Positions 1 through 64,000 of a stretch of DNA of 64,000 nucleotides are shown piece after piece. Below the pieces are notes generated by a model. That model did no database searches. It was not told the origin of the DNA and saw only the letters and a list, made by a program, of their open reading frames with translations. Every line of letters starts with the position of its first letter. Positions within the stretch are counted from its first letter, which is position 1. Origin of the DNA: Myxococcota bacterium (GTDB taxonomy: Bacteria > Myxococcota_A > UBA796 > GCA-2862545); contig JBCCQY010000019.1 of the NCBI GenBank assembly GCA_039208735.1, positions 1 through 64,000 of the forward strand, read 5' to 3'. A program made the position numbers and the translations under genes.

Positions 1-1281
1 CCCACCTCGGTGCCGAGCGCGGCCGTGTCATTCATGGACAACCTCGGGCGGTCCGTTCAGGTGACGACGCGCCTCGAGGGCACCGATACGGTCATCCTCG
101 AGCCCATCGTCCCCCTTCGGCTAGGCCAAACCTTCACCGTCCAAGTGTCTGGGTTGATGCTTCGCGGGGGTTCGCCGGCCCCCAACCTCGAGACCTCCTT
201 TACCGTCCATCCCGAACTCAATCTTGCCAGAAGCCAGGTCTTCGCCGCCCCCACACCCCTTCCCTCCTCCGACTTCCTGCTGTTCAATCGCTACGAGTAC
301 GACAAGGCAGACCGGCTCTTGGTCTGGACCCTTGCGAGCGGCTCCGGTCCTGATGCGGTGTGGGGAACCTTCGATGATGAGCTGTCGAGCCGCACGACGA
401 TTGGCTACGACGCTCAAGGACGTCAAACCAGCACGGTGACCTACGGCGACCCAGGACTCGACGGCGTCTGGGATAGCGGCGACGATAGGGTCTTGCGGTT
501 CTCCGAGATTACGTACGAAGGCTCCGAGCGCCTTACGCTCCAGTACGACGCCGGAGGAGATGGACTCGCCTCCACCGATGACGATGCGATCACAGGAGGA
601 AACCTCTCGTTGCTCGATTCCCAGGGCCAGACCCTCACCTCGGTCAGCTCGACGGGGCCTGGCCCGGACGGGGTGTGGGGAAACGGCGATGACCCTGGAG
701 CTTGGGGTGTCCAAACCACTTGGGACCGCTTCGGAAACCCAATCCGCCGGGTCGACCATGAGGATGCCGGCGAAGACAGCACTTTCTTCACGCCGGACGA
801 CATTCTCGATGGCTACACCGACCAGCTGCACGACGAAGAAGGCCTTTGGCTTACGAGCCTTCGCGTCCGGGGCCCGGGCCGCGATGAACAGTGGTTTACA
901 ACCGATGATCTGGTGACGAATGCCACCCGGCTGGTCTACGACGCCAACGGCCAAGTGGAGTTTCGTCTCGAGGCCTTTACTCCAGGAACGGACGCCAAAT
1001 GGGCGACCGCCGACGACGAGCTTCGAACCTATACGGAATTCATCTACAACGCAGATGGCGTCCTTCATCAGCAACGCAACATCTCGGCCGGCGATGACCG
1101 CACCGTCGGCGGAGACGATGACCAAATCAACGTCTACACGCGGTACATGAGCAATGCCGAGGGCTTTATCGTAAGTGACGTCACCTACACCCAATCGGGC
1201 GATGACGGAATCTGGCTCAACGACGACGACCAGGCATTCGTGTCGAACACCTACACCTCGCCACGGCCTGCGGCCAATTAG
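1..1281 (+). CDS. 5'-partial surface protein: Ig-like (Big_5/SbsA-like) domain followed by about 9 YD-like repeats carrying GxDxxWxxxDD motifs
   Basis: Frame open from position 1; 'VILEPIVPLRLGQTFTVQV...SFTV' Ig-like segment; repeats GPDAVWGTFDD, GLDGVWDSGDD, GPDGVWGNGDD, GRDEQWFTTDD, GTDAKWATADD with YDxxG motifs between them. Confidence 0.7.
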   Translation, partial: PTSVPSAAVSFMDNLGRSVQVTTRLEGTDTVILEPIVPLRLGQTFTVQVSGLMLRGGSPAPNLETSFTVHPELNLARSQVFAAPTPLPSSDFLLFNRYEYDKADRLLVWTLASGSGPDAVWGTFDDELSSRTTIGYDAQGRQTSTVTYGDPGLDGVWDSGDDRVLRFSEITYEGSERLTLQYDAGGDGLASTDDDAITGGNLSLLDSQGQTLTSVSSTGPGPDGVWGNGDDPGAWGVQTTWDRFGNPIRRVDHEDAGEDSTFFTPDDILDGYTDQLHDEEGLWLTSLRVRGPGRDEQWFTTDDLVTNATRLVYDANGQVEFRLEAFTPGTDAKWATADDELRTYTEFIYNADGVLHQQRNISAGDDRTVGGDDDQINVYTRYMSNAEGFIVSDVTYTQSGDDGIWLNDDDQAFVSNTYTSPRPAAN

Positions 1282-1790
1282 AGGGAGCGATTGAGCTGAG
1301 CCATATAAACGAGTTCGCGGCGAATGGATGCGCCACCATCTTCCCCTTGGCCATCGTCCGTCTCACCGAGCCAGGAAAGCGCTACGCCTCGGGTATCGGC
1401 GTGGCCCGACAGGAGTAGTCTCGCCGCGAGGCGGTCGACCGAGCTAGGATCGAACGACGTCGGCTCCGTAAGAGGCCCATCGAGGTCATCCCTTGGGTCT
1501 ACCGAGGCGTACACATTCCAGATCGTCCCCGGATCTTGGTTTTCGGCTTGCACCGTGGCCGGAACCGTACCTTCGAACGTGGGAAACCCCTGCGCCGCCA
1601 ACGTCACGGATAGCGAGACGGACAGGGTGGCCGGACACGCCAGGACCGCCAACTCATCCTGCACGGTGCCTCCGTCGTCTTCGACAAGATCGAACGTGGT
1701 GTACACCACGTCACCATCCAATACCGCAACCTCGAGCATCGCATCGCCCCCCATCGGGACTTCGTCCTCGGCCTGCAACTCGCCCACGAG
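1278..1790 (-). pseudogene. Acidic hypothetical protein apparently lacking its 5' end
   Basis: Protein-like sequence from GELQAEDEVPMGG to the stop at 1278; the upstream part of ORF 1278..1925 is the antisense of the DUF4423-like gene; the upper boundary is approximate. Confidence 0.45.
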
Positions 1791-2384
1791 TTTCTCCGAC
1801 TCATCCACGCACTTACGGGTCGAGCGCCGGACTGGGTGGCCTGCTTCGTGCCGATCGAGGCGGTGCCGAGCTTGTCTCCCGCCCACCGTGCCGCCCATGC
1901 CGCGGCTCGCCTGGCCTACGACCATCCGTGGGCCACCGCAGTACGGCTGCTCCTGGTCACCGACGGTTACCGCGCCGATCCCACAGAAGCGTTCCTCGCC
2001 CGGGCCTTAGGGCTCGAGTCCAGCGAAATTCAAGCTGCGGTCCAGGCCCTCCTAGACGCCGGACTCGTCGCGCGACACGACGGTCAGCTCACCGTATCGT
2101 CGACGTTCAGCTCTACGGTGTCCGCCTCACAAGAGGATCTCCGACGGCTCAAGGCGCACTGGGCAGGGGTCGCGGCCCAACGGCTTGCCAACCCTCGCGC
2201 TGACGACATGACCAGCCTCAACCTGATCACGGTGTGCCGAGCCGACCTCGAACGTGTCCGTCAACTCCAGCGAGAATACTTCCGCGCGCTTCGAGGGCTC
2301 GTTGCCGCTTCCAAGCCCGAGGAAGTCGCGGCTCTGGTCATGATGCAACTGGTCTCGTTGTCGCCCGATCCCGAAGCCCCTTAG
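1785..2384 (+). pseudogene. DUF4423/TIGR02147-like protein, N-terminally truncated
   Basis: In-frame HEFLRLIHALTGRAPDWVACFVP...AYDHPW...LKAHW...SLNLITVCRADLERVRQLQREYFRALRGLVAASKPEEV matches the C-terminal part of myxobacterial DUF4423 proteins; the N-terminal HTH region is absent. Confidence 0.6.
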
Positions 2385-3388
2385 CGTGCTTGCAACGCAG
2401 CGATGCGTGTAGCTGACGCCTCAACCCGCGACCAGAGGGCCGGACGCTGCTCGAGCAACCGACCAACCACCCGCCGGAACGTCGGCAGCACGTGATCGAG
2501 CCGAACGGACGTGACCAACAGGTCTGCTCCGGCGATAAACGCATCCCGGAGGACCGCTTCATCGATGGCGGATCGTCCGAGCCGCGCCAGGTCATCGGTC
2601 ATGACAACCCCCCGCGTAAAGCGTCGTGCTAGCGAAACAATGGAGGGAGCTTGAGGAGCGGGCCGGGGGTCGAACGAAGGGTAGGTCGCGTTGGAGAGCA
2701 TGATGCCTGCGGCGGGAACCTGGCGAAACAAGGCCTGATCGGTACGAAGCTCTGACGCCGTTGCGTCGATGACCGTCGCGACGCGGTCGGGATCCGTCAC
2801 CGCTCGCCCTTGTCCAGGAAAGTGCTTGAGAATCGCGCCAACACCCTCCCCTCCTAGGCCGTCGACGTAAGCCCGGGCATGGGCCACGACCCTTGCCGGA
2901 TCGTCGCTGTAGAGTCGGAACTGCCTGGCGAGATGCCCATCCGCTCCCACATCGACCACCGGACCTAGGTTGAGGCCGAGCCCCAGCTCACGCAGCTGTT
3001 GTCCCGCACGCGCTCCCCAACCTCGAGTCTGTGCCGGGTCCGAGAGGCCCATCCGAGCCGCCGGGGGCATCGCGTGGAGTCGGGAGAAGCACCGTAGGGG
3101 ATTCACGCGTCCCCCCTCGAGATCGCACGCGAGCAAGGGGGCGTTGGGGAGGTTGTGAGCGAGCCGCTCGAGTTCGGCCTTGGCCTGTTGTGGATTGCGA
3201 AACACCCAAGCTTGAAGCAGCACCACCGCTGGTTGCGCGTCGATGGGGGCCGCGGGGGGAGCGGCCATGAGCAAGGCATCCACTGGGTTAGGGGCGACCC
3301 AGGGCGACGCCGCAGCGAGCCAAGGCAACCCCACCAGACCTCGGAGCCACGCCCGTCGCGTCATTTCAAGGTGCGATGGAACTGCCAC
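2381..3388 (-). CDS. Glycoside hydrolase family 3 N-terminal domain protein (NagZ-like), possible Tat signal
   Basis: DLEGGRV, NLGPVVDV, KHFPGQG and MTDDL motifs; N-terminal TRRAWLRGL. Confidence 0.85.
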   Translation of the reverse strand: MAVPSHLEMTRRAWLRGLVGLPWLAAASPWVAPNPVDALLMAAPPAAPIDAQPAVVLLQAWVFRNPQQAKAELERLAHNLPNAPLLACDLEGGRVNPLRCFSRLHAMPPAARMGLSDPAQTRGWGARAGQQLRELGLGLNLGPVVDVGADGHLARQFRLYSDDPARVVAHARAYVDGLGGEGVGAILKHFPGQGRAVTDPDRVATVIDATASELRTDQALFRQVPAAGIMLSNATYPSFDPRPAPQAPSIVSLARRFTRGVVMTDDLARLGRSAIDEAVLRDAFIAGADLLVTSVRLDHVLPTFRRVVGRLLEQRPALWSRVEASATRIAALQAR

Positions 3389-5973
3389 AGCGCATCACTC
3401 GGGTAGGTGGTCGCCAATTCGGGGAGCGTGGGCAATGCGGGTGCATCACCAAAGCACCGCGGTTGGTTCCGTTCGTCGACGATGCACGTCCAATCCGCAT
3501 CCGCGATGACGCCCACCACACCATCGACCGATGCAGGGGCTTGACCTCTTCCGTTGTCGCCCCAACATTCAAGTCGGCGCGTCTCATGCAGCGCGCAACT
3601 GTGCCCCCGGCCGTTCGTCAGGGCCCGGAAATCGTGCCCACGAGGCTCATCGTGCAGCGGAGCATCACAGTGCACACGGCCCGTGAGCAGCGTGCATCGC
3701 TGTTCGGGCGATGGCCAATTCCCCGATTGCCAGCCCGACCAAGCATTCTTGACCATTCCCTGTGCCCGCTTGGGTTTCAGGTCCGATCTCGCCGGCCCAT
3801 TCCCGCCGCACCACCACCGCCGATTCGACAAGAAGCAGACGTTGCCGTCATGCTTGCCGATTCCCGTGAGCGCCTGCCCGGGGACGTTCTCGGAAAGCCA
3901 GTGGGCCTGGCCAAAGAGCGCCGCCTCCTGGCTCGTTCGAGGTTGGTCGAACCAGTGCCCCCAGTTTGGCGGTCGCCCCGGACCTCGAACCCATCGCTCG
4001 TAAACGGGCAACAGTGTGTCGGTCAACTCCGCGCGGAGGGCCTTCGGGGGCCGCCCAAGGAGACCCAACACACGGTCGACTTCGAAGTGGGCACCTCGAT
4101 CGAGACGCGCCGAAAGATCGCGGGCTCCCGCCTCCCACCACGCTGAAACGTTCCAGGGCTCGAACCTCCCGCTCGCGGCAGCCCCGTAGGCCAGGGCAAG
4201 GTCATTGCGCTCGAGTGCTTCAAAGAAGCGCTTTTTTGCCGACCCAACCTGTTCGCGAGACGCGGTCCATCCGGACCAAGGAAAGAGGTCTTCCCCCGAT
4301 CGATAGGTGATAGGCGTCCGACGCTGCAAGGCGCGATCGACGGGCTTGGGTTCCTCGCTCACGTACCGGTCGTACCAGTAGGCGGCCGCGGGATTTTCAA
4401 TGTGGTGCAATGCATCCGCGAGGTTCAGCATGGCCACGGGTCGGGCACGGCCGGCGCGCCGAACCACCTCCCCCAACACGAGGGCAGCGACCGTCGATTC
4501 ACCAGCCTCATCGAGGACGAAACCAAAATCGTTGAGGATCTCAGCGAAGTTGGTGGAAGACGCTAAACCACGCCCCGCCTGCAAAATCCATTGGAGGCGC
4601 TCCGGAAGGACCTCGGCCACTTTCGGCTGGAATTCGCCTTCCTTCACGGTAAGCGCAGCCAGCACCAGGTCCGCCGCCTCCCGGTCGCGACCCGCACGAT
4701 GAAGCGCGATCACACGGGGATGCAGAAGCTTGGCCAAGCTCCCCAGTCGATCGTCAATGTTGAAGTCAATGGCCAACATCGCGTCGGCTACGGCGAGCGT
4801 CCAATCCTCCCGCTGCACCGCCTCGGCGATTCGTGCCTCATGCCATTCCATCCCGTGCAATTCCTCGACGGGGGCCGCCTCTAAGAACTGGTGGGACGTC
4901 GGATCCCAGGCAAACCGGTAGCGGCGGAAGAACGCTCCGCCCGCATAGGGTTCCCCACCCTTTGACACCGTCCACACGAGTTCGCCGGGCGGCAACGCTT
5001 CCACATTGGGGTGGTCGTACGCCGTAGAGCCCGCATCAGAGATGACCGCTACGCCACCTGCACTCTCCCACCGCAGCTTCATTTGGGTCTGGCCGATCAT
5101 GGGATGCGTCTGTCCGCACCCCTGGCTGATGAGGGTGCCCCCATCGAGCACCATCAGCCAACGCTCAAATACGGGGGTCTCCCGCCGCCTCTCTGGGTCG
5201 AGCTGGTCCGCACACCGAGCCCCTCCCAAAAACGTCATCGGCTTCACGTCGGCTTTGGGCGCTCCCGCAAGGGCCTCAACCGCATCGCGCGCGAATCGGA
5301 ACACCGTCATCGACTCCCGGTGGAGCACACGGTAATCCGGCCCGTGGCTTGCGGGCGGCCCGAGTTCGAAGGTGTCGGTCGCCGTCGGCTGCGCCACGAC
5401 AATCGTTCCCCAAGGCGGCTCTCGGTCGACCGCCTGGGCTTCGATGCGAGGCAAAAGGGCCCACGCCGCAATGGCCTCGATGATGGGCGCCACCGACTGC
5501 CCAGAGGCATCGACCCAGCCGCCGTCTCCTTGGGTCGCTCGGATCTCGCGATCGGCAAACGTCAACGTCACCGACTGGGTGTGGTCCGTAATGCCGAGGG
5601 CACGCGATGGGGAGCAGGTGGGAAACGAGGGCAGCGGTCCTTGGATAGCCACCGTGCCGTTTAGAACCACATCGTTCCCTTGTTCTAGGCCGCTGGCGGG
5701 CAGGAGGTCGAGTTCTGCAACCTCAGCAAGCCACTGTGACACCGCACCGTTCGTGCAGCGACGCCCCTCCTCGTCACGCCAGGTCTCACCGTTACGCTGC
5801 AGGAACGCCACCTGCAGCCCATCGTCCCATCGCTCGGCCCGAGTCACCTCGTCGGGAAGGGTCACCCGTGGTGCGGCGGCCGGTTCCGACGTCGGCATAG
5901 AAGGAGCCTTGGACTCCTTGACGGTCGATGCACAGGACAGCAGCGTAGAGATGAAGACAAAGGCGATGGGCAT
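3361..5973 (-). CDS. Large lipoprotein with TPR-like region and C-terminal RCC1-like repeats
   Basis: ATG at 5973 with GGGGAG RBS; lipobox-like LLSC; NDFGFVL...AMLNLADAL TPR-like segment; GHSCAL...CWGDNGRGQ and WTCIV...CFG RCC1-like repeats. Confidence 0.65.
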   Translation of the reverse strand: MPIAFVFISTLLSCASTVKESKAPSMPTSEPAAAPRVTLPDEVTRAERWDDGLQVAFLQRNGETWRDEEGRRCTNGAVSQWLAEVAELDLLPASGLEQGNDVVLNGTVAIQGPLPSFPTCSPSRALGITDHTQSVTLTFADREIRATQGDGGWVDASGQSVAPIIEAIAAWALLPRIEAQAVDREPPWGTIVVAQPTATDTFELGPPASHGPDYRVLHRESMTVFRFARDAVEALAGAPKADVKPMTFLGGARCADQLDPERRRETPVFERWLMVLDGGTLISQGCGQTHPMIGQTQMKLRWESAGGVAVISDAGSTAYDHPNVEALPPGELVWTVSKGGEPYAGGAFFRRYRFAWDPTSHQFLEAAPVEELHGMEWHEARIAEAVQREDWTLAVADAMLAIDFNIDDRLGSLAKLLHPRVIALHRAGRDREAADLVLAALTVKEGEFQPKVAEVLPERLQWILQAGRGLASSTNFAEILNDFGFVLDEAGESTVAALVLGEVVRRAGRARPVAMLNLADALHHIENPAAAYWYDRYVSEEPKPVDRALQRRTPITYRSGEDLFPWSGWTASREQVGSAKKRFFEALERNDLALAYGAAASGRFEPWNVSAWWEAGARDLSARLDRGAHFEVDRVLGLLGRPPKALRAELTDTLLPVYERWVRGPGRPPNWGHWFDQPRTSQEAALFGQAHWLSENVPGQALTGIGKHDGNVCFLSNRRWWCGGNGPARSDLKPKRAQGMVKNAWSGWQSGNWPSPEQRCTLLTGRVHCDAPLHDEPRGHDFRALTNGRGHSCALHETRRLECWGDNGRGQAPASVDGVVGVIADADWTCIVDERNQPRCFGDAPALPTLPELATTYPSDALWQFHRTLK

Positions 5974-6066
5974 GCACTCCCCGCAGTTGGGTTGCCAACT
6001 TCGCACAAAACAGGTCCAAAGGCGAGTGGCCGTGAAGAGAACAAGCCAGCGTGGAGCGGTGCCAGC

Positions 6067-6987
6067 GTGAGCCAATTGCAAGAGATCGAAGCCTTTGTGG
6101 CGGTTGGCGAACAGGGAAGCTTCGTTGCGGCGGCCCGGACCCTTGGGGTGTCCAGCTCCTACGCGAGCAAGCTCATCACACGGTTGGAAGAACGCCTCGG
6201 CACGAGGTTGATTCAGCGCACAACCCGGCGGTTGACGCTTACGCCGCACGGTGAGCGGTACCTGGAAGACTGCAAGGGAGCGTTCCAGCTCCTTCGAAAG
6301 GCCGAGGAGTGCATTCACGAAACCACAGTGGGGATTCGCGGAATGCTCCGGGTAACCGTGCCCACGGCACTCGGACTTGGCGTTTTAGCCGACCTCTTTC
6401 ATCGCTTCGTGGGTCGACATCCCGACGTTGAATTCCAAGTCCACTACCTGGACCGACGCGTCGACCTCATTGGTTAACGCTACGATCTCGCGGTTCGCGC
6501 AGGTCCTCTGCCCGATAGTAGCCTTCGGGCCAGGCGGATTGGCAGCTATTGCCAAGGGGTATTTGCGAGCCCTGATGTGGCCGATGCACTCGGACCCATC
6601 GACCACCCCACAGCCCTCCGGGGCGCAGCCGGGGTGGTCTACACCGGTCACCTCAAGCCGGCGGAATGGACCTTGCGCTCGGCGTCCAACGAGGCAACGA
6701 TCAGCGTCGAACCCATCATGCACGCTAACAATGGACGTGCGCTGGCCCTCGCCGCGGCCAGCGGCCTTGGCATCACCTACCTCCCCGACTTCCACACCAC
6801 CGATCTCGTCGAAGCGGGACGTCTCGTACGACTCCTTCCCGGTTGGGGCGAGGAAGTCCCCGTGCACGTGCTGTTTCCGTCCAATCGACACGTGCCGCTT
6901 CGCACCCGGACCCTCATCGACTTCTTAGCTACGGCCTTCCCGTCGTCGGGTGCCCCGAACGAGACCGCGAACGTTCACGTGCCGTGA
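6067..6987 (+). pseudogene. LysR-family regulator with in-frame TAA at 6475-6477
   Basis: GSFVAAARTLGVSSSYASKLITRLEERLGTRLIQRTTRRL HTH; the same frame continues after the stop: VDLIG*RYDLAVRAG...GLGITYLP...RTLIDFL. Confidence 0.9.
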
Positions 6988-7154
6988 TGCAAGGATTCTC
7001 GGTGCCCGTCGTACCTGCACCAGATGTTTGCTCTAACCAACGGAAACGTAAATCATGCCATTTTGGCACGCCGTCCTGATGGACCATCTCCCGACCAGGC
7101 CGGTGAACGCCGTCGAGTATCTTCACAGGGCGCCCCCTCCATCTCGAGTTCTAG

Positions 7155-10100
7155 ATGACCTGGTACGAAAGTCGGCCCCGGGAAGTGCGATGGTTGGTGT
7201 TCCTCGCGTTCTGCGTTCTGCTGATCACGCTCTTCTTCATTCCAGGCACCATCGTCGATCAAGGCCCGACGATTCGCCTTGTGGGTCACCTTGCCCCCAT
7301 CGGGCCCGGTTCCGTGGAGCGACTCACCATCGGGTCTGGCCCGTTGGCCGACCTGCGTCTCACCGAAGCACTCATTCCCGATCAGCTCGGCCACCTCGAC
7401 ATTCGACGCGGGCCAAGGGGCACGCGACTCGCGCTCGAGTACCGTCACGAGAGCCGAATGCGCGACGCGCTGCGGACCCGGCGCAGTGGTTCGGCAAGCG
7501 CAACAGACACCAACCTCAACTCCGTGTCGTTCCGCATGGAGGACGACGTACGGCTGGTCTCTGGGCTGATCGAAACCGAGGGGTCTCCGGGTGACCAGCG
7601 AGCGGTACTCAAGGCGGTCTGCGAAGACCCCGCGAGCGAAGGCACGCTGACTGTCGGAGACCCCGCCCACGACGTGACGTTCGCAACGGTAGGCCTCGTG
7701 GACGGCGAAGGCATCTGGATCCGTGACGCCGAGGCCCGCTCGCGGTCGCTTGTCCTACCCCGTCGTGAGCTTGCTTGGCGCCGAATTGGCCAGGCGACGC
7801 TGATGATGCGCGAAGCACCTCACGACCTTGAGCTGGCGTTGCTCCCTTACGATCAATTCCCTTCTGCTTGCGATGACGCATGCTTGCGGGAGCTGGCAAG
7901 GCTTGGGGAAGCCGTCCGAGGGAACTGGTTCGAATCCCCGTCTGACGCCATCATGGACCGCGTGCGGGCCGTTCCAAGTCTCGCCGACTCGGGGTCCTGG
8001 CCTGGCATGTGGCGCGTGATTGCACCTGAGAGCTTCGTCCAGGTCGGAGACGGAGCACCCCGGCCGCTGCTTCCCGCCGGTGCCCCGGCCGCCGAGTTTT
8101 CCTTCGGTCCCGCAGCGGCGAGCGTTTACACGGCCAAGGAACTCCCCGCCACAACGACAGCCGGGTTCGATGGGGCAAACCGCGTAGCAATGGCGACCTA
8201 CGACGTTCTGCAACGCATGGTCAGCCTTGTTCCCGGGGTCGACCCTCCATCGGAACTCTTGGTCACCCGGGCCAATACGGAGGGGCCATCGCTGCACGTC
8301 GTGCAGTGCGCAAACCTCGACGCCTGTGAAGAAGACTGCGTCCAGGCCGTAGGCCGACACCCCATCGCGGCAGACACCGACTGGATTGTGGCCGGGTCTG
8401 GCACCCACTACCGGCCCAAGCTCAAGGGGGACCAGATCGAACTCCGCGTGGAGGCACCGCCGAGCGGTCGGTTCCGCCTCCTCGGCAGCCTGGCCGGGGG
8501 ACGGCTCATGAGCCACAACCCCCACGTTCGAGTGCCCGAATGTCGCGACGATCAATGGCTCGTTCTCGAGGCCACGACCGATGAACGAGTGCTTTCGGAG
8601 TCGGTTGAAGAACGCACTCGGAGTCGGCTGACCCGGCCGGGCGAGCGCGTCGTGCACATTCCCCTGCCTCGATGGTTCGTGGACCTCGATCGGTTTCCGG
8701 ATGTCGCAAAGCAAGGCTACACCGCCGTCGATGCAGCTCGTCTATGCAGCGAGCCCGATGGCAGCTTGATGGTTGACGAGCGAATTCCGAGGTGGAACGG
8801 ACCTCCCGAACCGCACTTGGTGGCGGACCAATCCACCTTCGTCCTCGCCGGACACCGGTTCCAGTACTTCCAGCAAGGCCCTCGGCTCGAACAATGGCTC
8901 CCTCTGCTGGGGTTCGGGCTGCTCGTCGTCATCCAAGCCTGGCTCGCCATCCGAAGCCTCTGGGCCAGCGTACGGTCCGATGGATTTCCATGGACTCAGA
9001 TGCTCTCCATTCCCATCGCATGCGTAGCGCTGCTGATGATCATTGGAGGATTGCTGCAAATGCACATGTCCGCGAGCCAGTACCTCTTGGGCTCTCCGGA
9101 CTACATCCACCGCCACTTGGTTTCCGGCTGGGTGGCCTCTACGCTTTTGCTTGCGTTTGTCCAGCTCAATCAGACCCGTCGGACCGTCGCAGGCACCGAC
9201 GCCATCACGCTGTATCACCTGACCCGTTCCGCCCTTACCGTCGTCGCCGTCGGCGCGGCCTCCCTTGCATTGTGGGCCGCGGTGGACGCAGGAGTGTGGA
9301 TGGCCTTGGGTCCCGCTCCGGATGAACTCCAAGTCCACGAGATGGTGTACCACAACGTCAACCAAACCGTGTTGAGAGCCTGGGGGGTTGCCGGGTTGCT
9401 CGGCCTCGTGGCCGGGGGCGCCTGGCGATTTCGCGATCGACTCGCGGAGACGTTCGATCGCTGGTTCATGACCCTGCAACCTCCGTCGCTGTTCGTGACG
9501 TTGCAAACCGGTCGCGAGCCAACGTCAGACCAACCGCGAACGGGCTGGCGCGCACTCCTCTCCAGCGCGCTCGGCGTGGTCGCCGTGCACGACAACGGCA
9601 TGCTGCTTCGCGGATTGAAGTGGCTCGGTTTGGCCACCACCCTCCTTGCGGTCGGCGCGCTCCTCGATGCTCTGCTGGGCAGTCGCACATTCCTTGGCTT
9701 TGACCTCAAGCTGGCTGAATTCGCTCCCCCCATTGTTGGCGCTGGATTTGCGTCGATGCTCGCTGGCTTCAGCCAGGAGTCGTCCGGCTCGCGGCCTTGG
9801 GTCTTGCCCGCGCGAATGTTGTTTTTCACCTTGGCCATCGAGGCGTTGGTCATCGGATTTTACGGGCTGCGTTCCGACTTCGGTCCCCTGCTCGTGGTGA
9901 TTCCAAGCATCTGGGGGGTCTGCATCGTTTGGGCGTTCGAGGTGCGAAGAATCAAGCAACCACTGCAAGATCTCCGATACCGGCTTCTCGGTGTTCTTCT
10001 CGCGGTTGGCCTCTGCGGACTTGCCATCGCAGGCATTCTCTGGTTCTTCCGCGCGTCGCTTACGGAGCTACCGTTGGTGGGCGTAACCCTCGAACGCGGT

Positions 10101-10628
10101 CTAAATCGCTTTGCGACTTGGCAAAGTCCTTGGTTCACCCGACCAGGATGGTGGGCCACACGGGCACACTGGATCCTCGCTGGCTTCTACGGGGACCGCG
10201 AAGTCTTCCTGTCGAACCTCCATTCCGACCTTGCGTTCTTCGCGGTGATTCAGTCTTACGGCGTGCTCCACGGGCTCATCGTGCTCAGTCTGTACGGTGG
10301 ACTGGTGGCGTCGTTGTTGTGGTGGGGACACCGGCTCTTGGTCCTCGCAGAGGAGCGGCCCTTTTCGTTGCAGCCCAACGGCACGCGGGAGTGGAGTTCG
10401 GCCGTCGCATACTTCTCGATCTTTGCCGGCTTTTACATCCTGATGGAGGTGCTCGTCCACATCGGGACCTGCTTCAACACGGTTCCGCAAACGGGCATCA
10501 CGCTGCCTTGGGTGTCGTCGGGGGGGTCCGCGGCGACTGGGTTCGCCATCTTGGTGGGATGGGCGATGGGCGCGGTGGCCCCCGCTCACGCGGCTTTGCG
10601 CCAACCTACCCCCAGGGGGCAACGATGA
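7155..10628 (+). CDS. Giant SEDS-family (FtsW/RodA/SpoVE) peptidoglycan glycosyltransferase with an N-terminal extension of about 580 aa containing FHA-like segments
   Basis: C-terminal polytopic domain with LAEF, SDFGP, NLHSDL (catalytic-Asp motif) and PQTGITLPWVSSGGS; N-terminal TM helix followed by LTIGSGPLADLRL. Confidence 0.85.
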   Translation: MTWYESRPREVRWLVFLAFCVLLITLFFIPGTIVDQGPTIRLVGHLAPIGPGSVERLTIGSGPLADLRLTEALIPDQLGHLDIRRGPRGTRLALEYRHESRMRDALRTRRSGSASATDTNLNSVSFRMEDDVRLVSGLIETEGSPGDQRAVLKAVCEDPASEGTLTVGDPAHDVTFATVGLVDGEGIWIRDAEARSRSLVLPRRELAWRRIGQATLMMREAPHDLELALLPYDQFPSACDDACLRELARLGEAVRGNWFESPSDAIMDRVRAVPSLADSGSWPGMWRVIAPESFVQVGDGAPRPLLPAGAPAAEFSFGPAAASVYTAKELPATTTAGFDGANRVAMATYDVLQRMVSLVPGVDPPSELLVTRANTEGPSLHVVQCANLDACEEDCVQAVGRHPIAADTDWIVAGSGTHYRPKLKGDQIELRVEAPPSGRFRLLGSLAGGRLMSHNPHVRVPECRDDQWLVLEATTDERVLSESVEERTRSRLTRPGERVVHIPLPRWFVDLDRFPDVAKQGYTAVDAARLCSEPDGSLMVDERIPRWNGPPEPHLVADQSTFVLAGHRFQYFQQGPRLEQWLPLLGFGLLVVIQAWLAIRSLWASVRSDGFPWTQMLSIPIACVALLMIIGGLLQMHMSASQYLLGSPDYIHRHLVSGWVASTLLLAFVQLNQTRRTVAGTDAITLYHLTRSALTVVAVGAASLALWAAVDAGVWMALGPAPDELQVHEMVYHNVNQTVLRAWGVAGLLGLVAGGAWRFRDRLAETFDRWFMTLQPPSLFVTLQTGREPTSDQPRTGWRALLSSALGVVAVHDNGMLLRGLKWLGLATTLLAVGALLDALLGSRTFLGFDLKLAEFAPPIVGAGFASMLAGFSQESSGSRPWVLPARMLFFTLAIEALVIGFYGLRSDFGPLLVVIPSIWGVCIVWAFEVRRIKQPLQDLRYRLLGVLLAVGLCGLAIAGILWFFRASLTELPLVGVTLERGLNRFATWQSPWFTRPGWWATRAHWILAGFYGDREVFLSNLHSDLAFFAVIQSYGVLHGLIVLSLYGGLVASLLWWGHRLLVLAEERPFSLQPNGTREWSSAVAYFSIFAGFYILMEVLVHIGTCFNTVPQTGITLPWVSSGGSAATGFAILVGWAMGAVAPAHAALRQPTPRGQR

Positions 10629-13600
10629 CGCAGCTCACTCGTGTTCGCGAACTCGCGGTGTATGGAGTCGCCGCCATCGTCTTCCTCTTCGTCATCGGAT
10701 GGCTCTTTCGAACCACCCTGATCAACGGCCCCTTTGCAAACTCCTTCAGCGGACCTCGGCACTACATTCCGATCGACCAAGGAGTACGGCTGTTCTCTCT
10801 CCAAATCGATGACGAGGGTACGCGCTACGCACTCGATGCAAACCTCGATTGCATCGACGCCGAAGGCAAAGCGGTCAAGCAGCTCAGCCACAACGAGCAA
10901 ATGTACTGCGCATCGGGCAAGGCCCGCGCCGTTTTCGAGATGGACATGATCGGAGGGTCGACCGATCGGTTGTTGCTCACCGGCATGACGGTGACCATCC
11001 CGCCCGGGTCTGACGAAACGCTCGCCACCATGGGCATCGGTCGTGACAACGATGTGGTGGTGACCACGCCCGGCATGGGAGCAACGCACATCGTGCTCTT
11101 AGGCCTGGAAGCATGCGAATCCATGGCCGGCACGCGAGGGCCTGGACCCATCGTGACCTGCGTCCGGAATGACGGTCCACGAGATGGGCTCATCATCGAC
11201 TCCACGGCGAGTTGTGATGGGCCCCAGGTATACTGCGGCGACACCTTCCCGCGACGGATTGCGCTTGGTCGAGGCAGTGTGCAGGCCATTCGTGCCGGCG
11301 ACTGGCTTTGGGCCGGCCACTTGCCGTTCCAAGTCGACCAGCTCCGCGACACGCACGAGGGGCCGGAAGTCCGGTTGGCCATCCCGCATCACGACGCAGC
11401 CTGGCAGCGGATCGGCGGCGAACGTCGCTGGATGGCGCTCAGCCTTCCCCAGTGGCCCCTCTCACGCCGGATCAAGTTGGAAGAAGGCCGTGAGTACCCC
11501 GACCCACAGCGCATCCGGTTCTTCTCTCGCCGTGCGTTGTTCCGAAACGCGTTTGGTTTTTGGGTCGCCGATACGCATACCGCTGATGAAAGGATCGAGT
11601 GGCAGCTCGAAGAACACCTCCAGAAGGTGATCGACAACGAGCTGCTCTGCCTCGAAACCCCGTATCGGGCGGAGGCTAAGCTCGGGCGTCGCGACGCGTT
11701 CCCGCTTGAGTTGCGCTGGAACTTCGACCTCGGCGTGGGTTGCGACGGTCAACCTACGACTCCCCCCACCGCCCGGCTCGTGCGGCTCGCCCGCAACATG
11801 GCCAACGATCGGAGTGTTCGCGAAGCGATCGAACGGGCCAAAGCAGCCATGCGCGGCCTACCCTTCGAGGCACCCCGGCCCGAAGGACTCCCGTTGGTGT
11901 TCGATTGGGCGACCGTCGCCCACGATGACAACGGCACCGAAGTGATCGATGTCGTGCCGACCCGCCTTCTCGGCGTACATCCGCTGTCCACCCGGAACTC
12001 TCCGCGAACCACCGTGGTCAAGGCGACCGAACCCTGCGACGTCGCGAAGTCGGACGATGCGATGCCTCCAGTGTCGGTGCGCCAGCAAAGCACCTCTCCC
12101 ACCCTTTCGGTGGTTCAGGATGCAGACCGTCTGGGCCTTCGCGCTGGAACAAGCTTCCTTTTGGCGAGCCCTGCTGGATCGTTGTGCGCTGCTTTTGCGC
12201 CCGGTCGGGTGCCGATTCGCCAGGGCGGTACACTCGCGTTGGGCAACGGGCGCGTAGGCAACAAGCAGTTCACACTCGTCGAGGAGTCGATTGGCGGCTC
12301 ACGAACCGCCTGCCTGCAGTTCGCCCATCGGGACGGCGGCACCTACGTCGTCAGTGGCCCAGGAAACGGCACGGTCCGGCTCCGTCGACACGTTTCGCCC
12401 GGTGGCCTCGGAGATGTCATCGCCAGCTGGACGCAGCTCGAGGACGGCGATGTCGTTGTGCTTTCCGCCGGGAAGGCGGAGCTACATCTCGCCGCACGTG
12501 TCGACCGTCTCGACCTTGCAGCCTACAGCGTAGTCGCGGATGGAACGGTCAAGCGTCACTACCCCTTTGGGGAGGCCCTTGCGCCCCTGCTCGGCGTCCG
12601 TGGAGTGGTGCCCAAAGGGCTCGAGACATGGATTCAGCCCGAGGTGGTGGAGTCGTGGCGGGCGACGTGGCGAAACCAATGTCGAGGGGCCACCCCAAGC
12701 CACCCCGTTCCCGAAGGCGTCGATGGCATCCAGCTTACGATTCGCGGAGATCTGCAGCGCTTGGTGTATGGCGAACTCGAAGCCCGGCGCCTCCTGAGCA
12801 CGACCGAACTCGGTCTTCAAGCCGTCCTTCTCGATGGTCACACCGGTGACGTCCTCGCCGCGGCCAATGCACAGAGCTTCGACCCCAACAACATCAACGC
12901 CCTCGAAAAGCGACTGCGCGATCTTCGAGCCCTCGATGGTGGGCTTGTCCGCGTGCCCCCCGAATTCGACAACCTCGCTTTCAATCGCGACAAGCAAGTC
13001 GGCTCTGTGTACAAGCTGGCGACAAGCTACGCCATGGCGAACAGCATCGGGTTGCGGACGTTGCCGCTTCCCGAAACGGGCTGTGACCGCATTGTGTTCG
13101 CCGAAGCGTTTCGGCGGAAAGCTCCCTTGAGCCTTCGGGAATCGATCGATTGCGGAAGCGGTCGCAAATACCCCGAATCCCGAGGTGCATTCGAGGATGC
13201 CTTCCGGGGTTCGTGGAACCCGTACTTTGCGCTCGCCGCGATTCGGATGACGGACCCCAACGCGCGGGTGGAAGGACCCCTCGAGTCTGACCCAGCCCAG
13301 TGGTACATCCAGCTTTCCGACGACCTCGATCCGACCACTGCCATCGCCCTTGGTCACCCCATGGTCGACACGCTGCTGACGTTGTCGCACCGCATGCACT
13401 ACAGCATCGGCTTCCCCTACCAAGGGGCCGAGGTCATCGACGTCACCGTGGACGGAGGGGCGTCCCAACAGTGGAACTTCTCCGACACCCCACGGTGGCT
13501 GCCTGGCGTCGATCCCCAGGCGTTTTCGTACCCCTCCTTTTGGGGACCGGAACTCTACACCGTCGGGAATGGGGGCGAATGGGCCCGCGAACGTCGGAAG

Positions 13601-14464
13601 ATCGAGGTTGCAGGCATTGGTACGCGCACCACCGAGCCCCAGCACATCGCGGAGTTTGGCAAGGTCTCGTACGGTTTTGGCGGGGTGCAGGCCAGTGCCT
13701 TGTCGATGGCCGTCCTCGGAACACCGATGGTGGATGGCGCGATGCACCCTCCACGGGTCTTGGTGTTGGGTGACGAAGAGCCCTCTTCTGGCGTGCCCGT
13801 TCTGGACGAAGCGGATCGACGAACCATCCAACGTGCGATGGAGCGCGTGCTCCTCGATGGTACGGCCAGCGGCTTCTTTGGCCGCAAATGGGCTGGTCTG
13901 GGAGGCAAGACCGGCACCTACGCCATTGAGAAGCGGAAGGGACTGTCGGTTGCAAAGAGCGCCCGGGATCGCCAAATCTACGGTTGGGCCTGCGGTGCCT
14001 ACGATGCGCAAGTCGTGCCCGATGCGGTCTTAGAGACTGCCTTTTCCAAGCTGTGGCGAGGGCCTCACCGGGACCGTCTCAAACGGTGGTTTACCGAGGA
14101 GGCCTACCGCGGATTCGCCGCCGACGCGCCGTCGTGCGATCGATTGAACCCCAATCGGCCTGGCGTCTCTCGGCCCATCGAAGTCGAGCCGGGAACCATG
14201 CAGTACGGCGGCGACTGGCTCGAAGAGCACTACCGGCTTCAGCAACCCCGAAACCAGACGGTTCCTGGCAGCGCGATGCTGGTCGTGGCCTTCGACAGTG
14301 CCCAAGCGCACGACGATCCGCTACCGAAGCATGGGCTCCCTCCTGGCTGGATCCTAGCCGTGATCGCCGACGACGACGGCTCGAGTGGCGCCGCAAAATC
14401 CGCAGCTCGAAACGTCGTCCGACGACTGGGCGAGTACCTGTCGCTCCGAGACGCTGGGGAGTAG
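10625..14464 (+). CDS. Giant class B-type penicillin-binding protein (transpeptidase) with N-terminal TM helix and FHA-like domains
   Basis: ATGA overlap with the SEDS gene; RHYPFG...GLE, QLTIRGDLQ, LLDGHTGDVLAAAN; SVYK (13004-13015), SWN (13211-13219), KTG (13907-13915). Confidence 0.88.
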   Translation: MTQLTRVRELAVYGVAAIVFLFVIGWLFRTTLINGPFANSFSGPRHYIPIDQGVRLFSLQIDDEGTRYALDANLDCIDAEGKAVKQLSHNEQMYCASGKARAVFEMDMIGGSTDRLLLTGMTVTIPPGSDETLATMGIGRDNDVVVTTPGMGATHIVLLGLEACESMAGTRGPGPIVTCVRNDGPRDGLIIDSTASCDGPQVYCGDTFPRRIALGRGSVQAIRAGDWLWAGHLPFQVDQLRDTHEGPEVRLAIPHHDAAWQRIGGERRWMALSLPQWPLSRRIKLEEGREYPDPQRIRFFSRRALFRNAFGFWVADTHTADERIEWQLEEHLQKVIDNELLCLETPYRAEAKLGRRDAFPLELRWNFDLGVGCDGQPTTPPTARLVRLARNMANDRSVREAIERAKAAMRGLPFEAPRPEGLPLVFDWATVAHDDNGTEVIDVVPTRLLGVHPLSTRNSPRTTVVKATEPCDVAKSDDAMPPVSVRQQSTSPTLSVVQDADRLGLRAGTSFLLASPAGSLCAAFAPGRVPIRQGGTLALGNGRVGNKQFTLVEESIGGSRTACLQFAHRDGGTYVVSGPGNGTVRLRRHVSPGGLGDVIASWTQLEDGDVVVLSAGKAELHLAARVDRLDLAAYSVVADGTVKRHYPFGEALAPLLGVRGVVPKGLETWIQPEVVESWRATWRNQCRGATPSHPVPEGVDGIQLTIRGDLQRLVYGELEARRLLSTTELGLQAVLLDGHTGDVLAAANAQSFDPNNINALEKRLRDLRALDGGLVRVPPEFDNLAFNRDKQVGSVYKLATSYAMANSIGLRTLPLPETGCDRIVFAEAFRRKAPLSLRESIDCGSGRKYPESRGAFEDAFRGSWNPYFALAAIRMTDPNARVEGPLESDPAQWYIQLSDDLDPTTAIALGHPMVDTLLTLSHRMHYSIGFPYQGAEVIDVTVDGGASQQWNFSDTPRWLPGVDPQAFSYPSFWGPELYTVGNGGEWARERRKIEVAGIGTRTTEPQHIAEFGKVSYGFGGVQASALSMAVLGTPMVDGAMHPPRVLVLGDEEPSSGVPVLDEADRRTIQRAMERVLLDGTASGFFGRKWAGLGGKTGTYAIEKRKGLSVAKSARDRQIYGWACGAYDAQVVPDAVLETAFSKLWRGPHRDRLKRWFTEEAYRGFAADAPSCDRLNPNRPGVSRPIEVEPGTMQYGGDWLEEHYRLQQPRNQTVPGSAMLVVAFDSAQAHDDPLPKHGLPPGWILAVIADDDGSSGAAKSAARNVVRRLGEYLSLRDAGE

Positions 14465-14470
14465 CTCGAC

Positions 14471-16843
14471 ATGTTGGAACTCATGGACATCGGCACCCAG
14501 TTCGAGATCCACCAGCAGGTGGTCCGAGCGGCGGTCGAGAGCGCATGGAACGAGGTCTCCGAGGACTTCAATCGAAACCTGAGTCCCCACCTTCGCATCC
14601 TTTCGTGGAATCGCGCTTCGGGCGCGCTCGACCTGCGCAACGTTCGCCGCCGCAACGTGCGTTGGGCGTTTCGATCCGGGAGCCAGGCCGAGGGCAATCA
14701 GGTCTTGGGGCGAATCGTCTCCGCGAACCTGCTTGAGCATCAGACGCTCCAAGTCGATCTTCTCCACGACAGAACCATCAGCATGGCGTTCACGAACGCA
14801 GACGGCGAGCTGTCGACACTCGAGCGGCGAGAGGCGGGATGGTTTGCCGCTGATGGACGTATCGCCGTACTCCGACTCCCCGATCCGTTGGCCCTCGCCT
14901 GCAAGGGGTGCTGCGCCATTCAATGGACAGGCGGCCGAATTAACACGGTGAAGCTTAAAATTGGCTCGCTACTCCTCGGAGGCCTCCCCATTCCGGAGTG
15001 GTTCGAGGTCCAAGCGAACCTCGTTTTGGGTCCTCATCAGGAAGTGATCACGACGCACTCGGGCTCGAGCGCACCGTTGGCCATCGAAGTGCCCAGGCTC
15101 CGTCAGCTGACCGGCCGGCGCGTGCGTCCCGAACTCTCGCTGCAGCTTCGCGGCCATGTCGAGGGCGCCGATTACGAGCTCACGAACGTGCCGGTAGTGC
15201 TAGCCCCCGAGGGTCTTGCCCTTGGTCAGGACTACCAAATCTCGCGGGACCGTCCCCTGCGGACGCTGAATCTTCAGGGTCCGCCCATGATGCCGGACAC
15301 GCTCGAACTCTTGATTGCCCGCCGAGACTTCGGGTCGACGTTTCTCTGGCGACCGGCCCAGATTCGCAAGATCAGTACCGAGTACACGCTGGACGAAGGC
15401 GATGACGAAGCGGCCAACTATCGACTTGTCAAGCCGCTGACTGTCGATGCCTTTGACCCGCCCATCGGTCAGCTGTGCTTGGCGGTGGGTCGCACCGGAC
15501 ATCCCCCTGTGGCCGAGATCGATGGGTGGATCGAGATCGTGCCTCCTCCCTTTCAGTGCTGCTGGCGGCACCCCGTCACGGAAGGGCCTGGAGCCACGGT
15601 TCCAGCGCTAGCACTCGAAGGTCGCTGGCTGACCCCCGATGGTAGGATTCACGAGGTGACGCCCCTTGGTCAGGTACGCTACGCGGGCGTCGACGAGGAG
15701 GATCGCCTGGGTGAACTCGACGACACCCAATTCGATCCGATTCTCATTCCTCCGCCGCGTTCCATTGCGGATGACCTCCCTGACGACAGCCTCCAGGCCT
15801 GGTTGCCCAAACAAGCCTTGGTCCGACTGCGCAGCCAGAACCAACGTCGGGGAATTCAGCTCTCGAATCTCGATAAGCAGCGCCGAACCTCGGATGAGCT
15901 GGCTGTACGCCTCGGGGGGCCGGCGGTGAAGAAGGAGGATCCAGCCTTCAAGCCTCGTCGTGGGGTGTACCGAGGAGATCCGGCTGTCGTGGCCAATCTC
16001 GATGAGGTGCCGGTTCAGGGTCGCTACCTGGTGCTGCCTCGCCCCAGCCGAGGCGAAGCCCTGCGGATGCACATCTGGTTCCGGGGCATGCTGCTGCCCG
16101 CCACTCTGACCCGCCTGGATGCCGATGAACCGTCATCGATCACGAGGTCTAGACCACCACAATTCGCAATTCTCCTCGACGATCCGCTTCCGGTCGACGC
16201 ACCGCGGGCCCTCGACATTGGGCCCTTCCTTCCGGTGCGCGCCTGGCTCGATTCACAACAACAACGGTGTCGGCTTCAAGACGGCGGCACGCGGGAGACC
16301 TTCGCCTACGACCCTCGCGTTCCCTTCCCCTGGGTGAGCGATGCGCGGACCCTCCGCTACTTTTGGCCAGGCCATGGCTTCATGCGCCAGGCCCCACGCG
16401 CCCAACCCGGGGCCGAGTCGCCCCTTCCCCATGGCGCAGTGTCGTGGCGCGACTTGATTCTCTGGGGAGACAACCGTTCGATGACGTTCGGCGGCTGGAC
16501 GACCCAGGGAGTGTCGACCTCTTGGGCAGCATCCGGTCCGTTTTCCACGTGGGGCGTTCAATTCGGGGCACGGGGGTTGAACGAAGGCCCCTTCGTTACG
16601 GAGGACCAACTCCGAGATCCCGCGATTGGACCTGCCGGGTTCCGCGAGGCGTGTCAGGCCCTCTTCCAAACCGACCCACCAACCCGGGTGCAGTGGATCG
16701 ACCCAGACGATGGTGGCGAATGGCTCGCCTACCCCTTTGCCGATCCTGATGACCCCGATGCCCCTGTGACGCGCATCGAGGTGATCTCGCCCATCGGTGG
16801 CCTCGACGGTGCCCGCGGCGTCCGCATTTGGATGGCCCGGTGA
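14471..16843 (+). CDS. Hypothetical 790-aa protein, no obvious TM or signal peptide
   Basis: Long ORF 6 nt downstream of the PBP stop; GTGA overlap with the next gene. Confidence 0.8.
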   Translation: MLELMDIGTQFEIHQQVVRAAVESAWNEVSEDFNRNLSPHLRILSWNRASGALDLRNVRRRNVRWAFRSGSQAEGNQVLGRIVSANLLEHQTLQVDLLHDRTISMAFTNADGELSTLERREAGWFAADGRIAVLRLPDPLALACKGCCAIQWTGGRINTVKLKIGSLLLGGLPIPEWFEVQANLVLGPHQEVITTHSGSSAPLAIEVPRLRQLTGRRVRPELSLQLRGHVEGADYELTNVPVVLAPEGLALGQDYQISRDRPLRTLNLQGPPMMPDTLELLIARRDFGSTFLWRPAQIRKISTEYTLDEGDDEAANYRLVKPLTVDAFDPPIGQLCLAVGRTGHPPVAEIDGWIEIVPPPFQCCWRHPVTEGPGATVPALALEGRWLTPDGRIHEVTPLGQVRYAGVDEEDRLGELDDTQFDPILIPPPRSIADDLPDDSLQAWLPKQALVRLRSQNQRRGIQLSNLDKQRRTSDELAVRLGGPAVKKEDPAFKPRRGVYRGDPAVVANLDEVPVQGRYLVLPRPSRGEALRMHIWFRGMLLPATLTRLDADEPSSITRSRPPQFAILLDDPLPVDAPRALDIGPFLPVRAWLDSQQQRCRLQDGGTRETFAYDPRVPFPWVSDARTLRYFWPGHGFMRQAPRAQPGAESPLPHGAVSWRDLILWGDNRSMTFGGWTTQGVSTSWAASGPFSTWGVQFGARGLNEGPFVTEDQLRDPAIGPAGFREACQALFQTDPPTRVQWIDPDDGGEWLAYPFADPDDPDAPVTRIEVISPIGGLDGARGVRIWMAR

Positions 16844-19800
16844 TCTGGACCCTCGCTAGTCTGGCCTTCGCGGCGCCCTTGTGCCCTGCGGATGCACCGA
16901 AGCCCACGCTTCACGTGGTGTTGTGGGAACGTCGGCTGCCTGACAAACCAGGGCCGTTCGGCCGCCATCTCGCCAAGATGCGAGAGGCGTTCATCTCGCA
17001 TTGCAACTCGAGTATGGTTCAAGGCGATCTCGTAAGCGTGTTTCCTGAAGGCCTAACCCAGGGCCGCGCCGAAGCACTCCATCGACGGTTCGAGCGCCTT
17101 GGGGAAGGCGACTACGGCGCCGTCTACCAACTCCTTGAGCGGGTGGGCGCCCTCGCTCGCATCGGCGATGCAGACCCCCTAGACCCGGTCCACCTCGTCC
17201 TCGACGAGACCTCGTGCGAAACGCTGAACGCCGAGGTGTATGAAACCATCAACCGCCCCATGCTGCGAGGCTCCCAGCAGCTGGGCGATGAGGCATCCGC
17301 CTGGGCCAACCCGCGCGCCCAACGGGCCGTGTCCCACCCCGAACTCATGGTGCACCACGCCTTCGTGCAGGCGCAGACGCATTGGCGCAATGAGGGCATC
17401 CTCGACAAGGCGTGCCACCTCCCCTACGACCTCACGCTCTCCATCGTCGGACCGGGAGGCCGCAGCTACGAGGTGAACCGAGCCGATTCGCGAATCCTGG
17501 ATGACTACGGATCGCGAGCCCTGGCCTACTTCCACCACCTCCACCAGGCGCTCTACAACACCGGCATCGAACGCGAACTCGACGGCTACCGAACGTCCTC
17601 TCGGGTCGCCCTGCTCGACGAGGCCGGCCTCGACCACGACCCCCGGAACGGTGCGGCCTGGCGCTCCGAGGATGGTTCGTGGAATCCTCTATTTTGGACC
17701 GACCCCAAGGGGGAACCGCTCGAAGTTGACTTCACGGGAAAGCTGCCGGTATCGCTTTGGTTCAAGCATCTTCCACCGGCAACCCTGACGGTGCCCGACG
17801 GGGTGTCGTTGTGGGAGGTCGACGCGACCATCACGCGCAATGGTGTGCCGGTGGTCAACGTGCCCGTCGAACAAGTCGACCGCCAACTCGTCCTCAACCT
17901 CGATTCCGCTCGCTCCGACCTGCTTGACAGCTACACCTGGTCGGACCCCTTGGTCGGAGCGTTGGTCAGCCACGTGACCGTCGTCCGAACCGCGGGTGGC
18001 GAGGACCTTCCGCCGTTCCTGGTTGCCGACCCCCTGGAGGTCCTGCCTGCCCCACCGGTCCGCGTCGGGGTGTACTTCTACACCACCACCGAACTGATCA
18101 TCATCGGGGGATTGCTTGCGGCACTCGCCACACTCGGGTTGCTCGTCCGCGCCATCTTCTACCAACCACGGCGACTGGCCGCCGAGCTGCGGTGGCGAAC
18201 CCAGGATGCGCCGTGGCTCGTCGAGGACGACCTTATCGATCTCGAGAAGCTCCAAGATGCCACCGAGTTCGCTCGCGAGTCGACCATCGCACTGCGAGAC
18301 CCCTTCTCCTCACGTTGGGTGCCGGGTCGCCGAGGCCAATTCACCATTCGCGTGGCTCGCCGCTCCTTCGTCCAGGCACAACTCCCCCTACGCGACCATG
18401 AAGGCTTCCAGAACCTCACGGGAGCCCATTGGACGGCGACGGGCGCCAATGGCCTTCGGACCCAGGTGGAAGGCGTGCCGTCGAGTCGTCTCGATCGCCA
18501 GCTCGCCCTTCAAGTTGTGACCCGCCACGATCGCATCGATCACGCACAAATCGCCGATCTCGAAGGCGTTCTCGAGGGCCGGGAGCACTTGTCGGTTGTA
18601 TTGGAAGTCGACGTCCAGGTCGAGGATGCGCTGGGGCACTTCGAGCCCGTTCATACCGTGCTCTACAAGGCGCTACGGCTTCGCTCGGTTCGCGGTCAGC
18701 CCCAACCCATCGCCACGGTCCAGGTAGACGACGAGGGCCGCTACGTAGCGCTCCCCATCGATCGGCCCGAAGAGGGACCGTTCGGCGCCATCATCCTTCA
18801 GAATCCGGTTCGGAGGAGCTGCGTCACGCTCCCTGTGCATTGGACCATCCAGAATGCCCAGGCGGTGATGGCCAGCGAAGACGGCACGGTGGAGTGCCAC
18901 GACGTGCCCGTTCGGATGTTGATCCACCGGGAACTCGTCGCTGCGCATTCGTTCGTTCAGGACTGTGCCGAGACATCCGAGGTCATCCAACTTGCGCTTC
19001 TCCACCCTCCGGACGTGCTTGCGGAGGCGTCGCCCAAGCAATGGACCGTCAAGGTGAGCGTCCCCGTGTCCTGGCATGTGGTGGGCCAGCCCCATGCTGC
19101 ACACCACCAGACCCTGACCGCGCAGTATCGTCTATGGGACCCCGAACTTGCCCGCGCCGTGTGCATCGACTTCGGCGCCAGCGCAACGCGTATTCTGCTT
19201 CAAGATCCGGATCCTCACGAGTACGGCTACCTCCCCATGGCCCACGGGATCGAGGGGATCGAACCGATGGACTTCCCCGCCGAGGCCTTCCTCCACGAAG
19301 ATGACCAGGTGACGTTGCCCCCCCATGCTCGCCACGTGGCTGAGCCGGGCCGATTGGTCGAGTCGATCAAACATGCGATTCTCGGCAACACCGCGTCGAA
19401 CGACCTTCACCAAGCGCTTGAGCGGGTTGTGAAAGCACTCCTCGAGAGCCGATTGGCCCGACGCTTACAGACGGATCCAGAGGTGCTGACGCCCACCGGC
19501 GGTCGACGAACCCTCGAGCCGGGCCCTCGTCATCTCGTCGTTGCGACCGTTCCCAATGAGGCGCCCCCCGCGTACCGACAGTCGCTGGTGAACGGCATCC
19601 AAGCGAGCGAGGTGCTGGCCGACCGCGAAGTCCAGATTCTGGCCGAGGCCGAGGCCGTGGCCCTGTGGCGGGCGGGCCAGATTCTCGGCGAGACGAATGC
19701 GGAGCAAGCGCCCTTCCATCTGCTTGTCCTCGACGTCGGCGCGTCCAGTTCGGATGCCGCCGTCGTTCGGGTGGTCCCTCATCTCTATGAACCGCCCGAA

Positions 19801-20751
19801 ATCCAGGTGATCGCCACTGGTGGGATCGCACGAGGCGGACGAGACATCGACTTGGCGTTCCTTTGGGCGGCGGGTGACTTGTCAAGGCCTCGCCATCCGA
19901 ACCTCACGCTGGAACGCCTGGCCACGGACGGAGAGCGCCTGCGCATGCGGGCCGCGATGGAGCACTACAAGAAGCTCGCCGCAGCAGGAGAATTGGACAA
20001 GCCCATCGAGCTGACCATTGCGGGCGCAGAGCGAGAGTTGTTCTTGAACCGCCGGGTCCACGATCTCGCGCACCACATGCAGGTCCGAAACCGGACGTGG
20101 GAGCTGGCCACGGTGCCCTTGTTGGCCGCGGCGGGTCGACTGCCCGCTCCTGTGGCCTTGACCGAGGTGATCCTGACCGGTCGGGCCTCTCGCACCTACT
20201 GCCTGGCGGCCAACGTCCAGTCGGCGCTCAAGCACATGACGCCCGAATCGGTAACCGTGCGACTCGCTGAGGCTCCCATGCTCAAGGCCGCCGTGTCGTT
20301 GGGTGCGCGCCAGCATGCGATCGGCTTGGGCAATTTCACCACGAGCAACCAAGTGTTTCGAGACCGGCTGATCTACGTCTGGCGCGATGCCCGGCGGAGA
20401 GTCCACGCCACTGAGTTGTCGCCGGCCTGGCGGAGCGTGCCCCCGGACGGCCTGGACATCGAGGTTGAGCTGGCCGAGTCTCGGGAGGCTCGCATTTTCC
20501 GCACCTGGGTGGGGCTTCCTGCTTCCATGGATGCCACGGGTCCCACGATCCAGCGTCCCCGGATGGACGTGCGGGATCTCGAGCGACTGCTGAACGGCGA
20601 AGGCGGTCCCCCGTGGGCGGTCGAAGGCATTCACCCGGTCCCGTTTGAGATGGGGAGCTTGCGCTGGCGACGGAATGTCGGTCAACGCCGCACCGCACGC
20701 GTGCGGATCCACATGGACGCCAACCAACGCGTCGACATTGGAGCAGTCTGA
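16840..20751 (+). CDS. Single-pass membrane protein with extracytoplasmic N-terminal domain and C-terminal Hsp70/actin-like ATPase domain (degenerate motifs)
   Basis: Signal-like start MIWTLASLAFAAP; TM LIIIGGLLAALATLGLLV; CIDFGASAT, ATVPN, AEAEAVA, VLDVGASSSD, GGRDID, ILTGRASR, KAAVSLGA. Confidence 0.8.
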   Translation: MIWTLASLAFAAPLCPADAPKPTLHVVLWERRLPDKPGPFGRHLAKMREAFISHCNSSMVQGDLVSVFPEGLTQGRAEALHRRFERLGEGDYGAVYQLLERVGALARIGDADPLDPVHLVLDETSCETLNAEVYETINRPMLRGSQQLGDEASAWANPRAQRAVSHPELMVHHAFVQAQTHWRNEGILDKACHLPYDLTLSIVGPGGRSYEVNRADSRILDDYGSRALAYFHHLHQALYNTGIERELDGYRTSSRVALLDEAGLDHDPRNGAAWRSEDGSWNPLFWTDPKGEPLEVDFTGKLPVSLWFKHLPPATLTVPDGVSLWEVDATITRNGVPVVNVPVEQVDRQLVLNLDSARSDLLDSYTWSDPLVGALVSHVTVVRTAGGEDLPPFLVADPLEVLPAPPVRVGVYFYTTTELIIIGGLLAALATLGLLVRAIFYQPRRLAAELRWRTQDAPWLVEDDLIDLEKLQDATEFARESTIALRDPFSSRWVPGRRGQFTIRVARRSFVQAQLPLRDHEGFQNLTGAHWTATGANGLRTQVEGVPSSRLDRQLALQVVTRHDRIDHAQIADLEGVLEGREHLSVVLEVDVQVEDALGHFEPVHTVLYKALRLRSVRGQPQPIATVQVDDEGRYVALPIDRPEEGPFGAIILQNPVRRSCVTLPVHWTIQNAQAVMASEDGTVECHDVPVRMLIHRELVAAHSFVQDCAETSEVIQLALLHPPDVLAEASPKQWTVKVSVPVSWHVVGQPHAAHHQTLTAQYRLWDPELARAVCIDFGASATRILLQDPDPHEYGYLPMAHGIEGIEPMDFPAEAFLHEDDQVTLPPHARHVAEPGRLVESIKHAILGNTASNDLHQALERVVKALLESRLARRLQTDPEVLTPTGGRRTLEPGPRHLVVATVPNEAPPAYRQSLVNGIQASEVLADREVQILAEAEAVALWRAGQILGETNAEQAPFHLLVLDVGASSSDAAVVRVVPHLYEPPEIQVIATGGIARGGRDIDLAFLWAAGDLSRPRHPNLTLERLATDGERLRMRAAMEHYKKLAAAGELDKPIELTIAGAERELFLNRRVHDLAHHMQVRNRTWELATVPLLAAAGRLPAPVALTEVILTGRASRTYCLAANVQSALKHMTPESVTVRLAEAPMLKAAVSLGARQHAIGLGNFTTSNQVFRDRLIYVWRDARRRVHATELSPAWRSVPPDGLDIEVELAESREARIFRTWVGLPASMDATGPTIQRPRMDVRDLERLLNGEGGPPWAVEGIHPVPFEMGSLRWRRNVGQRRTARVRIHMDANQRVDIGAV

Positions 20752-22889
20752 TGAGGGAGCTGCTGGCCCAGCTACAGCAGTGGCTGTCTGGGGTCATTTC
20801 AACGTTCAACCACCTGATATTCGAGCAGGCTCCGCAACTCGAACAAAAAATCGACCCCGATGAGCAAGACACGTCCCCTCGACTCGAGGCGTTGCCCCCG
20901 CGGCCCTCCCTGCAAGGGGCCCTGGCCGCGGCCCGTCCCGATGATGGGCAGCAACACGCCGGTCTACAGCTGTGTGTGGACTTCGGGACGAGCGCAAGTG
21001 CAGTGGCCCTCGCTCGCGACGAAGACGGGTACGAGCTGGCCAACCTCGACGTCGAAGACGCCTCCAACGGTTTTCGACCACGGCAGACGGTGGATTCCGT
21101 ATTCGCACTTCCGCACGATCGAAACAGTCCGGACGGTGCGGTCATCGGACGACTCGCCGCTCAGCTCCGAAACAACCCTCTCGGCAGCCACTACGACTTT
21201 TACCAATCGCTGAAACGCCGCCTGTCGGATGACGAACGTGGCGATGACCACACCCCCGAATTCCTTTTGGACATCCAAGTCGCGATCGAGGAGCTGCTGT
21301 GGTTGGCCCTCTACCCGAAGAATTCGGCCACCCTCCGTTTTGCACGTGAGCATCTCAACTTGCGTACAGAGTACGTCGAGGCGCTGGATACCTACATCGG
21401 CTTGCAAGGCGACTACCAGGTCGATGAACTGCAAGACGGCGTGGCCCTCCATCTCGCTGTGCCCAACGCGTTTGGGGCATACGAGTGCCGCATTCTCAAG
21501 AACGCTGCCGGACGGGCCCTTGAGAACGTGCTGCGTCGACTCACCCAGGTGTGTGAATGGCCCGAGGTTCCTTTCCAGACCGAACCTCACCTGATTCGTG
21601 AGGCCGAGGCCGTGGTTTGGTGGGAGCATCGGTTCCGACGTGAAGCGGGGGAAGTGCGCGACCCCACGATGCCATCCGAGCACTGGCTCGTCTTCGACGT
21701 GGGAGGAGGCAGCACCGACGCAGCCATCGTGCTGGTGGAACACTCGGAAGGGGTCTCGGTCCAGACGGTTCGCCACTCGGGCGTGGCCCTCGGGGGGAAC
21801 GACGTCGACGAACTGATGCTCGCGACGATGGCGGCGCAGGACATGGAACCCGGCGATGATGTCAACATCCATGCGACAAAGTTGGTTGGCAACACCCCCC
21901 ACGGTCGAGGATGGCTTCTGCTCGATTACCAAGGCCGAAAAGTTCGTTGGGCCAAGGGAATGGCCAACGATCTTAAAGGCCAGACCAAAGAGGTGCTGCA
22001 GGAGTGGAGCCGCTGGATTCGCGAGGTGGTCACGGGCCGCCGTCATCGAGGAAAGGAAGAGCCGGTCAAGCCGGTTGGCGGATTGGTGACACCATTCGAG
22101 CCTCCGGGGAGCACCCGGGTCCAACTCGAACACCAGGACTACGGACCTCGACTCGCCCAGTACTTTAGAGCCACCGTCTGTGCGCTCCTCGACGACCTAT
22201 TCGAGAGCCGCCACGACGAACAAGGCCAGATCGACGCCCCCATCGCCCGCGTGGTGATCTCGGGACGCGGCTCGCTGCTGCCGGGGTTGAAGGACGCGGT
22301 GGTGAACTACCTGCTCCAGCGGCAGCTGATTCGGGACGCCGACCAGGTTGCCTACGCGTCAGCCGACGAGGGAGCGGTGGTGGCCGACGCCCTGAAGCTG
22401 GCCTGCGTCAAGGGAATCTGGGAGGCGTCGATGGCTCCCAACCGGCACATGCTTCACTTTGTGAACCAGGAGATCACCTACACCGCGCTGCAAGGGGATA
22501 ACAAGATTCCCATCTGGAAACATGGTTCGCGACTGACCCCTGACTCGAAGGCCCGAGCGGTGATTCATCGAACCTTTCGGCGACCACAGATATGGCGGTT
22601 CTACCAGCATCGTTTCCCGCGCACCATGGAGCGGTACTTCCCGGACGGCTCGCGGTGGGGCGGCTTCCGCGTGATCGGAACACACCGCCTGCAGCGCTAC
22701 GGGGAGGACGATGAGGCGTACCTCATCGAATTCGACTGTGCCGAATGGACCCTCGGTCTTTGGAACATCACCGACCTGCGACAGCCGCAGTGGGTCCAGA
22801 TGGGTCAGAGAAAGGGTGCCTTCAAATCGAAGAACAACCCCATTTCCCAATTGAGGTGGGGCTGGCGCTGGGAAGGGGAGCGAACATGA
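20751..22889 (+). CDS. Soluble Hsp70-family (actin-fold) ATPase-like protein
   Basis: CVDFGTSASAVA, SLKRRL, LAVPN, REAEAV, FDVGGGSTDAA, GGNDVD, ISGRGSLLPG, KLACVKG; 1-nt overlap with the previous gene. Confidence 0.85.
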   Translation: MRELLAQLQQWLSGVISTFNHLIFEQAPQLEQKIDPDEQDTSPRLEALPPRPSLQGALAAARPDDGQQHAGLQLCVDFGTSASAVALARDEDGYELANLDVEDASNGFRPRQTVDSVFALPHDRNSPDGAVIGRLAAQLRNNPLGSHYDFYQSLKRRLSDDERGDDHTPEFLLDIQVAIEELLWLALYPKNSATLRFAREHLNLRTEYVEALDTYIGLQGDYQVDELQDGVALHLAVPNAFGAYECRILKNAAGRALENVLRRLTQVCEWPEVPFQTEPHLIREAEAVVWWEHRFRREAGEVRDPTMPSEHWLVFDVGGGSTDAAIVLVEHSEGVSVQTVRHSGVALGGNDVDELMLATMAAQDMEPGDDVNIHATKLVGNTPHGRGWLLLDYQGRKVRWAKGMANDLKGQTKEVLQEWSRWIREVVTGRRHRGKEEPVKPVGGLVTPFEPPGSTRVQLEHQDYGPRLAQYFRATVCALLDDLFESRHDEQGQIDAPIARVVISGRGSLLPGLKDAVVNYLLQRQLIRDADQVAYASADEGAVVADALKLACVKGIWEASMAPNRHMLHFVNQEITYTALQGDNKIPIWKHGSRLTPDSKARAVIHRTFRRPQIWRFYQHRFPRTMERYFPDGSRWGGFRVIGTHRLQRYGEDDEAYLIEFDCAEWTLGLWNITDLRQPQWVQMGQRKGAFKSKNNPISQLRWGWRWEGERT

Positions 22890-25303
22890 CCGTCTGGATC
22901 ATCTTCACATTGGCCCGAACGTCGACGGCGTCCGAGCCTGGGATCCTGGCCGCTTTCCAGCGACTCCCGGGGGAGCAAGGCTCTCGGTTCGTGAACACCA
23001 CGTACGGACAGGAGGTCGTCTCGCCACTCGTCCAGACGCTCAATCCCAACGACTGCGAGGGGGAGGCCTGGGCGGTCGGCGACCCCCAAACCCCTGCGTT
23101 CGTCGGTGAACAAACCGAGGATTCGGGTCCCGCCTCCCTCGATGAGTGGTCCTGGTGCGAGGACCCCGCGAGGCCCTTCCCCTTGTTTGTCGGTCACCTG
23201 AGCGTCCAGGTTGCCCCGCCCGAAGGGCGAAAGCTTGATGCTGTCCTCACCGAAGCGTTGGCTCCCTACGTGGGAATCCGAAAGGTGTGGGAGCACGGCT
23301 TTTACTCGGTCGTCAGCAAATCCTTGGTCAACGAGCGCCTGCCCTGTTCGCTTTCAGGGTCCCCTTCGCGCAATTCGGTGGCCCCCCTCAGTGCCACCAA
23401 ACGACATGGTCTGGATTCCCAAGAGCCCTTGCTGGTGGGCTGGTTCCGAGCCGATGCGAGCCCATGGTGCGAGGTGTGGCTCGACGCCCGCAGCGATCGG
23501 CCACGCCTCTACTCGCTTGATAGCGCCTGCGCCGTCGAGCAATCCGACGGGCGAGCGACCATCACCGGCGAACTCCAACTGTTCGACATGTCGCGCAGGC
23601 CCTCTCAGCTGTGCGAGCAGCCACCGGACAAAACTAAAGGTCCAAGGCCGCACTTCTTGGTTCAGTCGACCATCGACATCGAATGGCGTGCCCACCCTGA
23701 GCCCGCCCGCGCCTTTTGGTTGTGGGTGCTGCTCGGCCTCATCCTCGTCGGAATCGCGGGGGCCGCCGGTTACAGACTCTTCAAGTCCTGGAACTCGCGG
23801 AGCAAAACGGCACCGTCGGGCTCTGGGTCGTCAGGATTTGACACCACGCCCGCGATGGACCTTCGCGCATGGATCGAAGTCCTCTGGGCCGAACTGCATG
23901 CCGATCGTCAGCGCGAGTTTCGTTCGCTCAAGGACGATCGAATGGGCGTTTCCCGCTGGGTCATGGACGAGCACTCCCCCGGGCGAAGGCTGCGGGAGGC
24001 CTTTGAGGAACGAATGAAAACCCCCTTCGGGGGCCGCCCCCCCGAAGGCTGGACACAGGCCCTCGAAGTGATCCATGACAGCCCACCCTTTGATGGAAAA
24101 TGGACCGATGACCACTGGAATGCTGCTCTGTGCATGGTCCTAGCCGGGTTGAAGAGCGATGCGGATCCGGGCCGCGGCTACGCGGACGTTCCTGACGCGC
24201 TCCACGTCGTGATGACGTTCTTTTGGGATCAAACCCCTCTTCCCGATCAAAGCGCTCGCGCACACGATGCGGTTCCCAGGCTTCTTCGTCACTTCGAGGC
24301 GCTTCAGCTTACCGACAAGGAGCCGCACGACTCGTTCCCCCAACGCCGATCCACGGTCGTCAATCGGCCTCCGCCCGACCTCCTCGACGAAGACGAGGAG
24401 GAGGACGACGAAAATACGCAGCAGTTGGACAGTGCGCAGGTCGCTCGACTGAGCCAACACCAAGAGGTGCAGGAATTCCGCACCATCTTGCGCAATGTTC
24501 GTCAACACCCAAAGGTCCAGGAGTTGCTGTCCAAGGTCCGCCGAGCCTGTAGCGAAGGCAACCTACAAATGATCTTGGAAGCGGAGAAACTCCTCCGGGA
24601 GAGCGACCGTTACCTAGATAAAGTCAACGGAAGCAGAATCCGGAAAGGCTCACCGTACCATGTGAAGTGGTTGCAGCGACACGAGACCCTGACGACCGGG
24701 CTGACGGATATCGAGACCTTTGTGAAGGCCATCCCGGTAGCGCTCACAGGGCAGGACTTCGACGGTGCCTTCGCCGATCTCCTTCGTACCGAGTTTCAGT
24801 ATCAGCCGAAGCCTCGTCCAGACCTCGAAAGTCGAGGCATTGCGATTTGGAAGGAACTTTGCGGGCGAATCCAGGACACCCCCCGACCTGATGAAGGCGA
24901 CAGTTCCGCAAAGAACCTGTTGCAACAGATTTACGATCGCTTCTTCCTTCCTTGGTTTCATGTTGCTCAATTCATGCAGTATTCGCTCCGCAACGAAGTT
25001 CCCAAGATGAGAAAGGGAACACCTAGTGACCACGTTGGCCTCCTCAACCAGTACGTCGCAAGGTTCGGCTACGAGTTCATGCGCATCCCGCTCTATGACG
25101 GCGAGCGAAAACAGAGCCACTACGCCGGAACAGACATGATGCAAAAACCTACCGAGCCGAGACAGTGGTACGAAGGACTAAGCAACGCTCCCCGGTTCGA
25201 ATCCGGAACGGTGATTTGGGTCGAAACGCCCAAACACATCCAATCACCGCTAGGCTACCTTGAACCCGGAACATTCCTCTACTTGGCTCCTCAAGCTTCG
25301 TGA
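22886..25303 (+). CDS. Single-pass membrane protein; C-terminal domain paralogous to the next gene (possibly GrpE-like)
   Basis: ATGA overlap; Cys-containing N-terminal domain; TM FWLWVLLGLILVGIAGAAGY; acidic linker DEDEEEDDE. Confidence 0.75.
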   Translation: MTVWIIFTLARTSTASEPGILAAFQRLPGEQGSRFVNTTYGQEVVSPLVQTLNPNDCEGEAWAVGDPQTPAFVGEQTEDSGPASLDEWSWCEDPARPFPLFVGHLSVQVAPPEGRKLDAVLTEALAPYVGIRKVWEHGFYSVVSKSLVNERLPCSLSGSPSRNSVAPLSATKRHGLDSQEPLLVGWFRADASPWCEVWLDARSDRPRLYSLDSACAVEQSDGRATITGELQLFDMSRRPSQLCEQPPDKTKGPRPHFLVQSTIDIEWRAHPEPARAFWLWVLLGLILVGIAGAAGYRLFKSWNSRSKTAPSGSGSSGFDTTPAMDLRAWIEVLWAELHADRQREFRSLKDDRMGVSRWVMDEHSPGRRLREAFEERMKTPFGGRPPEGWTQALEVIHDSPPFDGKWTDDHWNAALCMVLAGLKSDADPGRGYADVPDALHVVMTFFWDQTPLPDQSARAHDAVPRLLRHFEALQLTDKEPHDSFPQRRSTVVNRPPPDLLDEDEEEDDENTQQLDSAQVARLSQHQEVQEFRTILRNVRQHPKVQELLSKVRRACSEGNLQMILEAEKLLRESDRYLDKVNGSRIRKGSPYHVKWLQRHETLTTGLTDIETFVKAIPVALTGQDFDGAFADLLRTEFQYQPKPRPDLESRGIAIWKELCGRIQDTPRPDEGDSSAKNLLQQIYDRFFLPWFHVAQFMQYSLRNEVPKMRKGTPSDHVGLLNQYVARFGYEFMRIPLYDGERKQSHYAGTDMMQKPTEPRQWYEGLSNAPRFESGTVIWVETPKHIQSPLGYLEPGTFLYLAPQAS

Positions 25304-25402
25304 TGCACGCGCGCCATGCGTCATGGAGCACGCCCATCCCCCCCTGGGCCATCGGAGCCCGGCATGTCCTTTTCTTGACCCCTCAAGGCCGCTGAATCGA
25401 CC

Positions 25403-26983
25403 ATGCACACACGAATCTCTATCGATCCCGATCATGTTTCCCGAGCCATTGGCGGCACCGGTTTTGCAAGAAATGCCTCCCCTTTGGGGTCGGCTGGCGT
25501 TACCGAAAGCATCCTCGTGCATCGCGGAGACTTTCCCGACCGCCACTCCATCGTCTACATTTTTCCTTATGCCAATACGCCCTTTGAGGAGTGGATCAAC
25601 GACGCGTTCGAGTTTGAGGCTGCTGCCTGGCGTGCATACTGGACGGAACTCGAAGTCGCCCTCGAGCTGTTTCGTGCCCCGGCCCCCGGAGCACCACCCC
25701 AAGCCCCCGTCCTGACCGCCGTGCCGCTCCTTGGAGACCTCGAAACGGCGATCTTTCGCGCCAACTACACGCCGCTAGGCAGCGAAGCTTCCTTGCCCAT
25801 GTTGGTTCGACCCTACGTCGAGTGGCCACAAGCGGAGTCGCTCGCAGAACTGCGAGGGGAAGCTGCGATTGCAAAGCTCCACGGGCTCCTAAATCGCATC
25901 TGGGCCCGTCTTCATCAAGAAGGCTATCTTCCAAGTCCAACCGAGCATCTCTCGTTGGATTCGTTGGCCGAGGGCTTTGCTGAGCCGTGGCATCTCCTAA
26001 GCGATGGCGACCAAGTGGTGCCCACACAGTTTCGCTTGTTTCATGCTGACTTTCGACGCATTCGACGCAATCGAGCTCGGCCTCGCCACATCAATACCCA
26101 GCCAGTTCAAAGGTCTTCATCGCCCGGGCCTTACACCTCCGCCTCATCCCTTGGCCCAGACGGCGACTTCCTGGCGGATACCGTTCGCGGAATCGATAGC
26201 CACTCGGTGTTCAAGGACACGATTTCGGAGATCATGGCACTGTCGAACCGGATTCTTCGGGATGCCCAACGAACCGTCGCTACGAGTCAACGTCTTCGGG
26301 AGCATGGCCAGCGGGGAACCCTGCAATCAGCCATGGCCTACCTCGGCGAGTGGGAAAGACAAGAAAACCTGCTTCGGCGTGGTCTCAATCTGCTGACGGT
26401 GTTCATGACCGGCGCCGCGAAACTCATCGACCGGCCGGGTAGCATCGAAGACCGTGTGCAATCGGTCATGCAACTTCCCGAGTACCAAAGCGTTCAAAGC
26501 CCCGATTCCACGAGATGGAAGCCAGGTTTCCAAGCTTGGAAACTGCTCTGCTCTAAAATCCCCGCCGCCCCTCGGCCAGACGGCGGAGCCGCCGCAGGCC
26601 ATCAAGCCCAGGGTGGGATGTTCCGCCAAATCGTCCAGCCTTGGATAGCGCTTGCGCAATTCCTCGAAGAAGCGCTACCGGTTGAGGTGCCCGTGCTGCC
26701 AAGAACCGATCCGGGTCACCAGAGCACCGCTCAACACGTCGCGAGTGCGCTGGGCTTTGAAGTTTCGCCCATTCCCTTGTACCACCCCACGCGCGTAGCC
26801 AGCCATTACGAAGGTACCAATATCGATATCCAACCGGCACCGCCGGGCACCGTGTTTCACGACCTTCCTGCTCATCCGACGACCCACGACGGAGCCGTGG
26901 TCCGGGTGCAATTCCCCCACCTCATGCGCGCACCGTCGGGACAAGGGCAACCCTCGAGGATCTGGGTACTCCATTCGGGATGA
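25403..26983 (+). CDS. Hypothetical protein with the same C-terminal domain as the upstream gene (possibly GrpE-like)
   Basis: 526-aa ORF; shared WK.LC..I...PRPD, PW...AQF, IPLY, SHY.GT and G.V..V..P motifs. Confidence 0.75.
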   Translation: MHTRISIDPDHVSRAIGGTGFARNASPLGSAGVTESILVHRGDFPDRHSIVYIFPYANTPFEEWINDAFEFEAAAWRAYWTELEVALELFRAPAPGAPPQAPVLTAVPLLGDLETAIFRANYTPLGSEASLPMLVRPYVEWPQAESLAELRGEAAIAKLHGLLNRIWARLHQEGYLPSPTEHLSLDSLAEGFAEPWHLLSDGDQVVPTQFRLFHADFRRIRRNRARPRHINTQPVQRSSSPGPYTSASSLGPDGDFLADTVRGIDSHSVFKDTISEIMALSNRILRDAQRTVATSQRLREHGQRGTLQSAMAYLGEWERQENLLRRGLNLLTVFMTGAAKLIDRPGSIEDRVQSVMQLPEYQSVQSPDSTRWKPGFQAWKLLCSKIPAAPRPDGGAAAGHQAQGGMFRQIVQPWIALAQFLEEALPVEVPVLPRTDPGHQSTAQHVASALGFEVSPIPLYHPTRVASHYEGTNIDIQPAPPGTVFHDLPAHPTTHDGAVVRVQFPHLMRAPSGQGQPSRIWVLHSG

Positions 26984-27528
26984 AGGCTCGGGTCCCGTGG
27001 CCGATGGCTGCGGTGGAGGTTCGGATGGATCCGTCCCGACCCGTGGTCCACTACCTGGATGCGCCAACGGCCCCCGCCATCCCGGCGTCCGGCTGGCTCG
27101 CGATGCGCCTGTACGGCCAGCCCCCATGGCGTCCTCGGGCCGTTCCCGCCCCCTGCGTGCGATGGTGGAGCCCTCCGCTCGCGGGTCCTGTGATCGCCTA
27201 TGTGGTTGCGTCGGCCTTGGGGATCGAACGACCCAGGGTGGACTTCGATCACCCGACCCTTCGTGATTGGATCCGAGCCAGATATGAACTGGAGAACGGT
27301 CGCCTTGTCGAAGCTCGTCGGCTTGCGCGCCGGGTCGTTGCAGACTGGCCGGACTGGGCCCCAGGCTGGGTTCTCCTCGAGGCCGTAGCCCACCAGATCC
27401 CAGGCGACTCCCAGACCGAAGCCTACCGCCGAGGCCGGGGCCGCCACACGGACTGTGGGTTCGCCATGGGCTGCGGACCGTTCGAAATGACCATGAAGCC
27501 CTCCCCGATCGCCAAAATGCTCCAGTAA
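26980..27528 (+). CDS. Hypothetical protein with a C-terminal TPR-like helix pair
   Basis: ATGA overlap; GRLVEARRLARRVVADWPDWAPGWVLLEAV. Confidence 0.55.
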   Translation: MKARVPWPMAAVEVRMDPSRPVVHYLDAPTAPAIPASGWLAMRLYGQPPWRPRAVPAPCVRWWSPPLAGPVIAYVVASALGIERPRVDFDHPTLRDWIRARYELENGRLVEARRLARRVVADWPDWAPGWVLLEAVAHQIPGDSQTEAYRRGRGRHTDCGFAMGCGPFEMTMKPSPIAKMLQ

Positions 27529-27536
27529 GCCAGGAG

Positions 27537-28322
27537 CTACCTACGACGAGGAACCGAAACGATGAGGCCCAGGCCAGGGCTTCGGTTCACGTTGGGGACC
27601 AACGAAACAGAAGCGCGCTTCTTCGAAGACCCCCGGCGCGCCAATAGCACGAAGGTGCTGACCGTAGCGACGACCGCAACACCGGCAGAGAGGTCGGCGG
27701 CCAGTGCGCGACGGGATTGGCGCCTCACAAAGGGCTCCGCTTCGCTATCGCAGAGCACGTCGCCCCCTGGCAAGGTGTTGCTGCAATAGGTGAGCGCTTC
27801 GCGTTCGGCACGCTCCGACAGGATTCCCAACGTGGCCGCACTGACCGTCGACACCGCAGCCGTCGCCCCGAGCGTAACGATCGGCCACACCGGGCGAGCT
27901 TCGATAGGTTCAACCTCCAACGGCACCGAGGCGGAGGCTTCGGCCTCGCGAGCCTCCTCCAGCCGCTCGAGGCGACGCAACCGCTCCTCCACCGCAACGA
28001 CGTCGTGGGCTTCTCCCGAGGCCAGGTACTCTCGATAGTATTGGATGGCCTGCGGATAGTCCGGAAGCCGCTCGTAGGCGTTGGCCATGTTGTAGAGCAA
28101 CTGCGGCCGAGGGCTTAGGTCGTAGGCCTCACGAAACCGGGCAATCGCTTCTGGGTAACGGCCCGCTTCGTAGTGGGACGCTCCTTCGAGATAGGCGGCC
28201 AGCGCTTGTTTCTCCACATCATCGCGTTCACCGACTTCCGGATTTGGATCTTCCTGCGCGTGCGCAGGCCCGGCCACCAGCCATGCGGACATCAGCACCA
28301 ACAGCGTCACGGGGTCTCCCAT
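27537..28322 (-). CDS. Secreted/membrane TPR protein (myxobacterial type)
   Basis: Signal peptide ending AHA; YEAGRYPEAIARFREAYDLSPRPQLLYNMANAYERL; hydrophobic C-terminal helices. Confidence 0.8.
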   Translation of the reverse strand: MGDPVTLLVLMSAWLVAGPAHAQEDPNPEVGERDDVEKQALAAYLEGASHYEAGRYPEAIARFREAYDLSPRPQLLYNMANAYERLPDYPQAIQYYREYLASGEAHDVVAVEERLRRLERLEEAREAEASASVPLEVEPIEARPVWPIVTLGATAAVSTVSAATLGILSERAEREALTYCSNTLPGGDVLCDSEAEPFVRRQSRRALAADLSAGVAVVATVSTFVLLARRGSSKKRASVSLVPNVNRSPGLGLIVSVPRRR

Positions 28323-29833
28323 GGGTTGAGGATGTCCGAGATCACCTCGATCTCTTTGGATTTGTCCTCGGGTTCGGTCGGAGCCTCTTTCTCGCCTTGC
28401 TCTGGGGAGGCCGTGCCCTCTTGCTTCGCCGATGGCTCTGGCGCCACCACGGTCGGCTGTGGCGACGGCGCAGAAGGTTCGACTTGCTCTGGTTCCTCCG
28501 CAGGAGGGGCGGGCTCCGCCGTAGGCTCCTCGCGCGGAGGGGCCTCCTCCACCAGGGTCGGCACGGGGTCCTCAAGTTCCGCAGGAGCGGTTCGCACCGG
28601 CGCTTCCTCCGAGTCAGAGCGTGCTCCCGGAGGCCCCGCCGGCACGAGTAGCCCCGCCGCCACGACGATCACTGCGAGGATGAGCAAAAGCAGGAGGAGG
28701 CTCGAAAGACCTGGTCGACGACGCGGTTGTGGAATCGCCGACCGGATGAAGACCGGCGCCTGCGTCACGGCGTTGGACGCACCGGGGTGGTTGTCGAGAA
28801 GGTCCATCCCCTTCGCCAACGCATACGTTCGCCGTTCTTGCTCTCGCCGTTCCGCATGATGCTCGGCAAAGGTCGAGGTCATGAAGAGTTGAAGACGTTG
28901 TTCCTGATTCGTGCCAAACGCGTCCGGCGCCGCACTCATCAGTGCGTCAAGGAAGGCCTTGGGGGAGGGGCAACGCTCCGCTTTTTCATAGCGCAGGGCC
29001 CAAACCACCAGGTCGTCGAGTTCACGGGGAATCGAAGGCTCGACCCGACGAGGGGCTTCAATGCCGCCTTGGAAGATCTTGGCCACGGCACTGGGACCAT
29101 CTGGGAACAGGCGTTGCCCCGTCAGCATCTCCCACATCACGACACCGAGTTGGTAGATGTCGGTGCGTTGGTCGAGCGGCTGGCCATTGATCTGCTCAGG
29201 CGCCAGGTACGAAGGTTTTCCCTTGATCACACCCGCTTGTGTGGGCTCCGAATCCCTCACCTTCGCGACGCCGAAGTCCAACAGCTTCACTTGGCCGTTG
29301 TAGCAGCACATGACGTTCGACGGGTTGACATCGCGATGGACGATGGCGAGTGAGGAACCATCTGCCAACTGCAACTGTTGAATGAAGTCGAGGGCTGAGG
29401 CCATGGAGGCGGCGATTCGGCAAACGATGCCGATCGGCAGTCGCGCGTTCGCCTGGCGTAACTTTCGGAGCACGAACGACAGCGTCTCGCCCGAGAGGTA
29501 CTCAAGGACAAGGTAGGGCCCGTCGTCATCCTCGCCGAAATCGAGCGCCCTCACGATGTGGGCATGGCTCATCGTGGCGGACACCTTGGCTTCTAGCTGA
29601 AAACTCTTCAGGGAATCTTCGCTTCGAGCCGCCCAGTCGTTGATTCGCTTGACCACAACGAGACGCTCGAACGAGCCACTGCCCTTCTGCAAAGCCAGAT
29701 AGACATCCGCCATGCCACCCCGGCCAATCTGCTCGCCGATGTGGTAGGTGCGGATGGGAGCCTCCAGAAAGCGAGTAACAGTTAGCGCAGCAGACCATTG
29801 AGTGGCAACCGACGCGGTAACAGCGAGTCGCAC
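28307..29833 (-). CDS. Membrane-anchored Ser/Thr protein kinase
   Basis: IGRGGMADVY, VVKR, HRDVNPSN, DFGVAK, YLAPEQ, TM helix, Pro/Glu-rich tail; start codon uncertain (GTG at 29833 chosen to avoid overlap with the divergent gene). Confidence 0.92.
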   Translation of the reverse strand: MRLAVTASVATQWSAALTVTRFLEAPIRTYHIGEQIGRGGMADVYLALQKGSGSFERLVVVKRINDWAARSEDSLKSFQLEAKVSATMSHAHIVRALDFGEDDDGPYLVLEYLSGETLSFVLRKLRQANARLPIGIVCRIAASMASALDFIQQLQLADGSSLAIVHRDVNPSNVMCCYNGQVKLLDFGVAKVRDSEPTQAGVIKGKPSYLAPEQINGQPLDQRTDIYQLGVVMWEMLTGQRLFPDGPSAVAKIFQGGIEAPRRVEPSIPRELDDLVVWALRYEKAERCPSPKAFLDALMSAAPDAFGTNQEQRLQLFMTSTFAEHHAERREQERRTYALAKGMDLLDNHPGASNAVTQAPVFIRSAIPQPRRRPGLSSLLLLLLILAVIVVAAGLLVPAGPPGARSDSEEAPVRTAPAELEDPVPTLVEEAPPREEPTAEPAPPAEEPEQVEPSAPSPQPTVVAPEPSAKQEGTASPEQGEKEAPTEPEDKSKEIEVISDILNPWETP

Positions 29834-29906
29834 ATCGCCCCGTTTCGTGGTAGGACCGAGGCCGGATGCGGGTTTCAGCCGCACCGAACGATGGGGAGTC
29901 TGCACG

Positions 29907-31436
29907 ATGGTTCGCACTCTGGTTGTTCTCGCCGTCGGAGGCTGTTCGACTCAACTGGTCGAACGACGAGCGTGTCAAACGGACGATGAATGCCAACAAG
30001 CCTTCGACCAAGGCGCCATTTGTCTCGATGATGGGTACTGCAGCGGAGGCTCCGTTGGCCCCGTCGTCGATGGCGTCTCGGCCGAGATTGTACGCACGGT
30101 GGGCCTCGTCGACGTCTCCGGCTCCCTGCAAGACCTCGGCATTGGCATGCGCGACGGGGTGAGTGCTGCGCTGGCCGCTTGGAACAACGAGAATCCCGAT
30201 AAACGACAGTTCGTCCACGAGGTTCGAGATGACCGCTACGACCCCGAACAAAGCGTTTCGCTGGCCGACGACCTGACCGTTGACGCCGAAGATGGCCAAG
30301 GGCGCTATGCGTTTGCCGTCCTCGGCAGCATGGGCTCTCCAACCTCAAACGCCATGCTGGGGCTCCTCAACGAGCGCCAGGTTCCCTTGTTTGGCACCTA
30401 CAGTGGCGCGACCCATCTGCGGAGGGATCCGCCGGACCGTATTGTATGGAACACCCGTGCAAGCTACCGTCTCGAAGGCGAGACGATCACCCGGCACCTC
30501 GTCTCTCGCGACCCGAACCCGATCGCCGGCCAAAACGTGTTCGTGTTTGCCCAGTCCCCCATCGACAGCCCCACCGATGGCCAAGCGGACGCAGCACCCG
30601 ATGCCGTCGGCGCCGACCAGGTGGCGCTCGACGCCTACGGCAACAGCGGCTACCGCGGCATTGTCGATGTCCTGACGCCCCTATTGGGGACCCAAGTCGA
30701 CATCCCGCTTGCGACCTACCGTGCCACCAGCACCAACACGTCGGTCGCGGAATCGTTCTTCTTTCAGTGGATCGCGGGTCTCGTGAAGCGTACGCCTGGT
30801 CCCCAGGTCGACCCCGAGGGCTTGCGCGTCGGCATTGCCATGGTGCCTGTGGCCAGCACCGCCACGCCCTTCATCCGAGAGATCATCGACGGCTTTGAGC
30901 AGCTGCGGGCCGGAGAGAAGCCCAACAGCCTGACCGAGGCGGAGTGGGCGCTCGTCACCGAGAAACGGAAGGCCGAGCTGATGAAGGCCGAAGTGGTGTT
31001 CGCATCCATCTCCCCGGTGGGCGACCAGCTCGGCTCAAATCTCGAAGCGGCCGGAGCCTCAACCTATTGCAATCGGGATTATCCAATCATCGTGTCGCAG
31101 GTCGTGCCGTTTCCAACGGGCGGAAGTACGGGCGCCCTGCAGTTTCGCAGCGACCTCGAAGCCTACGATGTCAATTTGACCCCAGGATTCGTAAACTTCG
31201 AAGGCTGGATCGCGGGCCGCGTATGGGCCAGTGCGGTCGATGCAACCGGCGAAGAACTCACGGTGGACCGTTTGATCGACACGTTGAGTGACCCTGATTT
31301 CGAAGTCGATTTGGGTGTCGGGTCCATTTTCCGATTCTCAACCAACGACCACGATGGATCGGACGCAGTGTACGGCTCCGTCCTGTCGACCTCCTGCCAA
31401 TACGAAGACTTTTTCTTCGACGGACCGCGCCGGTAG
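29907..31436 (+). CDS. Lipoprotein with branched-chain amino-acid-binding (LivK/Peripla_BP_6-like) fold and Cys-rich N-terminus
   Basis: GGGGAG RBS; VGGC lipobox; CQTDDEC; RDDRYDPEQS, LGSMGSPT, NTRASYRLE, SQVVPFP, FEGWIAG. Confidence 0.8.
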   Translation: MVRTLVVLAVGGCSTQLVERRACQTDDECQQAFDQGAICLDDGYCSGGSVGPVVDGVSAEIVRTVGLVDVSGSLQDLGIGMRDGVSAALAAWNNENPDKRQFVHEVRDDRYDPEQSVSLADDLTVDAEDGQGRYAFAVLGSMGSPTSNAMLGLLNERQVPLFGTYSGATHLRRDPPDRIVWNTRASYRLEGETITRHLVSRDPNPIAGQNVFVFAQSPIDSPTDGQADAAPDAVGADQVALDAYGNSGYRGIVDVLTPLLGTQVDIPLATYRATSTNTSVAESFFFQWIAGLVKRTPGPQVDPEGLRVGIAMVPVASTATPFIREIIDGFEQLRAGEKPNSLTEAEWALVTEKRKAELMKAEVVFASISPVGDQLGSNLEAAGASTYCNRDYPIIVSQVVPFPTGGSTGALQFRSDLEAYDVNLTPGFVNFEGWIAGRVWASAVDATGEELTVDRLIDTLSDPDFEVDLGVGSIFRFSTNDHDGSDAVYGSVLSTSCQYEDFFFDGPRR

Positions 31437-31507
31437 CCTCGGAGCCTCCATGACATGGCTTATCAGCTTGTTCTTGGCCGGGGCAACGCGGGGCTCGATC
31501 CGCAGCC

Positions 31508-34048
31508 CTAGGGCATAGGAACAAAGCGGTACCGGTCCTCGGTCGGCCAATCTGCGGAATCGCAGGTCGGCGAGCAACTTTGGTCCGCGCCGCGCACCCC
31601 CGCGACGTCTTCCCAGCCTTGGGTGGCCGAAAACGACCCGTTTGCCATCCCGTAGTGAACCACGATCTCGTTCGTCCCTTCGTGCAGCTCGACCTGGGCA
31701 TCGAGACTGCTCGATGGGTCAGAGTTCTGGGCCCAATCCGTGAACGTGAAGACCATCCGTTGCCGACCGGGCGAGCCTACCGTCGTCACCGTCGCGGACG
31801 ACGAAGGGGTTAGCTCGAGGTCGTCCCACCACCAGGCAATCGTGCCGTTGGGATCGAGGGAGGACGGCAGACGACCGTTGTTCGGGAATGTCAGGTTGGA
31901 CGTTTGGTCGAACATGACAAGCCCGTTCGTCGAAACCTTGACGGTACTCACGGGTACGCCAAGGTACTCGAACGCAAAGGGAATCGTCTCGGTGGCGATG
32001 CCGTTCTGCAGCGCGGCCGATGGACCCGAAACGTCGAGCGGGCTTACGAACACCAGAGGAGTACCGCCAGGAAGTGACGGAGGTGCGGTGGTGATCGCAT
32101 ACATGTCGAAATCACGGCCCGGCAGTACCTCACCAAACCGCTGTTCCAAGGTAAAAGTCCGCCAGGGTGAGGCTTGACCCATGGCAAAGATCTCACCGGT
32201 GACCGTGTAAAGTCCGCTGTCCGGAACGAAGTGGAACTCGGGGCCAAACTGAACACAGTCGATGAAGTGGGTTTGGTTCAACGGGTCCGAAACGAACTGG
32301 CGTCCCGACAACATTTTCCATTGGGTCCGCGATCGGGTGTGGGTCTGAACCTGGGTGCCATCGGTGCACTCGTAGCTGAACACCCCTTCGAGCGTCCATT
32401 CCTGGACATCAAATCCGAACCCCGCTCCCTCGAGCGAAACCGTGAATCTATAGCTTCGAGCATCTTGCCACGACAAGGGATCCAGCGTGAGATCTTCGAA
32501 GCGTCGGGTGACCGTGGTGTGTGGACCAACCGCCGGCCCCGTCGTGATCACCCAGTTGACGTCCGGCTCAAGCACCGGAGCATCGTGCTGGAAGGTGGCA
32601 TCCAGACCCCGTACGATCGAGGCATTGTGCAGGACCGGCCAGCCAGAAGCAGAGTACGAAGCAAGGCCCTGTTCGGGATGGTTGCAATCGACGAACGAAA
32701 AGGTCTGAGCCAGAATGTTTCCATTCACCTCGTCGACCGCGATGAGCAATTCACAGGGGCCGACCACCAAGGCCACATCAAGTTCCCAGCCTTGGCCAGC
32801 CAACCAGTCGTGGGGTCCCATGAGCTTCGTCCACGGTACATTGTCATTGCGATAGAACAGTTCGAATCGGCGGGTCCCGAACAGAGGATCGGATGTATCC
32901 GTGGCGGGCGCGGTGGTGTAGGTCCCTAAGGCAAAGGTTGAACCGGTGGGAAGGCCCGTTTCAGGCAACGCCTGAGCCACGGCAATCTGGTCGATCGTGA
33001 ACCGGTAGTTGTTGATGATGCGGGTCGTTCCGAGCGGAGTGGCGGACGTTCCTGGAGTAATGACAGCAAAGGTCTCTGGTGCGATCGCCCGATCCACAAA
33101 ACCAAACGTCGAAAGTGAACCACTTACCGCGGTACCCGGCACCGTGTTGCTCGTCCCGAGTTCGTGGATCGTCGAACCCGAAACGGAGAACCCCCGGTTG
33201 TTCTCCAGCAGCGTCACCCCGTCGATCGGTGTCGGAAGGTTCGAGAACGCAAAGGCCGCCGAAAACGATGGCTCCAGCATGAGGGACGCGTTCTCCACCC
33301 ACCTCTCCGAAAGCTTGACAAGCCTTCTGCCCTTGGGAAATGCGATCTCAAGCGTGCCCCCGTTTGTGTCCACCGAGGTTTGAACTATCGGATCGGTCGT
33401 GTCGAGGACGGTGGGAGTGGTCGGGCCAGGCGTGGCAAACGTGAGCATTTCCACGCTCCCGCCGTCGTTGTAGGTAATTCGATAGGTGTCGAGGTCGTGT
33501 CGTGTCCCGAAGAACCCCGCGTCGGCCAGCTGCGGTCGGACATCATGGAAACGCTGATCGTTCGACCCGTCGCAGGGGCTAGCGAAAACCGGGGTTCCCA
33601 TTTTATCATCCGCCACGTGCAGACAATGCCCAGTGGACACCGACACGAGTGACACCCCACCCGCGGGCTGGGGAAAGGGCTTGAACTGCTGGGTGTCTCC
33701 TCCGTGGCAGGGCTGCTGCTGCACGGAAGCATCAGGCATGACCTCGACGCACCATCCGCTGGCCGCATTCTCGAACAACCCTGCAGTGTCCGACGTGTTC
33801 GACTCAAATCGCCAGTCCTGCTGAAATTCACTGGTACAGAATCCCTGAACGAGCGCCTTGCCGGGGGCCATCGAGCCGCTCTGGGCTTCGAGGCAAAGGC
33901 CCGAGTCGGCCACCGTCACCGGCGCGGTGGCAACGACCTGTGCTTGCGCCTCGCTTATCATCGCCGTCGCACCACTGAGGATTACGAAAAGACTCACCAC
34001 AATCCGCTCCAGAAGTTGGATGGACAGCGTATCGGTGGACACCCGCAA
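31508..34048 (-). CDS. Secreted protein with N-terminal ricin B-type lectin domain and C-terminal nidogen-like domain
   Basis: GLCLE...QQDW, GWCVE...QQF, GHCLH...DQRF repeats; PFAFEYLG...VSTNGLVMF...IAWWWDDL; start uncertain. Confidence 0.75.
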   Translation of the reverse strand: MRVSTDTLSIQLLERIVVSLFVILSGATAMISEAQAQVVATAPVTVADSGLCLEAQSGSMAPGKALVQGFCTSEFQQDWRFESNTSDTAGLFENAASGWCVEVMPDASVQQQPCHGGDTQQFKPFPQPAGGVSLVSVSTGHCLHVADDKMGTPVFASPCDGSNDQRFHDVRPQLADAGFFGTRHDLDTYRITYNDGGSVEMLTFATPGPTTPTVLDTTDPIVQTSVDTNGGTLEIAFPKGRRLVKLSERWVENASLMLEPSFSAAFAFSNLPTPIDGVTLLENNRGFSVSGSTIHELGTSNTVPGTAVSGSLSTFGFVDRAIAPETFAVITPGTSATPLGTTRIINNYRFTIDQIAVAQALPETGLPTGSTFALGTYTTAPATDTSDPLFGTRRFELFYRNDNVPWTKLMGPHDWLAGQGWELDVALVVGPCELLIAVDEVNGNILAQTFSFVDCNHPEQGLASYSASGWPVLHNASIVRGLDATFQHDAPVLEPDVNWVITTGPAVGPHTTVTRRFEDLTLDPLSWQDARSYRFTVSLEGAGFGFDVQEWTLEGVFSYECTDGTQVQTHTRSRTQWKMLSGRQFVSDPLNQTHFIDCVQFGPEFHFVPDSGLYTVTGEIFAMGQASPWRTFTLEQRFGEVLPGRDFDMYAITTAPPSLPGGTPLVFVSPLDVSGPSAALQNGIATETIPFAFEYLGVPVSTVKVSTNGLVMFDQTSNLTFPNNGRLPSSLDPNGTIAWWWDDLELTPSSSATVTTVGSPGRQRMVFTFTDWAQNSDPSSSLDAQVELHEGTNEIVVHYGMANGSFSATQGWEDVAGVRGADQSCSPTCDSADWPTEDRYRFVPMP

Positions 34049-34070
34049 GCTTGAGTCCGGGAGTGTCCGG

Positions 34071-34087
34071 ACGTGTTCGGAACACGT
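34071..34087. promoter_or_regulatory. Perfect inverted repeat ACGTGTTC-G-GAACACGT in a divergent intergenic region
   Basis: 8-bp arms read directly from the sequence. Confidence 0.45.
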
Positions 34088-34165
34088 GCGAACATCCCGT
34101 CGACACAGGCCGACACAACCGTGCGACCCGCCGTGGCCTACCCAAAGAGCACACGGAGGTTCATC

Positions 34166-34519
34166 ATGGTTTCATTCATCGCCGTCGCTGCAGTGACCGC
34201 CGCGGCGCAAGATTCGATCGTCATCGACTACGGGCCCGTCATCGTCGAGCATCGAAGCGACCTTGCATCCCGGCCCGACACTATCGTGGTTCGTTTAACG
34301 GCGGACCAGCAAGTCGAAGCATCCCACATCGATCCCTACACCAACTTCAAGTTTCGCGTTCAATGGAACCCGACAACCTCCACCCTGGATGAAGAGTGCC
34401 GAACCAGAAACTGCCCCACGATGTACGTTTCGGTAGGGAGCGTGACTTGGGTGTATGAGGCCGAGTACGAAACTCGGACAGAGTCCGAGTGGAAGTATGT
34501 CCCGGTACGGCGCCTCTAA
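34166..34519 (+). CDS. Small secreted protein (117 aa) with tail-tube-like and tail-sheath-like peptides
   Basis: GGAGGT RBS; short signal-like N-terminus; DPYTNFKFRVQW and SEWKYVPVRRL. Confidence 0.7.
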   Translation: MVSFIAVAAVTAAAQDSIVIDYGPVIVEHRSDLASRPDTIVVRLTADQQVEASHIDPYTNFKFRVQWNPTTSTLDEECRTRNCPTMYVSVGSVTWVYEAEYETRTESEWKYVPVRRL

Positions 34520-34531
34520 CCCGAAGTCCTT

Positions 34532-35647
34532 CTACTTCGAGGGTCGAATGCCTCGGTAAATGAACTGCCGAACCACAATGGGAAAGAGCAAACGGCGAAC
34601 CACCCAATGCGGAAACCGAAAGTGGCCCCCATTGGGCTGAAACACCCGTAGACCGTCTCTCTCTACCCCCAAGATCGATCCCCAGCGGTACGGCGGGGCC
34701 CGGTACTTTCGAAGGGTGGCACGGCCCCTAAGCGTGGCACGGAGGTTGTAGGCCACCACACGAAAGCCCCAATTGCGGGCTGAACTGCGATGTTTGTCGG
34801 TCGCCGCGATGTCGCCGACGGCAAAGATGCGTTGGGTGCCCTGCACCCGAAGGTACGGATCTGTCTTCACGAACCCGCGGTCGTCGAGCATCTCGGGAGG
34901 CAAAAAGCCACTATTCGGACGGACCTGTCCAACGGCCCACAACGTAAGGTCGGCAGAGAACGCGGGCTGTCCGGTCGACCAGGTCACAGGCCCTGTCGTC
35001 AAATCGTCACCGCGAAACCCAACCGGAATGTTCGCGCGATGCCCAGGATGGAGCTGGACACCCCGGCCTCGCAGCCGACGTTCAACCACCTGACGTACCT
35101 GAGGATGGTAGCTCGGCAGCGGTCGATCCTGGCTGTAAAACAGGTGCACTGACGTCTCGGGGAACCGCTCCTTCACATTGGCCGCAACGCTGGTGCCCGT
35201 AGCCCCGCCTCCCACAATGGCAACGGTGTGCGCACGCTCGATGGACAAGGCTCGCTCTGCCAGCTGCCGTTGAACCGTATCGATGTCCTCCAGGGTGTCG
35301 TTCCGCCAAAATCCGTTGGTCACCCCGGTTGCGATCACCAATGCGTCGTACGCCTCGCGGAGGGACTCGCCGTTGGACAACGCAACATCGACCCATTGTG
35401 CAGTTGCGTTGACGGCCACCACATGCCCGTGAAGGATGCGCACGCCGTCAAGCTTGGTGAACCGATCATAATCTTCGAGATAGTTCTGTTTCCACACCGA
35501 AGGCTGGGTCAGTCTGGTCCCCAGTTCTTGGCCGCTGATCCAACATGGCTTGGTACTTATGGCAACAACCTCGAACCCTTGACCCAGATGAATGGCAACG
35601 AGCAGGCCCGTATCTCCAAACCCCACAATCACGACGCGCTTCTTCAC
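34532..35647 (-). CDS. FAD-dependent pyridine nucleotide-disulfide oxidoreductase (AIF/AMID-like)
   Basis: VVIVGFGDTG, YDALVIATG, IVGGGATG, IFAVGDIA. Confidence 0.9.
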   Translation of the reverse strand: MKKRVVIVGFGDTGLLVAIHLGQGFEVVAISTKPCWISGQELGTRLTQPSVWKQNYLEDYDRFTKLDGVRILHGHVVAVNATAQWVDVALSNGESLREAYDALVIATGVTNGFWRNDTLEDIDTVQRQLAERALSIERAHTVAIVGGGATGTSVAANVKERFPETSVHLFYSQDRPLPSYHPQVRQVVERRLRGRGVQLHPGHRANIPVGFRGDDLTTGPVTWSTGQPAFSADLTLWAVGQVRPNSGFLPPEMLDDRGFVKTDPYLRVQGTQRIFAVGDIAATDKHRSSARNWGFRVVAYNLRATLRGRATLRKYRAPPYRWGSILGVERDGLRVFQPNGGHFRFPHWVVRRLLFPIVVRQFIYRGIRPSK

Positions 35648-35702
35648 GGTCTTTGGGTATCCTCACGCTACGAAAGGGACACCTCGGGAGGGGGAGACCA
35701 CG

Positions 35703-35987
35703 ATGGGTGAAGTCAAGCGCGAAGAACTATCGGATTCAAAAGGTCGCTACGTCTATGCGTCGGACGCGGGCCAGGCCGAGATGACGTTCTCAAAGGCAGG
35801 AGATTCGTTGATTATCATCGACCATACCGATGTGTCCGATGGACTGCGAGGCAAGGGTATTGGAGCCAAGCTCGTTGCCCAGGCGGTCTCCGACGCCAGA
35901 GAAGGTCACTACAAAATCTTGCCCCTGTGCCCCTTCGCGGCAAAGACGTTTCGCGACCATCCGGAATGGGCGGACATCAAGTCATGA
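35703..35987 (+). CDS. GNAT-family N-acetyltransferase (YjdJ-like)
   Basis: IIIDHTDVSDGLRGKGIG...ILPLCPFA; strong RBS. Confidence 0.9.
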   Translation: MGEVKREELSDSKGRYVYASDAGQAEMTFSKAGDSLIIIDHTDVSDGLRGKGIGAKLVAQAVSDAREGHYKILPLCPFAAKTFRDHPEWADIKS

Positions 35988-36697
35988 AGGACCAAGGCGC
36001 AGTATTCCGATGGATCGTAGGGGGGCTGCTTTTCGCCACCGTATTGCCATCCGTATGGTTGGTACGCGCCCTCTTCGTAGAGCCGTTTCGCATTCCGTCT
36101 GCCGGAGAAGCACCAACCCTCGCGGTCGGGGACCACGTTTTGGTCGACAAAGCCCGGTACGGTTTGTCGCTCCCCTCACCTTTGGGCGACGGTCGCACTC
36201 GGCTCCTTGACTTGGGCGTTCCGGAGCGCGGCGAGATCGTGGTCTTTCGGTACCCCGAGGACCCATCCATTCACTACATCAAGCGGGTGGTTGCGGTCGG
36301 GGGTGACCGGATCGCGGTTGAAGACCATCAAGTCCGCTTGAATGGTGCGGTACAGCCTTGGGACGAAGTCGGTCCGGACACCTTCGTGGACGACACGTGC
36401 ACCGAAAGAGCCGTGACTCGATTCACCGAGCAGGGTCCGCGCGGCACCTGGGACATCTTCACCGAAGACGGCGCGTCAAGCCGGCTCGCCAACGTCCGTG
36501 AGCGCACAGTGCCGGCAGGCCATGTCTTCGTCATGGGAGACAATCGCGACCATTCTGAGGACTCCCGCGTCTGGGGTTTCGTGCCGCTCGACCATATTAT
36601 TGGGCGCGCCGAGCGCATTTGGTTTTCGTTTGACGCCTGCGAGGGGCGCCTGCGTCAAGAGCGTGTGGGCACCTCTGTGCTTCCGGAGGGTTCGTGA
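35984..36697 (+). CDS. lepB: Signal peptidase I homolog with catalytic Ser apparently replaced
   Basis: EPFRIPSAGEAPTLAVGD, YIKRVV, GDNRDHSEDSRVWGFVP. Confidence 0.85.
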   Translation: MKDQGAVFRWIVGGLLFATVLPSVWLVRALFVEPFRIPSAGEAPTLAVGDHVLVDKARYGLSLPSPLGDGRTRLLDLGVPERGEIVVFRYPEDPSIHYIKRVVAVGGDRIAVEDHQVRLNGAVQPWDEVGPDTFVDDTCTERAVTRFTEQGPRGTWDIFTEDGASSRLANVRERTVPAGHVFVMGDNRDHSEDSRVWGFVPLDHIIGRAERIWFSFDACEGRLRQERVGTSVLPEGS

Positions 36698-37176
36698 CCG
36701 ACGACGACATCAAAGCCCTGCACGACTTCGAAGACACGGCCGTTCCGACCGACCTCGCCTCGCTCAGTCAACGCTGGCTGGCGGGCGCCATCGACTACGC
36801 CTTGTTCGGGGCGGGCCTGTTCGCGGGAGCCGCGTTGGGTATGGGGTTGGCGAGACTCTCGGGAAGCAGCGCCGTCACGCTGATGACGCTCGGCACAGCC
36901 ATGCTCGGTGCCCTAATACCCAGTGTCATCAGCTGGGTATTGATCACGCGGGATGGACAAAGCCTGGGCAAGCGGTGGGTCGGCATTCGCATTGTGACGC
37001 GGGGCGGTCAGCCGCCCGGCTTTCTTCGGGGCGTCGTTTTGCGAAACTGGGTGCTTCAATTGGTGGATCGGGCCTGCGGGTTCCTGTTCTTCATTGACCA
37101 TGCCGCGATCCTCCTCCGCGAGCGCCGAGCCATCCACGACTACATCGCGGGAACCTGGGTCATCGACCCAAACTAA
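36694..37176 (+). CDS. RDD family membrane protein
   Basis: RWLAGAID, GQSLGKRWVGIRIV, HDYIAGTWV. Confidence 0.9.
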   Translation: MTDDDIKALHDFEDTAVPTDLASLSQRWLAGAIDYALFGAGLFAGAALGMGLARLSGSSAVTLMTLGTAMLGALIPSVISWVLITRDGQSLGKRWVGIRIVTRGGQPPGFLRGVVLRNWVLQLVDRACGFLFFIDHAAILLRERRAIHDYIAGTWVIDPN

Positions 37177-37571
37177 CCCACCAGGGAAGCGAGGAGCGGC
37201 CAGGCGACCAGGGCCGTACCCGCCACTCCCACCATCCAGAGCAAAGAGCGAAGGTAGGTCACGCCCAGGACGTAAATAGGGATGTAGAGCAGCCGGGCGC
37301 CTATGAACAACCACGCCCCCAAGGCGGAGACGCCGTCGGCGGAGTCCGTCACAACCACGGCCAATGCAATTGGCACGAACAACGCCATGTTTTCAATGTG
37401 GTTGGCGAGCGCCCGGGTGGCCCGTCTCGAAAGCTCCGGGAGGTCCTGGTCCTCCCGGTTGCTAAAGATCCAAGCCGTGCCTTTGGCGGTCGTGTTGACC
37501 ATCGCCTGCACGTTGACGGCGGCAAACAAGAGGGCCGAAGACAAAACCACGGCTAAGATTTCGGTCTGCAT
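37173..37571 (-). CDS. MAPEG family membrane protein
   Basis: RATRALANHIEN, ARLLYIPIY, LRSLLW; AGGAG RBS. Confidence 0.85.
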   Translation of the reverse strand: MQTEILAVVLSSALLFAAVNVQAMVNTTAKGTAWIFSNREDQDLPELSRRATRALANHIENMALFVPIALAVVVTDSADGVSALGAWLFIGARLLYIPIYVLGVTYLRSLLWMVGVAGTALVAWPLLASLVG

Positions 37572-37784
37572 GATGCTACTCCTTGCGCCTTGGCGGCGGG
37601 AACACCCCTGACGTACTGCCAGTTTGACCCAAGGTCCGCCGGTGTTGGCGCAGGGCACACCTGCATCAGCTCCGGTGATCCGCTTGCAGGAGCGAAGCGA
37701 CGAAAGCTGACCGCGTGAGCCTGCAGGCGCTTAGCGCCGAAGGCCAGCGGTGATCAGACTCGCGCAAGCTTCGCTTGCTGCTGA

Positions 37785-38096
37785 TCAACCCGAGTCGTCG
37801 CAGCTCCAGACCTCGCTATACAACGACTTCAGATCCGTCGTCTCGTCACAGACGGCGAGCGCAAAGGTATCTTCCATACAGCGAAAGCGCTGGACCGCAT
37901 CCAGCCGATCAAACCCGGTGCGTAGGTTTTCGTTGATGCAGTCCTCGGCGAACAACTCCCCTTCAGAGGCTGCGAAGTCAGGATCCCCCGTGGCTGATTC
38001 AACACAGTTAATAGCCGCATCAACGAACTCCCCACACGCTGCTTCGGGGTTTCCGCAACCCGCCACGACAAATATCCAAAGCACAAATCGACGCAC
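37785..38096 (-). CDS. Small Cys-rich lipoprotein
   Basis: GGAG RBS, GTG start, VAGC lipobox. Confidence 0.6.
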   Translation of the reverse strand: MRRFVLWIFVVAGCGNPEAACGEFVDAAINCVESATGDPDFAASEGELFAEDCINENLRTGFDRLDAVQRFRCMEDTFALAVCDETTDLKSLYSEVWSCDDSG

Positions 38097-38170
38097 TGAT
38101 GTTTCCTCCGTCTGCCTCACGGTACGCACACGGAGGAAGGGGTGTCGATCTCCTTCCTTACATCAAGGTC

Positions 38171-39355
38171 TCAGTTTCCTGTGATGCGCAGTACGAGGTC
38201 GCCCTCGTCGGGGCAGGTGGCCCGGCCATCGCAGTTTGAGGTCGTCACGTACAACGCGCCGTCTGGACCCACTGCGACATCGCGCATCCGGCCGTATTCA
38301 CCGCGCAGGTAGACCTCGGAACGCTCCACGTTGCCATCGGCCGCAAGCGTAAAGCGATGCAAGTGCCCAATGTCGTCCCCGAACCCGAGAACGCCCAACA
38401 CGAAATCCCCCTCCCACGAGGGAATGGCCGAACTTGGCACGAAGGCGCCACCACCCGGCGGTAGAGCTTCCGCCCAAGTCATGGATGGAGGCCGCAAGCC
38501 TTCCTCACTTTGGCAACGGTAGATGTCTGGCCAACCCAGGTTATCGCCAAAGTCCGCCACGTTCAGCTCGTCGTGGTCGGTCCAGCTGTTTTCGACCGGG
38601 GAACCGCTGGGCCCGTGATCGGCGAGCACAACGCGGCCATCATCACGGAAGTCGAAGGCCTGAAGGTTGCGCAGGCCCGTAAGGACCGCCGCCGAACCCC
38701 ATGGATTGTCGTCAGGGAAGGACCCGTCGTCACGAATACGTAGCAGCTTGCCCGCGAGGTTGTCCGGATCTTGGGACCACTCCGGTGTCGTTGCGTCGCC
38801 CGTGCCCACATAGAGCAACCCATCGGGGCCAAATCGCAGGCGCCCGCCATTGTGGAACTGCCGAGCGGGGATGTCGTTGAGAATCAGGGTATCTGCGGTG
38901 GCCGCCGTGCCGTCGGCCGACACCGTCCACCGTTCGACCACGTTGCGCACTCCTCCCACCCCAGCCGTGGTGTAGTAGAGGTAAATCCACCGATTCTCTT
39001 CGAAGTCGGGATGGACCGCGAGCCCCAGAAGGCCCCCTTCGCCGCCGTCCGTGATGGGGACCGTAGCCAAGGGCGCGGGCTCGAGGTTGCCATTGGCATC
39101 GATCCGGCGAACGGTTCCCGCGCGCTCGGTCACCAGCGCCGTGCCGTCGGGCAACCAATCGATGGCCCACGGAATGGCCAGTCCCGAGGTGAAGACCTCG
39201 ACATTGAGTTCGTCGGTTCCTTCGTCACCATGAACCTCGGCCGCACGGACCCGTTGGCATTCGACCGCAAGATCGACCACCGGATCGGCTGGGCTATCGT
39301 TCGGATCTGGCGAAACGTTGCAAGCTACGAGCAAAAGGGCAGGGATTGGACGCAT
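38171..39355 (-). CDS. PQQ-dependent sugar dehydrogenase (soluble GSDH family) lipoprotein
   Basis: GEGGLLGLAVHPDF, HNGGRLRFGPDG, GLRNLQ, GRMRDV. Confidence 0.92.
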   Translation of the reverse strand: MRPIPALLLVACNVSPDPNDSPADPVVDLAVECQRVRAAEVHGDEGTDELNVEVFTSGLAIPWAIDWLPDGTALVTERAGTVRRIDANGNLEPAPLATVPITDGGEGGLLGLAVHPDFEENRWIYLYYTTAGVGGVRNVVERWTVSADGTAATADTLILNDIPARQFHNGGRLRFGPDGLLYVGTGDATTPEWSQDPDNLAGKLLRIRDDGSFPDDNPWGSAAVLTGLRNLQAFDFRDDGRVVLADHGPSGSPVENSWTDHDELNVADFGDNLGWPDIYRCQSEEGLRPPSMTWAEALPPGGGAFVPSSAIPSWEGDFVLGVLGFGDDIGHLHRFTLAADGNVERSEVYLRGEYGRMRDVAVGPDGALYVTTSNCDGRATCPDEGDLVLRITGN

Positions 39356-39399
39356 CGGCTCTCCACGGAGGGTTCATACCGTTTGGGCCGCTCGCCTCG

Positions 39400-40860
39400 T
39401 CAGGGCTTGAAGAGGAACGCTCGTTCTTCGCAAGTCAGCGCGGCCACCTGGGACGCTACCTGGTCGATCCCCGGCCTGTCGGGCGTCCACACTCGACTGG
39501 GCAGCGGCGCTCCCTGACGCTGCGCCACCCCGTCTGCCAATACCAGCGCAAGCGTCATCACGTCGGAATGGGACTCGTTGGCCCGTGCGACGGGCTCTGG
39601 CACTTCGGTCAGTTCTGCCAGGAGTCGGTCATCGTTGCCCAGCATCCTTTGCAAGGTCTTGGCCGAATCGGGATCCGTCGAGCGCATCGCATCGGCGATG
39701 TGCGCCAAAAGGCTCCGCACGACCCGTTCGAGTTCCGCCTGGTTCAATGCCGCAAGCTGCAGGTAGGCTTCGTGGTCGTCGAAGCGACGAACCCGCGCGG
39801 TGGGCGTTGGTGGCGTGAGCAACGGTCGGTGCTCCCGCATCGCATCGATGACCGCGAAGACGACGTCTTCACGCAGCGGAAACAACGCGCCAACATTGGT
39901 AAAAACAGCATCGTCGGGGAGTTCGGGGTTCGCCAACCACCCCGTGTACTCCCGGTGGTGTCGCCAATCTTGAAATGCTCGATCCAACCCTGCGATGACG
40001 TCTTCGAGCGGAACCTGGCCACGGTCGAAGCGTACCCAAGTCCCTTCGGACACCCCCACATCCTGAACGTGGACTTCACCATTGGCGGGCTGGCCTTCGA
40101 CGGCACGCAATGCGAGCACCGCTCGAACCTCACGGCCTTGGCGCACCACCGGAAACCGGCCACGACCCGGCACCTGGATCACCAACGCCAAATCGATGAA
40201 CGCCCATAAGACGGCGGGTTCGAGGGCCGTAAGTGCGGTCTCTCGCTCCATCATGGCTTCGACTTCGCTCACGCCGGAAGGGGGTGGGCGAATGGAAATC
40301 GGCCGCCCCTGACGGAGGCAAAGGAGCAACGCCCAAACGGCAATCGCGGCCTCGAACGGCTTGGGACGTCCAAATTGGTCGCCCACCATGAACTCGGAGT
40401 CCTCCGCTTGGGCATCGGAAAGGCGGATCTCGACCATCGGGTCGCTGACCGTTTCAACAACCTCGAACCAGCGGATCGCACCGAGCAGTCCACCGTTCCA
40501 GTGGAACTCCACGTTCGGCAACCCCAGTACCGCCGAAATGGCATCGAGGAACGGTGAAACCCCAGCCTCCGTTGCCATCGTGGAGGACCAATTTGCGGAA
40601 ACCGACACCTCGGTCGGCTCGACGGTTTTGCGCACGAAGCCCGCATCAGGGCCGGTCCGTTGCACCACTGCAACCTGTCCCTCGAAGGGCACCAGGGCAA
40701 GGCTCGGTAGCCCCATGTCACGCCAAGGCGCTCGAAACTGCTCGGCAAGCCCGGCCGACCAGGCTTCGAGCGCATCCAACACGGATGGGGATGCCGCAGG
40801 CAACTGATCGAGCAACGCATCCCCCATCACTTGCCACGACGCAGCATCGGGTTGATTCAT
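39400..40860 (-). CDS. Hypothetical protein
   Basis: Long ORF with typical codon usage; start at MNQPDA chosen tentatively. Confidence 0.65.
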   Translation of the reverse strand: MNQPDAASWQVMGDALLDQLPAASPSVLDALEAWSAGLAEQFRAPWRDMGLPSLALVPFEGQVAVVQRTGPDAGFVRKTVEPTEVSVSANWSSTMATEAGVSPFLDAISAVLGLPNVEFHWNGGLLGAIRWFEVVETVSDPMVEIRLSDAQAEDSEFMVGDQFGRPKPFEAAIAVWALLLCLRQGRPISIRPPPSGVSEVEAMMERETALTALEPAVLWAFIDLALVIQVPGRGRFPVVRQGREVRAVLALRAVEGQPANGEVHVQDVGVSEGTWVRFDRGQVPLEDVIAGLDRAFQDWRHHREYTGWLANPELPDDAVFTNVGALFPLREDVVFAVIDAMREHRPLLTPPTPTARVRRFDDHEAYLQLAALNQAELERVVRSLLAHIADAMRSTDPDSAKTLQRMLGNDDRLLAELTEVPEPVARANESHSDVMTLALVLADGVAQRQGAPLPSRVWTPDRPGIDQVASQVAALTCEERAFLFKP

Positions 40861-41036
40861 CAACCGCTCGAGTGGGATCACAGGCCCTCCCGCGACATCA
40901 TGACTCACGCCGCGGGGGGGTCCAGGGCAAATTGGATCGATGCCCTTGACATCGGACCGAATCGTACAAAGTCCCTCGCTAACGCTACACCTAGCAGACC
41001 CATGATCCGAGACGCGCCCCACAGGAAGGAGGTCCC

Positions 41037-41252
41037 ATGCAAGTCGGATCGGTCGCCCCCAGTCAGTCTGTCATCACCGACGGTGCTTCGACGCGCCCGT
41101 CGGCCAGTGCGAACCAGGACAAGTTCGGCCCGGCGACGAAGGTCTCGTTGTCAGAAGAGGCGTTGAGCGCCTCCAGTGAATCCGCCGCCTCCAAGAAGGC
41201 CGCAAAGGCCGCCAAGACGGGCGCCGCCGCCGCCTACCAGGCCCAGAGCTAG
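41037..41252 (+). CDS. Small Ala/Ser/Lys-rich hypothetical protein
   Basis: AGGAGG RBS; FGPATKVSLSEEA motif. Confidence 0.6.
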   Translation: MQVGSVAPSQSVITDGASTRPSASANQDKFGPATKVSLSEEALSASSESAASKKAAKAAKTGAAAAYQAQS

Positions 41253-44200
41253 CGGGTTTCGGCTCCTATCGATGGCGCCTCGCGAAGCAGCCTCGCTCGA
41301 TAGCGCATCCCCAGGCCCTCCAGCTCCTCGATCGCCCGAGAAACCTCGGCCGCGTCGTATCCGGTCTGGCCAAGCCAACGTCCAGCCTGGATGCGCATCG
41401 CCCGTGCATAGATCACGTAGCCTTTCATGGAAGCGGGCATGTCGGACAGCACCTCGTCGAGCCGCGAGGCGGCTTGCGTCGCGTCCTGGAGCAACCAACG
41501 AATCTCGGCCTGACGAAGCACAATGATGTGGGAGAGCCAGACATCGTTGGCCTCATGGGCAAGAATCGACGCGCGTTCAAAGTGGTGCCGCATGTCCGTA
41601 TCGTTCCCGAGGAACGCGGCCGCCCAGCCCGCCTCGAGGTGGACCCCTGCCGCCACGTTGGCCCGGTTTGTCCCTTCGGCCAGCGCTCGCAAGGCGGTAT
41701 CGGCCGCGCGATCGTACTGCCCAAGCGCACTCTGCGCCGCGGCGACCCCGCTCGCGGTGATGACGCGGGCCTGGCGACCTGGCGGCCCCAAGTCGCGAAC
41801 GCGTTTCGCAGCTCCCTCCGCCAATCGAAGCGCCCAACGAAAATCGTCCTGTTCCAACGCCAGCCCCGACCGATTGGCATCGAGCCTCGCGACGGTCGTC
41901 GCATCGCGCGTCTCTGCCCCAAACGCCTGGAGCCGTTGATGCACGCGAAGGGCCTCGTTGATCTCGCCCATACGAGTGAGGGCCCCTGCCAGATTGCCAG
42001 CCGCGCTCGTTGCGCCACTCCATTCCTCGACCTCGACGGCGATCGACAACCCCGCTTCGAATCGGTCGCGAGCCCCTGCGAAATTCAGCTGCAGCGTGTC
42101 GAGCACGCCAAGGGCGGAAAGCGTGTGGACCTGCAGCCGACGAACGCCCATCTCACCGTGGATGTGGAGAGCGGTGCTCTGGTGTTGGCGTGCCACCTCG
42201 ATTTGGCCTGACATCTTGGCCCATTGACCGAGCAGGCCATGCACTTCCGCCTCCCGACGCCGCATGCCTCGGCCCGCCTCCAATGCCTGATCAAGACGAC
42301 GTTTTGCGCCATCGAGATCATCGTGCAAAAGCCCCACGCCTCCGAGCATGACCAGCGCAAGCACGATGAGTTCCTGATGCCCAGCGAGCCGGCCCCGGCT
42401 TAGTGCGTAGCCCAGATGCCCTCGTGCCTCGTCGCCGTCATCTGCGTGAACCCGTCCCAATGACAGGGCCACCCACCCCTCGAGGACCGGATCCCCAGTG
42501 TTCGCCGCCAGAACACGAGCCTCTTCGAGGATCTCCATGGCTTCCGCCGGCCGCTCTTTGAGCCTTAGCACCCGACCGTAGCTCCGGGCCGTGGCCACAC
42601 GAAGCCTCGCATCTTTGGCGAGTTCGTAGGCACGCTCGGCCCATAGATTGGCTCGCGCATCGCCCGCTTGTAGGGCCAGTTGTGCGGCGACGTCGAGCAA
42701 CGCGGGGTGCTCGGGCTCTACGGCGAGCACGCGCTCGACGATGGTCAGACCGTGGCGCATCGGCCCACGATGCAGGATCACCCGTCCCGCGGCCACGGCA
42801 CAACCGGCGGCCGCCGTTCGATCCCCAAACCGCAGGCCGGCTTCGATGCCCGCCACGAAATTGTCGAGATCGCGCGCCTGCCGCGCCCGAAGTGGGTCGC
42901 GGGGAGGAGAAAGCAGGTTGCTCGGCCCCCCCATCCGCGCAAACCACCGCGCATGACGGAGCCTCACCGCCTCGACGTCATCCAGCGTTCGCGACGCATA
43001 CAGTCGAACCGACTCATACAATCGGAACCGGGGTCGGCCCCGCTCACCGGTGCGCTGGGCCACAAGGAGGGAGGCGTCGAGGAGCTTCTCGATGAATTCC
43101 GCCAGCCATGGGGTGGCAGCCTCCGTCCCCACCACACGTTCCGCATCTTCGATGGTGAACCCACCTCGAAACACCGAAAGTTCGGCCACGCTACGCTGGG
43201 CTTCGGCAGACAGCTGATCCCAGGAAGCTCGAACGACCGTTTCCAAAGCCCCATGACGCTCGTCGGATTGGCCTAAGAGCTGAAATCGTTCGGCTAACCG
43301 GGATAGCATCTCGCTTGGCTCAAGGGAACGTGCCCGCGCGGCCGCAAGTTCAAGGGCGAGAGGCAAGAAGTCGAGTTTTTTGGCCAATTCCGCAAGCACA
43401 GGCTGCGCTTCGGTGGCTCCCCAAGCATCCAATCCACCCGCGCGGGCGGCTCGATCGCGCAACAGCGCCACCGCATCGGTTGAGGCGAGCGGCGCAATCC
43501 GGACGACAGTGGCCTGTGCCTCCTTTGCGAACCCCGTCCGGGACGTCACCACGAACCGCGCTTCGGTCGCGATATCGAGCCACACCTCGAGCACCTCGTG
43601 CGCCGACTCCAAGACCTGATCTGCATTGTCCAGAAGGAGGAGCGCGGAGCCCAACCCCCGTAGCTGATGACCGACTTGCCGGACCACTTCCGCTTGGTCG
43701 CCAGAACCTAAAGGATGACCGAGCGCCGCCGCTACCGCCGAGCAAACCCCCTGAACGTCACGCGCTGACGATAGCTCGGCGAAGGTCGGGGCTCCCTCGT
43801 AGTTCCGGTCCATGAGTACCGCGTGGCGTCGAACCAGGGCCGACTTGCCAACTCCACCAGGACCCTGCACCATCACCAGCCGCGACGTCTCCAGCGCTCG
43901 GGCCAAGATGCCGAGGTCCGCATCCCGACCAAACAACGTGCCGCCACCCGGGTGTGACCCCGAGCCGTGCGAACCTGAGTTGGTGGAGTTGGTGGCGGGA
44001 CCCACCGCCAGGTCCCGGTCCGATGTGGCCTCGGTCATCCAATCGGCAAACGAAGGTCCGGTCGCGACCAATCCGGAAAGCGCACTGGCCAAGCTAAGGC
44101 AATCTCCGAACCGAGCCTCCACGTCATGAGCAAGGCACTGGGCCACGAGCGGACCGAGCCCCGGTAGGGCTTCATCGATCGACCGTTGCAGCTCGCCCAT

Positions 44201-44932
44201 CGCAAGCGCCGCAGTGATCTGAGCGTGCCGCTGCTGCACTTGCTCCGCAGTTTTGCCCAAGACCATCCGCCGACCCAGCGCCATCTCGGCCAACACAATG
44301 CCCAACGCGAACTGATCGGTGCGCGGATCGACCACCGACGTCGGTGAAATCTGCTCAGGAGCCATGTAGCCGAACGTTCCCGCCGTGCGAGGAAACGCCA
44401 CGCCAGCCAGCGTGGCCACCCCAAAGTCCGCCAGCTTGACCAGGCCACGCTTCGTCAGCAACACATTGCTGGGCTTCAGGTCGCGGTGCACCACGGGTTG
44501 CAGCTGATCATCCACGACAAGTCCATGCGCGTGGGCCAAGGCCATCGCCAGCTGTGCACCGATTTGCTGGATGACACGGCCGGGCGGCGCCCCACGCTGC
44601 TCCATCAGTTCGCGCAGGGTGTGCCCCTCGACCCACTCCATCGCGATGAGCCACCATGGCTCAACACGAGCCAGGTCATAGACCTCGACGATGTTGTCAT
44701 GGTCGAGCATCGCACCGAGGCGTGCTTCGAACGCCACCTCCTGCTCAGAGAGCGCCGGAATCAGTTTGACGGCCAGCCGCTTTCGAAACCCCGCGGGACC
44801 ATGAAGGACCGCCCGGTACACGGCCCCGGTGGCCCCTCGCCCGACCAGCTGCTTGAGCTGATAGCGGCCCAGGGAGGCGGGTAACGACTCGGGAGGCAGA
44901 AATGACGGACCGGAGGAAAACATCCGCGCCAC
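41249..44932 (-). CDS. Ser/Thr kinase - STAND ATPase - TPR fusion protein
   Basis: GRGATGAVY, HRDLKPSN, DFG; GPGGVGKS Walker A, LLLDNAD, LPLALELAAAR; helical repeats. Confidence 0.92.
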   Translation of the reverse strand: MARMFSSGPSFLPPESLPASLGRYQLKQLVGRGATGAVYRAVLHGPAGFRKRLAVKLIPALSEQEVAFEARLGAMLDHDNIVEVYDLARVEPWWLIAMEWVEGHTLRELMEQRGAPPGRVIQQIGAQLAMALAHAHGLVVDDQLQPVVHRDLKPSNVLLTKRGLVKLADFGVATLAGVAFPRTAGTFGYMAPEQISPTSVVDPRTDQFALGIVLAEMALGRRMVLGKTAEQVQQRHAQITAALAMGELQRSIDEALPGLGPLVAQCLAHDVEARFGDCLSLASALSGLVATGPSFADWMTEATSDRDLAVGPATNSTNSGSHGSGSHPGGGTLFGRDADLGILARALETSRLVMVQGPGGVGKSALVRRHAVLMDRNYEGAPTFAELSSARDVQGVCSAVAAALGHPLGSGDQAEVVRQVGHQLRGLGSALLLLDNADQVLESAHEVLEVWLDIATEARFVVTSRTGFAKEAQATVVRIAPLASTDAVALLRDRAARAGGLDAWGATEAQPVLAELAKKLDFLPLALELAAARARSLEPSEMLSRLAERFQLLGQSDERHGALETVVRASWDQLSAEAQRSVAELSVFRGGFTIEDAERVVGTEAATPWLAEFIEKLLDASLLVAQRTGERGRPRFRLYESVRLYASRTLDDVEAVRLRHARWFARMGGPSNLLSPPRDPLRARQARDLDNFVAGIEAGLRFGDRTAAAGCAVAAGRVILHRGPMRHGLTIVERVLAVEPEHPALLDVAAQLALQAGDARANLWAERAYELAKDARLRVATARSYGRVLRLKERPAEAMEILEEARVLAANTGDPVLEGWVALSLGRVHADDGDEARGHLGYALSRGRLAGHQELIVLALVMLGGVGLLHDDLDGAKRRLDQALEAGRGMRRREAEVHGLLGQWAKMSGQIEVARQHQSTALHIHGEMGVRRLQVHTLSALGVLDTLQLNFAGARDRFEAGLSIAVEVEEWSGATSAAGNLAGALTRMGEINEALRVHQRLQAFGAETRDATTVARLDANRSGLALEQDDFRWALRLAEGAAKRVRDLGPPGRQARVITASGVAAAQSALGQYDRAADTALRALAEGTNRANVAAGVHLEAGWAAAFLGNDTDMRHHFERASILAHEANDVWLSHIIVLRQAEIRWLLQDATQAASRLDEVLSDMPASMKGYVIYARAMRIQAGRWLGQTGYDAAEVSRAIEELEGLGMRYRARLLREAPSIGAETR

Positions 44933-44995
44933 GATACCAGGCCTGGACCCCAGATTGCATGTACAAAATCGGGGCCCGCCCGGCAGACAGTCCTG

Positions 44996-46741
44996 TCAGA
45001 CCACAGTGCCCTCGATCTCCTTGTCAGCGCACCAGTCCGCGAATTTGTCGAGCCCGGGCCGTTCGACCGTGGGATGGTACACAACGCGCTTGAGGGCATC
45101 GGTAGCGGCCTGAAGCGGACCCGACCAATAGCCCGTGACCTCGGCATATTGAAATCGGCCATCGGGACCCCGTTCGAACACCACACGGTCGGTGGTGCGA
45201 CGACTCGGACCCACGACAAGGCGCTGGATGCGAGGCCGGTCCTCGACCCACGCCGTCCAGGCCGCGTGGTGCTCGGGGAGCACGAGTGTCGCGACGGCCG
45301 GAAGTTCAAAACCAGGGGCGGGCAGTGGAAGATCGAGATGGAGCGAAACCTCGTCCAGACAGCCCGCGTACTGGCGCAGAAGTGCGTCGTCATCACCGAG
45401 CCGTGCCCGCAAGGCCCCCGGACCTACCGGTCCATCAGATGCCGACCATCGGTCGAAGTAGCGGAGGCCCTCGAGCGCCGGCCATCGCTTCAACGACGGT
45501 GCGAAGTGAGCCTGCGGGGTCGGTTCGCCATGCAGCGCGAGGTGCCGCAGCGCACACGCCGGCGTTCTCAGCTTCTTCAGGTCTGCGTCGGTGACGCCCT
45601 CCAGGTAGCGAAGATGCCGAAGCCCAGGATCCTCGAGAAAGGTGACCAGCCGTTTGCGCGAGGGAACCAGATCCCGTCGAACGACCAAGGCCTCCAACGT
45701 TCGCAATCCAGGCTCGCCGCAGGCATTCGGTAGTTGATGAAGGTGCCGAGCAAGCGTAGCGGTGAAGGGAAAGCCCAATCGAAAACGCACACTGGCCATG
45801 GTCATAAAGTGGGCGCCAAACCAGGTGGCAAAGGATGCTTGAAGGGATGAAGATGCCTGCGGCCTACGACGACGCACAAGGACTCGGGTCCGGTCGTCAT
45901 TGAGAACCGCTCGATCGTGGTTTTCGATCTGCTCACTCAAAAAGGTGGTTCGAGGGTCGGTCGGGCGATGCACCTTCAGCCAATCAAGGTACACCCGACG
46001 TCGTTCGTCCTCCCATGGCGCCGCCTCGATCGCCGCAAGGAGAACGGTCTCCGTCGAGGGTCGCAGCGCAGGAAGCGGTCGCTGACCCATCGCCTTTTGC
46101 CAACGTTCGAGTTGGCTCTGCTGATGGGGGGTCAAGACCACCGGAGGCGGCGCGTGGGAGCGAAAGGTTCCAATCCAATTGGCAAGGCGAAGGTGGCGCG
46201 CCGTCACGCGACCCACGAGCGAAATGATGATGGCTGCAGCGTGCTCGGCAAAGTCGAAATCGTGAGGAAGATTGGCCTCCATCACGTGACGAACCCGTTG
46301 CCACCAGGGATGAGACCAAGGGTGTGATGCGTAAGGCGCCTCCTTGGTTAATGCGAGCATGGCCTCGCCCAGTCGAGGGTCGGGCTCCCACGCCACCAGC
46401 TGGTTGAGGCGGGCCAAGGCCTGACGCACACTGGGACGGGCTCCGTTGGGCAAGCCCGCTCCCCAGACGGCATCGAGCAGCCCCCCGAGGTCCTCGGGGC
46501 GTCGCGCTTGCTCACGCACAAACCAAGCTTGGTGGTCAGCCTGACGACGACCCGCGGGAAGTCGGTCGGCAGACCGCCGGGAACGTCCTTCGATCAAGAC
46601 CCTGGCCACATCGGGGTGACGGGTCTCTCGCCACAATGCCAGCACCGTCTCCAGATCGGGCAGAGTAGGCCTCCGGAACGGTCGTAGCCCATCCGGCTTG
46701 GACAGAACCGGCAGCGTAGGCTCAGAGAGCAGCTCTTCCAA
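44996..46741 (-). CDS. TIGR02996-domain protein (myxobacterial/planctomycete type)
   Basis: LWRETRHP, WEPDPRLG, LLAAIEAAPWEDERRRVYLDWL, FRLGFP. Confidence 0.7.
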   Translation of the reverse strand: MEELLSEPTLPVLSKPDGLRPFRRPTLPDLETVLALWRETRHPDVARVLIEGRSRRSADRLPAGRRQADHQAWFVREQARRPEDLGGLLDAVWGAGLPNGARPSVRQALARLNQLVAWEPDPRLGEAMLALTKEAPYASHPWSHPWWQRVRHVMEANLPHDFDFAEHAAAIIISLVGRVTARHLRLANWIGTFRSHAPPPVVLTPHQQSQLERWQKAMGQRPLPALRPSTETVLLAAIEAAPWEDERRRVYLDWLKVHRPTDPRTTFLSEQIENHDRAVLNDDRTRVLVRRRRPQASSSLQASFATWFGAHFMTMASVRFRLGFPFTATLARHLHQLPNACGEPGLRTLEALVVRRDLVPSRKRLVTFLEDPGLRHLRYLEGVTDADLKKLRTPACALRHLALHGEPTPQAHFAPSLKRWPALEGLRYFDRWSASDGPVGPGALRARLGDDDALLRQYAGCLDEVSLHLDLPLPAPGFELPAVATLVLPEHHAAWTAWVEDRPRIQRLVVGPSRRTTDRVVFERGPDGRFQYAEVTGYWSGPLQAATDALKRVVYHPTVERPGLDKFADWCADKEIEGTVV

Positions 46742-46747
46742 TGTAGA

Positions 46748-46765
46748 GTACCAACCAGTTGGTAC
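46748..46765. promoter_or_regulatory. Perfect palindrome GTACCAAC-CA-GTTGGTAC, putative TetR operator
   Basis: 8-bp arms; lies between the TetR stop and the start of the downstream gene. Confidence 0.6.
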
Positions 46766-46822
46766 AGATCGTATCGAGTGGCTTTAAAGAACAATCGAGC
46801 AACCCCTCGAACCAAAGCAAGG

Positions 46823-47383
46823 TCATCGAATACTCCGGAGTAGGGAAAGGGCACCACGCAACGCCTTTTCCATGGCTCCTCGATCGCCCGTGGCTCGGGA
46901 CGCGACGTAGCCCCCCTGCACCACGGCAACGAGTGTGCACGCGAGATCCCCGGGATGAAGATGCGGCGGAAGGGTCCCCTCCCGTTGGGCCGCGGTCAAC
47001 GCGGCCTCGATGCGGTCCGTCACATCGGCAAAGTACGCGGCCAAGGGCGCGGCCAGCTCAGGCTGATCCAGAACGTCTTGCTCGGCGGCAAATCGACCGA
47101 GCCGACAACCGGCCAACGCATCACGAGGTTGATGGAGCCACGCTACGACGCGGTCGAGCGGCGGAAGGGAGCCATCGAACGTGGCATCGAGGCGTTCGGT
47201 GAGTGCGGTCACCGATTCACCCAGGACCTCGGATGCCAGGCCAACTTTTCCAGAAAAATGATGATACAAGCTACCTTGTCCAGCGCCACTCTCCTTCAAG
47301 ATCATGCCCGGACTGGTGGATTCAAACCCATGGCGCCAGAACAACGTGTGAGCCGCCTCAACGATGTCGTCTCGCTTGGACAT
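46823..47383 (-). CDS. TetR-family transcriptional regulator
   Basis: MSKRDDIVEAAHTLFWRHGFESTSPGMILKESGAGQGSLYHHFSGK; GCRLG. Confidence 0.92.
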   Translation of the reverse strand: MSKRDDIVEAAHTLFWRHGFESTSPGMILKESGAGQGSLYHHFSGKVGLASEVLGESVTALTERLDATFDGSLPPLDRVVAWLHQPRDALAGCRLGRFAAEQDVLDQPELAAPLAAYFADVTDRIEAALTAAQREGTLPPHLHPGDLACTLVAVVQGGYVASRATGDRGAMEKALRGALSLLRSIR

Positions 47384-47433
47384 GGAGCCCTCTCTGTCCA
47401 TACCAGTAGCTACACTGACAAAGGCACGGTGTC

Positions 47434-47680
47434 GATCCCTCAACCAGGCAAGCCCCCGACGGTCGCTGGCAAACGTCTGTTCCCAATTGAGCCACTGGGT
47501 GCTAACGCCACGAAGCTGGACTGGTTGGCGGTTTTGGTCGACCAATCGCCCGTCTTGGACCGACAGATGCCCGTGCCGAACCACCGGCGAGGGACGCTCC
47601 GCTAGCGGTCGTCCATCAACGGTGGGCGCCGAAGAACCCGAGCAAGCCAACATCCACCACACGCAGAGAGCTTTAATCAC
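47434..47680 (-). pseudogene. N-terminal fragment of a GH5 (cellulase-like) lipoprotein, in frame with TetR
   Basis: MLAC lipobox then PVVRHGHLSVQDGRLVDQNRQPVQLRGVSTQWLNW...LAWLRD; similarity ends abruptly. Confidence 0.75.
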
Positions 47681-47803
47681 CTGGACGCTCCGCTGGTCAG
47701 CCATGCCCGAGCCCTGGTCAACAGGGTGACCACTGGCACCAAGGAACCTGGTTTCAGGGCGGGCACGTCCCATGCACGGGCCTTCGGCATGACTGGAGTC
47801 CAA

Positions 47804-48820
47804 ATGCGCGCCCACCTCCGTCCCCTTCTTCTTCCGGTTCTCGTCCTCAGCACCGGTTGCTTGGAAACCATGGGGACAATCTCTCCCCCATCCGAGCCCG
47901 CTGATCTCTCGGCCCTCACCGCCACAGTCGAGGCGCTACAACAATCGAACGTGGAGTTGCTCTCTCGGATCGAGGCTCTTGAAGCAGAGAATGCATCGCT
48001 CACTGGCCGACTCGACGTGGTGGAGCCCGAGGTCGTGAGCGGGCTCGCCAGCTTGGTCACCGTGACGACGGACGCCCAGGGCCACCCCACAATTGTGTTC
48101 AGCGGCGTGAATGTCCATGTGAACAACGGCGACGGCACGACCGACACGGTGAACGGGTTGGGCAACCTCGTCGTGGGCTACGACGAACCTCGCATCGACG
48201 GCGTACCCGTCTGCTCGCACGGCCAGTATCGCGATCAGCAATCCTGCGAAGCCAATGGCCTGGTGTGGACCGACAACCACAAGTCGGGGTCCCACAACCT
48301 CATCGTTGGCTCCGAACACTCCTACTCTCAGTTCGGCAGCACCTTGCTCGGGCAGGAGAACACGGTCAACAACGCGTTTGCCACGATCACAGGAGGCCGC
48401 CTAAATCTGGCCCTTGGGACCAACAGCAGCGTGACCGGAGGCTCGGGCAACCTCGCCTCGGGCTTCTTCGCCACGGTCACAGCCGGCTTCGGCAATGAAG
48501 CAAACGGTTTGCTTGCCGCGATTCATGGCGGTACCGACAACGTCGCGGTGGGCACCTACAGCACGATCACGGGGGGTGACACCAACGAGACCAGCGGACA
48601 GTCCAGCTCGGTCAGCGGGGGCGAGAACAATACCGTCAGTGGTCGCGGGGGAAGCATCTCCGGAGGCGAACGCAACGTCGTATTGGGCCGAAGTGGCACC
48701 GTCACAGGTGGCGTGTACAACGAGGCTCACGGTGAATTGAGCACCATCAGCGGCGGCTACGAGGCCACCACCACCGACTTCTTTGACGGGCGGGCGGGCT
48801 CACTTTTCGAAGAGGAGTGA
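47804..48820 (+). CDS. Lipoprotein with coiled coil and Gly/Asn-rich 13-aa repeats (beta-solenoid/adhesin-like)
   Basis: STGC lipobox; NGLGNLVVGYDE; repeated S(V/I)(S/T)GGxxNxAxG. Confidence 0.75.
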   Translation: MRAHLRPLLLPVLVLSTGCLETMGTISPPSEPADLSALTATVEALQQSNVELLSRIEALEAENASLTGRLDVVEPEVVSGLASLVTVTTDAQGHPTIVFSGVNVHVNNGDGTTDTVNGLGNLVVGYDEPRIDGVPVCSHGQYRDQQSCEANGLVWTDNHKSGSHNLIVGSEHSYSQFGSTLLGQENTVNNAFATITGGRLNLALGTNSSVTGGSGNLASGFFATVTAGFGNEANGLLAAIHGGTDNVAVGTYSTITGGDTNETSGQSSSVSGGENNTVSGRGGSISGGERNVVLGRSGTVTGGVYNEAHGELSTISGGYEATTTDFFDGRAGSLFEEE

Positions 48821-48844
48821 GCGGCGAATCACCGCCCCAAAGAC

Positions 48845-51535
48845 GTGTTACAAATTACGCCTCCTTCGGAGTACGTGATGCCGCCGCAAGACCGGCGTGA
48901 AAGGGTCGTTCATCTGTCGGACGGGCACATCGCACTCGACGAGGGCACTGCGGTGCGCCATGGCCAGTCCATCGAGTTCACGCGGACCGAATGGCGATTG
49001 CTGAAGTTCTTGCATGAACAGGCGACCCCGGTGCCATTCCGCACCCTGCTCAACGAGGTTTGGGGCTACGCCGAAGCAAGCTCCTCGCGGGCGCCCTACG
49101 TCGCCATTCAACGGCTGCGCAGCAAGATCGAGGTTGACCCGCGGGCGCCCGTTCATCTCCGCTCCGTCCCCGGGTCGGGCTACCAACTCGTCGGGAGTGC
49201 CGAAACAGCCCCCGCCGCTCCACCCGTGGCCACCGAACTCTTCGGACGTGAAGACGATCTGGCCTCCCTACAAGCACTCTTCCAAGCATCAGGCGGCTTT
49301 CTCTTGGTGTTTGGACCGGCTGGCGTCGGCAAGACAACGTTGGTCAAGGCAGCCCAGGAACGAGGGCTCCTCGGTACGGTCGTGATGGCAGACGCCAGCA
49401 TTCCCGACACCCCGCTGCTTTCGCTCATCGCGTCCGCCTACGAACTTTCGGCCGACATCGACGCTGCCCTCGCGCTGCCGCGAACCATGGCGCGTCGGGG
49501 GCCCCATACGCTGGTGATCGACAACGCCGAAACCCACGGTGATGCCCTCACGGACTGGCTCTCCACCCCTCTGCCCCCCGAGACTCGGCTCGTCGTTACC
49601 TCCCGTATTCGACTTCGTCTTCCTGATGAGCGCGTGCTTGCATTGGGTCCGGTCGATCCGGCAGCCGGCATCTCGATTATGACGAGCGTGGCACGCCGCC
49701 AGAATTCTAGTTTTGAGCTTACTTCACAAGATTTGAAGCATCTTGAGACGCTGGCGCGTGACCATCTCGACGGTCTGCCGCTCGCGCTCGAACTTGCCGG
49801 TGGGCGCCTGGCGTTGATGTCACCCAGCGACCTGTTGGCTCGAATCGAAAGACGATTTCAGCTGCTTCGTGGCACCCCATCGGGCCGTTGGACCAGCCTG
49901 AAGGCGGCGATTGAGTGGTCGTGGGATCAGCTGGCCGACGAAGAACAACAGGCGCTCATGCAGGCGGCCTACTTCGAGGGTGGGTTCGACCTTGCGACGG
50001 CCGAACAGGTCATCGCGGTGCCCCACCGCTGGGTGGTTGATGTGTTGCAGTCGTTACTCGACCAGTCGCTGCTCCACCGTACCGATGAACCCGGCCGTCC
50101 GTTTGTGCTGCTGGCGTCGATCCGCGACTTCGCGCGGTCCGCACTCGCTCGGTGGCCCGGACGCAGCGACGTTGAGGCCCGCCACCGCCAATGGGCCGCT
50201 GAAGTTGCCCGGGACTACCTTGTAGCCGCAGGCGAACTCGAGGGCTGCGACGATATCAATCAAGAAAGCCGGCTTGGCACCTATCTCGCCACCCAAGAAC
50301 GGAACCTGTGGCTTGCGCTCGACTCGGCACGCGAACATGAAGAGCATGAGTCCGCAGCACTTGTGGCTCGCACACTCCAACGGCTGACCTACCTTCGGGG
50401 GTCCCGGAGCGCCGAGACGCTCTCCCGCACCATCGAGGATGTCCTAAGCAACCTGTCCATCGACAACGACCTCTGGTTGCACCTTGCCGGTCATCAGGCC
50501 CGGATCGACCTACGACCCGAGACATTGGCCCGACTCCAGGCGCTCGACCACGAAGGCTGGACATCGATTCGCCGAGTCTCCCTGTTGTACTCGATCTCGA
50601 TCGCCGCTCGGCTTCGCACGGACTTGGAGAGCGCCAAGTCCGCATTGTCCCAGGCCCTCGCATTGGCCTCAAAGGAAGCGAACCTTCCGCTCGGGAAGCG
50701 TGTGAGGTTGAAGCTTGAGCAAATTCGGGTGGGGGTAACCGACCTTTCCATGCCATTTCAGGAGAGTCGGGCGATCTGCGAAGATCTAGTCCGGCAGTTG
50801 GGCCCCGAGCCTTCACCGCTGCAGGCTCACTTGCTTGACCAGGCCGCCAACCGATCGATTACGCTCGGCGAACTCCGCAGAGCAAAGGTTCACATTGACC
50901 AGGGCCTTGCCATTGCAAATGCGCAGAGCCCCATCTTGACCGTCCACCTCACGTCGACGCTCGCACGCTGGTTCCTAAACCAGCGCGACTCCGAAAGGGG
51001 AGATCAAACCTTTATCGAAGCGGAAGAGATGGCGGCCGCTATGGATCGGTGGGATCTGTGGTGGTGGTGCCGTCTAAACCGAGTCGAACTCGCGCTGATC
51101 GAAGCCCGCCTCGATGATGCGACGACGCTTTGGAATACGCTTCCGCCACGACGTCGACTCCCTGTGGCCACCGCCACCATGGCCACAGAAGCCGAGGCCT
51201 GGTTCCTCTCAAGCCAGGGACGAGTAGCCGCGGCCGAACAGACGTTGCTCGCCGAAGCGTCCGGGATCTTCACGCCCCAAATCACCATGCAGTTGGTCTG
51301 GCTGGCCATGTTCACAGGCCGTGCGGAAGAGGCCGTGCAACGGTTTGCACCACTCCGTGAACGGGTGCCCAACCTCGGACCCACGGGCGACGCGATGATC
51401 GAATGCGTCGCGCGGTTCGCGGAGGGATGGGAACGCCATGAGACCCGCCTCGTCAACTTGGCGGCGCAATGGTGGTCCATCCATCGCCTGGTCCTCCGAC
51501 ACCCCTTAAGTCCGCTGCGGTCTGGCCACGGTTGA
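48845..51535 (+). CDS. Winged-helix (OmpR C-terminal type) - STAND ATPase - TPR regulator
   Basis: FTRTEWRLL, EVWGY, IQRLRSKIEVDPRAPVHLRSVPGSGY; GPAGVGKT; LDGLPLALELAGGR. Confidence 0.88.
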   Translation: MLQITPPSEYVMPPQDRRERVVHLSDGHIALDEGTAVRHGQSIEFTRTEWRLLKFLHEQATPVPFRTLLNEVWGYAEASSSRAPYVAIQRLRSKIEVDPRAPVHLRSVPGSGYQLVGSAETAPAAPPVATELFGREDDLASLQALFQASGGFLLVFGPAGVGKTTLVKAAQERGLLGTVVMADASIPDTPLLSLIASAYELSADIDAALALPRTMARRGPHTLVIDNAETHGDALTDWLSTPLPPETRLVVTSRIRLRLPDERVLALGPVDPAAGISIMTSVARRQNSSFELTSQDLKHLETLARDHLDGLPLALELAGGRLALMSPSDLLARIERRFQLLRGTPSGRWTSLKAAIEWSWDQLADEEQQALMQAAYFEGGFDLATAEQVIAVPHRWVVDVLQSLLDQSLLHRTDEPGRPFVLLASIRDFARSALARWPGRSDVEARHRQWAAEVARDYLVAAGELEGCDDINQESRLGTYLATQERNLWLALDSAREHEEHESAALVARTLQRLTYLRGSRSAETLSRTIEDVLSNLSIDNDLWLHLAGHQARIDLRPETLARLQALDHEGWTSIRRVSLLYSISIAARLRTDLESAKSALSQALALASKEANLPLGKRVRLKLEQIRVGVTDLSMPFQESRAICEDLVRQLGPEPSPLQAHLLDQAANRSITLGELRRAKVHIDQGLAIANAQSPILTVHLTSTLARWFLNQRDSERGDQTFIEAEEMAAAMDRWDLWWWCRLNRVELALIEARLDDATTLWNTLPPRRRLPVATATMATEAEAWFLSSQGRVAAAEQTLLAEASGIFTPQITMQLVWLAMFTGRAEEAVQRFAPLRERVPNLGPTGDAMIECVARFAEGWERHETRLVNLAAQWWSIHRLVLRHPLSPLRSGHG

Positions 51536-51716
51536 ATTGCACAACACGGTGACTGAAACCCGTTTGCGTCACTTCAAGGCGACCGAGCCTCCAAGCCAAG
51601 CAAGCGTAAATCTTCACTTTTCACCATCGCAAAGATTGAACGAAACTGTGAAATGCGGTGCAACGACCTCGACAGGTACAGCTCCGTTGCCAATTCGGCC
51701 ACCACACGGAGAAAAC

Positions 51717-52379
51717 ATGTTGCTTCTCATTGCAGCTGGGCTTTCAACAGCTCTCGCGCAGGTCCAAGATCCAAGGGATGATCCCGACTTCGGAGACTCC
51801 CTGCCTCCCGAGTGTCCCACCGAACGCGTGTTCGATTGTGAAAACCTGCGTCCCGCAGGAGGCCCGGTATGCACGCAGTTCGTCACGACCCGAACCTACA
51901 CGCCGGACGCCCTCGGCAACTGCATCCTGACCAACATCGAGCAGTTCACAGCTTCACCGGCCGACCTGTCGGTCGAGGACTGCCCCACGGACCGTCCTCC
52001 CCAAGAGACCCCCGTCGCTGGCGACGAGGACATCTGCCCCGACATCACGACCTCGACGTGGGACGTGATGTCGCCGGACACGTTCTGTTGCGGCACCTGC
52101 AGCGTCATGGCGTTTGAGCCTCAGGCGCGTCAGATCTTGGTCGGACCGAACGCCGGGGAGTGGTTTTGCGTGCCGATCGATGCCGATCCTTCGACGCCAG
52201 GACTCGACCCCGTGACCCGGGGCGAGTTCTGCTTCCCAGGAGACTGCACCCCAGGCTCTGCCGACGCGGCTGAACTCGGGGTGGACAAAATCGGGAAGAT
52301 CATCATCGACCCCGCATTCGGCAAGACCAAGTTCAACCTCTGGTGGGGCTATCTGGGCCCCGAGTTCGACATCGAGTAA
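51717..52379 (+). CDS. Secreted Cys-rich acidic hypothetical protein
   Basis: GGAG RBS; signal MLLLIAAGLSTALA; many Cys. Confidence 0.7.
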   Translation: MLLLIAAGLSTALAQVQDPRDDPDFGDSLPPECPTERVFDCENLRPAGGPVCTQFVTTRTYTPDALGNCILTNIEQFTASPADLSVEDCPTDRPPQETPVAGDEDICPDITTSTWDVMSPDTFCCGTCSVMAFEPQARQILVGPNAGEWFCVPIDADPSTPGLDPVTRGEFCFPGDCTPGSADAAELGVDKIGKIIIDPAFGKTKFNLWWGYLGPEFDIE

Positions 52380-52425
52380 TCTGACCGACCGACCCGGTGC
52401 GCGGCGCGTGTGTCGCGCCCCGAGG

Positions 52426-52824
52426 TCAACCGGGCCACCCTCCCAAGATGAGGCCCATGACGACGAACGAGACCATGTGGTAGCCCCCGTTGATCAACCA
52501 CAGACCTAGCGGCCTGCGCTCGAAGAGGTAGGTGACGCCCATGCCGAGCGCCACCCACCCGAAACCCGCGGCAAAGGAAGCGCCCGTCGCGAAGGCCAAG
52601 GACGGTTTGGGCCCCAGAAAGGCGGCCAGATTCAGCGCCATGACCAGCTGGAGCACAAAGGCTCCGCCGAACACGCGCCCCGGGTTTTGACCGAGTTCGG
52701 CTTCGGAAAGGTCCAGATAGGTCATCCATCGTCCGCCGAACAACAATGGCGAGTACCATAGGCCGCCCACTGCGAACGTGGCCAGCGCGGCCACGAGCGC
52801 TGCCACAAGATTGAGTCCGTCCAT
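52426..52824 (-). CDS. DUF1761-family membrane protein
   Basis: GGLWYSPLLFGGRWM...YLFERRP...INGGYH. Confidence 0.85.
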   Translation of the reverse strand: MDGLNLVAALVAALATFAVGGLWYSPLLFGGRWMTYLDLSEAELGQNPGRVFGGAFVLQLVMALNLAAFLGPKPSLAFATGASFAAGFGWVALGMGVTYLFERRPLGLWLINGGYHMVSFVVMGLILGGWPG

Positions 52825-52848
52825 CGTGCCTCCGTAGGGGACCCCACC

Positions 52849-53961
52849 ATGGCCCAGCCACCTCCTTCTGTCGCCCTCGACCTCGCTGAACCGGGACGTG
52901 CGGAGGCTGAGGCGCGATGGGGGACCCCCGAACGGGTCACCATTCGCGTACGGGACCGAATCGACGACCGCTGGCTCATGACCCTCCTCATCCCGAGCTT
53001 CGGCATTGCGATTTCCCACAGTACCGGTTTGTTTAGCGGCCTTTCGACGGGCCATCCGGCATGGTGGTGGGGTCACGCCTGGTTCGTAGGCGGAGCTGGG
53101 CTCATCTATGGCGCGAATCGCACGTTGTTGTTCGCAGGCCGGCGCCACGCGGATTGGTTTTCGCGCCCGTTGGCGCGACTTGTCCTGCTCGTCACCGGCA
53201 TCGTGTTCGGGACCGTACCGACTACGGTAGTGATGCTGCAGGGATGGCACGCCCTTTCCGGGGTCCCGCTCGGCGATGCGTTTCGTGAAGTGTTGCTCAT
53301 CAACATCATTTGCGTGCTGTTTGTGACGTGGCTCTACGAAATGCTGTTCCTCATCCGCGAACGGGTTGACGACCAGGTCCGCGCCGCGGAGCTTCGCGCC
53401 GCCCAGACCCGAGCCGAATTTGCCGCGCTTCGAGCCCAGGTCCAACCTCACTTCCTCTTCAATGCCTTGAACACGCTGTCGGCCTTGATCGAAACGCGGC
53501 CCTCCGATGCACAGAGGTTCGTCGAACAACTTGCGCAGGTCTACCGATCCCTACTCGACACTCGTGGACGGACCACCGTCCCGTTGACCGAGGAACTCGA
53601 ACTCGCTTACGCGTATGCCACCCTGCTCGACCTCCGCTACGGCGGAGCGGTCACCACCGAGGTCCGGATGCCAGACAATCCCCACCAATGGCGAATCGTA
53701 CCTGGCGCGATCCAGCTCCTGCTGGAAAACGTCATTCGACACAATCGAGTTGATCCGGACGCCCCTCTTCCGGTCGTGGTCGATGCGACGTCAGGAGCCT
53801 TGACGGTCTCGCACCCCCTCCGACCGCGACCGGTATCGCCCGGAACGGGTACGGGCCTGGCCAACCTCGACGCCCGCAGCCGCGCCGTGACGGGGCGTCC
53901 CATCGAAATCCAGGCCCACGAACGATTCCGCGTCACGGTCCCCATGGTCTCTGTGTCGTGA
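52849..53961 (+). CDS. LytS/YehU-type sensor histidine kinase
   Basis: Multiple TM helices; LRAQVQPHFLFNALNTL; QLLLENVIRHN; GTGLANL; true start may be further downstream. Confidence 0.9.
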   Translation: MAQPPPSVALDLAEPGRAEAEARWGTPERVTIRVRDRIDDRWLMTLLIPSFGIAISHSTGLFSGLSTGHPAWWWGHAWFVGGAGLIYGANRTLLFAGRRHADWFSRPLARLVLLVTGIVFGTVPTTVVMLQGWHALSGVPLGDAFREVLLINIICVLFVTWLYEMLFLIRERVDDQVRAAELRAAQTRAEFAALRAQVQPHFLFNALNTLSALIETRPSDAQRFVEQLAQVYRSLLDTRGRTTVPLTEELELAYAYATLLDLRYGGAVTTEVRMPDNPHQWRIVPGAIQLLLENVIRHNRVDPDAPLPVVVDATSGALTVSHPLRPRPVSPGTGTGLANLDARSRAVTGRPIEIQAHERFRVTVPMVSVS

Positions 53962-54704
53962 AGGTGGTGTTGATCGAGGATGAGGTGCCCGCGCTCGAGC
54001 ACCTTGAACGCATGTTGAAGCGGTGTCGGCCGAGCTTCTCGGTGGTGGCGCGCCTGCGTACGGTGCGCCAGGTCCGGTCTTGGTTCGCCGCGCATGGAGC
54101 GACGTGCGACCTGATTGTAGCGGACATCCACCTCGGCGACGGTAACGCACTGGATGCCTTCGCCGAACTCGATCGAGCGGTTCCCGTCATCTTTGCCACG
54201 GCCCACGATCAATACTTAGCCCAGGCCTTCGATTGGAACGGCGTGGCCTACCTGCTCAAACCCATCCAGGATCGAGACCTCGAAGCGGCGCTGGAGCGTC
54301 TCGAACGCCTTGAACGACACTTTTTGGGCAGCTTACGGTCTCTGGTGCAAGGCCTCGAGGCTGCCCCGACGCGCATGGTCGGTCGCCGAGGACGGGATTG
54401 GGTTGGGGTTTCCGTCGCGGACGTCCGCTGGATTCGAGTTCGCCGCGGGATGACCACTGCTTTTGTGGCCGATGGCGCCGAGCTGTTGCTCGAGGACCCT
54501 CTGAATCGGCTGCAAGATCTTCTCGAGCCAGCCGGGTTCTTCCGTGCGAATCGGTGGTACCTGGTGTCGCTTGGTGCGGTGACCCGGGTGCGCCCTGTCG
54601 GCCGGGGTCGGCTCGAGCTGGTGCTCGCTCCAGCCGCGGACGAGGTCGTTGAAGTCCCGCAGACCCACGCTCAGGCGTTCAAGGCCTGGTTTGGCGTGCC
54701 CTGA
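53958..54704 (+). CDS. LytTR-family response regulator
   Basis: IEDE, DIHLGDG, FATAHD, YLLKP, FFRANR. Confidence 0.93.
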   Translation: MKVVLIEDEVPALEHLERMLKRCRPSFSVVARLRTVRQVRSWFAAHGATCDLIVADIHLGDGNALDAFAELDRAVPVIFATAHDQYLAQAFDWNGVAYLLKPIQDRDLEAALERLERLERHFLGSLRSLVQGLEAAPTRMVGRRGRDWVGVSVADVRWIRVRRGMTTAFVADGAELLLEDPLNRLQDLLEPAGFFRANRWYLVSLGAVTRVRPVGRGRLELVLAPAADEVVEVPQTHAQAFKAWFGVP

Positions 54705-54734
54705 CGCCAGGAGGACCGCAACGCTCCTTGACGC

Positions 54735-55664
54735 CTATTCAGTGGGTGCCACGAGTTCGGCCTGCACGCCCGTGATCACGAAGATCAACGTGTAGCCATC
54801 GGCCATGGCTGGATTGAAAGGGCAGTCCGTACCCAGAATTTCGGTGTCGTCCCCATCGACACAGCGATCGATCACACCGTCGTCATCGTCGTCGAAAAGG
54901 CGTTCAAGGCCATCACCATCGATGTCTTCGTCGGGCTGGAGGCCAAAGAAACCACAGCCTGTGGCCAAGACGTCAAGGAGCGAGCCACTGCCGCAGTTCT
55001 CACCGAGAGGATTCGGGGTCAACGCCAACAGGGACATGCCGAGGGCCCCCCGCAGGCGGCCGTCTTCGAGCGTGCGAACCGTACCATCCTGGACGGTGAG
55101 GTCTCCGGAGATGGTGAGATTCGACAACGGCAACGGAAACGCATCGCCGATGAGCTCGAGTGCGCCCAGGCCCGAAGCCTCGAGACGGCCGTTCGTAAGC
55201 GACGCATCCACAAAGTGGAGCACGGGCTCACCATCGACCTGTGCACCAGGTCCCAAACCGAAGGTCTCGGGACGCTCCGGGTCAAAGTTGTCGGTTGGGT
55301 CGTCGTCCTCATCGTCGAGCAGGTACAACCCGACGCTCGTGTCGTCGTCAGACTGAAACTCGGGATCGTCGACGGACCGGAACTCGAGGCCCAACAACAA
55401 CGTGCCCGCATCGATCTGTTCGGCCAACAGCGGGTTCACGACCGTTCCGAGCAACGAAAACGCATGGGCATCCTCGAGCAACCCCGCGATGCGGACGTCG
55501 TCGAGAACCACTGCCGCTCCAACTTCCGGCTTGGGCTCGGGCTTCGGCTCTGGCTTTACGGTTGGGTCAGGCTCGTTCGCGGTCACGACATCGGACCGCA
55601 AACTCGCGTCGGTACCACCACAACCCAAACCCCAGAACAGGAACATTACGCTGCGCATCTGCAC
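54735..55664 (-). CDS. Acidic lipoprotein of unknown function
   Basis: GLGC lipobox; KPEP repeat linker; QPDEDIDGDGLE...CVDGD. Confidence 0.7.
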   Translation of the reverse strand: MQMRSVMFLFWGLGCGGTDASLRSDVVTANEPDPTVKPEPKPEPKPEVGAAVVLDDVRIAGLLEDAHAFSLLGTVVNPLLAEQIDAGTLLLGLEFRSVDDPEFQSDDDTSVGLYLLDDEDDDPTDNFDPERPETFGLGPGAQVDGEPVLHFVDASLTNGRLEASGLGALELIGDAFPLPLSNLTISGDLTVQDGTVRTLEDGRLRGALGMSLLALTPNPLGENCGSGSLLDVLATGCGFFGLQPDEDIDGDGLERLFDDDDDGVIDRCVDGDDTEILGTDCPFNPAMADGYTLIFVITGVQAELVAPTE

Positions 55665-55745
55665 TCCAACTCACCCTCGCGCTTAACCCGGGGGCAAGCG
55701 CTTCTCGAAGTGAATGCAATGTACCTACCTTGCCCACACGCTCGA

Positions 55746-56420
55746 TTAGCGTTTGCGCTTCCTCGCGCCAAATTTGGCTCCGAAGGCGACATCACCAACG
55801 TAAATGAACGGCTGGAAGAAGACCTCAGTGAGATGGGTGTAGGGATTGTAGTAGGTGCGCGCGAGTCGCGCGTGTTCATCCAGATCGAGGTGTCCGTCAA
55901 TATTGCCACCGCGATGTGCGTTCCACCCTCCACCCCCACGGATCTTGAAGAACAATCCAGGCCCAAACATGGCCTCATACCCTGCCAAAACCACAGGGGT
56001 GACGGTAAACCCATTGCGTTGTTGGGCCTGCCGAGACGGGTCCAGATATTGCTGGCGCAGCCCCTGCAACGCCACTCCGGCATCGACGAACCCACTGCTC
56101 CGGTCGGGCTTGAAGTACCATCGACCGGTGTTCACGAGGGCGACATAGTTGTGGCTCAACAAGAAGTCACGGCCCTCAGTGTAAAAGCCATTGAGTTGAC
56201 TGCCTTTGTCGATCTCCAAGAACACCTGTATCCAGAGGTGTTCACTCACTCGCACACCCGACTCAATGCCCCAAGCCGCCCAGTCGGGATGGGTGTTGAG
56301 CATCAACGAACTGAGCTTGATCGGTTCAATGGACCAAACATAGTGGGGCCCGTCCTCATCGAGGGTAGCGCTCGGTTCGTCAGCCAAGGCCGAAGACAGG
56401 GCCAGGATTGGAATCAACAT
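55746..56420 (-). CDS. Probable outer-membrane beta-barrel protein
   Basis: Signal MLIPILALSSALA; amphipathic strands (GRWYF, GFVDAG, AGYEAMFG, FGAKF). Confidence 0.6.
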   Translation of the reverse strand: MLIPILALSSALADEPSATLDEDGPHYVWSIEPIKLSSLMLNTHPDWAAWGIESGVRVSEHLWIQVFLEIDKGSQLNGFYTEGRDFLLSHNYVALVNTGRWYFKPDRSSGFVDAGVALQGLRQQYLDPSRQAQQRNGFTVTPVVLAGYEAMFGPGLFFKIRGGGGWNAHRGGNIDGHLDLDEHARLARTYYNPYTHLTEVFFQPFIYVGDVAFGAKFGARKRKR

Positions 56421-56501
56421 GCGTTCTCCGTTGCGCGGTACGCTGTTTCCAGAACGCATCTGGCGAGCCCTGGCTCGACGGATCGCAAGGACGGTCAGAT
56501 C

Positions 56502-57377
56502 ATGGAAGCCCTCGCTTGGCAGACGGTCGCACAAGTCCTCCAGCAGGTCCAGGGCAACCTCGACCACCCCTGGGACCTCGACCAGATGGCCACCGTGTCT
56601 GGATACGAGCGCCATCACCTCGCCCACCTCTTCAGCGAGATCGTAGGTGAACCGCCGACCCGCTACCTTCGGCGACTCCGGCTCGAGCGCGCCGCCTACG
56701 ACCTGATGTCGGAGCTTCCCGTTGGGGACTCCGCCTATCGGGCCGGCTATGCATCGGGTGAGGCGTTTAGCCGAGCGTTCAAGCGCCAGTTTGGCATCGC
56801 CCCCGCCTCCTTTCGAAAGCACGCCCTCGCGAACTTGAACGAAGCCACCGCTCCGGTGGTGCGAAGGATCTGTGCATCCGATGCCTTTCCCGAGGGCCTA
56901 AGCAGCACACCACGCATCGAAGCCGTCGGCCCATGGCAAGGCTGGACGGTCGTGGTGGACTCGTTCGAACTCGGCGATGTTGCGCAAGGCATGGGCCACC
57001 TCATGCAACGCTGCCCCCCCGATGGACCTTGGCAACTGGGCGGACTAGCGCAGCCTTGGGGATGGCTCGCGAGCGAGACGTCTCGCGAAGCGCGCGAGCT
57101 GCGATGCCTTCGCCTCACGGACGCCATCGAACGAACCCTTCCCCCTCCACTGGTCCGGTGGTCGTGGCCACGGGACTGGTTTGCGGTGTTCGACTACCAA
57201 GGCCCGTTGGACGGCATCTCCGGAGTTTGCCAGTGGATGGCCGCGGCCTGGCCCGAGCGTGTCGGATTGCGGCTGGGCTACGGGCCACTCATCAGCCGCC
57301 TGGAAGGACTGTCGGACCCTACCCAACCCGTTTCGGCAAAACTCTATCTCGTGGTGCGCCCGCTAAGCATGGCATGA
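56502..57377 (+). CDS. AraC-family regulator with C-terminal GyrI-like domain
   Basis: YLRRLRLERAA, AGYASGEAFSRAFKRQFGIAPASFR; FAVFDYQGP. Confidence 0.88.
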   Translation: MEALAWQTVAQVLQQVQGNLDHPWDLDQMATVSGYERHHLAHLFSEIVGEPPTRYLRRLRLERAAYDLMSELPVGDSAYRAGYASGEAFSRAFKRQFGIAPASFRKHALANLNEATAPVVRRICASDAFPEGLSSTPRIEAVGPWQGWTVVVDSFELGDVAQGMGHLMQRCPPDGPWQLGGLAQPWGWLASETSREARELRCLRLTDAIERTLPPPLVRWSWPRDWFAVFDYQGPLDGISGVCQWMAAAWPERVGLRLGYGPLISRLEGLSDPTQPVSAKLYLVVRPLSMA

Positions 57378-57599
57378 GCGCACCCGAAATGGGATTCTAG
57401 TATCAGAATCATTTCGCTCTTACCTCAACTATATCCTGCATTCCCTCATCCGGTATCGTCACTGTCAGCAGCCGCCGACAGGGGACCTCTCGAGCGACAT
57501 CAGCAGTTTAAACATGGCGTTTAGACCGATCACGAACCAAGACCGGGATTTGGCCATCCACATTCGAGCTATTCGTGCCTCTGGCCCCATGGATGGACG

Positions 57600-58355
57600 T
57601 CACTCCATGAACCCGTGCGTGCCTTGTTCCAGCCACTCACGAGCGGCCCGCTTCAGGGCAAGCATGGCCGAGCGGTAGAACCAGCCACCGACCGAAATGC
57701 GTGCGACCCCAGCCTCTGCGAGTTCAGCGACCGTTGGGCCCTCTGGGCTTGCGAGGACGTTCACGGGCACATCCACGGAACGAATCAGCTCACGAATGGT
57801 GTTCAATTCGGTGAGCCCGGGTGCGTACACCACGTCGGCGCCGAGTTCCGCATAGGCTTGCAAGCGTTCGATGGTCGGGCCCAAATCGGTGTGCCCGTGA
57901 AGGTGACGCTCGCAGCGCGCGGTGACCACAAGCGATGAACCGGCCGCTTCGACCGCAGCTTCGACACGGGCCTTCGCTACGTCAAAGGGAAAGATCGGCG
58001 AGGCCATATCGCGGGTGAAGTCCTCGATCGAAGCCCCCGCAAGGTCAGATTTCGCGGCCGCAGCAAATGTCTGGGCCACCGCTTCGGGGGTCTCTCCAAA
58101 CCCGTCCTCAAGGTCTGCGTTCACCGGCAGCAACGACGCTTGGGCGAGGTCGAACGCGTGCTCGAGCGCTTGGTCGCGAGACAGCTGGCCATCTCGCAGG
58201 CCGAGACTCGACGCGTAGCCGGAACTCGTGGTCGCCAGGGCTCCAAAACCGAGCCGAGCGAGCATTCGCGCGCTTCCGCGGTCCCAGACATTGGCAAGGA
58301 GAAGGGGCCCGTCACCGTGGTGCAGGTCGCGAAAAACATCTGTGCGGGTCGGCAT
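57600..58355 (-). CDS. Isocitrate lyase/PEP mutase family protein
   Basis: ANVWDRGSAR, ATTSSG, PVNADLEDGFG, GASIED, GADVVYAPG, GVARISVG. Confidence 0.92.
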   Translation of the reverse strand: MPTRTDVFRDLHHGDGPLLLANVWDRGSARMLARLGFGALATTSSGYASSLGLRDGQLSRDQALEHAFDLAQASLLPVNADLEDGFGETPEAVAQTFAAAAKSDLAGASIEDFTRDMASPIFPFDVAKARVEAAVEAAGSSLVVTARCERHLHGHTDLGPTIERLQAYAELGADVVYAPGLTELNTIRELIRSVDVPVNVLASPEGPTVAELAEAGVARISVGGWFYRSAMLALKRAAREWLEQGTHGFME

Positions 58356-58373
58356 GATTCACCAAAAGCTTGC

Positions 58374-59315
58374 TCACGAAGTAGCATGCGACCCTTCCGT
58401 GCCGTCGAGTCGAGATCGGAAACGCGTCACCGCATCGACCAAGAACTGCCGCACGACGGCAAGCCGCGTGGTGTGACGCAGATCGGGATGGACGAGCACC
58501 CAAAGATCCCATCTGGGCCACGTCGCCACCCCAGGGATGCGGACCAAGTCGGGATCGGGGTCTCCCATGAGGCACGGAAGCACCGCCAACCCCAACCCCG
58601 CACGGGCCGCGGCGATTTGCAGCGCAGCCCCTTCCAAGGCGTGCCGAGTCCGCAGACGGGGGAAGGGGGAAGCCCTGACCCAGGAGGGCAACTCGGGATG
58701 GTCGTCGCCCACCCAGCCCGTCCAAGTGGTGTGCTCGCCGGGTTGTCGAGGGTCGTGGTCGGCGAGCCACCGGCGCGAAGCGTAGACTCCCTGGTGCACC
58801 ACCGCCACCCGGCGTCCCACCAGCTCTTCTCGGGGTGACGTTCCCACCGCCCGAAGCCTCACTGCAAGGTCGGCCTGGCGGCCGCCGAGATCCACGAGGT
58901 CGTAGGTGGACGAAAGTTCAAGATCCAACGCAGGATAGCGACGAGCAAAGTCCACGAAATCGGGCATCAACAGGTGAGTGACGAGTAAATCTGGCGCGCT
59001 GATCCGGATTCGACCACTCAATCGTTGATCATGGCCCAATACGGTTCGTTCAAGCCCCGTGACTTCACGCTGCACCACGCGAGCCGCATCAATGACCAGT
59101 TGGCCCACGGCATTGGGGATCCACCGCCCCCCTTCTCGCTCAAAGACCCTGGCTCCCAGCCGTTCCTGAAGGGTGCTGAGTCGACGAGCGACCGTAGTGT
59201 GCGAAAGCCCGAGGTGACCCGCCGCCGCTCGGAGGGTGCCGGCCTCAGCAATCGCCACCACCACGCGAAGGTCGTTGAGGTCGAGGTCATCAAACAGTCG
59301 TGGGTCTTGGTGCAT
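58374..59315 (-). CDS. LysR-family transcriptional regulator
   Basis: AGTLRAAAGHLGLSHTTVARRL; ADLAVRL; GLGLAVLPC; WVLVHPDLR. Confidence 0.92.
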   Translation of the reverse strand: MHQDPRLFDDLDLNDLRVVVAIAEAGTLRAAAGHLGLSHTTVARRLSTLQERLGARVFEREGGRWIPNAVGQLVIDAARVVQREVTGLERTVLGHDQRLSGRIRISAPDLLVTHLLMPDFVDFARRYPALDLELSSTYDLVDLGGRQADLAVRLRAVGTSPREELVGRRVAVVHQGVYASRRWLADHDPRQPGEHTTWTGWVGDDHPELPSWVRASPFPRLRTRHALEGAALQIAAARAGLGLAVLPCLMGDPDPDLVRIPGVATWPRWDLWVLVHPDLRHTTRLAVVRQFLVDAVTRFRSRLDGTEGSHATS

Positions 59316-59396
59316 GTGTAGACCACCATGGCACGAAACTGGGCATCGTGGCACGGATTCGTGCCAGGTACAGCACCCACACCAACGGAGGTTGTG

Positions 59397-60101
59397 ATGG
59401 TTCTGGTTTCAAGCTGGCTGCTCGGGTGCACGGCCGCGGCCGAAGACGTTCGCCTGACGTTCGACGATGCGAAAATGTACGAAGTGGCGATGTTCACGGT
59501 CAAGGCAGGAGAGGCCGACGCCCTCGCCGAGAAGTACTTTGCCAAGGTCATTCCGGTGGCCCAGGAATACGGAATGCGTCCGCTCGCCTCCTTCGACGTG
59601 ACACATCAGGAGCACGGACAGCCCCACGCGGCCACTTGGGCGTTCTTCGAGTGGCCGAGTGTCGAAGCGAAAACCAAGTTCGAGGCTGATAAGCGCTATC
59701 AGAGGCTCAAGCCACAGCGCGACCGCCGGCTCGACACCCTGAAGCTCGTCTACACCCAGGTGGCCGAGGACACCTCGGTGACGCTGCGCTCCGATCGCCT
59801 CTACGAGTTCTTCGCAGGCTGGATCAACGCCCACAATGGGTCCCACTTGCCGCAATACTTCGCCTCGGCGGGTCCGTTCATCGGGTCCCGCGGGGTGAAG
59901 TTCATCGGGGACTTCAAGGTCGTCGGGTCTTCGGATCCCGAGTTTCTTCCTTCCACGGTGGGCTTTATCGAGTGGCCCGACCGCAGCGTCAAAGAGGCCT
60001 GGTTTGCATCAGAGGAGTTCGAACAGAACGGATGGCATCGCGCTCTGGCCATCGACCGTTTGGTCGTCCTCGAAGGTAAGGTACGGCAGCCCGGCCGTTA
60101 G
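59397..60101 (+). CDS. Secreted tandem DUF1330-like (dimeric alpha/beta barrel) protein
   Basis: Internal duplication YFAKV...FEWPS...Y versus YFASA...IEWPD...F; GGAGG RBS. Confidence 0.65.
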   Translation: MVLVSSWLLGCTAAAEDVRLTFDDAKMYEVAMFTVKAGEADALAEKYFAKVIPVAQEYGMRPLASFDVTHQEHGQPHAATWAFFEWPSVEAKTKFEADKRYQRLKPQRDRRLDTLKLVYTQVAEDTSVTLRSDRLYEFFAGWINAHNGSHLPQYFASAGPFIGSRGVKFIGDFKVVGSSDPEFLPSTVGFIEWPDRSVKEAWFASEEFEQNGWHRALAIDRLVVLEGKVRQPGR

Positions 60102-60838
60102 CATCGCTGTTCGAGCCAGACGGCCAGCAGGTCGACCATGGCGTCCAGTTGGCTCGCCGCCACGGGGTCGTGGACGTGCACCCGCACCCGCTCGATCGCC
60201 ATGCGCCAGCCGACCAATTCAAGTTTCAGGGGCCATAACCCCGAGGTTTCAGCCTCGAGCACGCCTTCAGCATCGCGGATTCGATCGAGCGTCGGCGTCG
60301 AGTAGGAGGCCACGGCCTCGGGAATGTGATCGAGCAATGCGCGAGTGGCCGCGATCGAATCACCCTCCATGAGTTCTGCGCGGCTCACGATCTCAGGTCG
60401 CCCAAGCAAATGGTCCACGAACGACGGCGCGGTGAGGTCTGGGCCACCAACCAGTTCCACGACCCCAACGTGGTGGCGAAGCCCCGCCTGGATCCGACGC
60501 CACTCCTCCCGCACCCCCCACGTGAGTGCATCTGCTTCGATGCGATCCGCAGCCGCCGAGAGCACGATGGGAATCTGGAAGGCCGCCCGATTGTAGGGGC
60601 AGTTCCCTTGCAAGACCTGTGCGGCCTGTTGAATGGAGGTGCGCGCCTTGGGGCTCAGCGCCCGGATCCGGTCCGCGATGCGGATCACGCTTTCCGTCGT
60701 GCCCTTTGCTCCATCGAGGACTTGCTCCCGGTTCTCGTCTGACCAAACGTCGACCTTAGCGGGAGCAGGGGTGACAGGGCGCGCCACCGACGGGCTGCAT
60801 GCCGCCGACAAAAGGACCAAGAGGATCGAACGATTCAC
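60098..60838 (-). CDS. Helical lipoprotein of unknown function
   Basis: GGAGG RBS, GTG start, LSAAC lipobox. Confidence 0.65.
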   Translation of the reverse strand: MNRSILLVLLSAACSPSVARPVTPAPAKVDVWSDENREQVLDGAKGTTESVIRIADRIRALSPKARTSIQQAAQVLQGNCPYNRAAFQIPIVLSAAADRIEADALTWGVREEWRRIQAGLRHHVGVVELVGGPDLTAPSFVDHLLGRPEIVSRAELMEGDSIAATRALLDHIPEAVASYSTPTLDRIRDAEGVLEAETSGLWPLKLELVGWRMAIERVRVHVHDPVAASQLDAMVDLLAVWLEQRC

Positions 60839-61700
60839 GGGACACCTCCCAAGGGAACTGGGGATTCGCAGGTAGACAAGCAACGATCTCAGGGGCGGGA
60901 CGAACGGGAACCCAGGCCAGCGCGAGCCAAGCCAGGACACCCAACGCGACCCACCCCCGCCGATCGGGGCGGCGAGACCTCGCCAGGAGGGTCTCGATCC
61001 GCGTCGACAATTCACTGGCGGCCGACAGCCCTGTGAGGGGTGCGGTTCGCGAGCGTGCGACCGCCACAAGCGCCCTGGCGTAGGCGGTCTTACTGAGCGA
61101 GGTCTCGCGGAGAGCGCGTGCGTCGGCGGCCAGTTCAGCCTCACGCTGCTGGCGACGGCGGGCCCACCATACCATTGGATGGGGCCAGCAAATCACGCAG
61201 CACAGGGTGACGAGCAGGTGGATGAACCAGTCCCCCCTCACAATGTGAGCATTCTCGTGGGCCAGAACAGCGTCTCGCGTCGCAGGGGTCCATCGTTCGC
61301 TCGAAGCGGGGAGGAGCACCACCGGTCGAAAGGCCCCCCAGGTGTAGGGACCCCGTTCGCGCGGCGACACCCACACCCGATCGCCAAGCCGACGTGCGGC
61401 ACGAACCTGCAGGTGTAAGGCGAATAGCCCACCCGCAAGGCCAATGAGCCCCACCCCGACGCCGACCGCCCACATCGCCACGAGGCCAGCGCCGAGATCG
61501 AGATCCACCCAACTCCCACGCCACCAAGCCAAGCTCGGCCACACCGGCAGCAGAAGAAGGGTGGCCGTCCACAAGCGATGGCGTGCGCGCGGGGTGGCCA
61601 AGCCCTGGCTGATCACCGTGGCCAGACCAAGGCTTACGGTGGCACGGACTGCTCCGTCGAGCAGGGCGCCTGCAAGCAGGGTTTCGTGCCCGGCGCTCAT
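60756..61700 (-). CDS. M56-family (BlaR1/MecR1-type) membrane metallopeptidase
   Basis: PYTWG...PVVLLP; HENAH; WPHPMVW; EAELAAD; YARAL. Confidence 0.88.
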   Translation of the reverse strand: MSAGHETLLAGALLDGAVRATVSLGLATVISQGLATPRARHRLWTATLLLLPVWPSLAWWRGSWVDLDLGAGLVAMWAVGVGVGLIGLAGGLFALHLQVRAARRLGDRVWVSPRERGPYTWGAFRPVVLLPASSERWTPATRDAVLAHENAHIVRGDWFIHLLVTLCCVICWPHPMVWWARRRQQREAELAADARALRETSLSKTAYARALVAVARSRTAPLTGLSAASELSTRIETLLARSRRPDRRGWVALGVLAWLALAWVPVRPAPEIVACLPANPQFPWEVSRESFDPLGPFVGGMQPVGGAPCHPCSR

Positions 61701-62083
61701 GGGGCCTCCTCATCCGCCTCGGCTTCGCGAATCTTTGTCTCGAGCCTGGCGAGTTCATCTTCATCGAGGCGGCCTTCCAGGCGGAGCAACGCCAACGCCG
61801 CCTCAACGGCCGCTCCATCAAAGAACGCATCGACGACCCTCCGGAGCGCCGAACGACCTGCCGCATCGGCCGACACCGCAGGCCGGTACACGTAGCGCCG
61901 GCCTTCCTGCTCATGAACCACCGCGTTCTTGCGAACAAGGGTCGTCAGCAATGCGCGGACCGCGCTGTAGCTTGGAGGGTCGCCCATCGCAGACCGCACC
62001 TCAGCCGCAGTCGCCTTGCCCAGCCGGTACAGAATGTCCATCGCTTCACGCTCGCGTCGCGAAAATGGATCCGGTTCAGCCAA
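61697..62083 (-). CDS. BlaI/MecI/CopY-family repressor
   Basis: SRREREAMDILY...PPSYSAVRALL...GRRYVY...FFDG; TTG start with AGGAG RBS. Confidence 0.9.
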   Translation of the reverse strand: MAEPDPFSRREREAMDILYRLGKATAAEVRSAMGDPPSYSAVRALLTTLVRKNAVVHEQEGRRYVYRPAVSADAAGRSALRRVVDAFFDGAAVEAALALLRLEGRLDEDELARLETKIREAEADEEAP

Positions 62084-62096
62084 TGCAAGATCTCCT

Positions 62097-62149
62097 TGTG
62101 CTGTTTTTCTAGCACAAAGATGGAATCGATGTGCTGTTTTTTCAGCACA
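62097..62149. promoter_or_regulatory. Tandem palindromic operators TGTGCT-N8-AGCACA (62097-62116, 62130-62149)
   Basis: Two near-identical dyads 33 bp apart directly upstream of the BlaI-like gene. Confidence 0.8.
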
Positions 62150-62261
62150 AGTGCGATCGTCAACAAGGGCTCGCATTGCGTGACTTTGGGCGGATATGAC
62201 GAACACTCGCGCGACCGGCTAAACGGCCTTTCGGCCCGGGCGAGCGGACGCCTTGGGTACG

Positions 62262-62957
62262 ATGGAGCACGCTGTGTTGGTTTCCCTTTTTTGGATGGTG
62301 CTCGGAGGATTCGCATGGGCGCAGGCGCCTGACATCTCTTCTGAGCAACTCGCCGAGGGGCGGAAGCTGCATCGATTGGCCGCCGAACTCTACGAGTCGG
62401 GCCGTTACGCCGAAGCGTTGGCCGCGTTCGAAGAGACCTACGCGCTCACCGGGCTCCCCGCCATCCTCTTCAACATGGCCAACACCCAGGAGCGGCTTGG
62501 CGACCTCGAAGGCGCGGTCAACAGTCTCCTGCGCTACCTGCCCGATGCGCCGTCGAACAAAGTCGAGACCATCGAACGCCGTGTCACCTCGCTTCGGGAG
62601 CGCCTCGAGACCCCGAGCTTACCGATGCCGCCCGAAGAGCCGGTCCCCCTCGTTGCTCCCCTGTCGCCCAGCGAAGTTCAGACCCGCTTGCGTCCGCGGT
62701 GGGGACTCGTTGCTGTGGGCAGTGCACTTGCCGCAGGATTTGGAACCGTCGCGGCCATTTCCTACCTCGACGGGCTCGACAACCGCGATCAGGGCAACGC
62801 CGAGGCATACCGGCAGACCCTAGTGCTGAACAACGTCGCGCTTACCGCAGCCGGCGTCGGTGGGGGTCTGGTCGCCATCGGCTTCGTAGCTCCGCGCAAG
62901 TACGAGGTCCTCGTTTCGGCTTCGCCTACCGGCGCAGCTGTGTCCTTTCGCTGGTAG
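62262..62957 (+). CDS. Secreted/membrane TPR protein (paralog of 27537..28322)
   Basis: YESGRYAEALAAFEETY...ILFNMANTQERLG; C-terminal VSFRW. Confidence 0.8.
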   Translation: MEHAVLVSLFWMVLGGFAWAQAPDISSEQLAEGRKLHRLAAELYESGRYAEALAAFEETYALTGLPAILFNMANTQERLGDLEGAVNSLLRYLPDAPSNKVETIERRVTSLRERLETPSLPMPPEEPVPLVAPLSPSEVQTRLRPRWGLVAVGSALAAGFGTVAAISYLDGLDNRDQGNAEAYRQTLVLNNVALTAAGVGGGLVAIGFVAPRKYEVLVSASPTGAAVSFRW

Positions 62958-62965
62958 GAGTCGCC

Positions 62966-64000
62966 GTGTTTGGTCTTTCGATTCTGTTCCTTGGCGGATG
63001 CCTCCTTCCCTACGACTTCTCCGAGCTGCCTTCTGCCTCTCCCACCACAGCGTGTGTGGAAGGCACGCCAGAATGCCCCTGTGACGACGGCATCGACAAC
63101 GACGAAAACGGCCAGGCCGATTGTCTCGACGCGGGTTGTGCAACTGCGGTCGTTTGCCAGCCCGAAGATTGCGAAGACGGCATCGACAACAACGGGGATG
63201 GGGCTACCGATTGCGATGACCTGGCCTGCCTTTACGAGGACGTCTGCCAGGCAGAGATTTGCGATGACGGCGTCGACAACAACCAGAACGGGCAGATCGA
63301 CTGCCTCGACGTCGAAGATTGCGCGCTCCATCCCAACTGTTGCTTGCAGGGAACCCTGACCGACACCGCCGCCATGATCGTCGATGAAGGATTGAACGCG
63401 AACGAACCTACGTGCGGCGACCTCCTGGGTCCCGACGTGAGCTACGCGTTTACTCCCTCCAAGAGTTCCACCTACATCTTTGAAACGCTCGGTAGCACCT
63501 TCGACACGGTGCTTTCGATTCGCGAGGGCTGTGGAGGGGCCGAACTTGCGTGTGACGACAACACGTTCGGTGCGCAATCCCAAATCACCATCGCGCTACA
63601 GGCGGGCGTCACCTACGCCGTTTACGTGGATGCGAAGTCCAACACCACGTTTCTGGGCGGCAGCGGGGTCACGCTCACGGTGCGCGAGGCCGAAACGACC
63701 GAATCTGACTGTCACGACGACATCGACAATGACGGGAATGGTGTCGCGGACTGCTTCGACCCGGAGTGTTCGACGCTTCCAGACTGCGTTGAACTGTGCG
63801 ACGACGGTCTCGACAACACGAACGACGGGTTGATCGACTGCCTCGATCCCCTGTGTGCAACCGACGCCGTTTGCTGCCCCACGAACACCACAAGCGGCGT
63901 AGGCACTTACAACACCGCGACCTATGGGCTTAACAACTTCTACGCGGCAAGCTGTAGTATTACCGAATCGCCCGAAGCCACGTTCGCGTTCACCGCCCCC
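62966..64000 (+). CDS. 3'-partial Cys-rich repeat lipoprotein (CxDGxDNDxxGxxDCxD repeats, PPC-like domains)
   Basis: Absent from the ORF track because it has no stop in the window; GGAG RBS + GTG: MFGLSILFLGGC...CDDGIDNDENGQADCLD, CEDGIDNNGDGATDCDD, CDDGVDNNQNGQIDCLD; GSTFDTVLSI. Confidence 0.85.
   Translation, partial: MFGLSILFLGGCLLPYDFSELPSASPTTACVEGTPECPCDDGIDNDENGQADCLDAGCATAVVCQPEDCEDGIDNNGDGATDCDDLACLYEDVCQAEICDDGVDNNQNGQIDCLDVEDCALHPNCCLQGTLTDTAAMIVDEGLNANEPTCGDLLGPDVSYAFTPSKSSTYIFETLGSTFDTVLSIREGCGGAELACDDNTFGAQSQITIALQAGVTYAVYVDAKSNTTFLGGSGVTLTVREAETTESDCHDDIDNDGNGVADCFDPECSTLPDCVELCDDGLDNTNDGLIDCLDPLCATDAVCCPTNTTSGVGTYNTATYGLNNFYAASCSITESPEATFAFTAP

Follow-up and report, generated by a model that had tools for sequence, protein, structure and literature searches.

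Pairs of a SEDS glycosyltransferase and a class B PBP (bPBP) are the central enzymes of wall synthesis and chief targets of antibiotics. Their known controllers are the scaffolds MreB and FtsA or kinase-FHA circuits. In the actinobacterial fhaA-fhaB-pstP-rodA-pbpA-pknA-pknB cluster, an accessory SEDS-bPBP pair is encoded together with FHA domains. According to the main text of a study on giant SEDS and bPBP proteins, some SEDS proteins are enlarged and have outward beta-rich regions, some bPBPs show no recognisable pedestal, and fusions of SEDS and transpeptidase exist side by side with FtsW-FtsI; a Pedobacter example sits between a kinase and a phosphatase (PMC12516126). The GAP1-N2 GTPase-centric conflict systems, as their main text presents them, include a dedicated HSP70 and GrpE, sometimes a second HSP70, and membrane-proximal components (PMC7159879). 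Our literature search found no description of a SEDS-bPBP operon combined with Hsp70 and GrpE-like genes, in agreement with an earlier note on this DNA, which had proposed the locus described here as a candidate undescribed system.

We analyzed a window of 64,000 nt (the whole stretch of DNA) from a Myxococcota bacterium, in which eight genes, g1 to g8, lie in the same orientation on the forward strand. Four of the seven junctions overlap by 4 nt and one by 1 nt; the other two are gaps of 6 and 99 nt. In family searches, none of the eight genes was an mreBCD-rodZ or ftsA/Z/Q/L partner, and the dcw cluster of the genome is located on contig C91. Gene order, all junctions, and the absence of mreBCD and dcw genes from the operon are exactly as the earlier note had claimed. 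Across the eight ORFs, GC3 was 0.63-0.77 and GC2 0.43-0.57. When g2, g4 and g6 were compared with a related strain that comes from another study, the 40 substitutions listed (out of 220) included 34 synonymous ones, the chance expectation being 25%. A promoter scan of positions 6800-7300 gave 0 sites, and no Pfam or NCBIfam row for the SrfB/SrfC family was obtained for g1-g8 at E 0.1.

The first gene, g1 (7155..10628), encodes a divergent giant SEDS glycosyltransferase-like protein of 1157 amino acids (aa). It has 11 hydrophobic segments and consists of an N-terminal transmembrane segment (TM), an extramembrane region of ~550 aa, which we infer to be periplasmic, and the SEDS core. The protein matched PF01098 with E 2.4e-5, at 24 bits in one search and 27 in another (cut-off, 26.4), and its homologues reached 34-36 bits. 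A PDB search with the family profile found RodA and, apart from one weaker chance row (E 0.028), nothing else; a word-index search with g1 gave no match beyond g1 itself. The large outer loop of SEDS proteins contains a conserved Asp with a catalytic role. In alignment with the FtsW of the genome, this Asp corresponds to D1025 of g1 (nt 10227-10229), a residue that 8 of 9 family rows retain. On the basis of the PF01098 match, the multi-pass core and the kept Asp, we assign g1 to the SEDS family.

The product of g2 (10625..14464; 1279 aa) contains one N-terminal TM, two FHA-like domains and a transpeptidase domain with long insertions; there is no transglycosylase domain. Its match to PF00905 had an E value of 1.7e-10, and the best PDB matches were FtsI/PBP2 (E 3e-15). 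The residues of the motifs S794-x-x-K797, S863-x-N865 and K1095-T-G are conserved in 9 or all of the 10 rows. A Pfam match to the pedestal (PBP dimerisation) domain was found in 0 of 10 PBP family members, and FtsI can be aligned to the segment that directly precedes the transpeptidase. Judged by its transpeptidase domain, its motifs and its single TM, g2 is a giant class B PBP. In the g1 and g2 families, the catalytic residues are retained although identity is only 25-40%. The proposal that the two genes encode a SEDS protein and a class B PBP was thus borne out.

Both proteins carry FHA-like domains. In g1, one degenerate domain (7272..7574, forward strand), in which the GR motif reads GS, matched the genome's own FHA domains with a profile-profile probability of 74-80%. 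In g2, the corresponding values were 95% for residues ~117-247 and 84% for residues ~510-640, and PF00498 was over the cut-off in the L058 homologue. The match holds at the level of the fold, but the GR, S-x-x-H and N motifs are altered, and the domains come after the N-terminal TM, unlike those of cytoplasmic phosphothreonine readers.

With RodA-PBP2 and FtsW-FtsI, the g1-g2 pair shares the adjacency of the SEDS and bPBP genes, the SEDS Asp, the SxxK/SxN/KTG motifs, and RodA and FtsI/PBP2 as best PDB matches. It differs in that both proteins are two to three times longer, score far below the family cut-offs, have FHA-like outer domains, and are encoded with Hsp70- and GrpE-like partners instead of mreBCD or dcw genes. 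Like the actinobacterial cluster, the operon combines an accessory SEDS-bPBP pair with FHA domains, and kinases adjoin some of its relatives (in G297, three precede the SEDS gene). In contrast to that cluster, its FHA-like domains are fused, degenerate and probably on the outer face, and Hsp70 and GrpE-like genes take the place of a phosphatase and an active kinase. Possibly, the operon arose from a kinase-FHA cluster in which the FHA and kinase parts have become inactive. The enlarged SEDS, the bPBPs and the fusions of PMC12516126 resemble those of the operon and its relatives, whereas neither Hsp70 nor FHA nor Myxococc- is mentioned in the main text of that study. Scores at or under the cut-offs make the operon family near-invisible to standard annotation, so that it escapes surveys of wall synthases.

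Two genes of the operon encode Hsp70-type ATPases. The g5 protein (20751..22889; 712 aa) is soluble, and its PDB matches were led by Hsp70/Hsc70 (E 7e-9). Its nucleotide motifs are complete, with D77, T80, K155, E284, D316, G320, D323, K397 and G505 unchanged in all 15-16 rows that include these positions. The g4 protein (16840..20751; 1303 aa) is a single-pass membrane protein with a probable N-terminal signal peptide, an extracytoplasmic domain, a TM at residues 418-436 and a cytoplasmic Hsp70-type ATPase domain (~nt 19147-20334); its best PDB matches were to DnaK (E 1e-6). Compared with the Hsp70s of the genome, g4 and g5 gave a 99% profile match over 351-361 columns. In a tree with long branches they formed separate clades, each apart from those Hsp70s. 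In g5, a short C-terminal beta region can be placed in register with the substrate-binding sandwich of Hsp70. The whole-protein alignments of g4 and g5 to Hsp70 reach 453-470 columns in register; the tail alone scores at chance and is too short for a lid. While g5 is present in 12 of 12 loci, the ATPase domain of g4 was found in 6 of 12. The two Hsp70-type identities given in the earlier note therefore stand, but the core gene is g5 and g4 is accessory. A reading of the outer domain of g4 as vWA was rejected, its score (16.0) being within controls.

The g6 protein (22886..25303; 805 aa) is also a single-pass membrane protein. It has a probable N-terminal signal peptide, an extracytoplasmic domain, a TM at residues 276-294, a cytoplasmic helical bundle and a predicted GrpE-like head (~nt 24551-25291). 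It is paralogous to the C-terminal domain (26150..26983) of the two-domain protein g7 (25403..26983; 526 aa; E 3e-24). The shared domain defines a family of 60 representatives, with a hydrophobic segment in 30 of the 44 long ones. AlphaFold2 modeled the g7 domain with pLDDT values of 95.6 and 94.1, as a helical bundle followed by a GrpE-like helix-loop-helix and beta head (nt 26570-26980). A fold search with the whole 277-aa domain returned helical bundles only, and GrpE was found only with the isolated head. In that search, GrpE/GrpEL1 held ranks 1-3 of 48,161 chains (Z 5.2, 5.1 and 4.5; rmsd 5.2-6.8), covered 111-115 of the 137 head residues, and were the sole near full-length matches. GrpE also accounted for 9 of the top 10 Foldseek rows with the isolated head (E 0.06-0.74, none significant alone). 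At the sequence level, PF01025 was not matched, there being no Pfam hit for g6, g7 or 50 of the 60 relatives scanned, and GrpE profile scores of 13.5-15.6 were within shuffled or real-sequence controls; one test gave 14.9 against shuffles of up to 11.2, with two shuffles left out. Thus, of the two GrpE-like proteins put forward in the earlier note, what holds is a predicted GrpE-like head fold, a match that is weak in absolute terms; two such proteins are not the core of the system. GrpE was listed at 0.79 in an Atlas feature search, a lead only.

The N-terminal domain of g7 (25403..26092) belongs to a conserved family of ~210 aa, which has a gene of its own in 10 other loci; g7 is thus a fusion of two normally separate genes. 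It can be aligned colinearly with kinase subdomains I-VII over 136-196 columns, and its kinase profile score of 17.3-18.0 compares with shuffles of up to 13.0 and real-sequence controls of up to 19.0 (41 windows). A resemblance to a pseudokinase (dead kinase fold), seen by eye, is not supported above the real-sequence controls. The g3 protein (14471..16843; 790 aa) has no hydrophobic segment and no match in Pfam, PDB or Atlas. It is encoded 3' of the PBP gene in 10 of 12 loci (three by direct match, the rest by position and alignment) and could be a cytoplasmic scaffold or an Hsp70 client. The last gene, g8 (26980..27528), encodes a 182-aa protein with one weak TPR (PF13428, E 0.002, under the cut-off). 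No g8 homologue was found in the 8 related stretches scanned, so we do not retain it as a member of the system.

Relatives of the operon were found in 12 genomes or loci, in 10 of them as a single gene run. Of 154 genomes of the order, 8 were matched by both the SEDS-family and the g5-family profile and none by just one of the two, although the profiles were built largely from these genomes, which as kin are not independent. In another phylum, 2 of 301 genomes contain relatives. One of these, G671, was in no input alignment and was detected by the g5 profile alone; it has SEDS, PBP, g5, GrpE-like and g7 N-domain genes in order. Among the four metagenome loci found via the PBP profile, all contain g3, and the three that are long enough contain g5. 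In G097 (split in three) and G440, the SEDS gene lies apart from the PBP gene; G297 has a second g5 copy without an adjoining SEDS or PBP gene. The pairing of the synthase genes with Hsp70-like genes, which the earlier note had expected in other genomes, is thus real.

We propose, with an even chance of being right, that the operon encodes an accessory peptidoglycan synthase pair gated by a dedicated Hsp70-GrpE cycle. In this model, g1 and g2 would polymerise and cross-link peptidoglycan, g5 would switch the synthase, and the membrane-anchored, predicted GrpE-like g6 would drive nucleotide exchange. In the periplasm, the FHA-like domains of g1 and g2 would come together with the outer domains of g6 and g4, and a site would be sensed or marked there. 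Then g6 would free ADP from g5 (and from g4 where present), and g5 would drop its client, for which g3, the N-domain of g7 and a cytoplasmic loop of g1 are candidates, so that the synthase is assembled or freed. The likeliest use would be conditional, local patching or reinforcement of the wall rather than routine growth. The ATPases would work as a chaperone clamp and not as an MreB/FtsA-type filament. The third elongasome or divisome analog suggested in the earlier note therefore fits the enzymes better than the control, the ATPases being Hsp70-like, with a predicted GrpE-like partner. Like DnaK-GrpE, the operon has complete Hsp70 nucleotide motifs and a predicted GrpE-like head. Unlike it, a Pfam search of the eight proteins detected no J-domain co-chaperone, the tail of the ATPases is too short for a helical lid, membrane anchors carry outer domains, and in the modeled g7-type domain an intramolecular bundle replaces the GrpE stalk. 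A bolder version, which we hold only tentatively, is a third class of SEDS-bPBP machine, in which a transmembrane receptor with a GrpE-type tail would convert an outside cue into ADP release from a private Hsp70 and thereby into local peptidoglycan synthesis. Neither an actin-like filament nor phosphorylation would be in control, and Hsp70-GrpE would act as a signal transducer. A SEDS-bPBP pair coupled to a private Hsp70 and to a GrpE-like protein in the membrane would represent a new mode of control for wall synthesis and would put the Hsp70 cycle to a new use.

Hsp70 and GrpE are ordinarily a folding machine, and g1-g3 are large and insertion-rich. The ATPases and GrpE-like proteins might thus simply fold and assemble a large, constitutively active synthase, with no transmembrane signal. 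The dispensability of g4 and the 14 of 44 long g6/g7-family members without a hydrophobic segment are in line with such a private assembly kit. However, the extracytoplasmic domains that g6 and g4 carry are large and variable and would not be needed by a folding helper, and the genome contains eight further Hsp70-family frames as well as two GrpE matches. We consider this explanation unlikely.

Equally improbable, in our view, is a device for defence, kin discrimination or predation, which contact or attack would trigger, with the Hsp70 cycle setting the threshold and the SEDS-PBP pair building a barrier, a non-standard glycan or a wall-binding scaffold. The operon is rare, patchy and fast-evolving, and G297 has three copies of the GrpE-like gene with a NACHT-LRR gene behind. 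G044 has kept the operon although its fused SEDS-PBP lacks the Asp and reads SxxH, AxN and RTG, and catalysis may therefore be dispensable there. The proposed GAP1-N2 conflict systems likewise have a dedicated HSP70 and GrpE, a second HSP70 in some cases, and membrane-proximal parts; in contrast, no GTPase, GAP1 or FNIII-DnaJ protein was detected in the operon, and FtsW and transpeptidase are absent from the main text on those systems (PMC7159879). Against such a device, the operon contains no effector or toxin domain, PADLOC gave just two weak partial rows, both for g5, and viral contigs contained no close relative (one weak DnaK-like match). In addition, the wall-synthesis residues are kept in 8-9 of 9-10 rows.

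As for the separate housekeeping synthases that the earlier note had suggested checking for, FtsW-FtsI is encoded in the dcw cluster on C91, while RodA was not found. It is very unlikely that the pair replaces a missing RodA-PBP2 and the Hsp70-like proteins replace MreB: RodA and MreB were not found in the source genome (93% complete), nor MreB in G297, but MreB is present in 6 of the 8 genomes of the order that bear the operon, and among 10 operon-free controls, 9 likewise have a single canonical SEDS gene, a missing RodA being common in the order. In G044 and G495, two canonical SEDS genes accompany that of the operon. This, together with the presence of the operon in 0 of 4 genomes of the same genus, points to an accessory role of the pair. 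A further SEDS match in G419, a 1087-codon frame, is probably the other SEDS-PBP fusion, because the search alignment included the FtsW of the genome and the fusion.

The operon (window 7155..27528, plus strand) is a real, conserved and rare system. Its eight ORFs (g1 to g8) and their seven junctions were all re-found where the earlier note had placed them, and codon-position GC fits their coding status. Contigs from a second study covered the operon in all 30 bins; they differed from it by 220 substitutions in all, and 34 of the 40 shown were synonymous (versus 25% expected). The operon gene families are single-copy in the source genome (9.4 Mb, 93% complete), except for the paralogy of g6 and g7. 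GC content falls to 0.58 over the g6/g7 region (window 24001-26000) versus about 0.63, and g7 has the lowest GC3 of the operon.

The system was found in twelve genomes or loci, counted as the source genome G000, G102, G405, G297, G222, G404, G097, G440, G044, G495, G671 and the metagenome locus L117; L116, L118 and L119, regarded as near-duplicates of G102 and G440, were not counted again. The genes for SEDS, PBP and g5, the soluble Hsp70-type ATPase, form one co-oriented run in 10 of the 12 carriers. The SEDS gene of G440 is located elsewhere, and G097 has the system spread over three places. All twelve carriers have g5; the GrpE-like domain and the g7 N-terminal domain are each present in 11 (L117 ends before both, and the g7 N-domain match in G671 is weak), g3 in 10, and the membrane Hsp70-type g4 with an ATPase domain in 6. 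Among the 154 genomes searched in the source genome's order, the g5 and SEDS profiles, which were built largely from the matched genomes themselves, match the identical eight; an additional SEDS match in G419 is probably another SEDS-transpeptidase fusion. G671 is a cleaner co-occurrence test: when 301 genomes from the phylum of G495 were searched with the g5 profile alone, two matched, and one of them, G671, contains SEDS-PBP-g5-GrpE-like-g7N. The grouping of SEDS-PBP with Hsp70-like genes that the earlier note described also occurs in other genomes.

Two carriers were exceptional. G044 encodes a 2519-aa SEDS-PBP fusion with degenerate active sites (L048:4030-11586), the rest of the operon being intact. 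G297 (L056:11886-20093, L115, L044) carries g5 a second time, with FHA and MotA/ExbB-like genes after this copy and probable kinase genes in its company; it also has three Ser/Thr kinases ahead of the SEDS gene, and its operon is trailed by GrpE-like genes, three in number, and by one for a NACHT-LRR protein. In G222 (L046:10993-16098), a subtilase-LysM gene and a gene for a 1019-aa membrane protein of unassigned family precede the SEDS gene; relatives occur in G404.

The match of g1 to PF01098 lies approximately at the cut-off. The last 350 residues of g1 align with the source genome's own FtsW, whose catalytic Asp coincides with D1025, a residue kept in 8 of 9 family rows. The g2 protein combines a single TM near its N-terminus with a transpeptidase; a profile of the transpeptidase family has FtsI and PBP2 as its top PDB matches. 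Residues S794, T1096 and G1097 are kept in 10/10 rows, and K797, S863, N865 and K1095 each in 9/10. The g1-g2 pair is probably an active synthase in most carriers. Both proteins have FHA-like domains after the first TM (profile-match probability 74-80% in g1, 95% and 84% in g2; windows of g3 and g4, <2%), and one homologue exceeded the Pfam FHA cut-off. The phosphothreonine motifs are altered, and hydrophobicity alone would place these domains in the periplasm.

The claimed Hsp70 identity of the two ATPases was borne out. Hsp70/DnaK came first in the PDB for g4 and g5, ahead of other actin-fold proteins (one actin row, E 0.24), and both gave 99% profile matches to the source genome's Hsp70s. 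Nine g5 motif residues are invariant over 15-16 rows, some of them near copies. The alignments extend in register into the substrate-binding sandwich; the tails alone gave no match. A tree, in which branches were long, separated both g4 and g5 from eight Hsp70s of the host, each in a supported group of its own.

Genes g6 and g7 have a common C-terminal domain; a search of 1.84 billion proteins gave 60 representatives of it at E <= 0.001, of which two are evidently spurious. Its proposed GrpE kinship was not above controls in sequence profiles, but was favored by the predicted fold of the isolated head. The AlphaFold2 model of the domain is a helical bundle with a small beta head (pLDDT 95.6), and a fold search with the whole model returned bundles only. 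When the last 137 residues were folded separately (pLDDT 94.1), GrpE, GrpE and GrpEL1 took ranks 1-3 of 48,161 chains, with low scores (Z 5.2, 5.1 and 4.5; rmsd 5.2-6.8) and 111-115 aligned residues versus <=68 for every other row. Foldseek gave GrpE in 9 of the top 10 rows (E 0.06-0.74). The GrpE hypothesis preceded this test. The N-terminal 210 residues of g7 are a separate gene in other loci; their kinase-like look was not above real-sequence controls. A fusion of the same type as g7 was also seen in P0040 and P0066, and P0046 (3834 aa, no Pfam match) carries the GrpE-like domain twice. Gene g3 matched no family in Pfam, the PDB or the Atlas. No homologues of g8 were found in 8 stretches scanned.

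The observed parts, conserved residues and gene linkage, with the predicted GrpE fold, are best read as an accessory pair for peptidoglycan synthesis that an Hsp70-GrpE cycle of its own would gate, a reading to which we give about even odds. Sensing would fall to the extracytoplasmic domains of g6 and g4; nucleotide exchange on g5 would come next and client release would follow, local wall synthesis being the outcome. The operon encodes no J protein, so ATP hydrolysis would require a host J protein or a different trigger. That these genes form an assembly kit seems unlikely.

A full-text literature search, with subscription papers mostly outside its coverage, yielded no description of SEDS-bPBP with Hsp70 and GrpE; its enzymes are of known kinds, but the searched literature showed no such architecture. 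Giant SEDS and bPBP architectures resembling these are described in the main text of PMC12516126, but Hsp70 is absent there. The GTPase-centric conflict systems in the main text of PMC7159879 carry HSP70 and GrpE like the operon, whereas FtsW and transpeptidase are absent; a conflict device is a reading to which we give equally little credence as the assembly kit. The supplements of both papers could list these proteins. That the operon embodies a new control principle is possible, though less likely than not.

Separate housekeeping sets, raised in the earlier note, were confirmed for FtsW-FtsI, in a dcw cluster on contig C91 (FtsI, MurE/F/D/C, MraY, FtsW, FtsZ), but not for RodA: neither RodA nor MreB was found in the source genome (93% complete). 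A replacement elongasome is nevertheless very improbable, because operon presence does not track elongasome loss: MreB occurs in 143 of the order's 154 genomes, including 6 of 8 operon carriers, 9 of 10 operon-free controls have a single canonical SEDS gene, and G044 and G495 each have two in addition to the operon. Most genomes of the order keep MreB, often in two copies; the nine one-SEDS controls, the single-contig G152 among them, apparently have MreB without RodA. Contig C42 (L049:10886-14065) encodes a 1060-aa SEDS-transpeptidase fusion, a putative second accessory wall synthase, followed by a kinase-domain gene. SEDS matches in frames of similar length were seen in G102, G202, G282 and G419.

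Directly upstream of the operon (window 5992-6987), a LysR regulator ORF ends at 6477 with its substrate domain only begun. Because a second ORF carries on in the same frame to 6987, an in-frame stop may have split the LysR gene. At its other end, the operon is met by convergent genes for a Ser/Thr kinase and a TPR protein (window 27537-29917, minus strand); no such pair was found at that position in the related loci examined. Also nearby on the minus strand are genes for a ricin-type lectin-domain protein (window 31508-34048) and a family 3 glycoside hydrolase (window 2381-3388).
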